Source of the DNA: Camelus ferus
Lineage: Eukaryota
Assembly: GCF_009834535.1 (NCBI RefSeq)
Contig: NC_045696.1
Coordinates: 61,072,001-61,136,000 of the forward strand
Direction: 5' to 3'
DNA length: 64,000 nt
Part shown: positions 1 to 64,000 of the stretch, one piece after another
How the letters are laid out: each line of letters opens with the position of its first letter
Numbering within the stretch: the stretch's first letter is position 1
Translations under genes and position numbers: made by a program
The notes under the pieces: model-generated
Told to the model about the DNA's origin: nothing
The model's database searches: none
What the model saw: the letters and a program-made list of their open reading frames with translations, nothing else

Positions 1-109
1 GACGGGGTGCCCCTCCACCCCCAGGCCTGGGCATGGAGGTGCACCCCATGTCATGTATCTATGATTATTTTCAAGCAAATCTTAGACATCATATTCATCC
101 GTATATATT

Positions 110-2130
110 TCAGTATATGTAGAAAATCCCAAGGAATCTCTTTTTTAAAACCCTCCTAGTATTCATGTGCTTAGCAGTGTTGCAGACTACAAGATAAACA
201 TACAAAAATCAATTGCATTTCTATATAGTAGCAATGAACACGTGGACACCAAAATTTAAAATACCATACCACTTTCAATCAGTATATATAAAAAAAGAAG
301 CACTTAGATGTAAATTAAATAAAATATGTACAGGATTTGTATGCAGCAAGTATAAATTCTTGATCAAAGAAATCAAAGAAGATCTAAGTGAATGAAGAGA
401 TATATTATGTTTATGGATTAGAAGACTCAGTATAGATGGCCATTATCTCCAAATTTATATACAAACTTAATGCAAGTCCTATCAAAATCCCAGCAAGATT
501 TTTTGGACAAAATTATTCTAAAATTTATATGAAAAGACAAAGGAGGAAGAATGACTAAAACTTTTGAAAAAGAAGAAGGAAGTAGGAGAAATCAGTCTAC
601 CCAATTTTAAGACATTATATAGCTACAATAATCAAGAACTATGTCGTATTGTTGGAGGTATAGACACAGATCAATGGAACAGAATAGAGAACCCAGAAAT
701 AGACCCAAACAAATATGCCCACCTGATTTTTGACAAAGATGCAAAAGCAATTTGATGAATGAAAGAGAGCCTTTTCAACAGATGGAGCTGGAACAACTGG
801 AAATCCACAGGCAAAAAAAAAAAAAAAAAAAAAAAGAACCTTGACTTATTATCACAATTATACAAAAATTAAAATAGATTGCAACAAATGTAAAATTATA
901 AAAATTTTAGGGGAAAAAAAAGCAGGAAAAAAATCTCAGGATATACAGCTAGGCAAGTAATTCTTAGACTTGACACCAAAAATGATTTATGTAAGGACAC
1001 ATAAAAATAAAACGTTTGCTCTACAAAATACCCCTTTAAAGGGACAAAAACACGAGCTACAAACTGGGAAAAGATATTTGAAAACCACCCATCTAGCAAA
1101 GAGCTAGTATCCAGAGGACATAAGGAACTCTTGAAACTCAACGGTAAATGTTCTATGTCAATTATACCTCTATTTAAAAAATTAAGTTAAAAACTCAACA
1201 GTAATAAAAAATCCAATTAGAATATGAGCAAAAGATATTAAGAAACATTTCACTGAAACAGGTATACTAGTCACAAATAAACACATGAAAAGAAGTTCAA
1301 TAACATTAGCCATAAGGGAAATGCAAATTTACACCACAAGATATAACAACATATCTATCAGAACCACTAAAATAGAAAATAGTAACAATACTAAATGTCA
1401 GCAAGGATGCAAAGAGACTATCACTCATTCATTGCTGGTGGGAATGTAAAATGGTTCAGCCACCCTGGAAAACAGTTTGTCAGTTTTTTATGAGACTAAA
1501 TAAACATGCAACTATCCTACAACCCATCAATTTCACTGTTGCACATTTATCCCCAAGTGGTAAAAATATATATGCACACAAAAACCTGTATATGAATGCT
1601 AATAGCAGCTTTATTAGTCAAAAATTGGAAACAACCCAGATATAATTCTACAGCTGAATACCAGAATGAACAATAGGACATACATACCTTAGAATACTAC
1701 TCAGAATTAAAAGGAATAAACTATTAATATATGCGACAACCTGGATGAATCTCCAGAGAATTCTGCTGAATGAAAAAAAAGCCAATCCCCAAATATTCTG
1801 CATGATTCCATTTATATAACATCATTGAAATGACAAAATTATAGAAATGAAGAACAGAGTAGTGGTTGCCAGAAGTTAAGGAGAAGATGCGGGCAGGAGG
1901 GAAGTGAATATGGCTATTAAAGGGCAACACGAGGGATCCTTGCCATGGCAACATTCTGTCTTTCCTCTTTCAATATTAGTACCCTGTTTGTGATGTTGTA
2001 TTATAGTCTTGTAAGATGTTACTTTTGGAGGAAGCTGGATAAAAGGTATGTGGACTGTCTCTGCATTATTTCTTATAATTGCATGTGTAACTGTAATTAT
2101 TTTAAAATAAAAAGTTTAATTAAAAAATTT
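110..2130 (+). mobile_element. Degenerate LINE-1: 3' ORF2 remnant and 3' UTR
   Basis: L1 ORF2-like peptides (IKEIKEDL, DQWNRIENPEIDP..Y.HLIFDKDAKAI, VQPPWKTVCQF) with stops; A-rich end. Confidence 0.9.
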
Positions 2131-2229
2131 ATGTTATAAATTGCCATGAGAAAGAATCAGCAGATGCAATAGAAAAACTCTCCAGGAACTACAGAATTTA
2201 GAGCAATATGAAAGAGAATTTTACATATC

Positions 2230-3800
2230 TATGTTAATTTACATGGAAATGCAAAGGACTAAAAATAGCCAAGGAAATTCTAAGAAGAATAATCTTGCTC
2301 TAACAGATACCGAAATATATCCTAAAGCTAGCATAATTAAGATAATGCAGCACTTGTGTAGGAAAGGACAAATTAGAACAATGAAACAAAATGGAAAGTC
2401 CGTAAATAGATCTATACATATAAGGAAATTTGATATGCCACAGAGGTGGTTTCACAAACCAGCGGGGAAGTGACAAATTATTTGGTACATGATTATTTAA
2501 CACTGGCTATCCCTATGAAAAAAATTACTTTAGATCCACACCTCAAATGAACACAAAAATTAATTCCAGGTAGATAAAAGACTTAAATGTGAAAATAAAA
2601 TTGTATTACTATTATGGCTTAAATTGTGTCCTCCCAAAAGATCAGTTCAAGTCCTAAGCCTTGATGTCTGTGAATGTGGCCTTTATGAAAATAGAGTCTG
2701 CAGATGAAATCAAGCTAAGATGAGGTTGTACTAGAGTAGGCTGGACCCTAAATCCAGTATGACTGGTGAACTTACAAAAAGAGAAGAGGCACACAAGGAA
2801 AACCCCTTGTGATGACAGAGGCAAAGATTGGAGTGATGCTCTAATAAACCAAGGAACGCCAAGGATTGCCACCAACCACTAGAAGCTAGGAAGAGGCAAG
2901 GAAGGATCCTCCCCTAGAAACTTCAAAGAGGGCATGACACTTCCAGCCCCTGATTTCAGACCTCTATCTTCCAGGACTATAAAAGAATAAATTTTTCTTG
3001 TTTTAAGTCATCCAAATTTGTGGTAATTTGTACAGCAGCCCTAGGAAATAAATACAAATACTTATAGAAGAAAATAAACTTAAAAAAGTTAAAAGTAGAG
3101 AAAGAGTTCAAAAAACAATTCACCAAAAACACAAAACACAAAAGACAGATAAATTTGCCTTAAATTAAAATATAAAGCTGCTGCACATCAAAAGAAACAA
3201 AATAAAAAGTCAAGCCATACACAGGGTGAAAGATATTCACACATATAACCTGCAAAGGAATGAAATGGTAAGTGGAATTTATAAAGGAAGTCTACTCTCA
3301 GTAACAAAAACAACCTCATAAATTCATAAAAACCAAGCAAAAAAATGAGCAAAGTCTACAAATGGGCAATTTGTAGAAAAGAAGCCTAAATAATCAGTAA
3401 TCTCAAACTCAGCAGTACTCATGGAAACACAAATTAAAACTGGAATTCGTTATGATGCCACACTGATCAAATTGGAGGAGGGGAAAAGTGAAAATATCAA
3501 GTGTTGGTGAGAATGTGGAACAAGAAATCCTGCTGCACTGCTGGTGGGCAGATAAATCGTCACAAGGACCACTTGATCACATTTTGGACTTGAAGACGTG
3601 TACAACCTATGACTGAATAATCCCATTCCTAGATGGTGCGGAGGGGTATGATGATGATATGTATAAAAATATATAAGATGAATATACGAATATAAGAGGT
3701 GTACAAGAATGTTTATAGCAACATTTTATAATTATGGAAAACTGCAACCAGTCCAAATATCAATCAACAAGAGAATGGCTGAATAAATGTTGAATAGTCA
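2230..3800 (+). mobile_element. Older, more degenerate LINE-1 fragment interrupted by an MLT1 LTR
   Basis: L1 ORF2 3'-like motifs such as aatagccaagg, aagacttaaatgtgaaa, caagtgttggtgagaatgtgga. Confidence 0.7.
2610..3056 (+). mobile_element. MaLR (MLT1-type) solo LTR
   Basis: Typical ends tattatggcttaaattgtgtcc ... cagcagccctaggaaataaataca; near 5-bp TSD attac/aatac. Confidence 0.85.
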
Positions 3801-3811
3801 TAATGCAATAT

Positions 3812-4445
3812 TTTTATAATGATAAATTATAAGTAACATAAAATTTACTCTTTTAACTATTTTAAGTATACATTTCAGTGCTATGAGGTACATTCACATT
3901 GTTGTGCAACCATCACCACTAACCATCTCCAGAACACATTTCCCTCTTTCCATACTGAAACCCTATACCTATGAAATAACAACTCCCTATTATCCGCCGA
4001 CTCCCAGCCCCTGGTGACTACTGCTCTGCTTTCTTTCTGTATGAACTTGACTACTCTCAGTACCTCATGTAAGTATAATCATACAATATTTGTCTTTTTA
4101 TGAGTGGTTATTTCACTTAGTATAATGTTTTCAAGGTTCATTCATGTTGAAGCATGTATCAGAATTTATATCCTTTTTAAGACTGAATAATATTCCAGTG
4201 TATGCATGTATCACATTTTGTTTATCCCTTAACTCTTGACGGACATTTATTATTTCTGTCTTTTGGCTATTGTGAATAATGCTGCTATGAGTGTTGGTGT
4301 ACAAATATCTGTTCGAGGCCCTGCTTTCAATTCTTTTGGTATATACCTAAAAAGTGGAATTGCTGGATCTTATGGTAATTTCATTTTTATTTTTTAAGAA
4401 CCACTATACTGTTTTCCACAGTGGCTGTACTAGTTTACATTCCTA
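3812..4445 (-). mobile_element. LINE-1 3' end, antisense (L1M-type)
   Basis: cattcacattgttgtgcaaccatcacc ... gtggaattgctggatc ... ttttccacagtggctgtac. Confidence 0.85.
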
Positions 4446-6275
4446 TCATAATGAAATATTTTACAGTAGTTGAAATGAATGATGAAAATTAAGTATATGG
4501 CATGGGAACTTCTAAACGTGTCATTTCCTGTTCTTGGACCATTCTCCCATCCCACTCAGTGCTCCACCTGGATAAATCCCACTCATCTTCTAAATTTTGG
4601 CATAAACAATATAATTCTAGAGAATCTTTCCAGCTCACCTGCTTCCACCTCTATCTCCCAGACCCCTGGTAGGTCTTCTTCCTCTGTCTCTCCCTTTCAT
4701 AGTCATCATCATGTATTGTATTTGTGAATTTGTCTGTCTTTTTTACTACTAGACTGAAGCTCCTTGAAAGCAGAACTGTTTCTGTCTTCTTTATTGTGGA
4801 ATCCTTAAGAATTGTATTAGACTAGGTGTTTAAACAGTACTGTTGAATCAGTTAATGAGTTTTAGGCATATGACAAAGTGACAGAAAGCATTTATAGTCC
4901 TGAGGTTCTCTGAGTCTCTCTGTGTCCTCTGTAGCAACTATTTAGAGGCTGTTAGAAAAGGAAAGTTCCCCCATCTCATAGTGCCCCAGAGTGTCTAAGC
5001 CAGAAGGGACTTCTGTGGGTCATTTTTTCCAACCTCCAACTCAATGCAGTCTCCACCACTGCCTCCCTAAGAGCATTTCCAGCCTAGCCTGAGCACTTCC
5101 AAAGATTATCGCTACATAGTTATGCTTTCAGTTGCATGTTACAGAAACCTCAAGTAAGAATAACAAACAAATAGAGTTTATTTCCCTCACATACCAAGAA
5201 GTCTCAAGGTAGGCAGTTGCTGACTCTGGTTCAGTTGTTCAACTACGTCATTGAGGCTCAGGCTTTTTCTATTGTGTAATTGTTGCCTCATGATTGTAAA
5301 GTAGCTGCCACAGCTCCAGGCATCACATCCCATTAACAACAGGAAGAAGGAAAAAGGGAAGTGCCAGCAAGCTCTCCTCTTCTGCCTGTCCATTTTATAA
5401 GAAAGCAAAACTCCAGATGTTCTCCAGGATATTTCCATCTATGTTTTACTGGCCAGAACTATATCACTGACCACCAAGTGAAGGAAGGTTGGGAAAGATT
5501 TAATTTTTCTGGCCTCTGTAGTGGAAGGTGATAGGATGTGAGTAGGAATGGCTGTTGAGTCTATCTTAAGTACTCACTGTCTCTTTTAAATGAGAACTTC
5601 TGCCACATGCAGAGATTGAATGGAAACCTGGTTGGGTCAAGTGTATAACCAACACCAGACTATAGTTAGGCATTTCCCCAGCGGCCAGTCGAGCCACCTT
5701 ACTTTTCACATTTTCCTATTGGAGATTCCCCTCAAATCTCTATCCCTCAACCTTCTCTTGTTCTGTCAGCATTCGAATAGCCCTGTGGTGTAGACAAGTA
5801 ATAACAACTCTGGGGGGATCAGAGCTGCCAGCTGATTTTCCTGGCAGATAGGACCTCCCAGGGGCATCTCTGAATAATGCCGCTGTATTTTGGTTGAAAG
5901 AACCCTGCAGTGAGCCAGGAGATTGAGGTTCTCACCTCAGCTCTACAATAACTGAGCTGTGTGAACTCCGGTTGCTCTTGTCTTCTCAGGGCCTCAGTAT
6001 CCTCATCTATAAAATGGGAAGGTGAGACTAGAAGGTGTCCAAAATCCCTGACAGTAATCATACTGGTTTCTCTGATCCTGCTCTTGGAAACCCCAGGCGA
6101 CTGGAAAATTGTTTTTTGCTGCATTACTTCTGCTTGGGCAAGGTATTCCAAGCAGCTGGGACACCTGTGCCACTGTTCTGGTGCCACACCCTGTCCTCTG
6201 CCAGTGGCTGCCCCAGTGCCAGCTGGCTCCTCCCTGGGGGTGCAGAGACCAAATGAGCTTACTGGGATGAGTAGG

Positions 6276-6283
6276 TATTAAAA
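6276..6283 (+). promoter_or_regulatory. TATA-like box of the SMBD1-like gene
   Basis: TATTAAAA about 50 nt upstream of gccATG at 6333; an in-frame upstream ATG is at 6321. Confidence 0.45.
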
Positions 6284-6332
6284 GCCCTGGCCTTGGTCCC
6301 TGAAACACTGTCTCTGCTCGATGCCTACGGCC

Positions 6333-6393
6333 ATGAGGCTGGTTCTCCTCCTCCTGCTGTGGCTGAGCCCTGAGGCCCCAAACCAGGAGACAG
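6333..6393 (+). CDS. SMBD1: SMBD1-like exon 1, signal peptide
   Basis: gccATG context, MRLVLLLLLWLS hydrophobic core, phase-1 donor G|gtgagg. Confidence 0.75.
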
Positions 6394-9300
6394 GTGAGGA
6401 GCCAGGCTAGCAGGTCAAAGGGACCAGGCCTCTAGTCTCTTTCATTTATTCATTCATTTGTTCAATCAACCATTTTGATTGATTAGGAAGTATCAATCAA
6501 AGTATATAATTTGATATACTTCGATATACTTCCTTATGTTCACTAATTCATTAATTAAATAATTCATTTGTTCAGACATTTACTAAGCATCTACCAATGC
6601 TTAGGGTGGTTTCTCTGTGCACCCACCTTCATATGGATAAGGTGTCCTTGGATGATTCACTTGGGAAGGTCAGCTTCGGATGGGGAGTCCAGAGGAATGT
6701 CCAGAAGAAGTTCCTGTGAGTAGAGGCAGCATGAGGCTCTAGAACATGCACAGTCGCGGGGACAGAGAGAAGATGGTGTGCCAAGCCCAGATCCAGATTA
6801 ATAGGCAGACTCACTGGGCAACTGCCAAGCACCAACCCACATGGTTGGCTGAAGTATTCCTGGAAATGCAGTGGGGTGGAGAGAGCTGTATCTACCAGAA
6901 CCTCTTTGGGGAGAAAACTAGATGTCACTGGTTGGAATACATTTTGTGGGGGAGAGCCTCAAGGGGCATGCTCAAGTAACAACAAATGTGTGGATAAACT
7001 GCTTTGTAAAAAGGACTCCTGGGGAAGAGCAGGGCTGCAGATTGGCTGAGTGGGGTTTGCAAGTTTGGGGCTGGCGCAGCATTGCTGAGAACCGCAGAGG
7101 GAGGAGGAGGCTGCCCAGGGCCCCCTTTCCACACCCTTCCCCAGCAGAGCTCAGCCTCTTCTCTGTAAACCTGTGAAACATGTTTAAAGTGTATTGCTCC
7201 CTAGGGGTGCAAACTGTTAGCATTGGGTTCTTCGCCCAGCCCTGTTTGGGGCTGTTTCTGGCCCAGAGCTTACCACTTCTACTAGCTTCTTAGTCTTAAG
7301 CCAATGGGATGGTCACAGAGGAGTCCCTGAACTACCACCACCTCCTTACTGGGAAGCGGATTCCGGGTGGGCTCACTGCCCCTCCACCAACCCGGCGGCT
7401 CTCTCCTCTCACTGCGACGCAGCACTTACTGTACAGTACGATGTGATGTTCGCTAGAGCTTCTGGAAGGTGTTTTTTTGGAGGGTCGGGAGGGGCAGGGC
7501 AGTGGAATGTATGTTTATGATCTACCATGGTACTCCGCTCAGAGGGTCGCTCGATAGAATAAAATGAATCCATGAGTGAATGGGTGCTTTGTCACCATGG
7601 GTGGCCTTTCCTTCCCGTATTGTGCTGTCATTTTACTGATAGGACCAGTCAGCTCTGTTAGGAACTGTAAATCTGTCCTGGCCTATGGATACCCTGGGAG
7701 ATCAAGGGTGAGCCCAAGGTCAATTAGGATCTTTTTAGTTAAATTAAATATAAATTATTTCATACCAGAACTACAGGGATGCCGTTCCTGCTTTCAAGAA
7801 GCTGGTGGTAAGACGAATACCTCCAGAAAGAAGACTGTAACAATAACGGAGATGGGGATTCATGCTATGTTAGACATCGAAATCAATAGGTTTTAAGAGT
7901 AAGAAGAAAAAGTTAATCCCAGTAAATGTAGTCAATCCCTACATCCCAGCCGGGGGTGAGGGGTTGTGGGGGAGTAATGTAGGAAGGCCTCTCTGGATAG
8001 ATCAAATTTATTCCAAAAAATTCTGTTTTGGAAAATTTGAAACACACAAAAATAGAGGGAATAGTATAATGAACCCAATGGGCCTATTGGCTAGCTTGAA
8101 GATTATCAACATTTTGCTCACTCTTATCCACTAGACTAAAAAAAATATATATATATAACCACAATACCTGATCAGAGCTGAAATAATTAAAATAATTACT
8201 ATTACTTAATACCTATCAGTGTGCATGTTTCTCTAATTGTCAAAAAGGCTTTTTTGCAATTGGCATATTCGAATCAGGATCCAAACAAGGTCCACACATT
8301 ACATTTAACTGGTACATTCTTAAGTCTCTTTAAATCTATAACAGCCTTCTTCCTTTTTTTCGTGCTGTTTATTTGTTGAAGAAACCAAGTCATTTGTCCT
8401 ATAAACCATCCTGCATTCTGGATTTGTCTGATCAGATCCTTACAGGTGTTTCTCTGTCCCCTGCATTTCCTGAAATCTGATAGTTAAAGTTCATTTCTTT
8501 GGGTAAGAATATACTGTAGGTGAGGCTGTGGAATTCCCCATGTCCTATTTCCTTGTGAAGGAGACATGCAACGTCTAGTCGTCTCACTTCTAATGGTGTT
8601 AAACTTGATCAGCCAAATGCCTCCATTGGTAGGTCCATTATAAAAGTTCCACTTTCTCTAATAGTTTTGGCTTCCACTGATGATTATTGCCCAGCTCCAT
8701 TTTTTCATTAGGGGTTGCCCAGTGATGGTTTTCTAATTCTGTTATTCCTTCTGCATTTGTTGGCTGGAGTTCTTCTATAAAGACCTTTTCCTTGTCAACT
8801 CTTTGGTTTGTGTGGAAAGTCTGGATAAATAAGTCTTCATTTATCAGTCTCAGAATAATGAGCTAGTTCCTGAGCAACCCTAGGAAGGTTGAGTTTAATC
8901 AAGGCCTTAAAGGATAAGAATGTTTTCTTCTAGTGGCTGTGGGAGGGAAGGGCTTTCTAAGCAGAGGATATAGCTTGAACAAACAGCTCAAAAGCAGGAG
9001 TATGAAGGGTATTTAGAGAATAGCAGAGATAGGTGGCAAGTGCAACCAGAGGCTGTTTGAAGGCGAACCCTGAGCGTGGATGTGGTGGGAAAAGCAGGGA
9101 AGCAGTCAGGATTGCTGGTTCTGCTCCCAGCTCTGTCACCCGCTCAAGCATGACCTAATCAACATGGCTTTTCCATTTTTTGATCAGTGTCTTTCAAACT
9201 TTTCTGGCCACAATCCACATAAATATGTTTTATACTGTGACCCATTACTAACACACATGGATATAAAAACAAATAAAAATTAAAAAAAAAAAAACCTTAA

Positions 9301-12300
9301 GCAACTTACACTTACATGTACAATGTATGTGGATGTGAATGAAAACCATATCAGTAAACAAAGAATGAAGCCATCAAGTCATCAGCCGCTGCTGCCACCC
9401 CCCATTGAAGACAAGCCTGCAGCCCAACCTTGGCAGCCACTCACAATGGTGTTCTCTGAGAGGACTCAGAATAAGAAAGGACAGGATACTGGCCCTAGAC
9501 AGCTAGGTGCTTGTCAAAGGAATGAATTCAATGAGCCCAAATGTTTGCTTCCTCCCATACATAGAAAATCAATAAATTCTTTTAACTTGAGATGCCTGGT
9601 TTTCTTTAGAAAACAAGTAATCTTTTATTGTTCCAACTACCTAGTCTTTGTTGTAAAGCTCCTGTATATCCTAGCTCCTCTCCTGCCTCTTTGGAGCAGT
9701 CCCTCAGAGCCATCTGAGAGGCTGTCATCCCGCTCGAATCCTCCCTCCAAATGAAACATAACTCTCAACTTTTAGGCTGCGCATTTATTTCAGTTGACAT
9801 GGATATTTTCTATTCTATTCCATTCCACTCCATCCCAGACTGTTAAAATAAATGCTGATCATGACCACTGAATTGATCTCTGACTTGCAAATGGGCCATA
9901 ACCCTCATTTGGATAGTCCCTGGGGCTCTTCTCCAGCTCTAGTCCTTTGTAATTCCTGGTCTTGGTGACAGCCTTACACCGGACCAGGCGCTCAGGAAGG
10001 GGGATGATGTGAGAAGGGAAATCGATCATTTGCAGGAGGCTCCCAAGCAGAATGTGAGGCAGAAGCCAGACCAAACTCAGAAGCCTCCACCCAGCCCAGC
10101 CCACTGTCACCTTGAGAGGTCTGCCCTCCCTGGGCTGCTGCTCCCCTTTCACCAGACACCTATCTGCTGGTCCCCGTCTCCACAACAGGCTGGGTTAGCC
10201 ACTTAGCCCCACATCCTCTCACTGGCCTAAGCCCTGTTGATCTTGTCAACTTTGGAAGGTCCTCAAGTTTATCCCTAAACAAAGCCCCAGGCAGGAGCTA
10301 ACCAAACAGGAGACAATTGGGAAGGTCAAGGTAAAATAAAGAGCAGCTTTGAGATTCCCAGGCTTGAACTGCACCTAGACCCCAATCCACCCAAGCCACA
10401 GACTCACCAGGTAAATGGGGCCATGGTCCCTACCTGCTAATGCCTTGCTCTCCTCATGTCTTAAAGAAGATAAACCCCCTCATCTTGTAGTGGGTAGATA
10501 TTGATAAGATAATAATTGAATTGAGCACCTTGGGAAAATGATAGGAGCTGGGGTTGGTGAAACTGTTTTGTAAATCAGGACTGTCTTGATAGCATCCTTA
10601 CAGGTACAAAACTTCCAAATTTTGATCAAGTTTACTTTGTTCTTTCTTTTGTCACTTGTGCTTTTAGTATCATATCTGAGAAACCACTGCTTAATCCAAG
10701 TTCTTGACAATTTTCATCTATCTTATTGTGAAGGAAAAGCCCAGATGGGCTAACAAGCTAAGTCACAAATCTAAGTGTGATAAGTGTTGGGTTACTGATA
10801 TAAGTTCTGCTGGGCTAACTCGTAAATCTGAAGTTTAGTGTCAGTTTACTGGGCTAACAAGCTAACTCGTAAATCCAAGCTCAACAAGTGTCAGTAACGT
10901 GATCTGTTCCAAATTGATAAGCTCCAGTGTACTGATTCCTTGCTTTTTGTTGTTTGAACCTTATTGGCTAATAGCCCCATACTTGTAATTAACCCTATAA
11001 AACCTCATGCGCATGTCTTGGAGGTGCTCAGAGCTTTGGAGCAGAAGCCCCTCTGAGCCCGCCGGCGTAATAAATCTGAGTACTCCAACCCTCCGAGTGG
11101 TGCTTGTTTCTTGGCTGGCCTGTCGTTTCTGTAACATTTCTGCCTAAGCATTTCATAATTATATAGTTTTAATATTTAGATCTATGATCTGTTTTGAGTT
11201 AATTTTTGTATATGGTGTGAGGTAGAGAATTCATTCTTTTGCATATGACTATCCAGTTGTCCCAACACCATTTTAAATCTGTCTCTTTTTAATATTCCTT
11301 TTTCTCCAGACAGCTGCTCCCAACCTCAACCCCTCTGCTGCCTTGGAATGGATTACCACTGCAAGAGAGGAAGCTGCTTCTGTGATGAATTCTACCATGT
11401 GGTACCAGACTGCTGCCCAGACCACCATGCTCTCTGCAACTCTGATAACTCACATGCAGGCTCCTTTCCACCCCCAGCAGAACTGGACACTATGATGGAC
11501 AGAGGCAAGCACCTTACATGTCCTTCAGGCCAAGGCGAAAATGTGAACTGAATGGCTCCTAAGGTCCCTGACAATCCCAGGACCCTGGCATTTTGTCCAT
11601 TTCATGTCAAAAGTGCCTACACATTCCTCCCAGCTTTCTTTCCCCACTGCTCCTTGCCACCTGCTGTTCCCCTCTGTTGGTGGTTGGGGAATGGCGTGGG
11701 GAATGGGGTGGCTGAACTCCATCTAACTGCCTCCACTTCTCTTGCAGTATAGATGCCTTTTGACCTGTTCCATGTAGACTCCTGAGGGTGGACAGGAGTC
11801 TGCAGAGAGGTGCTGCGGATGTTGGGCAGCAGCAAGGCATGGGAGACAGGGATGAGGACAGGAGATTTCACCCTGTTTCTCAGCTCCTAGGACTACCAGC
11901 CTGGTGCCGCAAATGGTGCTGAGGATGGAGAACCCACCAAGCCCTGCCAGAAACAATCCAGACTGGATGCAGAGTGTGGTGAGTGCCCTGGAGATGCTCC
12001 TAGAAGGGGTGGCTGGCAACCTGCTCCTTCCTCCTGGACCTTGAGGCCCCAAAGTCAAGAAGTAGTTACCAAAGGGGGAAAAGAGCCTGAGCTGGGCAGA
12101 GGGCCACTGCAGCCATGGTTTTAGGGTAGAAGCCAGGATTCCTGCCCATGAACACTGACACTGAATTTCATCTACTTCTCGTGTGTCATGAAATATTATT
12201 CTTCTTTTGTCTTTTTTCAACCATTTAAAAATGTAAAAATATTCTTAACTTGTGATTTGTATGAAAAACAGACAGCAAGACAGATTTGGTCCACAGGCTA

Positions 12301-12776
12301 TGGTTTGGGGCTCTCTGCCATAAATCATCCTGTGTTCTTTACTTTCCTTCTGTGTCTTGGCTTCAGCCCTGACCTGTCCAGCTCGCTGCCCAGTACTGGA
12401 AGAGAGGCCTTGGCCCTCAGCCTAGTGGCATTGGGCAGAAAGAAAGGCAACATAGTGAAAAGGAAAGAATTTGGACTTGAGAGCCAGATAGACCTGTGTT
12501 CAAATCCTGACTGATCTCAAGCCTTCAGCCTTCTGAGACTTTCTGAGCCTCCGTTTTCTCATCTGTGTCCTAGAGCTGGCCTTGTAGGACAGTTGCAGAA
12601 GGGCCTGGTCCTTGGTGGATGTACAATGAGAGAGCTGTTATTTGGGGACACGTAAATAAGCTGGAGAGGGAACAGGCCTCTGCTAACTGCTCACTTAGGT
12701 CCAGCAGCTTCTCCAAACCAGCCTCCCGGGGATGCCCCTCTCCGTCTCCGTGAAGGGACTCAAGAAAAGAGCCTGA
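6333..12776 (+). CDS. SMBD1: Somatomedin-B domain-containing secreted protein, 4-exon model join(6333..6393,11310..11504,11884..11978,12699..12776), about 142 aa
   Basis: Hand-spliced ORF: MRLVLLLLLWLSPEAPNQET/DSCSQPQPLCCLGMDYHCKRGSCFCDEFYHVVPDCCPDHHALCNS...MMDR/APRTTSLVPQMVLRMENPPSPARNNPDWMQSV/VQQLLQTSLPGMPLSVSVKGLKKRA*. Exon phases are compatible (1,1,0). Position next to MUC20 matches my recollection of mouse Smbd1 / human SMBD1P. Confidence 0.75.
9334..9799 (+). mobile_element. ERV1-type solo LTR
   Basis: TG...CA ends with imperfect inverted repeat (TGTGAATGAAA / TTTCAGTTGACA) and a perfect 4-bp TSD TGGA. Confidence 0.85.
10727..11136 (+). mobile_element. ERV solo LTR inserted in an antisense L1 fragment (about 10605-11275)
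   Basis: TG...CA ends, internal repeats of gggctaac, TATAAAA at 10996, AATAAA at 11069; TSD not clean. Confidence 0.75.
11310..11504 (+). CDS. SMBD1: SMBD1-like exon 2, somatomedin-B domain
   Basis: Acceptor tttttctccag; Cys pattern C..CC.G.D..C...C.CD......DCC.D...C; 195 nt, phase 1-1, if the GC donor AG|gcaagc is used. Confidence 0.75.
11884..11978 (+). CDS. SMBD1: SMBD1-like exon 3
   Basis: Acceptor ccctgtttctcag, open frame, donor GTG|gtgagt; 95 nt, phase 1-0. Confidence 0.65.
12180..12325. mobile_element. MER58-like hAT DNA transposon fragment
   Basis: ttttttcaaccatttaaaaatgtaaaaa...gatttggtccacaggctatggtttg. Confidence 0.55.
12699..12776 (+). CDS. SMBD1: SMBD1-like exon 4 (terminal)
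   Basis: ctaac branch-like motif and cacttag acceptor; VQQLLQTSLPGMPLSVSVKGLKKRA*. Confidence 0.65.
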   Translation, partial: VQQLLQTSLPGMPLSVSVKGLKKRA

Positions 12777-13551
12777 CGCCTTCCTGACGCTCCTCCCCCA
12801 CCTGGTGCCAGCAGGGACCCTGGAGCTCTGCCACCCCTCCTGGGCCTCCTGGGGCCATGGTCACTGGGCCCAGTGGTTCCTGTGTCCCACTGCCATCCTG
12901 TGTGTTTCCGCATTGGTTCAACCAGAGGAAAATGGAAACCTGCAGTTGTCGTAAACACATTTAAGCGTGCATAGAATCAGCCATACAAAGTATAAAACAG
13001 AGATTTGGCTCATGGTGTTTACTGCTTTGTGATGGTTACAGTGAGTATAGCAAACATTTCTTGAGAGTAGAAAGTAAGAAGCTGGCACTCCTGTGGCTAA
13101 GTGATTCTTGCCTCTCTCCTCAATAATCCTTCCTGGGCTCCATCACACTGCGTGTAAGTCCCGAAGTAGCCTGACCTGAGCCCTGTGGCCTCTTATCCAT
13201 GCCCTCCTCTTCCCATGGTGACAGGAGAGGCAGTACTTCCTCTGGTGTGTGGGGAGTGTCCTCCCTGGGCCTCCTCGTGCGCAGGACTTCAAAGCACTAG
13301 GAAAGTAATGCCGGGGGCCTTTGGGTCTGCTGAGCCAATCCTTCCTTCCTAAACCTGCTCTTCCCCCTGCTCTGTGCATGGTGCCCTGTCCTCCATCCTC
13401 TTAGACTGCAGAATCTCAGGGTCATCTTCTACTTGTCTCTGCCCCTGGTCTTTTTCTGCAGGTGCCAGGTCTTTCTAGTTCTACTTCTCAACATGGTTCA
13501 CATCTGCCCCCTTTACAATCCTACTGCTGAAATCCTAGGCCATAGCCTCTT

Positions 13552-13700
13552 TTTGTTATTATTGTTGGATTTTTGGGGGTGGGGGTGGAATTAGGTTTAT
13601 TTATTTAATCATTATTATTTTTAATGGCGGTACTGGAGATTGAATCCAGGACCTCATGCATGCTAAGCACGCACTCTACCACTGAGCTATACCCTCCCCC
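13552..13700 (-). mobile_element. tRNA-derived SINE (camelid Vic-1-like)
   Basis: Reverse complement of GGGGAGGGTATAGCTCAGTGGTAGAG...; TSD gccata(g/a)cctctt. Confidence 0.85.
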
Positions 13701-14069
13701 GCCATAACCTCTTAATAGTCCTCTTGCCCTTACTGGTCTCTACCCACATTGTACCACAGTGTACTGCCCAAAGCAGAGCTCTGGTGTTGCCAGTTCCCCG
13801 CTCAGAAACCACCACTGCCTTCCCATTGTCTCTAGAATAAGACTAACTTCCCATGCATGGCAGGCAAAGTCCTCTACCACATGGCCCCAGGGCACATTTC
13901 TGGCCTTATCTCCTGCTAGTCCCCTTCCCACTCCTCTGTTACAACTGAGTGGAATGACCAGTTACCCCCACCCAAGCCTTGCTCTAGGCCTTTGCTAATC
14001 TGAACCCTGCTTTTAGTAAATGATAATAGCATAGGATGCCCTATGTCAGCACAGAGTCCAGTCATTAGC

Positions 14070-14575
14070 TAGTGGGTCTGTTTAAGCTTAGTCTCTCTGA
14101 AAGAAGAGCCTGAATAAGTTATTTAGGAACATAATCCTGAGGAGCTGGTGAGGGAAATGGGAAGTGGGAGGGAAGAAGGGAGAGCCAGCACAAAGAGGTG
14201 TTATGTAGTTGGCCCCTCCTATGGCTGATCGGTTGTTGAATCCTTGAGACCTTCTTTGATACTTGAGAAGCCTTATGAGATGTGTCTGAGAACCGTCTGT
14301 CCCAGGAATGAAATGGGCAGCATCTGTCCATGGGCTCCTATTCCTGGTGGCTTACAAGTCGCTCCACAGGAACTAATTCTCCCAGTTTTTTGCTGCTGTA
14401 TGTGAGGGCTGAGCAGCTCCCAGAAGTATCCCAAGACTTGGCATCAGGGAAACCCTGGGACAGAGGCCAGATGACACATGGCAAGGCCCTGCCTGGTCGC
14501 TCCTGGGACACTGGTCCCTGCAGCAGTACCTAGAGTAGGAGGCAAGGCCAAGAGAACTTGAAGTGGGGTACAAAA
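14070..14575. mobile_element. Old ERVL (LTR16-like) LTR remnant
   Basis: gaagagcctga..agttatttagga...gaagtgggagggaag pattern; recognised by eye only. Confidence 0.45.
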
Positions 14576-14729
14576 AGTGTCCGACCCACTGACATCTAGG
14601 AACACATGCTTTATCCCTTCAGTTCTTTCAGCCACAGATTTCTTTCCCTGCCCAGGGCCTTGCGAACTTAGATGATTCTCACCACATCTCCTAACCTACA
14701 CATTCTGTGTACACTCAACATTTTGAACC

Positions 14730-15166
14730 TGTGGGAACCCACTCAAATGCCCCAGAGTTGGTATAACGATTATTTTAAAGAGGAAACATTTGCCTACAGA
14801 AGATGCAGAAAGAAATGTTGTCTGAGCTTCCCCTACCTGACTAAAGCAGAGCCTTCTAAAAATACAGCTGCTATTAATCCCCCTCCAAGGGGTTTTCCAG
14901 CCAGTTAGCTGCCATGGAGACAGAGTGCCCAACAGAACCTTCCCTGCTTTCCCCACAGGAGCCTTAAGCCCCACCCCTTTGTTAAGTGTGGTATATAAAC
15001 CTTTGCCTCTGGTTATTCAGTGAGTTACTCATTACGGAACAACTCCCTGGTTCACATGTAAATCAACTTTATCTTTTCTCCTATTCATCTATCTTTTCTC
15101 AGTTAACTTGCAGGCTTCCAACCACTGGACCCAAGCTGAAAGAAGAAAAAGTTTTTCCTCCCAACG
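14730..15166 (+). mobile_element. ERV1 solo LTR (MER34/39-like)
   Basis: tgtgggaac ... gtttttcctcccaacg, TATATAA near 14992, 4-bp TSD AACC. Confidence 0.75.
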
Positions 15167-15419
15167 AACCCAGAACCGTGCTGTGGCCTGTGAAGCTAGG
15201 CTACATAGCTCAGTGATCTAGCAGAACCACAATGTTGTATTTCAAGGATATTTTACTGAGTTAACTCTTAGCAGCCCAGTGCTCGGGCTTTACTGGAGCC
15301 CTTGTCCTGAGTTGGATCCATCCATCCCTACAATGTGTGCTGGCTCATTGTGGGAGAGGGGAGTCTCAGTACTCTGACAAGAGAGCCAGACCCAAATGGC
15401 GCTGATGACAACTCTGTCT

Positions 15420-16212
15420 TTCCATTTGTTCAGGCTGAGAAGTCTAGTTTTCTTGACCTTTCTCTTCCTGTGACAGCCCACGTCAGTCTGGCAGGAAATC
15501 ATGTTGGCTCTGCTTTCAAAATATATTCAGAATCTGACCAACTCCCACTACCATGTCTGCTGCCACCATGGTCAGAGCCACCCTCATCTCTCACCTGGAC
15601 TAGGGCAAAATCCTCCTAACTCCCAGATTCTATTCCAGTTTCTATTCTAGTCCTTCCAAAACCTAAGTTACATCCCATCACTCCTCTGCTCAAACCTCCC
15701 CAGGGGTGGCTCCCACCTCACTCAGAGGCCCCCAGGGCCCTTTGTCATTTACACCCCAACGCCATGCTCCCCTGCCCCCCAGTTCTGCCCTCTCACATAG
15801 CTCCAGCTACATGGGCTCTTTGGTCCTTCTTGAACTTGGCCTTGCCTTTGGTCTCTGGATCTTTCTCTAGCAGTTCTGCTGCCTGGAGTGTTCCTCCCCA
15901 GGTATCCACATGGCTAACTTTCTCACCAGCTTGGAGTCATTGTTTAAATCCTGTGGTGCTATTTAATACAGCAACCTGCCCCTCACCTCTCCACACCACA
16001 CACCAGGTTCTTAATTGTTTTTGTTTCCCTTGTTTTCATAATATTCATCCCTATATAATTCACTTGTTGTGTTTATTGTTTGCCTTCTCTCTTCAATAAG
16101 AAGTTCGCTCCATGAGGTCAGGGATCTGTTTTACTCAGTGATGTATCCCAAGTGCCTGGAACCGTGTCTGGCATGTAGTAGGCACTCCATGGATGCTTGC
16201 TAAATTAATAAA
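15420..16212 (+). mobile_element. LINE-2 3' fragment
   Basis: ctccatgaggtcagggatctgtttt...gtgtctggcatgtagtaggcactc. Confidence 0.75.
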
Positions 16213-18364
16213 ACTAGCCTCCTATGCTCATTCAGGGTGAGAGCTGAGTTTGGCTGATCAAAATGGCCAGGAACTTTTTGGATAAGAGTATTATGGTCCA
16301 GGGCCAACAGTCATGTGCCCAGGCTTAGAAATTCTCCAGATACAGAGGAAGGTGGACTAGACAAAGTTCAGCAAAACCCAGGAAAGCATTCAGCCAGGCT
16401 TCCCTCCAGCAGGTTCCTGGTTAGATACCATCACAGTCAACTGGGCTAGAACTGAGCTGTTGATCACTTAGATGATGAAAAGAAAAAGGAAATGGAGAGG
16501 GGAAGTCCATGGGGGGGGGGGGGCTGGAGAGGGTGGGGGTGGTGAAAAGGGCACCTGAAGTACCTCTGTCGGTAGGTTAAGCCCCTGGCTGCTGGAATGA
16601 GGAAGTCCCTGTCTTAGCTGGGGTGGGGCAGACAGGTGGACCAGGAGGGGAAGAAGGTGGCAGAAAGGAGCTGCATTCTTTCTGGATTTCTCTTCTGTCT
16701 TCTCAGGTCACTCATTACTAGATGGGGTCAAACAGAATTCAGGTCATCGCTGTGGCCCTGGGGCCTCCCCTCCCCACCTAACACGCCCAAGGGGAAAAAT
16801 CCATGCTCCCATTTTACAACATGAAGGACTGAGGTTGAATGGGAGGTGGAAGGGCTCAGCCTGTCAGGAGTACTCTGCAGATTAGCAGTGTAGTTGCAAT
16901 TGAGGTCCAAGAGTTCTGACTCCAAGTGCTGGGTCGTGTCCCAGAGGGACCCCCTCAGCCCCTTCTCATACAGTCTTCCTTCCTCGATGCCCTGGAATGA
17001 CTCTCTTCTCCCTCCAGACTGCAGAGCCCTTTATCCCAACACAGGGTGAAGTTCTAGAAGACAGTGTCTCACACCAAATGTAGGACCTCAGACTTCATGG
17101 CCAACAGGACCTCAGAGGCCTTATTGACAGGGGCCCAGAGAAGGCAAATAACTTTTCCAAGATTACACAGCTCCTGGGCTACCATTAAGGAAGAAGCTGG
17201 AAACAGAAACTAGACCTTTTGATTCCACATTAAAGTACATTCCAGCCATGAAATTTTGTGATTTCTTGACGCTGGTCCAACAAGCTTTCCTCTACTCTAG
17301 AGCTGCTTTCATCACAAAACTCTTGCCCTGAAATTCCCAAGGTACTTTGTCAGGTCACTGGCTGTGGCCATACAGCTTATGGCCTTGGAACTTTGAGAGG
17401 ATAAGATTCTTCGGCAGAGCATTTGGAAATATATTCTGCAGCCTCATTGACTCCTTGTGGCCAAATCCCCAAGTCACCCTCACACTTCCCTCCTCCCAGG
17501 CCCTGGAACTCAGATCATCACCTTTCCCTTTCCCTTCTTCCAGCCAGATTCTTCCCCACCCCGCACCTCCAGTCTGGCCCGGGACATGGTCCTGGCTCTG
17601 GCTGGGATGCAGGATCAGAGGATGTGAAGACAGAAGGATGTTAAGGATCAGTCCTGCCCTACACTGGAGAGTCGTCTCCTCCAGACCTCAGGGGGCTGTT
17701 TTTTCTCTCTATTGCTTGAGGATCAGAGTGGATGTCAGGGCTCTCACTCACTTACTGAACACCTGAGATGTATATGTTCTCGGTGAGCACCGAGTATGTA
17801 GCAGACACTATGTTAGAGCCTTACTATCTCATGTGATCTCACATAACAGCCCAGTGAAGTAAGGATTATGCCCATTTTACAGATCAAGAGGTTGAGGTTC
17901 TGAAAATTCTTTAATTTGCCCTAGATTATAGAGCTAATAAAGTCTAAGATTAGGAATAAAACCCAGATCTCTCTAACTAAAATCCCAAACCCCAAGCACA
18001 AGGGGATAGGGCAGGGGGGAGAGGTTGTGGGAAGGGGGAAATGTGTGTAAAACAACATCTTCCACAGCCTCCTTGGCTGCAGGACCCAGGGGGTGAATAT
18101 CAGTATGGAAATACCATATCTTCAAATCAAACTTCAGAGAGGAGAGGTCAGTGGGCAAGGGCGGGCAGGAGGGTTAGCTTGTTGACAACTCTGTCACACA
18201 ACCTGCCAGCTCTCAGCATGTGCACTTGGCTGCATCCTGGAAACTACCCAGTCACACCTAGGCAGGTGGCCCGCCCCTGCTCCCCGGGTTGAGGAAGCAG
18301 GAAAGGTGGCAGTGAGAGGCAGTGGCAGGTCTGCTGGGCAGTGGTGGCCGGAGCCCCAGCCAGG

Positions 18365-18440
18365 ATGGGCTCTTTCTGGGGCCTGACTCTGCCCCTTTTC
18401 TTCTTCTACTTGGGGGCTGGGGCCCCCAGGAGCTCTGCAG
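18365..18440 (+). CDS. MUC20: MUC20 exon 1, signal peptide
   Basis: MGSFWGLTLPLFFFYLGAGAPRSSA G|gtaagg. Confidence 0.92.
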
Positions 18441-19411
18441 GTAAGGAGGTGAGAGGAGGCCTGTGCACTTCTCTCCGGACAGGGCTCTGGGTGGGAGTTA
18501 CTGTACTGCAGCCCTTTGTGGGTGAGGGTAGCTCTCTTGGGTTAATTACAATCAACCCTAAAGCCATATGTGGAGTATTACTGTGGTTGATAAAGAGTAC
18601 GCGGGTAGCAATGGGTCAGCTTAAGCATGTATGACCTGCAGTCCATACAAATGATGTCATTGTGAAGTTGCTGTAGGTTTGTCTTTATGCCCGTAGGGGT
18701 GTGAATACTTAGAGCAGGGAGAGTGCGGGGGAGCAGGGAAGTGCAGGCTAGTGATAAAAATCTGAATAAAGCCAAAGAATATGGCTTGATGAGATTCTTT
18801 CTCCTCCGAGTTTATTTTCTAGCACGGATTTCCTTTAAAAAACAGTTTTTGTGTGAAAAGTGTTACTGTAACAGACTGTTTGCGGAGAGTGAATCCTGAG
18901 AGAGGCAAGGCTTTTATGAGAGAGGAGAGCGAACATTGATCTGTAACAGGAACTGTGCTGAACTTATCACATGCATTATCTTTTTTAAAAAGAGACTTAA
19001 TTTTATAGAGAAGTTTTAGGTTCACAGCAAAACTGAGCAGAGAGTACAGAGATTTCCTATGTACCCTCTGCCCACCCCTCACAGCCTCCTCCACTGTTAA
19101 CATTCCTCACTAGGGAGGTACACATGTTACAAACAAGGAAACTACACTTTCAAATCATTCTCATGCATCATCTTTTTTTTTAAAGGCTTTATTTTTTAAG
19201 AGCAATTTTAGCTTCACAGCAAAATTGAGAGTAAAGTGCAAAGATTTCCCATATACTCCCATCACTGTCCTTTTAATCCTCACAATTACCCTGTGAGATG
19301 GATACAATTTTCATTCTTACCCTCCCCACGCCCCCACCCGTTCCCAAGGTGAGCAGACCGAGGCTTCTTACCAAGATTAAGTAATTTATCTGCAGAGCCA
19401 GGATTTTATTC

Positions 19412-19456
<45 letters not shown>

Positions 19457-22400
19457 CTAACCATTGGACCACACTGCCTCCAGCATGCACTCATGCTCTG
19501 CCAGGCTTGTGCTGCACACTTAACATTTAATTTAATGCAATGTTCACTACCCTATAAAATAGGGGTACCGTTTTACAGATGAGGAAATGCAGGCTTGGAG
19601 CCAGGAGACTTGGTGGGGTCACAAGGTTGATAAGCAGCAGAGCAAGCAGCAGAGAGGGGATTCAAACTCAAGGTCCAAAGTCCACATGCTTTCCTCCGCA
19701 CCAGTTTGATCTGAGGAATGGGTCAGGAGAGCTGCAACATTCTAGAGCTGTAGAGGGCCAGGTGGGCTTTGCTTTGTTTGAGAAGACCCCTGATGGGTAA
19801 GAGACTTAGCTATGAGAATGCAGGAGATGAAGGGGCTATGGGTTTAGGAAGCATGAGGTTTCACAGCAGGATAACACCACCAGGCTCTCAGGAAGGGAAG
19901 AAAATGTGGCAGGAGGGGTCAGTGGACAGAACCCACAGTTTGGGCTTCTGGCTGTGTGGGCTGACAGAAAGGCTCTGCCTCCATCTGTGGGGACTGTGGA
20001 GGCCCAGAGAAATAACTCAGGCTTTGAAGTGGGGAGAAGGAAGTCTATTCCCGTAAAAGTGTGATTTGTGTGTGTAGATGCCATGACCCACCTAATACGC
20101 CTGTGGGTACAGCCTGAAACTCAGGCTGTGTTAAAGTAGGTGTGTGCTCTCAAGTGACTCCTTGAGTGGACGTGGTCAGAGAGGGATGCTTAGTAACCAC
20201 CTGCAGGCTCTGGAGCTTCCTGATTCCCCTTCTCTGGCCCTTACCACCTGGCAAAGCAGGTATTGTGACCCTCTTTCAAAAGGGAAGAAATGGAGGCTTG
20301 GGGATGTCTACTGCTGGCTTTGCTGGTAGGAGACAGAGTCAGGATTTGAACCAGTAAATCATCAGACTCCAGAGTTGGTAAGCAACAGATGTGGAGCTGG
20401 AACCCAGTCTTTTGCCTCCTGGCCCAGTGCTCCTTCATCATTCAGTAGGAGACACAGGAGGACAAGCTGAGGACCAGTCCTGACACCCTGGGTAGAGGTG
20501 ACCTCGTGGTCCTGAGCTTCCTCTGGGTTCTTGGGTTCTTTTGAGCCAGTAGATTTCAGGAAAGGCCATCCTACACCATCAGAACCCTGAAAAAGGGGGC
20601 TTATATTTTGATCTTTTCCTTCCAAGAGTAGGGTTACTAGATGAAAGACAAGCCTTCCACTTAAATTTGAATTTCAGTAATGAAGTATTTAAACTGTAAG
20701 TATGTCTCAAATATTACATAAGAAATACACATACTAAAAATTATTTGTCATTAAAATAATTCCTTGTTTATCTGAAATTCAAATTCAAATTTAACTGGGC
20801 ATCATGTATTTTTATTTGCTAAAATGGCAACACTTCTCAAGAGGCACCTTGGCTCACTTACAGAGAGAGCTCTTCCCCCTTGGTAGACAGGAGAGGCACT
20901 CTTGTCAGCCCATAAAGGATCCTGCTGTAGCCTCCCTGCCCCAGGCAGTGAGTACCTGCTGGCCCTCCAGTCACACAGCCTCAGATGGTTGGCCAAGCAA
21001 GCAGAGATGTTCTGTCCTATGGAGAAACACTAGCGGCATCTCTCTAAAAGTGCAGTTTTGCCTCACCTGGCTCTCTGTTACCTGTGGAAGATGCCTGGTA
21101 TGTCGTTTCTGTCGTGCTGGGGTCTCATCCCTGTCGTCTCAGTCCCCCATTCAGGAGAGGCTTGAGCAGGGGTGGGGAGCTTGCCTTTTTCCTTTGCTGG
21201 AGCCCCAGGGACTCTGCCTGCTCCCCTCTTTTGTGGCAGCCACCATCCACACTGTCTTGGAGTTTCCTCTCCCCCAGTCCCCCCAGCTACCTCTAATAAA
21301 CACAAAAGCACAGGTGTTTCTTGTGTTTGAAGGGTTTTTACTTCCATGAGGAAACATTCACTGGATGAGGAAAGAATTGATAGAAAAGTGACAAGGATTC
21401 TTTCAGAAAGTTCCGAGAGTTATGGTGGCTGCTCCACAGTCTTGGCTCACTTGGACTTCTACCTTCTTTGTTCCCCCTTGAAGCTGGATCCTGGCCTCAC
21501 ACATTTGCTCTGATGACTTCAGGCTAATAATCAACTAGATTCTGGGGCTTGCTTGCCTCAAGTGGGCCATCAGAGGACATCCGTCAGGGTGATTCCAGTT
21601 CCGCGGCTGCCACGTGGGACTGGGCTTCCTGACAGTGCTTCCTTCTTCCTTGAATATATAGAAAAAAAGAGGGTAAAACATCCCCCCTCCCCACCCTAAT
21701 CCCAGCAGTGCCCAGGGCATAAACACAAGAGCTTGTGTGAAGGCCGTGCCTGGGACTCACAGCTCACAAAGTTGGTCTTACCCAACACAGGCCCCAGTAC
21801 CAGTGGATCAGGCCACACAGAGGTTCCTGCTGTGACTTCGGGGAGCAGGACAAGCTCTGAAGGAGTCTTCTGGACCACTGACCTCACTAAGACCTCTGAT
21901 AGAACCTTAATCCCAGACAGCATCATTTCGGAAGCAGAGACCAGGGAAACTGAGACCATTTTTCCTGCAACACAGATCAGGGCCCTCATAAAAAGAACGC
22001 TTTCCAAGTCTACGGTTGTGATCACTACTCCTGTGGAAACATCAGCCACAAGCGGCAGCCCCACAGGAAGTGGAGTGACTGCAGCTGAGACTGTTACATG
22101 CGATCATCTCTTGAAAGCCATCTTTGACATGCCTTTGCACCTTTGACAGCTCTGAAGAGGCAAAGAGAGTCATGGTTAATGTCTTGACATGGGCGCACAC
22201 CTCCGCAGAAGCCGAGGCCCTGTCCTCGGAGAGCAGTGCCTCTTCTGACAGCTCAGCTTCAGCCTTCACCTCCTTCCAAGGCCTGTCCCCTGACATCACT
22301 GCTCTGGCTAAAGCCTTGGCTGCCAACAACATCACCAACATCGAGGTTACCAACTGCAGCGTTCTAGATATAGAAACAACTGCCCCCGTCCCTAGGACTT

Positions 22401-25400
22401 CAGATGTGGATCACAGCCCCACGGGAGGAAAGGCCCTGTTTGCCCCTGAGACGTCAGCTTTGCTTGACTCCACTGAAGCAAGATCACACCTCCCCAGGAC
22501 CACAACCTCTGCTAAGGTCTTGTCAGCAGCCAGTGCCACAGCATCAGCCACACCTGATGTCACATCCACCATCGATAGCACCGCAGAAGTTGAAACAACA
22601 GCAGCCAAGGCCACCACCCCCAGTGGAAACTTGGTGACAGTCAGCATGAACCCCTTAGAAGAAAACTCAGTGCTCTCTGTTGAGACAACAAGCCACACGG
22701 AGGACTCAGGAGCAGTTACAATCTCCAAAGGGGCTGGGTCAACAGTGGGCAAAGTGACTTCCCCAGCTAGGTTCTCAGCCACAGTCTACAGCCTCTCGGA
22801 AGTAGCCACTATCGTGAGCTCCACCCTCTCAGAGCCTTCTACAACAGACAGCACATTTAGTGGGACTGTTCCCATCAGCAAGAGCCCTCTTCCTTCTGTC
22901 CATCTGACTACGGCCAGCAGCAGCCAAGAAAAAAGCACCACCTTAGCTAAGACCACAGCCTCAGTGAAGACTTTGAAGACAACCAGCACAGCTCAGGGGA
23001 AGCCCTCAGCAGCCATGCCCACCACTGCTCAGACAAGGTGGACAGATGTCACTGCAGGTAAGTGGCTCCTCCATGTGTGATCTGTGGGGATTTGGGGTTT
23101 GGAGTCTCCAAGATGTCTGTATGTTTAAGGAGCAGGGAGAAAGGAAGGACTGAGAGGCCTATTCTGAGTCCTGTCTTTAATGCTGCTTCTTTATGATCTC
23201 CTAAGTGCTTCTTACCAAAATCAGAAACAAGCAGGGCTAAGGTGGTGGATGGAAGAATTCAGTGTTGGCAGTGTGGAGAAATGGTTTGTGACCTTGTCTC
23301 AGCCCTTAACCACCTGAGTGACCTATGACAGATCCCTCTCCCTCTCTGGGCCTCAGTTTCTCCACGAGTAGCTGGAGGGGGTTGCAATGAGGTCCTTTCC
23401 AGCTCTGCCCTTCTACGAGCATAACTGTTGAGTAGCTATTGGGTACCAGGCAAGGACACAGATTTTATTTAAGACACAGCTCTCATGCTCTGAAAGTCTC
23501 TGGTTCAGCCAGAAGTGCTCAGAAGGTACCATATGGGCAACTGGTCCCAGTTGCTGCCCTCCGAGCAGCCGGGACCTCTTGGAAGTGGAGCTCGCTGGAT
23601 GCACATGTTGGGATTGGTGCCATAGATGGTGATTTAAACTAAATAAATTAATTGGGTAAAAGTTGGGGAATTTAAAGTCACATCTCTGAGAAAACAGATA
23701 CTTCTCAGGGCAGAAGTCCCTTGTCAGAGGCTGCTTGGTCAGGCCAGCTCTTAGTCAGCCTGTAGCCTTCACTTCCACTTCCAGTCACTCTGTCCTCATG
23801 TCTCATCCCCACGGTATCCTCAGCTTGCCCTATCTTTCTGAGTAGGTGAAATAATATTAATCACAACCGCTTTATTGAATATCTTGCATTTCAGGCAGAG
23901 ATGGTATAAAAGTATTTCACAACCAGTAAACATTGGCACCAGCTGAACGTTCTCTCTGATGTCAGGCAGTGTACTATGAGTTTGCATGTTATCTCTTCTA
24001 ATTAAGCCTTTGAAACCACTGTTTGAGGTGGGTATTCACCCCATCTGACAGATGAGGAAACAGATTTAAAGACGGTAAAAAGGTAGCAGTGAGATTCCAA
24101 ATGAAAGTCTGATTCCAAGACTCATAGTCTCCCACTGTGCTTTTACTTGTAAAAGCTCAATTTATTGGGGGAAGGGTATAGCTCAGTGGTAGAGTGTGTG
24201 CTTAGCATACACGAGGTCCTGGTGTCAATCCCCAGTACCTCCATTAAAAACTTTTTTTTAATAAATAAATAAACCTAATTACCTCCCACCACCTAAAAAC
24301 AGAAAAACAACAAACATGGACACTTCCTAAAAAAAAAAGTCAATTTATTAATATATATATTTTAAATGCTTTATTATTTATTGATTAGATGATATACTCA
24401 CATGATTTAAAATTCAGTAAGTGTAAAAGGGTACATACACCATGAAATGTCTTTCTTCTACGCTGTCCCCCAAGTAGCCAGTTTTCCTTGCACACGTAAC
24501 CGATGGCATCACTTTCTTGTGACTCCTCTTCTGTACGTGAAATATGTATATGGAAGCATAAAGAAGAAATCTATATCTATATAATATAGATAGTATCTTT
24601 CCTCTTCCTTTTTATGCAAGGGGAATGTGTGATAAACACAGATCTGCTTCTAGTATTCCATTTTGCTTTGCCATATTTTACTTAACCAGTCCTTTATGGA
24701 TGGACATTTTGGTTCTTTCCAGTATTTTGTTATGACAAATAGTGCTTCAGCAAATCTTACATTTTTCACATATGTTATTTTCTGTAGAATAAACTTCTAG
24801 ATGTGCAGTTGCTGGATCAATTCTAATAGTAATCTGATAGGATGAAACAACTACAGGGTGGCAGGTAAAGGCAGGAAGATCAGGGCTTAACAAAAGACAG
24901 AAGTTGCCTACCAAGCTGCTAAGTCAGGAAGGCTGAATTGAAAGCCCTCCACCAGCTTAGAGCTGGACGAATCAGCCGAGCCCATCCCCTCAGAGAGCCG
25001 GCCTCTCTGCAGCATTCTCTCAGGCTGGCCCCTTCCCTGACAGCCCCATTCAGGGCCTCCAGGCCTTGAGAACATTCTAGATCCACTTTCATTTCTCCTT
25101 CCTCACAGCGTTCTTTTGACTTCTCCAAGTGTGGATTGGGTCTTTAGCCATTTCCTTCATTATTGCTGGGAAGACACATCCAATTATTGGAGAGAAGAAA
25201 TCCTCTTTCTCTTTGTGGTGAGTAGCTGTAAAATCCTGTGTGAACACAGACACATTAACCCATGTATGCAAAAGGGGGACAGAAGCTGGGTAGCAGAGTT
25301 CACATCTTTTTTTTTTAATGGGGGTACTGGGAATTGAGCCCAGGACCTTGTGCATGCCAAGCATGTGCTCTACCACTGGATATACCCTCCCCCAGACCCC

Positions 25401-27133
25401 TCACAGTTCGCATCTTGATTCCTGAACTGACTTACCCATATTTTCGTCTTCCTACTGTTTTCAACTTGCAGGTGGGGATGGAGGCTTCCTCCTCCTAAGG
25501 CTGAGTGTAGACTCCCCAGAAGACCTCACTGACCCCAGAGTGGTGGAGAGGCTGATGCAGCAGGTGAGTGGGCACTATCTGTGCTGGGGAGCAGAGCAGA
25601 GTGGGAGGTTCTCTGGGACTCTAGGGAAGATCTGCAGGATACAAAAGAGCCACTGCTACACTTGGGAGGGTATAGTTTCTTATGGAGAATTAGGAGCAAA
25701 ATCTAAGGATCCCTGCCTGACGTTCCTTTTGCCTGTTTTTCCCGAGTTCTGAATTCCCCTTCTCTGCAATGTAAAAAATTATTTCTCTCAACCAAAATTC
25801 CTCAGGCCCTAGGAAGATCAGGCCTTCTGGCTCCTGGGAGTAGGTCAATGATACTAATGGGCAGATAGGCAGGACTTTTGGTTGCAAGTGGCTGCACCCT
25901 ACTCATCATTGCTTACACAGACAAAAGGTATTGGCTAAGAAACTAAGAAGTGGCTATCCAGCTTCAGTTATGGCTGTATCCAGCAGCTCAAACTTGATCA
26001 TTAGGATTTCCTCTTTCTCTCCTCTTAGCTCTGCTCTCTTCGTTCCTGAGTCTCTTCTTATATAAGGAAAGGTGGCTGTGACAGCTGTAGATTCAAAAGG
26101 CACTGCCCTCTCCCAAGATCTGCATATCACACTAGGGAAGGACTGATCTCATTGACTAGAACAGCCACCACAACTGACAGTCTGACTGGAACCACATGGA
26201 ATGGGAAGGAGAATCCCCAAAGGAAACAGACATGCTAGACAGGGGGAAAAAAAACTCTAGATGGGGACCAAGATTATATTTATACAGTAAGTTGGGAAAA
26301 TTCTCCTAAAACCCAGATCACTGGACAAAGCTTCTAGGGGTGTGGAATTCTGGGATCAGGGCTTTGAGGGATGGTGTGAGCCATTGGGAAGTTAGAATGA
26401 GTCAGCTCAGGCTAGCTCTTGTGCCCACATCTTGCTGCCAGGGGATGATGGGAAGAGGGAATGTCTGGGCCCTTGAAGTTCTCTTAGTGGAAGGGGGTGC
26501 CTATCAGGACTCCTGTAATAAGGAGTTCCCTGAACATGGCTTGGGGTTTTGAAGTGAGACAGCCAAATAAATGACAAATGCCCACAGTGCATGATGATCC
26601 AAGTAGCAAGTGTGAATCCTAGTTGAATCCTAGCCAGGAATGTGTCAGACCCAAGCCCCTCAAACTGGAAACTATTTTAGGAGGTCAGAAAGAAACCAGG
26701 GAGATAGGAGCAGGTCAGGAGATGAGGTGCAGGAACCAGGCCGTGCAGGTGTTGGGCGTCAGTTCTTGTTGGGAGCTGGCCACTGGCGAGGGGCTCAGGG
26801 GTCAGACAAACAACAAGCTTTGGAAGGCTGGTAGATCTGAGTGTAGATTCCACTTCCTAACAGTGTGACCTTCGGTAAGTTACTCCATATTACTTCCCTT
26901 CCCTGTTAAATGAGGTTACTGTGAAATTTAAATGACATGAAGCACCTCACCCATGCTCAGGAGGTGTCCCTGGCCTCCTTATATGTCCTCTGTCCCTTCC
27001 TGTCCTTGGCCTGTGGTGAGTTCACAGGTCAGAGGGGCTGGAAGTACCACCTGATCCTTTTGCCCACCAGCTCCACCGTGAACTGTGCTTGCCTCTCGTC
27101 CGTGTCTCCCTGCTGCGTGTCAGGAGGAGCTGA
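18365..27133 (+). CDS. MUC20: Mucin-20, join(18365..18440,21791..23057,25472..25563,27071..27133); +1 frameshift near 22130 (pseudogene or assembly error); 498 aa if corrected
   Basis: Recognisable MUC20 motifs: MGSFWGLTLPLFFF, AIFD-LCT-DSSEEAK, SSESSASSD, GGFLLLRLSV.SPEDLTDPRV.ERLMQQLHREL...VSLLRVRR*. Confidence 0.93.
19411..19455. repeat. (CA)n microsatellite in MUC20 intron 1
   Basis: About 21 CA units. Confidence 0.95.
20625..20835. mobile_element. MER33-like DNA transposon
   Basis: ttaaatttgaatttcag...ctgaaattcaaatttaactgggcatc inverted-repeat core. Confidence 0.6.
21791..23057 (+). CDS. MUC20: MUC20 exon 2, Ser/Thr-rich mucin domain, frameshifted
   Basis: Acceptor acacag, donor G|gtaagt; covered by two overlapping ORFs (21733..22146 and 22124..23080); length 1267 = 3n+1. 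Confidence 0.9.
24167..24338 (+). mobile_element. tRNA-derived SINE (camelid Vic-1-like)
   Basis: A/B-box-like GGTATAGCTCAGTGGTAGAG...TCAATCCCCAG, A-rich tail, TSD aaaag(c)tcaatttatt. Confidence 0.88.
25307..25393 (-). mobile_element. Short tRNA-derived SINE (Vic-1-like)
   Basis: T-run followed by gggtactgggaattgagcccaggacc...ctctaccact; flanked by near-duplicated cagagttcacatctt / cacagttcgcatctt. Confidence 0.8.
25472..25563 (+). CDS. MUC20: MUC20 exon 3
   Basis: ttgcag| GGDGGFLLLRLSVDSPEDLTDPRVVERLMQQ |gtgagt; 92 nt, phase 1-0. Confidence 0.93.
27071..27133 (+). CDS. MUC20: MUC20 exon 4 (terminal)
   Basis: cccaccag| LHRELCLPLVRVSLLRVRRS*. Confidence 0.9.
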   Translation, partial: LHRELCLPLVRVSLLRVRRS

Positions 27134-27450
27134 AGAACATCAGCTGTGACCCAGCATGGCCGTGCGCTGAAGAGGGACAGTGCTGCCTGTGGCCTGGGCC
27201 CCACTAGGACTGGAGCCATGTTACTGCTTGAGATGTACCTGGAAGTTTCCCACGTAGATCAGCAGGCCTGAGGCCTTGCCCTTACTTACAGGGCAGTGGG
27301 ACCCTGGCTCACATATGCCTCACGTATGTGTGTAGGGAGGGGGTCTTCCCCTACACAGATGTCCTGGAACCTCCCCTGGCACATGTGTTGTGTTTCAGTA
27401 AAAAGTCACTTGATCACCTATCTGTTACCTGCTGTGTGCTTCCATCCTAC

Positions 27451-27456
27451 ATTAAA
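27451..27456 (+). terminator. Candidate MUC20 polyadenylation signal
   Basis: ATTAAA about 320 nt after the stop codon. Confidence 0.5.
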
Positions 27457-28019
27457 ATTACACTCATTGTGGTCCAGGGACACATTTTGATGATACTGGG
27501 ATTTAGTGCACCCTCACTGCTACCTCCCTCCTTTATGCTCCTCTGGTTCCTGGTTTGGACCTTGATTACAGCACTAACTGGGGCTGACCCCGGAGCCTTT
27601 TGAGCTGTGAGCTCCTTCAGAGCAGAAACCACATCTGTTTATCGATGTCACCTGAACTTAGCCCAGTGCCTGGCCCATAGTCAGATCACAGAGAATGCTT
27701 GTTGAGTTGACTTGAATTTCAAATTCTCAACACAGGCAATACTTAATTATTCCTCTTCTCATAACTCTTGTCATGTTACTTTTTAAAATTAAAAGTGGCT
27801 AATTTTTTTCTATGGTAGAAGTAAAACTTGCTTATGATTTAAAAATTTTGAGAAAATCTGAAAGGACCAAGGGGAGGGGAGAAGAAATGAGATGGGGGGG
27901 GAAGAGAAAGAAAAAAATGTCTAAAATCCATCCTACCCTTAGCTGTCGAGAGTTGTCTAGTTGTATCTCATACAACTATTGTTAATGTAGGTGTTCAGCC
28001 TCTCCGCATGGATGGTTCT

Positions 28020-28890
28020 AGTGGATCTCCACCAATAGATACCTTACATTCAACATTTCCAAAATCAAAGTACTAACCTTTCCCCTAAACCTGCTCTACC
28101 TGCATCTTCCTCATCTCAGTTAATGTCAATTACTTCCTTCAGTTGTTTAAGCCCAAATCCTTGGAACTATTTCCTATTCCTCTATTTCTTTCACATTTTA
28201 TATCCAATTCATGAGGAAATTCTGTTGGCTCTACTGTCATCAAAATACGCCCATAATGTGACCCCTCCTCACCATCTCCACTGCTCTCACCGTGGTCCAA
28301 GTTGCCATCACCTCTCACCTGGATGACTAGTATCCTCCCACCAGGCCTCCGTGTTTCTACCCTTGTCCCCCATCCCTTGTCTAGTTCAGTACATCAGCCA
28401 GAGCTGTCTTTTTATAATGTAAGGCAGACTATGTCACTCCTTTGCTCCAAACCCTCCCATTTCTTTCAGAGAAAAAGCCACATTCCTACAATGGCCCGCA
28501 AAACTGTAAACCATCTGTACCTCTCTGCTGTCCTCTTGAACTTGTTCATGACACACAAGCTACACTGACTTCCTTGCTGTTCCTTGAATGCACAGTCCTG
28601 CCTCGGGACCTTTGCATGCATTGCTCAGTCTGCTTAGAATGCTTCTCCTCCAGATATTCACTTGGCTAACTCCTCCTCCTCCTCCTTCAGCTTCTCAGTG
28701 GGTCTACCTGACCACCCTCTTCTGCTTTGATTTTTCTTCATAACACTGATCACAACCTAACCTAATACATATTTTATTTATTTGTCTTATTTATTATCTC
28801 TCTCCCTCAACTAGAATGAAAGAGTTTGCACATTGCAGGATCCCTAGGGTCTTGGACAGAGCCTGGCACATAAATATTTGCTAAGTAAAG
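28020..28890 (+). mobile_element. LINE-2 3' fragment
   Basis: ctcaactagaatg...cagagcctggcacataaatatttg and upstream L2-like motifs. Confidence 0.7.
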
Positions 28891-29803
28891 AAGGAAACAG
28901 CAAGACAACTTGCATATTGCTCCAAAAAGGGAAGTATGTGTATTCATTTCACCCTCTTCCTCTAGAAGTGTGGGGCAGAATGAGTTTTATAAAGTAGGTT
29001 GGACAAAAATAATTCAAACACTCATGCTGGCATATTTGTTCAACACCTACAATAAAAGAAAGACTGTGTTGTGTGCTGTGGGGGGATTAAAGATGTCTCT
29101 TCCCACATGGATTAAAGTTAGTAGGGGGACGAAAACTCCTACTTATGCTTAGAAGCTCAGTTCATCCAGCACCTTCTTGTGGTGGCTTTCCTCAAATTCC
29201 CTAAAGAGGAACTAATTTACTAGTCTCTTTACGTTTCTGTTATAACACTTAATATGCTATATCATGATTGGTTTGTTTAAGTTTTTAAAATCATACATGC
29301 TTCAGGATATGCACCATGTGGTTTTGGTCTCTGTAACCCAGAACCTAGCACAGACCCCTGCACATGGAAGGCACTCAAATGTTTGCTAAATGACTTAGGT
29401 GATGGGCCATGTGAGCAAATGACCATTAAATATGAGCTCTGATTGGTAAGATAATGGCATTCAATGTTGAAGTAACAATATAAATTTAATGATATAATTA
29501 TTTTTAAACTGCACTATAGTGAGGCATGAATGGAGAGCAGTTTACATAACACTGCTGTTATATAAATCCAATTTTTAAATAGTTTTTCTTCTTTTTTTTT
29601 GGATAGTTTTTCTTTTCTTGCTTTACATTTATTCAAACAGATAATACCTAATAAAGTGGAAATTTTCATCTTAATTCTCTCTATATAAGTATATACATGT
29701 ATATACAGTACTGATTACTGTTATTATTGGAAGCAAAAATTTTGTAAAATATGGGATACACCAATTAGAAGCACTTAGGAATTAAAGTGTGTAATTATGC
29801 TTC

Positions 29804-29856
<53 letters not shown>

Positions 29857-29872
29857 GAGAGACAGAGAGAGA
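29804..29872. repeat. (TG)n(GA)n microsatellite between MUC20 and MUC4
   Basis: Direct inspection. Confidence 0.95.
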
Positions 29873-30946
29873 ATTACTGGAGATGACCAGTTAGCAGAAG
29901 TAATGTTACCAAACTAGCAAGAACCAGAAGTGCCTGGAGAAAATTCTCCAGTTATTTAAGATTCAAAGGTGTGTACATATGGGGTGAAATGCCACATTAT
30001 CTCATAACAGCAGGGTGGGTGTGGGCCTAAACAAGGTGGCCTGTCTAAAGTCACCGGTGACTCAGCACAAACTCAGGAGGTAAAGAACGCAAGGCCATGA
30101 TGACAACATTAGGTGGAACTTTTCTGACAAGAAACTTCCACTGAAGCTTTTTACTCTCCGTAGTTTTGCCTTTTCCAGGCTACTGTTGATTGGATCAGAA
30201 ATTGACAACTGATATAAGCTGGGCCAATCAGATTCTCTCTTTGTGGACTTGGGATATAGGACCAAGAGGCAACTACCCAGTTTCTACACAGAGTTGGAAA
30301 TGAGGTGCTCTAGACACAGAGGGTGTGGATTGGTTGTTGCCGGAGCTGTACAATGTAAGTGTAACGTTCTGCCTGCTAAGGGAGAGAAGGATGAGGTGGA
30401 AACTGATCAGTGGCAGGCAGAGAGAGACTGAGGGACTACAGGGTGGAGCAGCTCAGAAGACTCCACCTGGAGCCCAGGAGAGGACAGAGACAGTGCATCA
30501 GGGGTTGAGTACCCTAGGTCTAATGATGGGGTGATTCCTGGGAAGGGAGCTGAAATGATTTAATCCCTCCTCCAGGGAACACAGGCAGAGGGTACAGGAA
30601 CCAGATAGGAAAAGACACCGTGTATTTATCCCCTTGAAACTGATGTGCAGAGACCAGCAAGGCAGGGAGGAGTCCTGGGAGAAAGTTGAGGATACTCCAT
30701 ACTGGGGTATCTTTACCATCTTCCCCAGAGGCCAGGCCTTGGCTTGTGTTGGGGGGAGGGGAAGAAAGTGATGTGGAGGCTGAAGCAAGGATCTAAGTCT
30801 GGGCTAGAGCAACTGAGCTCCCCAATGTAGAGTAACTGAGGGCTGAAGCATCTCTGCGCCTCTACCTCTGTGCCAAGCCCTTCAGCCGCCAGAGGAAAAT
30901 CATGAATGAAATCCATGGCTTTGGAAACACAAGAAGTCAGAGGGAT

Positions 30947-31002
30947 TTTATTTAAATAGACTTTAATCAGAAGTAAACTAGAGTTTTGTGTGCAAATTTA
31001 TT
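30947..31002 (-). terminator. Candidate MUC4 polyadenylation signals
   Basis: AATAAA on - at 30997-31002 and 30947-30952, 330-390 nt after the stop. Confidence 0.55.
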
Positions 31003-31335
31003 TTGGTTTTTAATTTAGAGCCATCACCCCATTAACTCTGGTGTGTGCATGTACGTCTTTCTGTAGGTCGGTGTCCTCTTTGTGGGTATGTCCCTGTGAG
31101 ACTCTGTCCATTTATGTAGTAGGTCTTTACGGACCAGCCTCTGCGTCCACTGTGCTCACAAGATGTGATCTCGTCTTTATCATTCATTCTCATTACTCAT
31201 TTTTCTTGGGAAAGCCTTCAATCATCTTCCTTTTTCCAGTCTCTCCCAAACCACGGCGCTTGGAAGTGTGTGCAGGTGAGGCTGGGGTGGGTCGTGAGGC
31301 ATCCTAGGCCAGAGCTGCTCCTTTCGGGCGAGGCC

Positions 31336-31534
31336 TCAGTTTTCGCAGTTCAGCGGGTAGGAGGAGTAACGGGTCCCGCTGCAGCCGCAGAAGCGCAGGA
31401 CCACAAACACCGCGAGCCCCAGCAGCAAGAGGGCGCCCAGGGACCCGAAGAGGATCCCGAGGAAGGCGTCATATTTCACGCTCAGGTGCTCACAGCGCAT
31501 GCCCCAGGCCGTGTAGATGGAGGAGGGCACACAG
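31336..31534 (-). CDS. MUC4: MUC4 exon 25: end of EGF, transmembrane helix, cytoplasmic tail
   Basis: CVPSSIYTAWGMRCEHLSVKYDAFLGILFGSLGALLLLGLAVFVVLRFCGCSGTRYSSYPLNCEN*. Confidence 0.95.
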
Positions 31535-34500
31535 CTGGGGACAGAGAGAGGGGACACGGTCAGCAGGGGAGGAGGCTGGGGCTTAGCCTCTCCACCCCGC
31601 CTCCAGGGCCAGGGAGGTTTTCCACGACAGGCTGGGCTCCCCTCTAGGGAAGAGGCGGAGTCAGCCCTGAGGCGGGGCTGAAGCAAGGCCACTGGGCAAC
31701 TGAGGCGGGCGTGGAGATTAATTCACCTGGGTCACCTCCACCTGGACAGCGAGGAGGTGCGGGGCTGGCCGCAGGTGAGCATGCGCAGTCACAAACCCAG
31801 CCCCATCTCTCAGCGCTGCCCCCTCGCCCCCCTCCCCTGCCCCGGTGCCCAGCTCCATCAGTCCCCTCCTTGGACCCCGCTGCAGTGGGCAACCGTTGAC
31901 GCAGACGGAGGACGCTGATGTCACAAGAGGGCCCGGGTGGCGCTGCTCTTCTTAGCAGTCCTGAGCTCCCCTCACAAGAGCCCCGCAGACTGCTAATAAA
32001 TCAAGGGAACAGAGGGAACAAGGGAACAGAGGGCGCCGGTTTGAGAGGGACCTCACTGACTGGTACTGTTAAGGAGGGGCAGGGCCGGGCCTGGACACAG
32101 GACAGGGGGTTCCTTTTCCACAAGGAGACAGCAGGCTGTCCACCCAAGAAGCAAAATCTGGTGGAAGAGTTTGGCTTTGGAGCCCTTATCCTGCTACTTA
32201 ACTGCTACTTAACTGCTACTTATCCAGCCCTTAACTGCTACTTAACTTACTGGGTGCCGCGGGCAGGTTCCCTATCATCTCTAAGCTGCAGCTTTCACAT
32301 TTTTAAAATGGTCATAATATCCACCCTGTAACTGGTTTGAGCTGCAGAGGTAATATAGCATCTTTATTCTCTACACAGGGTAGGCACTCACACGTCTTCT
32401 TTTCCATTGTCCCTTTTTCTCTGATCCCCTTTCTCTTAATTACAAAGGGAAGCATCCTAATTTTCAGACACTGGGAGGTACCACGGCATTTCCGGACCCC
32501 TTGCAGTATCTTTGCCCAGCTTGGATTCCCCAGCACTGCCCTCCACCTCCTGTCCCCAGCCCCACTCACCTGCAGCGGGGTCCATCAGGCAGGTGCTGGC
32601 ACTGGCCTCCGTGCTCACAGTAGCCCTCGCTGCATGGGGACACGCAGGTGAAGCCGCTCTGGGGGCTGAAGACCAGGCGGTAGCCCTTGTAGCTGTTGCA
32701 TTGGAGGTAAGTTTCCAGTGTGCTCACATTCACTGTCAGGCAGGACACAAGTGAACAATGGAACACAACTGATTAATACCAAATCTGTATCTTTTCAATC
32801 AAGAATTCCATTTCCAGGCACTTATCCTGAGAAATAATTGGAAACACGCACAAAAGCTACACATGTTCATGGAAGCCCAGAATAGCATGGTTTATAATAC
32901 CAACAATGCTTGACAGGAGTGGTTTTGTTTAATAAAGAGTATTGTGCAACCAGTAAGCACCACGGAATAGAAAATGCATTGGTTAAGAGTATATGCTTTG
33001 ACGTCAGCCAGACCTGAGCTGAAATTCAAATTCTACTAACTAGTTGTGTGAATTGGAGGAAATTTCCTACCTCTTTCAGCCTCAGTTTCCTTATTTTTAA
33101 AAGGAAACTACCTTGCTGTAAAGTTTAAGGGAGATAATATATGCAGAGTATTCAGTACAGTGCCTGACATGGTAAGCTCTCAATAAACGGTCGCTGTTAG
33201 TATAATATTCTGTTTAAAATATAACACCCTATATTAAAACTGTAAAATGATATATCAAATTGGAATATGTATATAATTTACAAGGCAATATGTTCATAAT
33301 TGTTTAAGTAATGAGGAAGTTATCAAACATTAGGTATGATTTGATCCCTTTATTGTAAAACAATATTGATATGTGTGAAATTTCCTATGTATAAAAGAAA
33401 ATTCAGAAGAATGTGTGTTAAATGAATTTGTCTTTGGGTATTGAGATTACAGGTGATTTTTTTTTCTTTTTGTTAATTTGTGTTTCCTAGTTTCTACAAT
33501 AAACATATTGTACTTATATAGTAAAAGTTGTGGGGCTTTTATTGTTTATTTTCTCTAACAAAAGGCACAGTCATATCTAGGGTAGTCATTCCCTTACCCC
33601 CAACCCTTCCTCCCTGCCACACATACACATAATAGTTGGGAGGATTTCACATTGTTGCCGCCTGGGAGGAAGGAGGCTTAGTCTGGATTCTAGAAGAAGC
33701 TCTTGCTTGTCCTGGACTCACGGAACACAGCAGCTTCCGTTGGGTCTGGCATGGTCCCTGCCCTGTTCTCTGCCTCACTCACAAAGTAGGGTGGGCCATT
33801 CCTTTTCTTCTCTGGTAGACTTGCCAACCTCTCATTCCCATCAACTGGGGGCTCTCGGAGTTGAAAGAGCCCTCAGAAGTCCCATCTCATTTTCCAGATG
33901 GGGTTGTTGAGGCCCAGTTTCAGATGGCTTTTGCACGGGGTCACATTCTTTCAGGGAGGGGATGTCTCTATCCCTGGGCCAGGTCTCCAGCCTTCAACTT
34001 AATATCTCCAGCCAGAGGGCAAAGGCACAAAGGATGTCCTTGTTTATGTTTATAAAGTGCAATGGTCTTTAAACCAAATCATTATATATAACAATTTTAT
34101 AGAAAGAAAGCCATTAGGAGTGATGGTCAGGCAGTTGGAGTGATTGTTCTGTGAAACTGTACACGTGGGGGTGCATCAAGCAGTATTTTGCGCTCCTGCT
34201 GTTGAATCTAGAAGGATGGTGGGTAAAATGTTTATAATTTCTCTCAAAAGTTACAAACAAAAAAGTAAATTAACTTGTTTCTTGTCTGTGGCCCACTGTA
34301 CAATACATTTCAGCCATGGCTGGTTGGGCTGAAGCTCTGGGCCAGGCTCCCTCTGCTTCTCCTCCCTTAGCTACCCCAGTAACTGTCCCCAAGACAGTGA
34401 CTCACAAGCCATCACACTGTGCACGTCTTCTCTGGAGATAGGGTAGAAAATCACATTGCTCCTGGGCCCCTCACTTCTCTTTCTCCTCCTCCACTGGGCC

Positions 34501-37500
34501 TGGGGTAAGAAGGCCTCCACCACAGCGTCCAGCAGCTGAGTGTTCAAGAAGTCAATGACAGGGCCCCCAGGGAGGTACTGGAACTCCGAGATGATCTTCC
34601 AGTGGTGAACTGAGCTTCCTGAGGCCAGTGCTGCTGGAGAATCTCTGTGTAGGAGAGGCACAGTGAGCGGCTGAGTGGGCAGGGGCGTAGGCGAGGCCCC
34701 AGGGGCCAGGTGAGGACCAGGTAGGGACAGTCGCACTTACATCTGATTCACTTCTCTGTTCCTGAGGAAAGTCCTTACTTCCAGGTTCCTCAGCCTGTAG
34801 GCCACCTAAGACAGAGGATGGGGATTTGGGGGTGGTGGAAGTGGGGTGAGGCTCAGTCCAGAGAGGAGACCCTTCCCACTTTAGTGCATTTATTCATCCT
34901 TCTTTCCTTCCTTGAGTGTGAGCCCCAGTACCACCAGAATTTCTGTATCCCTACACGCCAGCTTAGCCTGGTGACTAGGGTGGGTCCCTGCTTGATAGAA
35001 ATGTGTTAGTGAGTGAAGGACTTTACGTACTCTCACCGCACCTCCTATCACAAGGCGAGAATTGGAAGTGAATGATCCCCACTTTACCTCTGATCACTCA
35101 CTCATTTTCTCCGCACATGTATAATGAACACCAATCACATGTAGCCAGACCTGGGGATGGCCAGGTGCAGGGGATGTCAGTGTGACTAAGGAACAGTCCA
35201 TACTCAAAGACCCATAGTCTGGCACGGTAGACAGACATCAAAGGATTTACCATGCAGCAGCAGCAGCAGCAGCAGAAGTAGGAGCAACTGTAATAATTAT
35301 TCTGGTAATTTTGTGATACATTGTGTTTCAGGCACCTCGTTAAGTGCTTTATGTACATTATCATTTAAACCTTGACACGGCCTATTGACATAAGTCCTAT
35401 AATTCTTTCTATTTTTACGGATGAGACATCAAATAATTTGTCTAATTATCATACCTGCTCTAGTGAGTGGCAGTGCCAGAATTTGAACCCAGGTAGGACT
35501 CTAGAGCCTCAAAACTCAACTACTGTGCTATTTGCCTGGGATTGGGGAATGGACGAGGGAGGGAGAGCCAAGAAGAGGGAGCCCCCAGCTCCTTCAGGGA
35601 AGTCAGGGAAGGCTTCCTGGAGGTGAAATGCCCACTGTGTTTCTTCCATATAATAACAAAGTGCAAGTCTCAAGGGATGCTCGGGAGGGGAGGCTGTGTT
35701 GACACCATGGACTCTGTCTATTGTGAGTTGGTCATTCCAGCCCCTTTGGAGGTATCTGTCCTGGGCCTTTCTGCCTTCCTCACCCTCAGCCTTCCCTGGA
35801 GCAGGAGGCTCCAGCCCCTGGCAGTTAACTCTAGATGCATGATGAGACCCTGCCCTGAACCTGCCAAGATCCACCTCCCCACCCAGAGCTGGCCCGCAGC
35901 ACTGACCGAGGCATTGACATCTGCAGAGGAGGCATTTTTGTCTTCAGTGAGTAACAGCTGGATGATTCTTATGGGAAGCTCTGGAGATGGGAGAAGCAGA
36001 TTTGTAATCGCCTCATAGGTTTACCCAGACTTACCCAAGGAGGCCAGCCCAGAAGACCGCCCAAATTTACAGTGACAGTAGGTCACCAGAAGAGTCAGGA
36101 GAAGTGGCCAAGTCTATTGACTCTCACACTAGTGGGTGTTAGACTATGGCCAGGGCTTCCCCGACTCTTGTCTCACTGAGCTGTGAGGTGGCCTTCAGTC
36201 TTTCCTCAGCAGACGGCTCAGGCCCGTGGTTCCTGCTGTGACAGCTGCCCCCTCCTCGCTCCCGTGCTCTACAGCTTACCACCAGCTGAGGGAAATTAGG
36301 AGTTCTGTCCTGTGAGTTTGAGGAACTTAGCCTGGCCCCCAGCGAAGAACTGGGGATGGCGGAGCATCTGGTCGTACCTCGGGCAGCTGGAGTGAAATTG
36401 TTTCCAGCCAGGAAGCAGCGAGTGTCGGTGAAGGCTGGGGGGCAGATGCAGGCAGGCTGGCAGTCCGCAGTCTGGGAGATGTAGCAGTGGCCGTAGTTAT
36501 AGCAGTAATTTGCAGGGCAGGACTTGTTCTGACAGGGGAAAGAGTTCTCCAGAGCTACAGAGGGAGCAGAGAGGTCAGCAATACCACACTTGGCAGCAGG
36601 GGGCAGCCTCCAGCCCGCGGAAAGATGCTCCCAGGACAGGCTTGGTTTCTATCCCCCCAAAGCCCGCTTAAACTGTGTTCTGCTCGTGGGCCACTCTGAA
36701 CCCCAAACTATCCTTCTTCCTTTTCCAGACGTTTCTTCACCGGGCAACCCCTTTTCCTCTGCCAGGTAGTGATTCTCCCACCTCTGCTGAGGAAATGGAG
36801 TGTTTATCAGACCCTCTCCATCAGGAAAGGACCCAGAAGGCTGGCAGGAGAAGGGCCCATCAGCCCACTTTCCTCACTGGCATCCCCTTTCTCACCTTTC
36901 TAAGGCTGTGGTTCTACCTTCTCTGGTCTCTGCTCAGAAGACGCAGTGGTCTCTAGATTTCATTGGGGCGCTTTAGAGGGCTTAAGAGAGGCCGCACCGT
37001 GATGTGATGCCCCTCATGGCTCAGAGGTCAAGGTGACTCAGAGATCCAGAAACAGATGGTGGGAGGAGGACTCAAAGGGAAGACAAGACACCCCTGCTGC
37101 CTGATGCCCATGGCAGCCCCTCCAAATGTCTGATTGGGGAGAGGCAGAGACCCTGGGCCCTGCATCTCAGAGAACCCTTAGGAGCCTGAGGGCCCCACCC
37201 CGGCTTGCTTCTTGTTCCCTGGCTGCTGTTAGAAGTTTCATCTCTTCTCCAGGCCATGTTCTGTCTTTTGTCCTGGGTTTCCCACATTGGTGCCTCAAGG
37301 CTGCTCTGGCCTCTCCTGCCTGCCTGTACAATGTTTTCTCCTTCAGTCTCACACCCTACCTACCTGCTTTCCCTCCTTATCCTACCCACCTGTACTCAAC
37401 ATTCTAAAGACTTGCTGGCAAATGGGGAGAAGTGGTTTGCCCTTGGTTGTCCCAGGCCCTAGAGATGTCACCTGTCCCCAGGACCACCTCCTGCCAATCC

Positions 37501-40500
37501 CTGTCCCCAGCTCACATGTACAGTGACGTCCATCTCCAGTCAGGTGCGGAGGGCAGGCCTCACAGCCCTTCCCAGGAATGCACTTCACACCTTGGAAGCA
37601 CGGCACATCGCAGGGGTCACTGGAGCGTTCGCAGAATTGGCCAAAGGTGTTTTCGTCACACATGCAGTTGGCCACCTGGAATGGGTTGCTGATCACTGGG
37701 TGGCCAGGGGGCTGAACAATTAAGGGCTTCTGGGTGTTTCTGTACTGATCCCTCTGGTCTGAGTCCTTGTCTTAATTCTGCCAGTATCCACCAAGCACCT
37801 TCCTGGCCAGGCCCTGGGCCTGCCTGTCCCTGCCCAAAGGCAGACTGTCCTGGGGCCTTGTCATCTCCCTGGGCCGTCCTTTGCCCTGAGCCCTCTGCCT
37901 GGTCCTTGCCTGGGATCTCAGCCTCTTCCCTCTCACATCTTATCTCCTTGCCTGAAATCCCTTCTAGAGTAAGATGGGGGCTAAATAAACAAACATTCTA
38001 CTACCCTTGGAAAACTGGACCCCATGTAAGTTGCAGCTTCCCGTTCTCCCTTCCCTTGCTGACTCCCAACCAAGAAGACAGAGCTGCTGAGCGTGAGAGC
38101 CCGCAGTCACCAGAACCAGGGCACAGGGGAGAACTGTGCCAGAAACCTCATCACACTCCTGGTCTTTCTTTTCTCCCCTACGGCGATGACTCTGGAAAGC
38201 TCCTTGCAACAGAACCCTTCAACACTTTCTACTTCCAAGACTGGATATCTTGGGATATCTAGAATAATGTATTGATTTTAATCCCTTTTTCCCCCATTTT
38301 TTTTCTCTTCCTGGACTCCCCTACCCCTGTCCCTTTCAAGCAGGAATTCTCTGCTCATGCTTCAGCACTGGGGTGTGTGTATAAGGGGTGAAGGAAGTGG
38401 TGGGGTATTGCCAGCCAAACGTTTTCCTTTCTGGCTCCCCCTTTACAAATAAAACAAAAAAAAAATTTTTTTTAAATGCAGATGGCACCAGATTCATGGA
38501 TTTAGGCCAAATATCTTGGCTAGAAACTTGAATGGAGAAGGATTTTCTCCAAACTGCGAAAGAGATGCTTCTTTCAGTTGGAGGAAGAGAGTGAAAGGGA
38601 CAGAAAAAGAGTTTCAGGGGTGCCAAGTTCAGAGGAGAGCTGTGCCTCTCTTCTCAACACCATGAGGATGAGGTCTCAAAGAAATGGCCGTGCAGTGCTT
38701 CTAGGCTGATGGGACCCTAAGCCACTGTACAGAAGGTCTCCTGTGTCTGAGCAAAGGCACCAGAGCCACAGAGTGCCTCCTTCAGTCTGAAGGGAGGGAG
38801 CATGGAGATTGTGGTCCGTGTAGACCCAGGCCCAGGGACCACAAGGGCACCTTCCTACTCTATGCTTCAGTGTCCTATTCCAGAACATGGAGCTGGGAAC
38901 CACTGGGCAACTCTAAGAAAGGCTGAGGTGGAAGTTTCCTGCAGGCCTGACTGAATGGGGGCTGAGAGATAAAAATTCAGTTGAGCTATAAGCAGTAAAG
39001 AAAATTCTATTTCTTATACTTGCAAGTTTGTGGCCCAAGATTGGTATCAGCCCCCCTCACCTACTACAGCTCCACCCACCTCCCAATACACACATTATCA
39101 CAGGCATTCAATGACAACATCCCTTCAATTTCCACTTCCTTTCCCCTCAACACGAAAGCTCCCTCCCCATCCTTCTCTAACACTCACCTCCAGGGAGGAA
39201 TTGCCCACCCAGTTGGTCTGGTTGTATAAGCACTGGCTCTTTGCCTTGCAAGCACAGACCACAGTCCTTGGCTTGAGCACAGATGACAAGCCGTCCTTGG
39301 CACTTCTTGCTAGAATCTCCAGAGTAAATGGTTCCAGCAGCTTTGGTGTCCATAGCAGTGTCCCATTCTCTGCCCCAGGGAAGACAAGATTGTTGAGAGT
39401 GGGGAGTCACATCTGCTCTGCTGTCTGACACATCCTGGCATCTAATACCCCAATGCTGAGGCTGGACTCCTCTCCACCTCCCCAGACCACTTGTCCAATC
39501 TTATCAACCATTTCTTTCAGCAATACTGGCTTCCTTGAGTGATCCTCCTGAGCACGCCCCAAGCTGGAGGTGGCACCAGCCCAACTAAGGGATTCTAAGG
39601 TGGGGCTCCACAGAGGGGAAGGCAGTTGCCCCTCTGAAGGGACCCCAAAGGGCCACCCTGCCTGGGCCAAAGGACAGGACATTTAAGGGTAATGGAGGAT
39701 GAAGGCCAGGATGCTCCCAACACTTGCCCAGGCTACTTGGCAGGTCTTCTGCAGAGAAGAAGAAAATGACTCCAGCTTCCCGGCAGCCCCATCCCTTGCC
39801 CTGATTTCTCACCCACTGCTCTCATTTCCTGGACCTTTCACTAGCCGCCTTCAGACACCAGACTACAGTGAAACACTGCTGCATATCAATAAGGACTCTT
39901 CTGATCAAACCTGTCTTACGTTGTGCAAGAAAATAGGGAAGTCTCCTGGAAACAATAGGTTGAGAGGAGCAGATAGTAGGGAACAGATGAGAGTAATTCC
40001 CAGGCCGTCACTCTTCAGGAAAGGAGCCCAGTGGAGGAGAAAATCTGCTGCCATTGACTGGGCACCTGGGAGGACGCCACATGGAGCAACAGGATGCAGG
40101 CAAAGCAGTCCTTTCTTAAGCACAGAGAAAGGAAATGAGTCAGAGAAGTGCTCAGAGCTCAGAATAAGGTCCCTAAGGGCTTTGATTTAGCAAAGTACAG
40201 TCACCAGCTTAATTAGTGCTGGCAACAGAAAGCAGGTTGCCTCCTGTGGGCTTTGACTCTTAAGCCAGATCAGGGTCCAGGCCTGGGGTCTCCTCACCGT
40301 TACTGACAGGGAAAGTTGAAGCTTTCAAGGAGGTGCAAAATTAGGTAAACACGTGAGAATGTACTGAACGAAGGTATTTATATTTCTTTAAATCTTGTTC
40401 TATATGATATCCTTCTTTGAACAGATATGAAAGTGTTTTAAATTAGCCTTTGTTCATTGTTATATTTAATAATTTGGTGATTGCATAAAGATGATTAAAG

Positions 40501-43500
40501 ATGATTGCATTTTGTAAGATTGAGATGAAATGATCTTTACACTGGATCTTAGCCAAAGGGCCGGAAACCAGTAGATGAAATGATCTTTGAATCAGTTGCA
40601 TGTGCCCAGAGTCACCAGGGTTAGCTGGTAAAATCATCATAAGCCCATCACTACTAGTCCCTATGGGCCATCTATCCAAATTATAGGAATAATTCCTAGA
40701 AATGTTGGTCCTGGGTATTCCAATGGAAAAATGACATGAAGTTGCACAGGATATAAATGCAAAATTACCCAAAGCTTGACTCTGACCTCATCAGCTATGG
40801 CCCCAGTCAAGCATTCTTACCAAAGAGCTTGAAGTCAGCGCCATTGTTTCTGAGCGTGAATGTGACGTTCTCAGCACTGCTGGCATAATAAACCTGCGTG
40901 GTCTGTCCAGTGAAGGCTTTCAGCTCCTGAAGACCCTCGATAGGGGGCGGGTACTGATCTGAGACACAAAGAAGGGATTCGGGATCTGAGGCAGGATACT
41001 ATCTTGCCTTCTGGGCCTCCTCTCTCTTTCTCTAGTCCTCTGGCTTGTAAGAGGCATTCCCAGGGCTGTGACCCACCTCCAGAAGCAGGAATTATCCTGT
41101 GTAACTGCTCTCAAACCTACGCAAATCAGGCTGCGGTTGTATTGCCCACCAGGCCAAATCTTTGTTCTCTTTTATTTTCTCCCCAAACAGGGTTTATTTC
41201 AAGTTCTTTCCTGATCAGAATGCCATGCTGGGCATGGTATGAAGTGAACCAGAGGACAGGGTTGTTGAGACCAATGCAGAGTTTTACCTTCGGAAGAGGG
41301 CCGAAAACCACGAGGGTCATATCTCACGGGCATTGCATTTGTCAGGAAATAGAGGGGTGAAGCCCTTTCACCGGTCCCTGTGTTTTGGAGCCCTGCTATT
41401 TCCATTTCATTGTTGATTCATCCGTTTATTCATTCAGTCACTCAATAAATATTTATTGTCACCTACTCTACGACTGGCACTGTTCTTGGTGGTAAGAACA
41501 CAGCAATGAACAAATAAGAAAGATACCGATGAAAATTTGAAAATGTGTTAGATAGTTATACATGTTAAGGAGAAAAAAAATTGAGCAGGGAAAGAAAATA
41601 GGAAGTGTGGTGAACATGAAATTTTAGACAGGCTAGCCAAGAAAGGCATCGCTGAGAAGGTGACATTTGAACAGAGACTCGAAGGAGGTGAGGGGCAGGC
41701 CCGTGGCTGTCTAGGGGCAGGTGCTCCAGGCAGAGAATAGCACATGCAGAGTCTCGGAGTTGGGAGTGAGCCTGGCGTGTCTGAAGAAGAAAGAAGCCAG
41801 TGGGGCTGGAATGGAGGGAGTGAGGTGAGAACACTAGAAGAGTTTGGAGAGGCAATGGGGCCAGATTGGAATGACTTTGAAGGTTGACATAAGGACAGAG
41901 TGAGCTGTGGGTCATGGAAGGGTTTGAACAGAGGAATAACATGAGAAAAAGAAACTGTTAAATTTGAAAGATGTGTAGCTTTAAGGAGTGTCGTGGAAGC
42001 AGGGGCTCCTCATCTGCTCCGTAACTCTGCACAGGCCTCCCCGGGACCCACCACTTACTCAGGGTGGAGTTCATCTGCTGGTAAACTCTAAAGAGCATCC
42101 CAGTGTGTTGTCCAAGTTCCACATTTTGTGTGGCCAGGGTGTCATAGATGCATTGTTCATCTCCATTACACTGGGAGGTCAAATTTCCATTCAAGGATTT
42201 ATTTTCCCGCAGTTGTGAAAGGAACACAGGGGTGAAGTTGGAAGGCAAATGGTCATTCCTCTTGCCAAGGAGGCTTGTTCCATTGATTTCCCCTAAAACA
42301 CATGAGATGTGATGGTGGTGGGACCGTTTAGTTATATTTCTTTCTTGTCCACCCCTTATCCTCATGTTGTATGGTTTGAGGGGTGGGTGGGGACATGGAG
42401 GGACAGAGTGACTTCCAGCTTCTGAGATTGGAAATGCCTGCTCTAGTGAGTGAGGGCCACCCACTTCCTCTCTTCCAGATAGAGGGACTCAGGTGGGTTG
42501 AGGGTGGAGCGGACAAATCTGAGGTGGCACCAGAATCTTCAGGTCTCTTCCTGGCCTTTCCATCCCTCCCTCACACAGGACAGAGGTCCGGTTCCCACAG
42601 GACTGAGGGAGGCAGTGCAGCAGCTTCCCTTATCCTGGCCCTGCCCCATCTGCCCGAGGACTCTGAGGCCCAGACTCACAGGTCATTCCATAGTGAAAAA
42701 GTGTCTCCTCAGTGCTCCCCAAGGCAATGGTGGAGCCATTGGGCATCCTGAAGTCGTCATGTGGGTTGCCGTTCCAGAACCCTGAGGAACAGAGCAGGAG
42801 TTGGCCACCCTGGAACTGTGACCCTCCCCTTCCCTGGGGAGCATCCAGCGGGTCATATGGAGATGTGGGGAGGAGGAGGGAGCCTGGGGAGCCTTTGCCA
42901 GTTGCATGTGTTCTCGGTTCAGTTATCCAGGAGAAGGAGAAAGGACTATGACCTCAGAGCCCTCCCCTCAGCTTTAGGGAAGAAGAAAATGAAGGAGGGA
43001 ATGAAGAAGGAAGAGAGAGAATGTTGGGGGTGGAAGGAGGGTGGGGAGGTGCGAAACCAGAAGGGAGCTGCTGGACCCACACTCCCCAGAGCCCATCCTT
43101 GATGCCCCCTTGGTTGCCCTGGAACCAGAGCTTCAGGAGGACGGGAAGTGAGCTTCAAAGGTAGCTGAAGAGGTGCCTCCTCCTTTCCTGAGCTCAGTAC
43201 CCTCCCAGGGCTCCACTCCAAGGAGGCTGAGAAAGGAAGCCCCATCTGGGAGGTCCGCAGGCCCACAGGATGGGGAGCTGCTGCGGGCTGGGGACCTGAG
43301 CGCCTGTTGCAGAGTCAGGCTCCTGCCTGCTCCTTACCCATGAGGCCCTCTGTGTGGTTCTGGTACTCCTCTGGGAGGCTGCAGGAGGCATGGAGGATGT
43401 TGGAGAGAGCAATCACTGAGACGGTCACTGCCCCATCGAAGTTGGCTGACACCATGGAGCCATTGCGGGTCATTATGACTCCAGTGGTGTTGACTATCAC

Positions 43501-46500
43501 CTGGCCTAGAATGTGGGGAGACAGATGAGGAAGCAACCAGAATTGGAGCTCTGGAGGCCCAAGACTGGCAGTAATGAAGGTTCAAGATGCAGAGGAGACT
43601 GAGAGTGGCTGGGAGACATCCTTCAGGGTCCTACTCCATCCAGCAGCGCGAAACCATACCCACAGGACATCCTCACAGCCCACCCCATCCACTTCTCCCT
43701 GGGGACTGAGGACGGGGCTGCCACCAAGAGGCTGTCACACACAGACCCAGAGGAAGGAGAGAAGTGAAGAGGGCAAGTTTGATGCTCTGCTCTGGTGAAG
43801 AAACTGCTCAGGCATAGCTGCTGGAGGGACGCAGGGCTGGTGACCTCTCTGTTCTGCCACGATGCTGCTGCCTCTCCACCCCTGCACCCTGCTCCCCCAT
43901 GCCGGGCACCCCACTGACTCTGACCTTGACCCAGGGAAGCAGGAGAGGGCTGCTGATGGCTGTCCCCAGCCTACCTTCTGCTCCTTCTCGAGTAGTCGTT
44001 ACATTCTGGTTGTTGAGCCGAACATGGATTGTGTCATTAGGCTCAAGGAACCATTGAACCTGGAAAGGAATTGGTGGAGGCCTAAGCCCGACCTGCAGGT
44101 GGGCCCAGAGGCCAAGGAAGGAGGCTGCGAGGAGAGTGTAGAGCCTGGGCCTTGGACGAAGGTGAGGGTGATGGGGAGATGATACAAGGTGATCTAGCTA
44201 CCGTGTGCAGGGTGCTTAGCACCCGCCACGCTTTGAGCTGGGCACATTTCTTAGATTAGCTTTTAAATCTCATAACAGCCCTGTGAGGCAGGTATATTAT
44301 TATCCCCATTTTACTATCAGAAAAACGAGGCACCAGAGGTTAAGTCATTTCTTCAGTCACACAGCTGGTGGAGCCAGGACCCCAATCCTGTGTCTGTCTC
44401 AGGGTTGACTCAAACACTGTGCTGGCAGGATGCAGCCTCCTTCCCTCCTGCCCCCTTCCCTTCTTCCTCCTCAGTCTCCTCCTGGGCCTCAAATTCCAGC
44501 TAAAGTTCCTGTAGCTGAAGGTGCTCTGGGAGGGGAGTGCCATCCCCCTCACCGTGATGGGGTCCAGTGTGCTGGAGCTGTATTTAGCGGCAAAGGCAAT
44601 GAAGTTGGTGGCCTGTGCTGAGCCAGTCTGGGCAGTGCGGCCCTGCAGCATGAAGGAGGAGTTTCTGTCCTGGGCCTGGACCAGCAGGAAATCCCCCAGC
44701 CCATTGAAGGTGTAATTGGCACCATCCAAGGTAGTGATGTGGGGGTCCCCGAACATCCAGGCTGGAAAAAAGAAGGCACCACATTGGCATGGCAGACCAG
44801 GGAAGGGGCTGGGATTTCTCACTGCCCCCAGGCAGGGTGTTTGCCTGGGAGACTCCAGCCTGGGGAGGTGCTCATGGAGCCTAGAACACTCCCCGGAAGC
44901 TCCCTTGCATTGTGTGCCCCCCACCCACCTCTCATTATCTCCCCTTCCCTCAAGGACATGTATAAAGTCCCTTGTTTGCTATCTCTGCACAATGGAACCA
45001 TGTCCATCTTCCTTTGTGGCCACAGCCCTGCCCCAGGAAGCTTGTGCCACCCTGGTCCAGACCCCAAGAGGCTTTCTCCCCCTTCCCCTGCCAGATCTTC
45101 CACCTTGGCCCTGCCCCAGGGCCAAGCTCCAGCAGCCTCACCGGGCCTTGGGGGCTGGTACCCAGAGCAGCCGATGCGGGGCCGCCTTAGCTGGTACAGG
45201 GCGCAAAAGGAGGGCTTGTCGTTGAAGCGGCAGCACCAGTTCTGAGCCTCCAGTTCTTGGTCTGTGGGGAAGGAAGCTTGTTGGGGAGGTGGAGGACGTG
45301 CAGACCCCAGCTGGGAGGTTTGGGCAGGATGACACGGGCAGCACCGGCATGGCTTGGGAATCAGGGGCACCTCACTTCAGATCCTGCCCTGCGCAACGAC
45401 CTTGGGCCATTGACCAGTCCCCTTTTCGGACTTGTCAGAGCCACAAGCAGCAAAGCTCCCAATGGGCCGGGCACAGGGTCCTTCCTTTCTTGAAGGGTGG
45501 GGTGCTGAGTCCCACAGCTCTCAAAGTGCTGGGAGTGAGAAGTCATGGCTGGTGGTCTGGGGACTAAGGAGGCTGCTGCGATTACAGGGAAGAAGATGGG
45601 GGCAGACACACTTTGGCCCCCCAACCCTGTGCTTTCTAGCTCCTTTGGAGGGTATCTGTGGGAGATGACTCCACGTCTTCCCCCATACAGCCTGCTAATC
45701 TGGGTCCGGACGGACAGGGTCAGACCAGGTCCCCTCCCCTTTCCTAGAAAGATGCCCCCATTCTGGGCTGGGGCTATGGGCCAGGCGGAGATGGAGCAAG
45801 AGGAACTCAGTTGTAAATCCCTAAGATGGCAGCTGGAAGGGCAGTCGGAAACTTCCTAATGTTACAAGATCAGGAAATTGAGGGTCAGAGATGGGTAGTA
45901 GCGGGGAGGAAATGGGGACGAGAGGCCTCATTCTGCAGCTCCCACAAGCTGGCATGGAGCCCAGGCTGGGCTCTGACAGGGAAGAACAGAAAGCTCCAGA
46001 AAAGGCGGGGTTGAGAGCTTGGTGGACACACGTACCAAACTGCCAAGGACTCTGTACTCTCCAGCCTTCGAGAAGCTCTCCCCAGGGCCCGTAGCTGCAG
46101 CAGACGCCCCCACGCCAGGAGGAGAAGCTGCACAGCTGGCTGCTGCCGGCATACCACCAGCCTGCAACAAGCCAGACGTACTCAGGCCCAGGGTGCCTGT
46201 GGGGGGTGGTACAATGGGGTGGGGGTGCTTCTGGGGAGGAACTGAGGGGGTCCTGGAAGGGACAGGTCACGTGTGGTCAGAGAGAGGGTGGGTGGGTCTG
46301 TGGGGGCCAGAGGGTGACATAAGAGACAGGAAGGGGGTGTCACCTATGTTGATGGGCTGGAATCTTAAGTCCCACAGTCCCTGCTGCCAGGAGCAAGGGC
46401 AGGAGAGGCTGGGCCCCTGAGGCTGTCTCTTCAATGACTGCAGGCACCTGAGACGGTGGTTGGGCTTTTCTTTCCTGTGTAGCTTGTAGACCTGCAGCCC

Positions 46501-49500
46501 TCGGAGGCCTGGGGAGCAGAGGAAGGGTTATTCCGGGGCCTGAGGCCACAAGCTCTGTGTTAGCTTTAGGGACAAGCACAACTCATAAGTGCTCCTCTGT
46601 ATGTCACTCCCCCAACTCTGAACAGCTCTTCCAGGGATGGGCCCAGTTCAGACTGGTAGTAACTCCTCCCTACAGGCCGCTTTGATGTGACCTCCAAAAT
46701 CTCAAAGCTTGGATCCTAGGGTGAAACCCTGGATAAGTGCTGGGCAGGGAGGCCTCACCTCTACCCAACTCAGAGCGAAACCCTGACTCTGGACTCCAGA
46801 GCCCAGTGAAATACAACAGGACATAATGTATTCGATTTTGACCCTGCTTCCACACAAAAGAAGAAATTCTCAAGATAACTACAATTTGATAGGGTTTTGA
46901 AAAGAATAATCATTGTTTATGATTATCTGTTTGTGTATCTTCTCAATGGCCTGGTACAGAGGAAACACATGGGATACTTTCCCCAAATACACACACAAAC
47001 ACACACACACACACACACAATCACACTGCACCCTCTACATCACAAGCAGATGCATCTTGATAGAAGGGCCTTAATCTGAAACGACTGCTTTCTCCACAAG
47101 ATGGCACCCATGATTTGACTTAGCTTCCAGAAGTTCTTGCCACAGAACAAATAAAATTGGATTTATGCTTCACAATTTACATGGCTAATTTCTAATGTTA
47201 AAATGTCCCCTGTTCTATCACATTTTGGAAACTGTAATTCTTTCCCCTTTGGGGCCACCGGAAGAGGCCCATGGGGCCTGAAGTACTGGCCTTCTTACTG
47301 GAATAAGAGCTCTTTGAGAGCAAACATAGTCGGTCTTTTTCATTTTTTTTCATATTCCTGGCTCTTTGCACAGTGTCCAACACACAGCAGCTACTCAATA
47401 AGTGATGACCGAGTGGATGTCAGACCCCTGGATCTCCTCTTAGTAGATTCCTTTAAGGGATCTCATCTGGGCTCTCATTCCAGCTCTGGGACAAGACACT
47501 TGGAGAATGGTCCTAACTGCCCATTCACATCCCCACCTCCTGCCACACCCTGTCCTTACTTCAAGGATCTGGGCCCACTGATAGCCCTCCCAGGTTCGGC
47601 TCATCCCAGGGAGGACACAGCCCCAACTGAGACTGCCCTATATGCGGGCACAAGAGATACACTGCTCCCTGGGCAGCGCCAAGTCCGAATTACACCTGCA
47701 GGAGGTTAGGTGGTGCTGGAAACACACTTTGGGATGGTGGATATGCAAGGGAGCTGCCCCCAGGACTGTCATTGCCTATGGAGTGGGAGACAGAAGAGGA
47801 CTTGGTTCCTCGAGTGTAGGAAGGTGGCGTTTTTACCTGAGTTGGAATCCAGGAATTGGTCTGGACGATACCTCTCCCATAGTGGTTGGAATGTCAGTGG
47901 GCTGTTTTCGAAATACCCATCTCCACTGCGGACAAAGGAAAGAAGCTTTGGCCTCTGTCACACAGTCTTTCCCCACTGTCGGCAAGTTATTCATTCATCC
48001 AGCTGGTCAGCCAGCCAGTCCCTCACTCATTCCAGCTAGTCATTAGTTATCAGCTGGTCAATCAGTTATTCTGACAGTTGGTCAGTCCACCAGCTAGAAC
48101 CACTGACTCCCGGCCCTAAGCAGGAGAAGGGAAGAGAAGGATGGGGCAGGAGTCAGGAGGCTCGAATTTATTCCACATCAGATGGCTAACTGCAGGAAGC
48201 CGGTTATGGGCAGGGTGTGAAAACAACAGGTCAGGCCTCCTTCCTGGTAGGTTCCCTTCACCTAGGGGCTGGAGAGGGGGCTCTGTAGGGGACAGCTGGT
48301 TGTGAGGGCTAAGAGCCGATCTGTTGAGCTACGCAGTTATGGGTTCAGTTTCCCATTGCAGCACTTGGTAGCTTGGTGGCCATGGGCAAGTTACTTAACC
48401 TCTTTGGTTCTTAGTGTTCACCTCTGTGTGAAAGGGGTCGCAGTAGCCTCTACCTCACAGCATTGTGAAGATCTGATGCAGTAACATTAGTAAATCCCTC
48501 AGGACTGAGTGAGGACGGGTGCCATGGATGTGCCATCCCCGCCCGCCTCTGACACAGGGCAGGTGACGCACAGGGACGTGACACCTTCTGTGAGTGCACT
48601 CAGAATGGTGTGAAATTCCTAGCTTGTTGGATAATTCCACCCCTTTCTCCTTCAGGGCACATCGAAAAACAAGTGAAAGCAACATAATTATAGGGGCCAT
48701 CCAGTACACACTCTAAGAGAAAAACATTTGCAGCATGTTAATTACCAGTAACAAATTACATGGGAACTTCACAACCGATTGCACAAGTACCATGGTTGAG
48801 AACTGCTGTGTCAGAGACTGAGACATCGCCACACTTGGGAACCCACGTCCCCACCCAAGCCCCATCCATCCCTCTACTCTCCGTCTTTGCCCCAGCCTTA
48901 CACAAGCTGTTGGTGCCCCTGCGTGAGGGGTTAATTCTCAGCCCGTCAGAAGTCAGGAAGGTTTCAGCCTCATATTTTGGGTTCAAATTCCTGCTTTGCC
49001 ACTTTCTAGCTCTGTGACTCTGAGCAATTACTCGTCTGTATGTACCTCAGTTCCTTTATCTGCAGAATGGGTGATTAACACTCTCTCTTTCATGGAGTTG
49101 TTGTGATGATCAAATACAATTACGCATATTAAGCACTTGGCGTACTAAATGTTGGCTGCTGTTATGATGGTTTTTGAGAAGTTAAAAGAGGTCAGCTAAT
49201 GTCCGTGGAAATCCGAGAAGTCAAAACTGTGGGAATTATTATCACCATGCACGGAAACTGGGATAGGAAAGGCAGAGTTAATAGGGATCTTTTAATGTGA
49301 AACGGCAAGAAGCGGGAAGTCGAGTCAGCACAAGTCAGCAGCATTGGCAAGGAGGTTTGCGCCTCATCCTGGGCAATGTGAACGTGTGTGCAGCGAAACC
49401 CCTGCTCTGCACCCTTCCTAGTATCCACTCAGTGCTGACAGCCCCTCCCTGGCCTACCTGGTGAAGCCCATGAGGACGGGGTTGCCTGGGCGCTGGGTCA

Positions 49501-52500
49501 CATCCCACTGCATCCCACCGCTTTGGTAGAGAAACAGGGCGTAGGACCTGCTCCCATCTGTGGAAAGGATGGCCTGGTAGGTGTTGGTCTGGGGATTGGT
49601 TAGAGACACACATACGGATGTTTGTGAGAGATCTGGGATGTCCCACCACCCAGCCCACACCCCGGGCCTGACACCCACGCCACCTCTTCGTGACCTACCC
49701 AGGGCAAAGGCTTGGGCTTGAAATACTGGTAAGTTTGGGACTGCGCAGGCAGCTTTCACCCTGGGTGTTAAAGCACCCGTCACGGTGGATTTGCCTTCTT
49801 TGTGACTTCTTTCCAGGGTAGGGGAGGTAAAGGACTCTGGGTTAGAGTCCAGTTGGAAGGGGTTTGTATGACAAAGCTTCAGCAAACTGAGAGATTAGCC
49901 AAGGTGCCAGAGAGCTGGGCGAGGCCCGAGGAGCTTCCTCAGGGATAGCTAAGGATATTGTCCAAGTGTCCTCTCAACCTAAGTAGCAAGGAGGACCACG
50001 GCCGCTGAGGCTGGAGGGTCTCTGAAGGTGAGTGCCAAGCACTGTGCTTGTCCAAAGTAGGTAAGTTGCTGAGCCAACTGAGCAACCAGTGACTTCAGAC
50101 CAGACACAAGGAAGCACTCTGTGACCGCCAGAGGGAAGACTAGGGGGCTGTGGTGTGCCCAATTACATTGGCTGCGTTTTGGTCGAGAGCCAGAGCGTGG
50201 GGTCAGAGAAACCTCTGGCTTTGTCATTTGCTAGCTGGGTGACCTTGAGCAAGTTGCTTAACTTCTCTAACCATCATCTTCCTCATCTCTGATACATGGA
50301 TAACAGTATCAGGTTGAACCATATAAAACTGCCAATAGCCAGCCATTTTTGACTCACAAAATTTCCATGTCCTACATTTCAACCTCCTAATACCCAGTGC
50401 TCTGGGCTGCTATGAGGTCGTGTAAGCAGAGGCACACCTGGTACAGGGTGAAAGCTCAGCAAATGGGCTGGGGTGCTGGAGGAGGAGGGGTGGGGGTGGG
50501 AGGTTGGGGGCTGGGGGGTGAGTGGGGAGGGCAGTGCTATAATCACCAATCTGACCTTGGGTCAAAGAGGATTTTAGAAGAGGAGGCCTCACGTAGGATT
50601 CTAGGATGCCTGACTTCCAGGTTGCTCACAGGAAGCTGCCCACTGGTCCACTTACCCCGAAGGTCCTCCAGGCAGGATAGGCGGGGGCACGGACCCAAGT
50701 GACCTTTAGCGTCCACTTGGCTTTGTAGATCCAGGCGTCTGTCAACATTTTAATCTGAGACTCCACACCCTGCACTAGTGGGTTGTATTCATCATACAGT
50801 GTCTCATATTCCTAGGAGAAGAAGGCAGATACGGACAAGGAAACGAGAGACCCCGCACTGTCTGCCTGGTGATCCTGCTCACTTCAGTACACCCCTGTCT
50901 CCCATCCTTCCGCGTCCTGGGCCTACATTTTCAGTTAGTTCCTCTGACCTTAAGGTCAATTCAAATTCTGGGAAGCCTGGGGCGTGTGGAGTGGTGACTC
51001 AAGGCCCAGAAACCCAAGTTTTCTGGACCTGAACTTCTGCATCTCTTAGCACAAACTGGCTTGGACTTTGTGAACACCTGCACCCATCTGTACCTCCCTG
51101 TATCCGACTGGAGGCTCCTTGAGGACAGGTGTGTGTTTCTCCATCTTTGGATCTTTTACAGTGCCTCATCTGAGGTGGCGGCACAATCCATATCCACCTG
51201 TGGTAGCTTTCACAATGTGAATAGCTCCCACTGAATGGAATCATTAACCCAATGTGGGAGCACATGCAGGGGCTTCACTTGACTCAGGCTTTCTGGGACA
51301 GACCCCCTACAATCTCACTCTAAAATCTAATGATGGATCACCAGCCCCCATCACTGTCTCCTGCAGGTCTTTCCATGGTTGTGTCCTAATCTGCTTCCTC
51401 CCCGCCCTCATAGTTAAGTTTCAATACCCACCCACACTGAGCCCAGGCTCTGACAGCAGTCATACTTGCAAGGCCCTCTGCACAGCCCTTTGTCTCTCCT
51501 TGCTGGTGGCTGGAGGACCCTGAGCTTTGAAAGGCTCACCTGGTAAAATACGGTTCCCCGGTGGCTAGAGAAATCAGCATCATCCCAGAATGGAGCCACC
51601 AGGGCCACAGGGTCCCGGGCTGTAAAGCCTCCAAGAGGAGGGTTGGGGTCAGAGAAAATCTGGTACTCTGGGAAAATGATCTGGCCATTATCTGTGAACT
51701 GAGCACAAAGGTTCATCCAGTTAGCACTCAGGAAGGGAGGCAGGGAGGGAACATCCCAGCCTTGGGCCAACTCCTGGGCCGCGTGAGCCCCGAGGGCCCC
51801 TCTGGGTAGAACTTCAGCTATGTTGACAACCTCTGGAAGGTCTCATCCACCTCTCTGCCTGCATGTAGTTCTCACACAAATACTCTTCACCCTTAGGACA
51901 TTCCTCATGTCCCAAGTCCTTCCAAAGGTGGTAGGTTTTGTCCTGCTTCAGTGGCAGACCCGTCTATAGACCAGCCCAATCACAAAGCAGAGCACAGAGC
52001 AGTCTCTGGGTAAATCCTCTCAGCCCCACCCTGAAGCTTGTGCCACATCACTTAGGGCTAAAAAGACTGATACCCTCACCCCTATCCCTGTGTGGCCCTT
52101 TCATTCTGTGTCCTGACTCAGCCCCTTTACCACGGGCCATAGTGGCCATGACGGCCATTCAACTCTCCTCCAGGAGACATGGGGAACTTGGACCGAGGAA
52201 CGAGGAAAGAATTAGAGAAAATGTGAATGGCCTCAAACACTCAAGTTCCCAGGCAGAGCTTCCTACTCATAAAAAGGGCCCATGAAAACAGTTAAACAGT
52301 TTACTGGGCCCTGGGACCTCTCCACTGGCGGTAACAGCACTCTGTCCCTGCGGGGTGGGGGCCTTGCTCAGCTCCCCATCTCCCTCAGCTGGTGCCCTGT
52401 CATTAAAGACAGCACATGCACATGCAGTCAGCGGCATGGACACAGTAGGTGTCTGAAAAGTATTGCTTCCATTTTCCATCTCAGTCACGGTCATGGTCAT

Positions 52501-55500
52501 GGTCATGGTCACAGGACCATCTCCAAGCCCTAGACAGAGAGAAGCAAGGCCCATGGAAGGTCATGGGTCCTGCCCTTGAGGCTGCAGCCAGAGACTCACG
52601 TAGAGGGAATCCCGGAGAGAGGAGCCGATGGGGAAGCCAATCTGGGGCTTGAAGAGTGGCGAGGTGAAGTCCACCGTCCTCCTGACAAACTCCAGGTCTC
52701 CAGCAGTCGGCCCATAGGGGAAGAGGGAAACTCCTGGGCCGATACAAAGAAGAGCAGGAAGTTCTCAGGGGCCCTGACTTCATTAGGGCTGGCAGAAGTC
52801 CCCCGGGAGTGTCCCCCGGCTACTCCTCCATTCTTGTCCTCTATTTCCCTAAGTGAGAGCCATTAAGGGCTCCTCCCTCTGCCTCTCCACTTGCATTCAA
52901 CCCGTCTTTTCACTTTACCCCTTAAATGGTACTCTCAGCCTTCCCCAGCTTGAAGAAAATCAGGTCCTGCTGTCACAATACCAACAAATTATTCTGCACC
53001 TGTTATGGTACTCATCATTCTTTTAAGGGTTAAAAGACAACATTTTTCCAATACAGTGAAGATGAGTAACTGAAAGATCATTTCACAGAATGAGACTTGT
53101 TTGCTACAATGGTATTTCTCTGTATAAAGTTGAAGAACCCCTAGAATTTGTCATAAGACCCCCCCTAGAGGTCCTTGAGCTCCAGTTGGAGAAATGTTGT
53201 CCTAAAAATTCAACAGATGGGCCTCCTCCTTTCCATACTGGCCGCCCTCCCCTGGTCTTCCTTGGAATCCTGCAGCTGCCTCCAGCAACTTCATCCTCCA
53301 CCCCAGTCACCATAGCACCGTTTATCAGTGTAAATCTAGCCACAGCCTCCCTGGGCCTGTTGTCTGCAAGATCCTTTACACCACAGCCTTGCTTCTCAAC
53401 ACTCTTCACCTTACTTCCCGCAACCCCAAAGGCTTTGGGGATTTCATCCCCATGCAATGCGAAGATTGCTTTTTCCGTCCATGCCAGTTATTCCAGCTGT
53501 TCAGGCACTCCCGCCTGCCTGGGGCACTTCCTCTCCCCAGCTCCTATTCATGCTTTCCAGGAAGCCCCCTCATCACCTTGAACCCCTCCCCTCCCCGGCC
53601 CACATTCCCTCAGAGCCTTCCAAGGTGTGCACCCAATACCCTGGACTTAGTCCTCTAATGGCATCTATTGAGGCAGCAGATCTGTCTCTTGCTAAACAGC
53701 ACCTTGATCATTTCGGTATCTCCAGTTCCCAGCTCAGGACCATGTCTAAAGCCAGCCCTCAGCACCCAACTCTGATGCTGTCTCATTGTCCCCTGTAAGG
53801 CCCTTCTGATTGGAGACAGCAGAGTCTGTGAGCGGGCAGGCTGAGACAAAGCACTCAGTTACCTCACCCTTATCAAGGGGATACGGAGAGTAGCTGGACT
53901 TCCCATGGTCCAGATGCAGCGGTGGAAAGATCCACAGAACTGGTTCCTCCAGCTACCCACAAGAACCCTCATCGGTAGATCCGATCCAGCTGCCAGAACT
54001 ACAACATCTCCATCTAACTCCAACCCCTCCGTCCCAGCTCTACAGAACCACGGACCTTTCTCAGGCGTGATAGGGCCCGGGGCAGCTGTCGAGTGGGTGC
54101 CCGTGGAAGTCCTAGAAGTGGAGGCTGTGAGGCTCTGGGAGGTTGTTGAGGGTAGTGATGTCGTGCTTCTCTTGCTGCCTGTCCTCGGTGAGGTTATGGT
54201 TGTTCCTGGACAGACAGGGAAAGAAGGCTAAGTGGGTCTTACAGTCAGGAAGTATCAGAGATAAAGAGAGACATAGGCTTTAGGAGCTGAAAGAAACAGT
54301 TAGAAAATTGTCTTCTGGTCACACTCAAACCACCCCCTGCAAATCAGCAGTTGTCTCCTGGACAAAGGAGGTGATCAGCTTGTCACCCACCAGACCCCCA
54401 ACACACCAACTTCATCTTCTTGTGGACCTGACTTCCAGCCTGGCAATGCTAACTCACCGTCTTCTCCCAAGCACTCTTCTAGGCTGAACTGAACCAGTTG
54501 GGCCACTGTAAGAGACCAAGTTGCCAGAGTTCCCACCTACCTGATGCTTCAGTATTTATGATGGAGCTTGAGGATGCTGCGGATGGTGGAAAAGTGCTGG
54601 CAACAGACAGAGTAGTGGGGTGACTTGTAAATAGGGCAGTAGAACTCCTGGTGACTGCAGGGCCAGGGGCTGCTTGAGAGAATGAAGAATTAATGGTGGA
54701 AGTATAAAAACTTGATATACTCTGAGTTGTTCCCATATTACTAGAAGACATAGAATCAGAGAAAGCAGACTCTGTGGAGGGCTGTAGAATAGGCAGTGAG
54801 GAAGATACGCTTGTTATAACAGAAGTGAATGTCTCCTGAGGAACGGCTCCCAAAGAAGTATGTCCATTTCTGGAAGATGAATGAGGTGAAGGGTTGACTA
54901 CTGTGAAGTCCCTGGTGTGTTATTTGCTAGTGGTCTCCATGCTCTGAGTCTGGGAGGCCTGAGGAGACGTTGATGTTGTCTCACGAGAAGTGGTGGAAGT
55001 GGGTGAGGTTGATTGTTCCACCAGTCCCCTTTCATGGAGACTGCAGAAGTGACTGGAGGGTTACTGCCCGCTACCAGCATTGATGTGTACCCTGTTCTTC
55101 CTGTGGGGGTGTCAGGTGAACTTTGTGACGTGACCATCTTTGAGGTCATAAGAGATGTGTTGCTTATGCTAGATGGAGATGAAGTTCTGCCTGTTGAGGT
55201 TGGTGCTGTGAGCATCTGTGATGTTGTCCCGGGTGTGTGGATCACACTGGATGGGGATGAAGTGGTTGTCTCACCTGTGGGGTTTGTCCCTGGAGAAATG
55301 CCCAGTGTAGATGTGGGTCCCGCTGTGGATGATGAGGGGGTTGATCTGTTCACGGCTGTGATGGTGCTGGCTTGAGTCTCTGCGGTGGTTTCCAGACTCT
55401 GAGTCTGGGAGGCCTGAGGAGACGTTGATGTTGTCTCACGAGAAGTGGTGGAAGTGGGTGAGGTTGATTGTTCCACCAGTCCCCTTGTCGTGGAGACTGC

Positions 55501-58500
55501 AGAAGTGACTGGAGGGTTACTGCCCGCTACCCGCGTTGATGTGTCCCCCGTTCTCCCTGTGGGGGTGTCCAGTGAACTTTGTGACGTGACCGTCTTTGAG
55601 GTCATTGGAGATGTGTTGCTTACGCTAGATGGGGATGAAGTTCTGCCTGTTGAGGTTGGTGCTGTGAGCATCTGTGATGTTGTCCCGGGTGTGTGGCTCA
55701 CACTGGATGGGGATGACGTGGTTGTCTCGCCTGCGGGGTTTGTCCCTGGAGATAAGCCCAGTGTAGATGTGGGTCCCGCTGTGGATGATGAGGGGGTTGA
55801 TGTGTTCACGGCTGTGATGGTGCTGGCTTGAGTCTCTGCGGTGATTTCCAGACTCTGAGTCTGGGAGGCCTGAGGAGACGTTGATGTTGTCTCACGAGAA
55901 GTGGTGGAAGTAGGTGAGGTTGATTGTTCCACCAGTCCCCTTGTCGTGGAGACTGCAGAAGTGACTGGAGGGTTACTGCCCGCTACCGGCGTTGATGTGT
56001 CCCCTGTTCTTCCTGTGGGGGTGTCCAGTGAACTTTGTGACGTGACCGTCTTTGAGGTCATTGGAGATGTGTTGCTTACGCTAGATGGGGATGAAGTTCT
56101 GCCTGTTGAGGTTGGTGCTGTGAGCATCTGTGATGTTGTCCCGGGTGTGTGGCTCACACTGGATGGGGATGACGTGGTTGTCTCGCCTGCGGGGTTTGTC
56201 CCTGGAGAGATGCCCAGTGTAGATGTGGGTCCCGCTGTGGATGATGAGGGGGTTGATGTGTTCACAGCTGTGATGGTGCTGGCTTGAGTCTCTGCGGTGG
56301 TTTCCAGACTCTGAGTCTGGGAGGCCTGAGGAGACGTTGATGTTGTCTCACGAGAAGTGGTGGAAGTGGGTGAGGTTGATTGTTCCACCAGTCCCCTTGT
56401 CGTGGAGACTGCAGAAGTGACTGGAGGGTTACTGCCCGCTACCGGCGTTGATGTGTCCCCTGTTCTTCCTGTGGGGGTGTCCAGTGAACTTTGTGACGTG
56501 ACCGTCTTTGAGGTCATTGGAGATGTGTTGCTTACGCTAGATGGGGATGAAGTTCTGCCTGTTGAGGTTGGTGCTGTGAGCATCTGTGATGTTGTCCCGG
56601 GTGTGTGGCTCACACTGGATGGGGATGATGTGGTTGTCTCGCCTGCGGGGTTTGTCCCTGGAGAGATGCCCAGTGTAGATGTGGGTCCCGCTGTGGATGA
56701 TGAGGGGGTTGATGTGTTCACGGCTGTGATGGTGCTGGCTTGAGTCTCTGCGGTGGTTTCCAGACTCTGAGTCTGGGAGGCGTGAGGAGACGTTGATGTT
56801 GTCTCACGGAAGAGGTGGAAGTGGGTGAGGTTGATTGTTCCACCAGTCCCCTTGTCGTGGAGACTGCAGAAGTGACTGGAGGGTTACTGCCCGCTACCGG
56901 CGTTGATGTGTCCCCTGTTCTTCCTGTGGGGGTGTCCAGTGAACTTTGTGACGTGACCGTCTTTGAGGTCATTGGAGATGTGTTGCTTACGCTAGATGGG
57001 GATGAAGTTCTGCCTGTTGAGGTTGGTGCTGTGAGCATCTGTGATGTTGTCCCGGGTGTGTGGCTCACACTGGATGGGGATGATGTGGTTGTCTCGCCTG
57101 CGGGGTTTGTCCCTGGAGAGATGCCCAGTGTAGATGTGGGTCCCGCTGTGGATGATGAGGGGGTTGATGTGTTCACGGCTGTGATGGTGCTGGCTTGAGT
57201 CTCTGCGGTGGTTTCCAGACTCTGAGTCTGGGAGGCCTGAGGAGACGTTGATGTTGTCTCACGAGAAGTGGTGGAAGTGGGTGAGGTTGATTGTTCCACC
57301 AGTCCCCTTGTCGTGGAGACTGCAGAAGTGACTGGAGGGTTACTGCCCGCTACCGGCATTGATGTGTCCCCTGTTCTTCCTGTGGGGGTGTCCAGTGAAC
57401 TTTGTGACGTGACCGTCTTTGAGGTCATTGGAGATGTGTTGCTTACGCTAGATGGAGATGAAGTTCTGCCTGTTGAGGTTGGTGCTGTGAGCATCTGTGA
57501 TGTTGTCCCGGGTGTGTGGCTCACACTGGATGGGGATGACGTGGTTGTCTCGCCTGCGGGGTTTGTCCCTGGAGATAAGCCCAGTGTAGATGTGGGTCCC
57601 GCTGTGGATGATGAGGGGGTTGATGTGTTCACGGCTGTGATGGTGCTGGCTTGAGTCTCTGCGGTGATTTCCAGACTCTGAGTCTGGGAGGCCTGAGGAG
57701 ACGTTGATGTTGTCTCACGGGAAGAGGTGGAAGTGGGTGAGGTTGATTGTTCCACCAGTCCCCTTGTCGTGGAGACTGCAGAAGTGACTGGAGGGTTACT
57801 GCCCGCTACCGGCGTTGATGTGTCCCCCGTTCTCCCTGTGGGGGTGTCCAGTGAACTTTGTGACGTGACCGTCTTTGAGGTCATTGGAGATGTGTTGCTT
57901 ACGCTAGATGGGGATGAAGTTCTGCTTGTTGAGGTTGGTGCTGTGAGCATCTGTGATGTTGTCCCGGGTGTGTGGCTCACACTGGATGGGGATGATGTGG
58001 TTGTCTCGCCTGCGGGGTTTGTCCCTGGAGAGATGCCCAGTGTAGATGTGGGTCCCGCTGTGGATGATGAGGGGGTTGATGTGTTCACGGCTGTGATGGT
58101 GCTGGCTTGAGTCTCTGCGGTGATTTCCAGACTCTGAGTCTGGGAGGCCTGAGGAGACGTTGATGTTGTCTCACGGGAAGAGGTGGAAGTGGGTGAGGTT
58201 GATTGTTCCACCAGTCCCCTTGTCGTGGAGACTGCAGAAGTGACTGGAGGGTTACTGCCCGCTACCGGCGTTGATGTGTCCCCCGTTCTCCCTGTGGGGG
58301 TGTCCAGTGAACTTTGTGACGTGACCGTCTTTGAGGTCATTGGAGATGTGTTGCTTACGCTAGATGGGATGAAGTTCTGCCTGTTGAGGTTGGTGCTGTG
58401 AGCATCTGTGATGTTGTCCCGGGTGTGTGGCTCACACTGGATGGGGATGATGTGGTTGTCTCGCCTGCGGGGTTTGTCCCTGGAGAGATGCCCAGTGTAG

Positions 58501-61061
58501 ATGTGGGTCCCGCTGTGGATGATGAGGGGGTTGATGTGTTCACGGCTGTGATGGTGCTGGCTTGAGTCTCTGTGGTGGTTTCCAGACTCTGAGTCTGGGA
58601 GGCCTGAGGAGACGTTGATGTTGTCTCACGGGAAGAGGTGGAAGTGGGTGAGGTTGATTGTTCCACCAGTCCCCTTGTCGTGGAGACTGCAGAAGTGACT
58701 GGAGGGTTACTGCCCGCTACCGGCGTTGATGTGTCCCCTGTTCTTCCTGTGGGGGTGTCCAGTGAACTTTGTGACGTGACCGTCTTTGAGGTCATTGGAG
58801 ATGTGTTGCTTACGCTAGATGGGGATGAAGTTCTGCCTGTTGAGGTTGGTGCTGTGAGCATCTGTGATGTTGTCCCGGGTGTGTGGCTCACACTGGATGG
58901 GGATGATGTGGTTGTCTCGCCTGCGGGGTTTGTCCCTGGAGAGATGCCCAGTGTAGATGTGGGTCCCGCTGTGGATGATGAGGGGGTTGATGTGTTCACG
59001 GCTGTGATGGTGCTGGCTTGAGTCTCTGCGGTGGTTTCCAGACTCTGAGTCTGGGAGGCGTGAGGAGACGTTGATGTTGTCTCACGGGAAGAGGTGGAAG
59101 TGGGTGAGGTTGATTGTTCCACCAGTCCCCTTGTCGTGGAGACTGCAGAAGTGACTGGAGGGTTACTGCCCGCTACCGGCGTTGATGTGTCCCCTGTTCT
59201 TCCTGTGGGGGTGTCCAGTGAACTTTGTGACGTGACCGTCTTTGAGGTCATTGGAGATGTGTTGCTTACGCTAGATGGGGATGAAGTTCTGCCTGTTGAG
59301 GTTGGTGCTGTGAGCATCTGTGATGTTGTCCCGGGTGTGTGGCTCACACTGGATGGGGATGATGTGGTTGTCTCGCCTGCGGGGTTTGTCCCTGGAGAGA
59401 TGCCCAGTGTAGATGTGGGTCCCGCTGTGGATGATGAGGGGGTTGATGTGTTCACGGCTGTGATGGTGCTGGCTTGAGTCTCTGCGGTGGTTTCCAGACT
59501 CTGAGTCTGGGAGGCGTGAGGAGACGTTGATGTTGTCTCACGGGAAGAGGTGGAAGTGGGTGAGGTTGATTGTTCCACCAGTCCCCTTGTCGTGGAGACT
59601 GCAGAAGTGACTGGAGGGTTACTGCCCGCTACCGGCGTTGATGTGTCCCCCGTTCTTCCTGTGGGGGTGTCCAGTGAACTTTGTGACGTGACCGTCTTTG
59701 AGGTCATTGGAGATGTGTTGCTTACGCTAGATGGGGATGAAGTTCTGCCTGTTGAGGTTGGTGCTGTGAGCATCTGTGATGTTGTCCCGGGTGTGTGGCT
59801 CACACTGGATGGGGATGATGTGGTTGTCTTGCCTGCGGGGTTTGTCCCTGGAGAGATGCCCAGTGTAGATGTGGGTCCCGCTGTGGATGATGAGGGGATT
59901 GATGTGTTCACGGCTGTGATGGTGCTGGCTTGAGTCTCTGCGGTGGTTTCCAGACTCTGAGTCTGGGAGGCCTGAGGAGACGTTGATGTTGTCTCACGGG
60001 AAGAGGTGGAAGTGGGTGAGGTTGATTGTTCCACCAGTCCCCTTGTCGTGGAGACTGCAGAAGTGACTGGAGGGTTACTGCCCGCTACCGGCGTTGATGT
60101 GTCCCCTGTTCTTCCTGTGGGGGTGTCCAGTGAACTTTGTGACGTGACCGTCTTTGAGGTCATTGGAGATGTGTTGCTTACGCTAGATGGGGATGAAGTT
60201 CTGCCTGTTGAGGTTGGTGCTGTGAGCATCTGTGATGTTGTCCCGGGTGTGTGGCTCACACTGGATGGGGATGATGTGGTTGTCTTGCCTGCGGGGTTTG
60301 TCCCTGGAGAGATGCCCAGTGTAGATGTGGGTCCCGCTGTGGATGATGAGGGGGTTGATGTGTTCACAGCTGTGATGGTGCTGGCTTGAGTCTCTGCGGT
60401 GGTTTCCAGACTCTGAGTCTGGGAGGCCTGAGGAGACGTTGATGTTGTCTCACGGGAAGAGGTGGAAGTGGGTGAGGTTGATTGTTCCACCAGTCCCCTT
60501 GTCATGGAGACTGCAGAAGTGACTGGAGGGTTACTGCCCGCTACCGGCGTTGATGTGTCCCCTGTTCTTCCTGTTGTGGTGTCCAGTGAACTTTGTGACG
60601 TGACCGTCTTTGAGGTCATTGGAGATGTGTTGCTTACGCTAGATGGGGATGAAGTTCTGCCTGTTGAGGTTGGTGCTGTGAGCATCTGTGATGTTGTCCC
60701 GGGTGTGTGGCTCACACTGGATGGGGATGACGTGGTTGTCTCGCCTGCGGGGTTTGTCCCTGGAGATAGCCCAGTGTATATGTGGATCCCGCTGTGGATG
60801 ATGAGGGGGTTGTTGTGATCACGGCTGTGATGGTGCTGGCTTGAGTCTCTGCGGTGGTTTCCAGACTCTGAGTCTGGGAGGCCTGAGGAGACGTTGATGT
60901 TGTCTCACGAGAAGAGGTGGAAGTGGGTGAGGTTGATTGTTCCACCAGTCTCCCTGTCGTGGAGACTGTGGAAGTGACTGGAGATGTACTTCTCCTGATA
61001 GATATTGATGCGTTGTTTGTTGATGTTAGAGGAGATATTGTTGTGTCCGTTGTCGAAGTGC
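31336..61061 (-). CDS. MUC4: Mucin-4, exons 2-25 (PTS repeats, NIDO, AMOP, vWD with GDPH, EGF-like, TM, short tail); exon 1 not in window
   Basis: 24 exons identified by translation, with GT-AG boundaries and compatible phases; peptides closely resemble MUC4 as I recall it. Confidence 0.97.
32570..32732 (-). CDS. MUC4: MUC4 exon 24, EGF-like
   Basis: NVSTLETYLQCNSYKGYRLVFSPQSGFTCVSPCSEGYCEHGGQCQHLPDGPRC; ag/gtgagt. Confidence 0.95.
34406..34644 (-). CDS. MUC4: MUC4 exon 23
   Basis: DSPAALASGSSVHHWKIISEFQYLPGGPVIDFLNTQLLDAVVEAFL...ISREDVHSVMA; ag/gtgagt. Confidence 0.93.
34741..34805 (-). CDS. MUC4: MUC4 exon 22
   Basis: VAYRLRNLEVRTFLRNREVNQ; ag/gtaagt. Confidence 0.9.
35907..35980 (-). 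CDS. MUC4: MUC4 exon 21
   Basis: LPIRIIQLLLTEDKNASSADVNAS; ag/gtcagt. Confidence 0.9.
36378..36554 (-). CDS. MUC4: MUC4 exon 20, EGF-like
   Basis: CQNKSCPANYCYNYGHCYISQTADCQPACICPPAFTDTRCFLAGNNF. Confidence 0.93.
37516..37675 (-). CDS. MUC4: MUC4 exon 19, Cys-rich
   Basis: VANCMCDENTFGQFCERSSDPCDVPCFQGVKCIPGKGCEACPPHLTGDGRHC. Confidence 0.93.
39188..39369 (-). CDS. MUC4: MUC4 exon 18
   Basis: NGTLLWTPKLLEPFTLEILARSAKDGLSSVLKPRTVVCACKAKSQCLYNQTNWVGNSSLE. Confidence 0.93.
40821..40958 (-). CDS. MUC4: MUC4 exon 17
   Basis: QYPPPIEGLQELKAFTGQTTQVYYASSAENVTFTLRNNGADFKLF. Confidence 0.9.
41420..41945 (-). mobile_element. LINE-2 3' fragment, antisense
   Basis: attcattcagtcactcaataaatatttattg...ggtgacatttgaacagagac. 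Confidence 0.7.
42059..42292 (-). CDS. MUC4: MUC4 exon 16
   Basis: EINGTSLLGKRNDHLPSNFTPVF...CNGDEQCIYDTLAT...NSTL. Confidence 0.93.
42680..42781 (-). CDS. MUC4: MUC4 exon 15, vWD
   Basis: FWNGNPHDDFRMPNGSTIALGSTEETLFHYGMT. Confidence 0.93.
43338..43505 (-). CDS. MUC4: MUC4 exon 14, vWD
   Basis: QVIVNTTGVIMTRNGSMVSANFDGAVTVSVIALSNILHASCSLPEEYQNHTEGLM. Confidence 0.93.
43975..44059 (-). CDS. MUC4: MUC4 exon 13, vWD
   Basis: VQWFLEPNDTIHVRLNNQNVTTTREGAE. Confidence 0.9.
44553..44761 (-). CDS. MUC4: MUC4 exon 12: GDPH cleavage site (44739-44750) and start of vWD
   Basis: WMFGDPHITTLDGANYTFNGLGDFLLVQAQDRNSSFMLQGRTAQTGSAQATNFIAFAA. Confidence 0.96.
45142..45261 (-). CDS. MUC4: MUC4 exon 11, AMOP
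   Basis: QELEAQNWCCRFNDKPSFCALYQLRRPRIGCSGYQPPRP. Confidence 0.94.
46036..46161 (-). CDS. MUC4: MUC4 exon 10, AMOP
   Basis: QLCSFSSWRGGVCCSYGPWGELLEGWRVQSPWQF. Confidence 0.94.
46344..46508 (-). CDS. MUC4: MUC4 exon 9, NIDO end / AMOP start
   Basis: LRGLQVYKLHRKEKPNHRLRCLQSLKRQPQGPSLSCPCSWQQGLWDLRFQPINI. Confidence 0.92.
46988..47018. repeat. (CA)n microsatellite in MUC4 intron 8
   Basis: Direct inspection. Confidence 0.85.
47837..47925 (-). CDS. MUC4: MUC4 exon 8, NIDO
   Basis: GDGYFENSPLTFQPLWERYRPDQFLDSNS. Confidence 0.93.
49458..49588 (-). CDS. MUC4: MUC4 exon 7, NIDO
   Basis: TNTYQAILSTDGSRSYALFLYQSGGMQWDVTQRPGNPVLMGFT. Confidence 0.95.
50656..50811 (-). CDS. MUC4: MUC4 exon 6, NIDO
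   Basis: EYETLYDEYNPLVQGVESQIKMLTDAWIYKAKWTLKVTWVRAPAYPAWRTFG. Confidence 0.93.
51540..51698 (-). CDS. MUC4: MUC4 exon 5, NIDO
   Basis: FTDNGQIIFPEYQIFSDPNPPLGGFTARDPVALVAPFWDDADFSSHRGTVFYQ. Confidence 0.95.
52600..52733 (-). CDS. MUC4: MUC4 exon 4
   Basis: VSLFPYGPTAGDLEFVRRTVDFTSPLFKPQIGFPIGSSLRDSLY. Confidence 0.95.
54056..54205 (-). CDS. MUC4: MUC4 exon 3, Ser/Thr-rich
   Basis: TTITSPRTGSKRSTTSLPSTTSQSLTASTSRTSTGTHSTAAPGPITPEK; 150 nt, phase 1-1. Confidence 0.88.
54541..61061 (-). CDS. MUC4: MUC4 exon 2, large PTS tandem-repeat exon (disrupted as assembled)
   Basis: Acceptor tttatatttaag|GC ACT TCG (GTSTTDTTISP...), donor GCA TCA G|gtaggt; 6521 nt becomes 3n after restoring four 1-nt deletions. 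Confidence 0.85.
54940..60985 (-). repeat. Coding tandem repeat, 456-bp unit (152 aa), about 13 copies plus a partial copy
   Basis: The motif gactctgagtctgggaggc recurs every 455-456 bp from about 55395 to 60864. Confidence 0.97.
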
Positions 61062-64000
61062 CTTAAATATAAAATACAAAGAGTAATGAAACATAAGAAT
61101 TTCTTGATGTTAAGCTGGAGAGTTATAACCAAGTATTGTGCACCAGGAACCTTCTGAATCACTTGCTTCAGATATAATGGCCGCAGAATTAATTATTTAA
61201 CTATGTCTCTGTTTTCTACCAATGTTGGCTCCTAATCATATGTAAGTACTGCAATGTGTGTCTTTGTGTTTGCATTTTCTCCTTTACTGTTGGTTTATAG
61301 GTGTAGTCATTGAACTTGGCCGAGTACATTCCTCCTTTTCCCATATCAGGCTTTAATAGACGCCAAGACCCTTGAGCTTCAGTGTAAGAACAGTGTTTTA
61401 ATGAAAATACACCGACTATTCATTCAATCAAAAATTTCAATTTTTGCATCTCCTAAAGCCACATTTCTCATACACTATAAAGGGATTATTACCCTCAGGT
61501 CTTTTTCAGAGCTTCTTTTCCTGTTTTAAAATCTCAGGGCTTATCTTTATCAGTTTTCTTTCTCAACCCATCTGCTCATCCCATCTTTACAAATCCTGCA
61601 GTTTTCATTCTCAGTAATAATCTTGTGATATTTTTTTCCTCCTTCATTTCTCTCTTACCCTGTTTGAAATAGATAAGAAACTTGCTGACATTTCAGTCTT
61701 CTTTGAAGAGCAAAGAACAGGAAATTTTGTGAACTTGTCTTTAAATGTCTGACATGATCAGGTACCTGTACTGTTGATAGTATATGTTAACTACTTGTAG
61801 CGTCTGAGACAACTTTGTGTGTTCAGTATAAAGCATGTAGGAGTGCATCCAACAATACAGAAGAATTTTTGAGGACTCAGGTATAAATTAACTCCCTCTT
61901 CTCTGGAGTAGTGTGGGTGGTTTGGGGGGCATTCTGTCTTCTCTTCAGATACATAGTTATTTGCATTTCATCCCACACTCTGTAAGGCCCGTCTTTGTGG
62001 GCGGTCCCCCACTTAAAATCCAGAGCTTTCTACTTTGCTTTTTCTTGTTAACTGGGAATAGAGTGAATTCTGTTGGTTTTTAACATCATGTAGGGTCCTG
62101 AGCTCAGGATGACTCCGTTTTAACAAACCTTAGCAAGCAGTTTCCCGGGGCACTGCCGCCTTACATTTGCCCACAGGCCTAGGAGTAGGTGAGGCACAAA
62201 GCCCACAGGCTGCACGTAGGATCAACAAAACTGTTTTCATGTTCATTTCTTTTACAATCAGAAGGGAAAAAGTCATTGCAAAAATAATAAATATGTAATC
62301 ATGAATCCAGCCTTGACTGCAGTAATCCAACACAGTCATAAAATGTAATTTTTATTTTATTTCATTTTGGCAGAGGAAGGGGCACAGGAAGGCAAAAGTG
62401 CCTAGGGCCCATGAAAGTCATTGTGTTGACTCTTTTCTGGATGGTTTCCACAAAAGTCTAGACCCAGTGATAAAGAGGTAAGTGTAGTGGTAGCAGTTCA
62501 TAGATGACAATCAAAGTTCATTTTATATTATTTCACGTATCTTATACTGATTTTTCTCCCCGAAAACTATCTTTAACTGTTAAAAAATCACAGAGCTAAC
62601 TTCTTTTTTATTCAACCTTTATGTTGACACTAAATTTTTCTGATACAATCTTACTGAGATAAAATAATGAATCCAGTTTTAACAAATCTTCAGTATTTGA
62701 TTCTTTACTGAGATGGTGTTAGCTCCATTTATCAAGAGATGTTCTCTTATGTAATATGAACATCAAGGCTAAGACACTGCTCCTTCTTTGAAACGAGCTC
62801 TTTTCTCCAAGGTGATAATTGCCAGTTTCAAAATACTTAATCAAAAGCGGAGGGTTTTCATGATTAGCAAAATTTAAAAACTCAGAGCATTAATAAGGTT
62901 AATATTTAGAAGAAAGTGCTTCTCTAGGAGGTAGAGGGCTCTGACATATACATTCAGGGCCTCAAATTTAAACTTGTCAACTACATACACTAGTTTTTAA
63001 AAAATCCTATAAAGTGAATGTGCTTTTCAAATGAAAAGGCATCAGCAATTTTTTTTCAAGGAATTTAGAATAAAATTAAATTTTAATATTTTTTATTGGA
63101 TTTCAAGTGGCCAGTCTTTCCACTTGAGACTGCCCTGAGAGATACAAAAAGATGAAGACAGGTTCCTTTACTGGAGAATGAACAGTACCCGTGCAGAAGA
63201 AGACCACTCAGTCCCATGGCCTGGAGTGCACTCCTGGTTTGCCAGGCAGCACTGAGGCTAAATTAGCCCGAAGTTGGGTCTGGTCAATAAAACGTGTGCC
63301 TGGTCAGAGGTTTAGACATGCCTGGAGGGAAGCGTAAAAAAAATTCTACAATAGGGGATGGAGGTGCATGATTTCCACAGAGTGAGGCACCTGATTAGGG
63401 CTGCTTCATATATATATTTTTTTAACCTCAGGAATATAACTACTTATAGCTGTCTTCCTTATGAAGAAGAAGGCAAGGTTAAACTAGAATGGTGACCAGA
63501 CTGTTTTAAATTCCATGGTGGGAGGGAGTATTAACTCTTTCAACCTGACTTATAGCATTTTCTTTAAAGCAAATTAAATTTCTACCTTAAAAATTTTTTA
63601 ACATTTGTCCCTATCTAGCAGAAACCTAATGAGTGAATGCACATACTCTAGCCCTGGTCACATCATAACATTATGTTAATTTAATTGATCACACCAATTT
63701 TTTTTCAATTTCTTTGCCAGGCAGAATGTTTAAACGCCAGCTTGTTTTATTTAAAATAATTGACTGCACTCACTAGCTGCAGACAAAGCCTCAGTCAGCC
63801 AGTAGAGCGTACCCACCTTCTTAAATTTATCTTTAAGGTCCTTGAATCTTCTAAACCAAGAAGAAACCAAGAAACCTTGAGGGGTTTTTTTTCCCCTTAG
63901 GAACTGATTCTTTTTGGTTTTTAATAGCTCTCTAGCTGTTTTCAAAAAATTTTTTTAACCTCTGTGTGCACAACTAGTTGAAGGAATGTAGTTCACAGTG

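Follow-up and report, generated by a model that had tools for sequence, protein, structure and literature searches.

The SMBD1-like gene and MUC20, which adjoin each other on the + strand of the window (the whole 64,000-nt stretch of Camelus ferus DNA analysed here), look like secreted-type genes built on one plan, and on balance we favour the view that their tail is a SEA-like half-domain which closes its sheet by pairing. Each gene would combine a signal peptide, a swappable phase 1-1 cargo exon, encoding a Cys-rich somatomedin B (SMB)-like knot in SMBD1 or a mucin stalk in MUC20, and a tail of ~55 residues. The tail, a strand-loop-helix-strand drawn from two exons with a phase-0 intron splitting the helix, would be half of a ferredoxin-like (SEA-like) two-layer fold, unable to close its sheet by itself. 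Two tails may join via an antiparallel strand 1-strand 1 seam, each strand 2 flanking the partner's strand 1, and the paired tails would then form the 2-3-1-4 sheet of an entire SEA domain, the two helices lying together on one face. SEA domains cut themselves at a point matching the end of the MUC20 chain. Because it stops there, MUC20 resembles a ready-made SEA 'alpha fragment'. Such a tail would serve as a module for non-covalent dimerisation or docking, either within the secretory pathway or extracellularly, rather than as a membrane anchor or a cytoplasmic tail.

The first-pass annotation had described the same four-exon plan in both genes, and this holds: the exons can be placed, their phases agree and splicing is in frame (Table 1). 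A phase-1 signal exon is followed by a 1-1 cargo exon, a 1-0 exon of 92-95 nt and a last exon of 63-78 nt, and all the peptides quoted in support (VPQMVLRME, WMQSV/VQQLLQ, LSVSVKGLKKRA, FLLLRLSVD, RLMQQ/LHREL and VRVSLLRVRRS) are found in the translations. Secreted proteins as a rule have a phase-1 signal exon and 1-1 cargo exons, so these two features say little. The informative part is the phase-0 intron within the helix of a ~55-residue tail in two adjoining same-strand genes.

Table 1. Coordinates in the window of the SMBD1-like, MUC20 and MUC4 features discussed in the text.
Feature	Position	Strand	Details
SMBD1-like exon 1, signal peptide	6333..6393	+	61 nt from ATG, phase-1 end, GT donor
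SMBD1-like exon 2, Cys-rich somatomedin-B-like cargo and linker	11310..11504	+	195 nt, phase 1-1
SMBD1-like exon 3	11884..11978	+	95 nt, phase 1-0; own HMM E 3.2e-14
SMBD1-like exon 4	12699..12776	+	78 nt with stop; own HMM E 1.1e-13
MUC20 exon 1 coding part, signal peptide	18365..18440	+	76 nt, phase-1 end
MUC20 exon 2, Ser/Thr-rich mucin cargo	21791..23057	+	1267 nt vs 1266 expected for a 1-1 exon
MUC20 exon 2, extra-base site and stop	22129..22146	+	frame +1 to 22131, frame +2 from 22133
MUC20 exon 3	25472..25563	+	92 nt, phase 1-0; own HMM E 2.2e-18
MUC20 exon 4	27071..27133	+	63 nt with stop; own HMM E 1.5e-06
MUC4 exon cited in the first-pass annotation (..IRIIQLLLTEDKNASSADVNAS)	35907..35980	-	74 nt, phase 1-0
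Following MUC4 exon (VAYRLRNLE..)	34741..34805	-	start 34805 set by AG acceptor

The four SMBD1-like exons are spliced in frame to a 142-aa product, which can be aligned over its full length with 11 annotated orthologues; the exon 1 product aligns with orthologue N-termini. The signal peptide, the Cys-rich SMB-like exon and the KMVLQMVLR..SISVKGIKKRA tail place it in the SMBD1 group. The exon 2 donor is GC (AG/gcaag) rather than GT. Exon 3 encodes strand 1 of the tail, a Pro/Ser loop and the first helix half, and exon 4 the second helix half, strand 2 and a basic tail. MUC20 likewise has four exons, at the positions proposed by the earlier reader. Its exon 3 encodes strand 1 (FLLLRLSV), an acidic loop (SPEDLTDP) and the first helix half, and exon 4 the second helix half, strand 2 (VRVSLLRV) and a basic end. 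Identity to MUC20 of Vicugna pacos (P0007) is 94-96% in the four larger pieces of the tblastn alignment and 84% in the piece from the signal exon. The gene has the signal peptide, the Ser/Thr-rich exon and the FLLLRLSV..VSLLRVRR tail of MUC20, and it adjoins MUC4.

The frame of MUC20 exon 2 is broken in the window. Both cargo exons had been described as phase 1-1, which is true of SMBD1 exon 2, but MUC20 exon 2 is one base over, and this 1-nt frameshift leads to an in-frame stop at 22144-22146. Of 33 columns invariant among the 11 orthologues, 4 differ in the SMBD1 product of the window. Its residue 49 is Tyr where all 11 have Cys, so that, unlike the SMB-like exons of the orthologues, exon 2 has lost one Cys, and Pro replaces the invariant strand-1 Leu at module residue 9, which is among the lowest-error contacts of the predicted heterodimer. 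Both genes look damaged in the window genome, and the tail module may therefore not work there.

Both tails are conserved. A search with the SMBD1-tail profile returned 17 proteins, every one an SMBD1 orthologue ending in the tail (bats, sloth, carnivores and rodents), and 80 distinct MUC20 tails were gathered. Annotated isoforms of 78 aa (P0118, P0138) consist of signal peptide and tail alone. Strand 1 is the most conserved stretch of each of the two tail families. Mouse Smbd1 (formerly Gm933; LOC381043) and human SMBD1P are orthologues of the gene upstream of MUC20. Rodent SMBD1 tails are 49-52% identical to the bat reference tail in six of seven cases, with 60% for the kangaroo rat (P0111).

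The description of the SMBD1 cargo as an SMB domain needs correcting. A Cys-rich pattern is common to exon 2 and the somatomedin B proteins (vitronectin, ENPP, PRG4), with a partial match to Pfam PF01033 over profile positions 9-39 of 40, but exon 2 stays below the threshold: the three orthologues scanned all score under the cut-off of 23.1 bits (12.8, 16.4 and 17.4), and the window exon gives no PF01033 match at E<=1.

The idea of a tail that forms half of a ferredoxin/SEA-like fold finds support in the MUC20 model, but not in that of the SMBD1 tail alone. AlphaFold2 models the MUC20 tail with a pLDDT of 81.9 and a pTM of 0.57, as a helix (residues 22-39) with extended, unpaired flanks. In a structure search against 48,161 chains this model seems to resemble the N-terminal half of SEA domains: its two best matches are 57-residue N-terminal fragments, from GPR110 and MUC1 SEA entries, and by our reading 9 of the best 50 matches listed are SEA or SEA-like. 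The last residue of the model, 53, aligns with the final residue of the MUC1 fragment, 1097. The SMBD1 tail alone gives two helices at low confidence (pLDDT 64.4, pTM 0.28), and the best 50 matches listed for it are long helices and coiled-coil-type assemblies, with no SEA domain among them.

A complete SEA domain has the order beta-alpha-beta-beta-alpha-beta, with a self-cleavage motif of the G/SVVV type between strands 2 and 3, and after cleavage it persists as a non-covalent two-chain domain. SMBD1 and MUC20 both end after the first strand-helix-strand (53-57 residues), and neither has the complete fold. The self-cleavage motif is absent from MUC20, in which the chain ends where the MUC1 N-terminal fragment ends and nothing follows. 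A mucin stalk followed directly by strand-helix-strand is common to MUC20 and the self-cleaved SEA proteins MUC1 (PDB 6bsc, 2acm) and GPR110/ADGRF1 (8hc0). Unlike these, SMBD1 and MUC20 encode half a domain, with no second half, cleavage motif, membrane helix or cytoplasmic tail, and their tails have no sequence match to Pfam SEA. The second half would have to come from another polypeptide.

The suggestion that the fold is completed by dimerisation, and that SMBD1 and MUC20 may heterodimerise, passes at the level of models. Predicted with ESMFold2 without the tail alignments, the MUC20/SMBD1 tail pair reaches an ipSAE of 0.64, and the three controls, unrelated natural proteins of 51-56 residues, reach 0.01-0.02. 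Contact agreement among the three runs is at least 91%, with a partner pLDDT of 70-72. Among solved complexes 51 of 78 reach the pass mark, and among mismatched pairs 2 of 108 do; the test is also passed by 7 of 44 neighbouring genes drawn blind and by close cousins of a true partner (10 of 12). A pass does not single out the family member that binds, and it may stem from the predictor's memory of solved two-chain SEA structures. The complex model supports binding without showing it.

In this model the lowest-error contacts join MUC20 7-13 with SMBD1 13-7 (i+j=20), MUC20 45-48 with SMBD1 13-10 (i+j=58) and MUC20 12 with SMBD1 48-49. These contacts imply the strand order M-b2 / S-b1 / M-b1 / S-b2 (M, MUC20; S, SMBD1; b, strand), a four-stranded ferredoxin-like sheet, and the predicted assembly has the SEA/ferredoxin strand order of the two-chain SEA domains of MUC1 and GPR110. 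The helices would meet through MUC20 residues 28-29, 31-32 and 35-36 and SMBD1 residues 29-30, 32-33 and 36-37. This pairing makes the intron after MUC20 residue 31 equivalent to that after SMBD1 residue 32, and with the same phase 0 the intron positions of the two tails appear equivalent, as had been supposed.

From this complex we infer that the tails may pair in vivo, where the natural partner may be the tail itself, the product of the neighbouring gene or a third protein. It is also conceivable, if somewhat unlikely, that they pair with themselves only, as MUC20 homodimers or oligomers and SMBD1 homodimers, and that the heterodimer is the predictor fitting together halves of one fold type. 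The predicted sheet is pseudo-symmetric over its central seam, which makes a tail homodimer geometrically possible, and the passing of close cousins points the same way. Oligomerisation of the C-terminal part of MUC20, reportedly described in the MUC20-MET work of Higuchi et al. in 2004, also counts for self-pairing. A dolphin model (P0011) keeps its MUC20 part and has SMBD1 exon 3 in another frame. Humans keep MUC20 and have SMBD1 as the pseudogene SMBD1P only (PMC10170684), so no heterodimer can be obligatory. The charge of the SMBD1 tail disfavours self-pairing compared with pairing to the MUC20 tail: mean net charge is +6.5 (range 4 to 9) for SMBD1 tails, against a near-neutral +0.7 (range -2 to 3) for MUC20 tails. 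The SMBD1 tail alone is also not modelled as strand-helix-strand, while in the predicted pair its residues 7-13 and 48-49 run antiparallel to the strands of MUC20, with contacts of the strand type.

A bolder form of the half-domain reading, which we think unlikely, is that one SEA-type domain has been split between neighbours, MUC20 providing the 'alpha fragment' and SMBD1 the strongly basic complementary half. The SMB-like head would then be hung non-covalently on the mucin stalk, and where SMBD1 is missing (humans, for example), the partner of MUC20 would be MUC20 itself or a membrane protein carrying an orphan half. If true, this would explain why MUC20 is called now secreted, now membrane-bound.

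The first-pass annotation had taken the two genes to be tandem paralogues, for which sequence comparison gives no support. Five hhalign runs of the SMBD1 tail against the MUC20 tail gave no significant profile-profile similarity, the test that the first-pass annotation had set for itself (P 0.22, 0.18, 0.17 (0.38 global), 0.14 (0.96 global) and 0.37), and in the window neither the SMBD1 HMM nor the MUC20 HMM finds the exons of the other, with cross matches at noise level. The MUC20-tail profile, searched against 1,835,955,588 proteins (E<=0.001), gave 47 matches with no SMBD1 among them; read by sequence, these are 44 MUC20 proteins or fragments and three bacterial repeat proteins. Pfam SEA (PF01390) at E<=10 matches none of 33 MUC20 tails, 17 SMBD1 tails or 7 full-length proteins, and PDB sequence searches with the tails returned nothing relevant. 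No Pfam family covers either tail.

These negative results count for the view that the tails are unrelated amphipathic C-termini, adjoining by chance in genes of a commonplace secreted plan, with the SEA likeness and the complex as short-peptide artefacts. The helical, low-confidence SMBD1 monomer and the passes among blind-drawn neighbours fit it too. We consider it distinctly unlikely, given the gap between the tail pair and its controls, the same-phase introns at equivalent helix positions, and the fact that the best two of all chains searched were SEA N-terminal fragments and not the far commoner ferredoxin-like folds. In addition, each of the three segments shows a local maximum of sequence similarity at the register that the model gives. 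With its offsets (0, +1, +3), the profile-profile BLOSUM sum comes to 11.5, against -29.2 +/- 9.9 for column shuffles, about 1 in 10,000 of 20,000 reaching the observed sum, although +3 was picked over +2 after both were seen, and +2 gives P 0.033. As column shuffling destroys hydrophobic periodicity, the score reflects a common pattern rather than ancestry. From neighbourhood, strand, plan and intron position, and not from sequence, we infer that SMBD1 and MUC20 are old tandem paralogues. The earlier interpretation is partly supported, on computational grounds only.

To our knowledge, the sole mapped functional region of MUC20 lies at its C-terminus and is said to bind MET on the cytoplasmic side. 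Higuchi et al. in 2004 (Mol Cell Biol 24:7456) reportedly described this 'MET-interaction' region and took it as a cytoplasmic binding tail. We take it to be the last ~50 MUC20 residues, here encoded by 25472-25563 and 27071-27133; in our reading the same stretch would be a folded half-domain of extracellular type, with pairing as its main task. The published picture, in which MUC20 is a membrane mucin and these residues are a cytoplasmic tail binding the multifunctional docking site of MET, agrees with the title under which PMC1552070 cites the 2004 paper, and with reviews which class MUC20 as a transmembrane or membrane-associated mucin (PMC6780288, PMC3056801). MUC20 stands apart from the other mucins. 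Another group's inventory lists it as secreted, with neither SEA nor VWD domains (PMC1552070). MUC20 has a signal peptide, and by eye its sequence contains no hydrophobic stretch of membrane-helix length, FLLLRLSV being broken by Arg. The tail also gives a confident model that looks like a SEA half of extracellular type, and we suspect that the exposed strands of a half-domain could grip sticky baits non-physiologically. The published picture seems highly improbable to us.

In the literature we found no description of the MUC20 C-terminus as SEA-like, and nothing in print on a tail common to MUC20 and SMBD1. Smbd1 is named as a marker of pulmonary ionocytes (PMC11364754), and in the texts read, mentions of SMBD1/Gm933 are limited to marker or gene lists, with neither the tail nor a link to MUC20 discussed. 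If the tail is a pairing half-SEA, MUC20 would become a truncated member of the SEA mucins, its oligomerisation and membrane association would gain a concrete, testable structural basis, and the MET model of its C-terminus would need another look. It would also provide a first functional hypothesis for SMBD1, an almost unstudied mouse ionocyte marker, and a natural case in which a half-domain gains its complement in trans and phase 1-1 exon shuffling swaps the cargo exons.

The same module had been proposed to have spread to MUC4. The 74-nt phase 1-0 exon and the VAYRL exon that follows it are real, but phase alone backs the spread: the SMBD1 HMM matches the reading frame of the 74-nt exon at E 95, and that exon is absent among the MUC20 HMM matches up to E 100. 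Neither tail module has a detectable likeness to it. The VAYRL exon ends at one of two candidate GT donors, after 34779 or after 34741. The 74-nt exon sits between the C8-3_MUC4 and EGF exons, and the VWD and C8-3_MUC4 domains of MUC4 lie on the - strand, downstream of MUC20.

Three genes lie in the window, in the order SMBD1-like (+, 6333-12776), MUC20 (+, 18365-27133) and the 3' part of MUC4 (-), the last being identified by matches to VWD and C8-3_MUC4 at ~42-45 kb, with an EGF-like match below threshold at ~32.6 kb. When the SMBD1-like gene and MUC20 were rebuilt from the sequence, every exon size, phase and peptide quoted by the first-pass annotation, and the exon plan as a whole, proved correct. 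The splice sites of the SMBD1-like gene are canonical, the exon 2 donor being the sole exception, and its 142 aa product aligns end to end with proteins annotated as 'somatomedin B domain containing 1' in bats, sloth and rodents. The identity of MUC20 to its Vicugna pacos counterpart is 94-96% in the four larger tblastn pieces and 84% in the piece with the signal exon, which marks the genome as camelid-like. MUC20 intron 1 contains a (TG/CA)n microsatellite (window ~19385-19551), visible as VCVCVC or THTHTH in translated frames.

Exons of the two neighbouring plus-strand genes, and the MUC4 exon compared with them (window coordinates)
Feature	Position	Strand	Details
SMBD1-like exon 1	6333-6393	+	61 nt, phase 1
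SMBD1-like exon 2	11310-11504	+	195 nt, phase 1-1, GC donor (AG/gcaag)
SMBD1-like exon 3	11884-11978	+	95 nt, phase 1-0
SMBD1-like exon 4	12699-12776	+	78 nt, stop included
MUC20 exon 1	coding 18365-18440	+	76 nt, phase 1
MUC20 exon 2	21791-23057	+	1267 nt
MUC20 exon 3	25472-25563	+	92 nt, phase 1-0
MUC20 exon 4	27071-27133	+	63 nt
MUC4 exon quoted by the first-pass annotation	35907-35980	-	74 nt, phase 1-0; next exon starts at 34805

Secreted proteins generally have phase-1 signal exons and symmetric 1-1 cargo exons, and the presence of such exons in both genes therefore carries little weight. The informative part of the common plan is that two adjacent genes on the same strand both end in a tail of ~55 residues in which a phase-0 intron cuts inside a helix. 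The layout of the tail is the same in both: a hydrophobic strand, a Pro/Ser/acidic loop, an amphipathic helix, a second strand and a basic end. Strand 1 is the best-conserved stretch in the MUC20 family, for which 80 distinct tails were gathered, and also in the SMBD1 family, where all 17 proteins returned by the tail profile were SMBD1 orthologues. No Pfam family was found for either tail when the window exons, the full orthologues and every tail were scanned, and PF21824 ('MUC20') spans only the 19-residue repeat. Two public proteins of 78 aa (P0118 and P0138) comprise nothing but the signal peptide of MUC20 and its tail module; they skip the mucin exon, a phase 1-1 exon whose loss preserves the frame.

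The first-pass annotation had proposed that the two genes are tandem paralogues, with significant profile-profile similarity of the tails as the evidence to look for. Judged by that evidence, the homology claim fails at the level of sequence. Alignment of the two tail profiles with hhalign, using growing alignments, gave P of 0.22, 0.18, 0.17 (0.38 global), 0.14 (0.96 global) and 0.37, with probabilities below 0.5% throughout. Each tail HMM, searched against all 3085 open frames of the window, matched its own two exons only, the exons of the other gene appearing at E ~70 or being absent. Among 1,835,955,588 proteins the MUC20-tail profile had 47 matches at E<=0.001, and SMBD1 was absent from these; by inspection of the sequences, 44 are MUC20 or MUC20 fragments and three are bacterial repeat proteins. 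A sequence search of the PDB with both tail profiles returned chance rows only (lipoxygenase, RxLR effector and DAP epimerase; E 0.7-2.6). In the ESM Atlas each tail had a 225-aa, 50-member chordate cluster, perhaps the same one for both, as its first feature match (0.80 and 0.76, below the 0.9 counted as more than a lead); for the Atlas's own model of SMBD1 the structure rows were CLEC20A, a NIDO protein, and AcrB and MacB subdomains. Paralogy of SMBD1 and MUC20 is plausible on gene order, gene plan and intron position, without support from sequence similarity.

The three bacterial proteins (P0145, P0158 and P0159) are large repeat proteins that match the profile in its loop and helix, and their repeated unit, 'DLTDPR/STDPRV..LL', occurs in 6-10 stretches in each. 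The match is taken as chance likeness to helical repeats. A similar tail-like pattern had also been claimed for a MUC4 exon. The exon exists, with the phase described, and sits in a stretch without a Pfam family between the C8-3_MUC4 and EGF exons; neither tail HMM detects it, its frame appearing only at E 95, and no evidence places it with the two tails.

Structure prediction gives a different kind of evidence. The AlphaFold2 model of the MUC20 tail, built from 33 aligned tails, is confident (pLDDT 81.9, pTM 0.57) and contains a single helix (residues 22-39), the flanks being extended and not paired to each other. Strands 1 and 2 do not lie side by side in a ferredoxin-like fold, so unpaired flanks are as expected for half of such a fold. 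Foldseek returned no match to this model in the PDB at E<=10. In the VIA exhaustive search (48,161 chains), the matches listed for the MUC20 tail include a type II protease SEA domain (3.3), the dystroglycan proteolytic domain (3.2), the C-terminal MUC1 SEA chain (3.1), TMPRSS6 (3.0) and Gpr126 (2.8). The literature searched nowhere calls the MUC20 tail SEA-like, and two MUC20 papers offered nothing useful on the C-terminus, oligomers or docking. The SMBD1 tail alone (17 sequences) was modelled with two helices at pLDDT 64.4 and pTM 0.28, and the 50 matches listed for it consist of long helices and coiled-coil-type assemblies, with no SEA domain among them; as a model, the SMBD1 tail taken singly is uninformative. 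The suggestion of a 'half-SEA' module completed by dimerisation is supported by structure prediction for MUC20; the SMBD1 tail by itself yields no such model. The reading of the tail as a putative truncated SEA-type half-domain, which would serve for pairing and be joined to interchangeable cargo, is partly supported, in each respect by prediction.

The two tails have also been modelled together. ESMFold2, run without tail alignments on the MUC20 tail (P0015) and the SMBD1 tail (P0003) of one bat, gave the pair a score of 0.64, against 0.02 for the best of three controls. Among 78 solved complexes 51 attain that mark, compared with 2 among 108 mismatched pairs. Contact agreement between runs was at least 91%, and partner pLDDT at least 70. 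The pairing of MUC20 with SMBD1 proposed from the first reading thus passes a controlled prediction, at the level of a model, and close relatives of a true partner pass as well. Such a pass may stem from predictor memory of two-chain SEA structures, which would itself reveal a likeness to SEA. The model supports binding between the two tails and is not proof of it.

The lowest-error contacts place MUC20 residues 7-13 antiparallel to SMBD1 13-7 (i+j=20), MUC20 45-48 with SMBD1 13-10 (i+j=58), and MUC20 12 against SMBD1 48-49, and therefore predict a sheet in the order MUC20-b2, SMBD1-b1, MUC20-b1, SMBD1-b2. This pseudo-symmetric sheet has the 2-3-1-4 order of the ferredoxin-like/SEA fold, and the MUC20 C-terminus adjoins the start of SMBD1 strand 1. 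From the helices, MUC20 residues 28-29, 31-32 and 35-36 and SMBD1 residues 29-30, 32-33 and 36-37 take part in the interface. The two helices thus match at a one-residue offset, and the intron after MUC20 residue 31 would occupy the same structural place as that after SMBD1 residue 32. The predicted pair in this way reproduces the alignment of RLMQQ/LHREL with WMQSV/VQQLLQ (introns at the slashes) made in the initial reading. This predicted equivalence of intron position is judged the strongest single argument in favour of common descent.

In the model-derived register (offsets 0, +1 and +3), each offset lies at a local maximum or close to one, and the BLOSUM sum between the profiles is 11.5, compared with -29.2 +/- 9.9 for 20,000 column shuffles, about 1 in 10,000 of which attain 11.5. 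The shuffling destroys hydrophobic periodicity, and +3 was picked after seeing +2 (P 0.033). The register test shows a common pattern, not ancestry.

The pseudo-symmetry of the predicted arrangement makes dimers of MUC20 with MUC20 and of SMBD1 with SMBD1 geometrically possible too. Mean net charge is +6.5 for SMBD1 tails (range 4 to 9) and +0.7 for MUC20 tails, a difference which favours mixed pairing. In human, MUC20 is kept and SMBD1P is listed as a pseudogene (PMC10170684). A dolphin 'mucin-20' model (P0011) has a frameshifted SMBD1 exon 3. Both facts argue against an obligatory heterodimer. The available parts of the SMBD1/Gm933 literature searched mention the gene only as a marker or in gene lists, and the ionocyte literature searched makes no statement either way on co-expression of Muc20 and Smbd1.

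In the window, the SMBD1-like product departs from its orthologues at 4 of 33 columns invariant across 11 of them: Gly21Asp, Cys49Tyr in the Cys-rich domain, and Lys91Ser and Leu94Pro in strand 1. Leu94 is module residue 9, which takes part in the lowest-error contacts predicted for the dimer. The reading frame stays open, and the 18 SMBD1 proteins found include none from even-toed ungulates or whales. The gene may be decaying in the lineage of the window. MUC20 exon 2 has one surplus base near 22129-22133 relative to the alpaca protein, so that its 1267 nt are not divisible by three; the frame is +1 to 22131 and +2 from 22133, and a stop comes into frame at 22144-22146. Either the lesion is real or the assembly is in error here; an exon-2-skipping isoform of the P0118/P0138 type would be unaffected.

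Several public gene models at the locus are irregular. The dolphin model begins with SMBD1 exon 3 in another frame, a hyena MUC20 isoform begins with an SMB-like exon, and two cat models run exon 2 into the intron. In the models concerned (P0011, P0048, P0110 and P0001) the two genes are mixed or the GC donor is read through, which hints at read-through transcription or annotation trouble. Four RNA-Seq runs from one study, labelled as reproductive-system metagenome, contain 34-68% of the words sampled from 11300-12790, more than exons alone would give; the words are unaligned and no conclusion is drawn. Further along the window, at ~55173-60678, identical weak HMM matches recur every 455-456 nt, in a stretch (54-62 kb) whose GC and AT skew is strong. 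The pattern resembles that of a long tandem array repeating every ~456 nt, which is presumably the repeat exon of MUC4 as read on the - strand.
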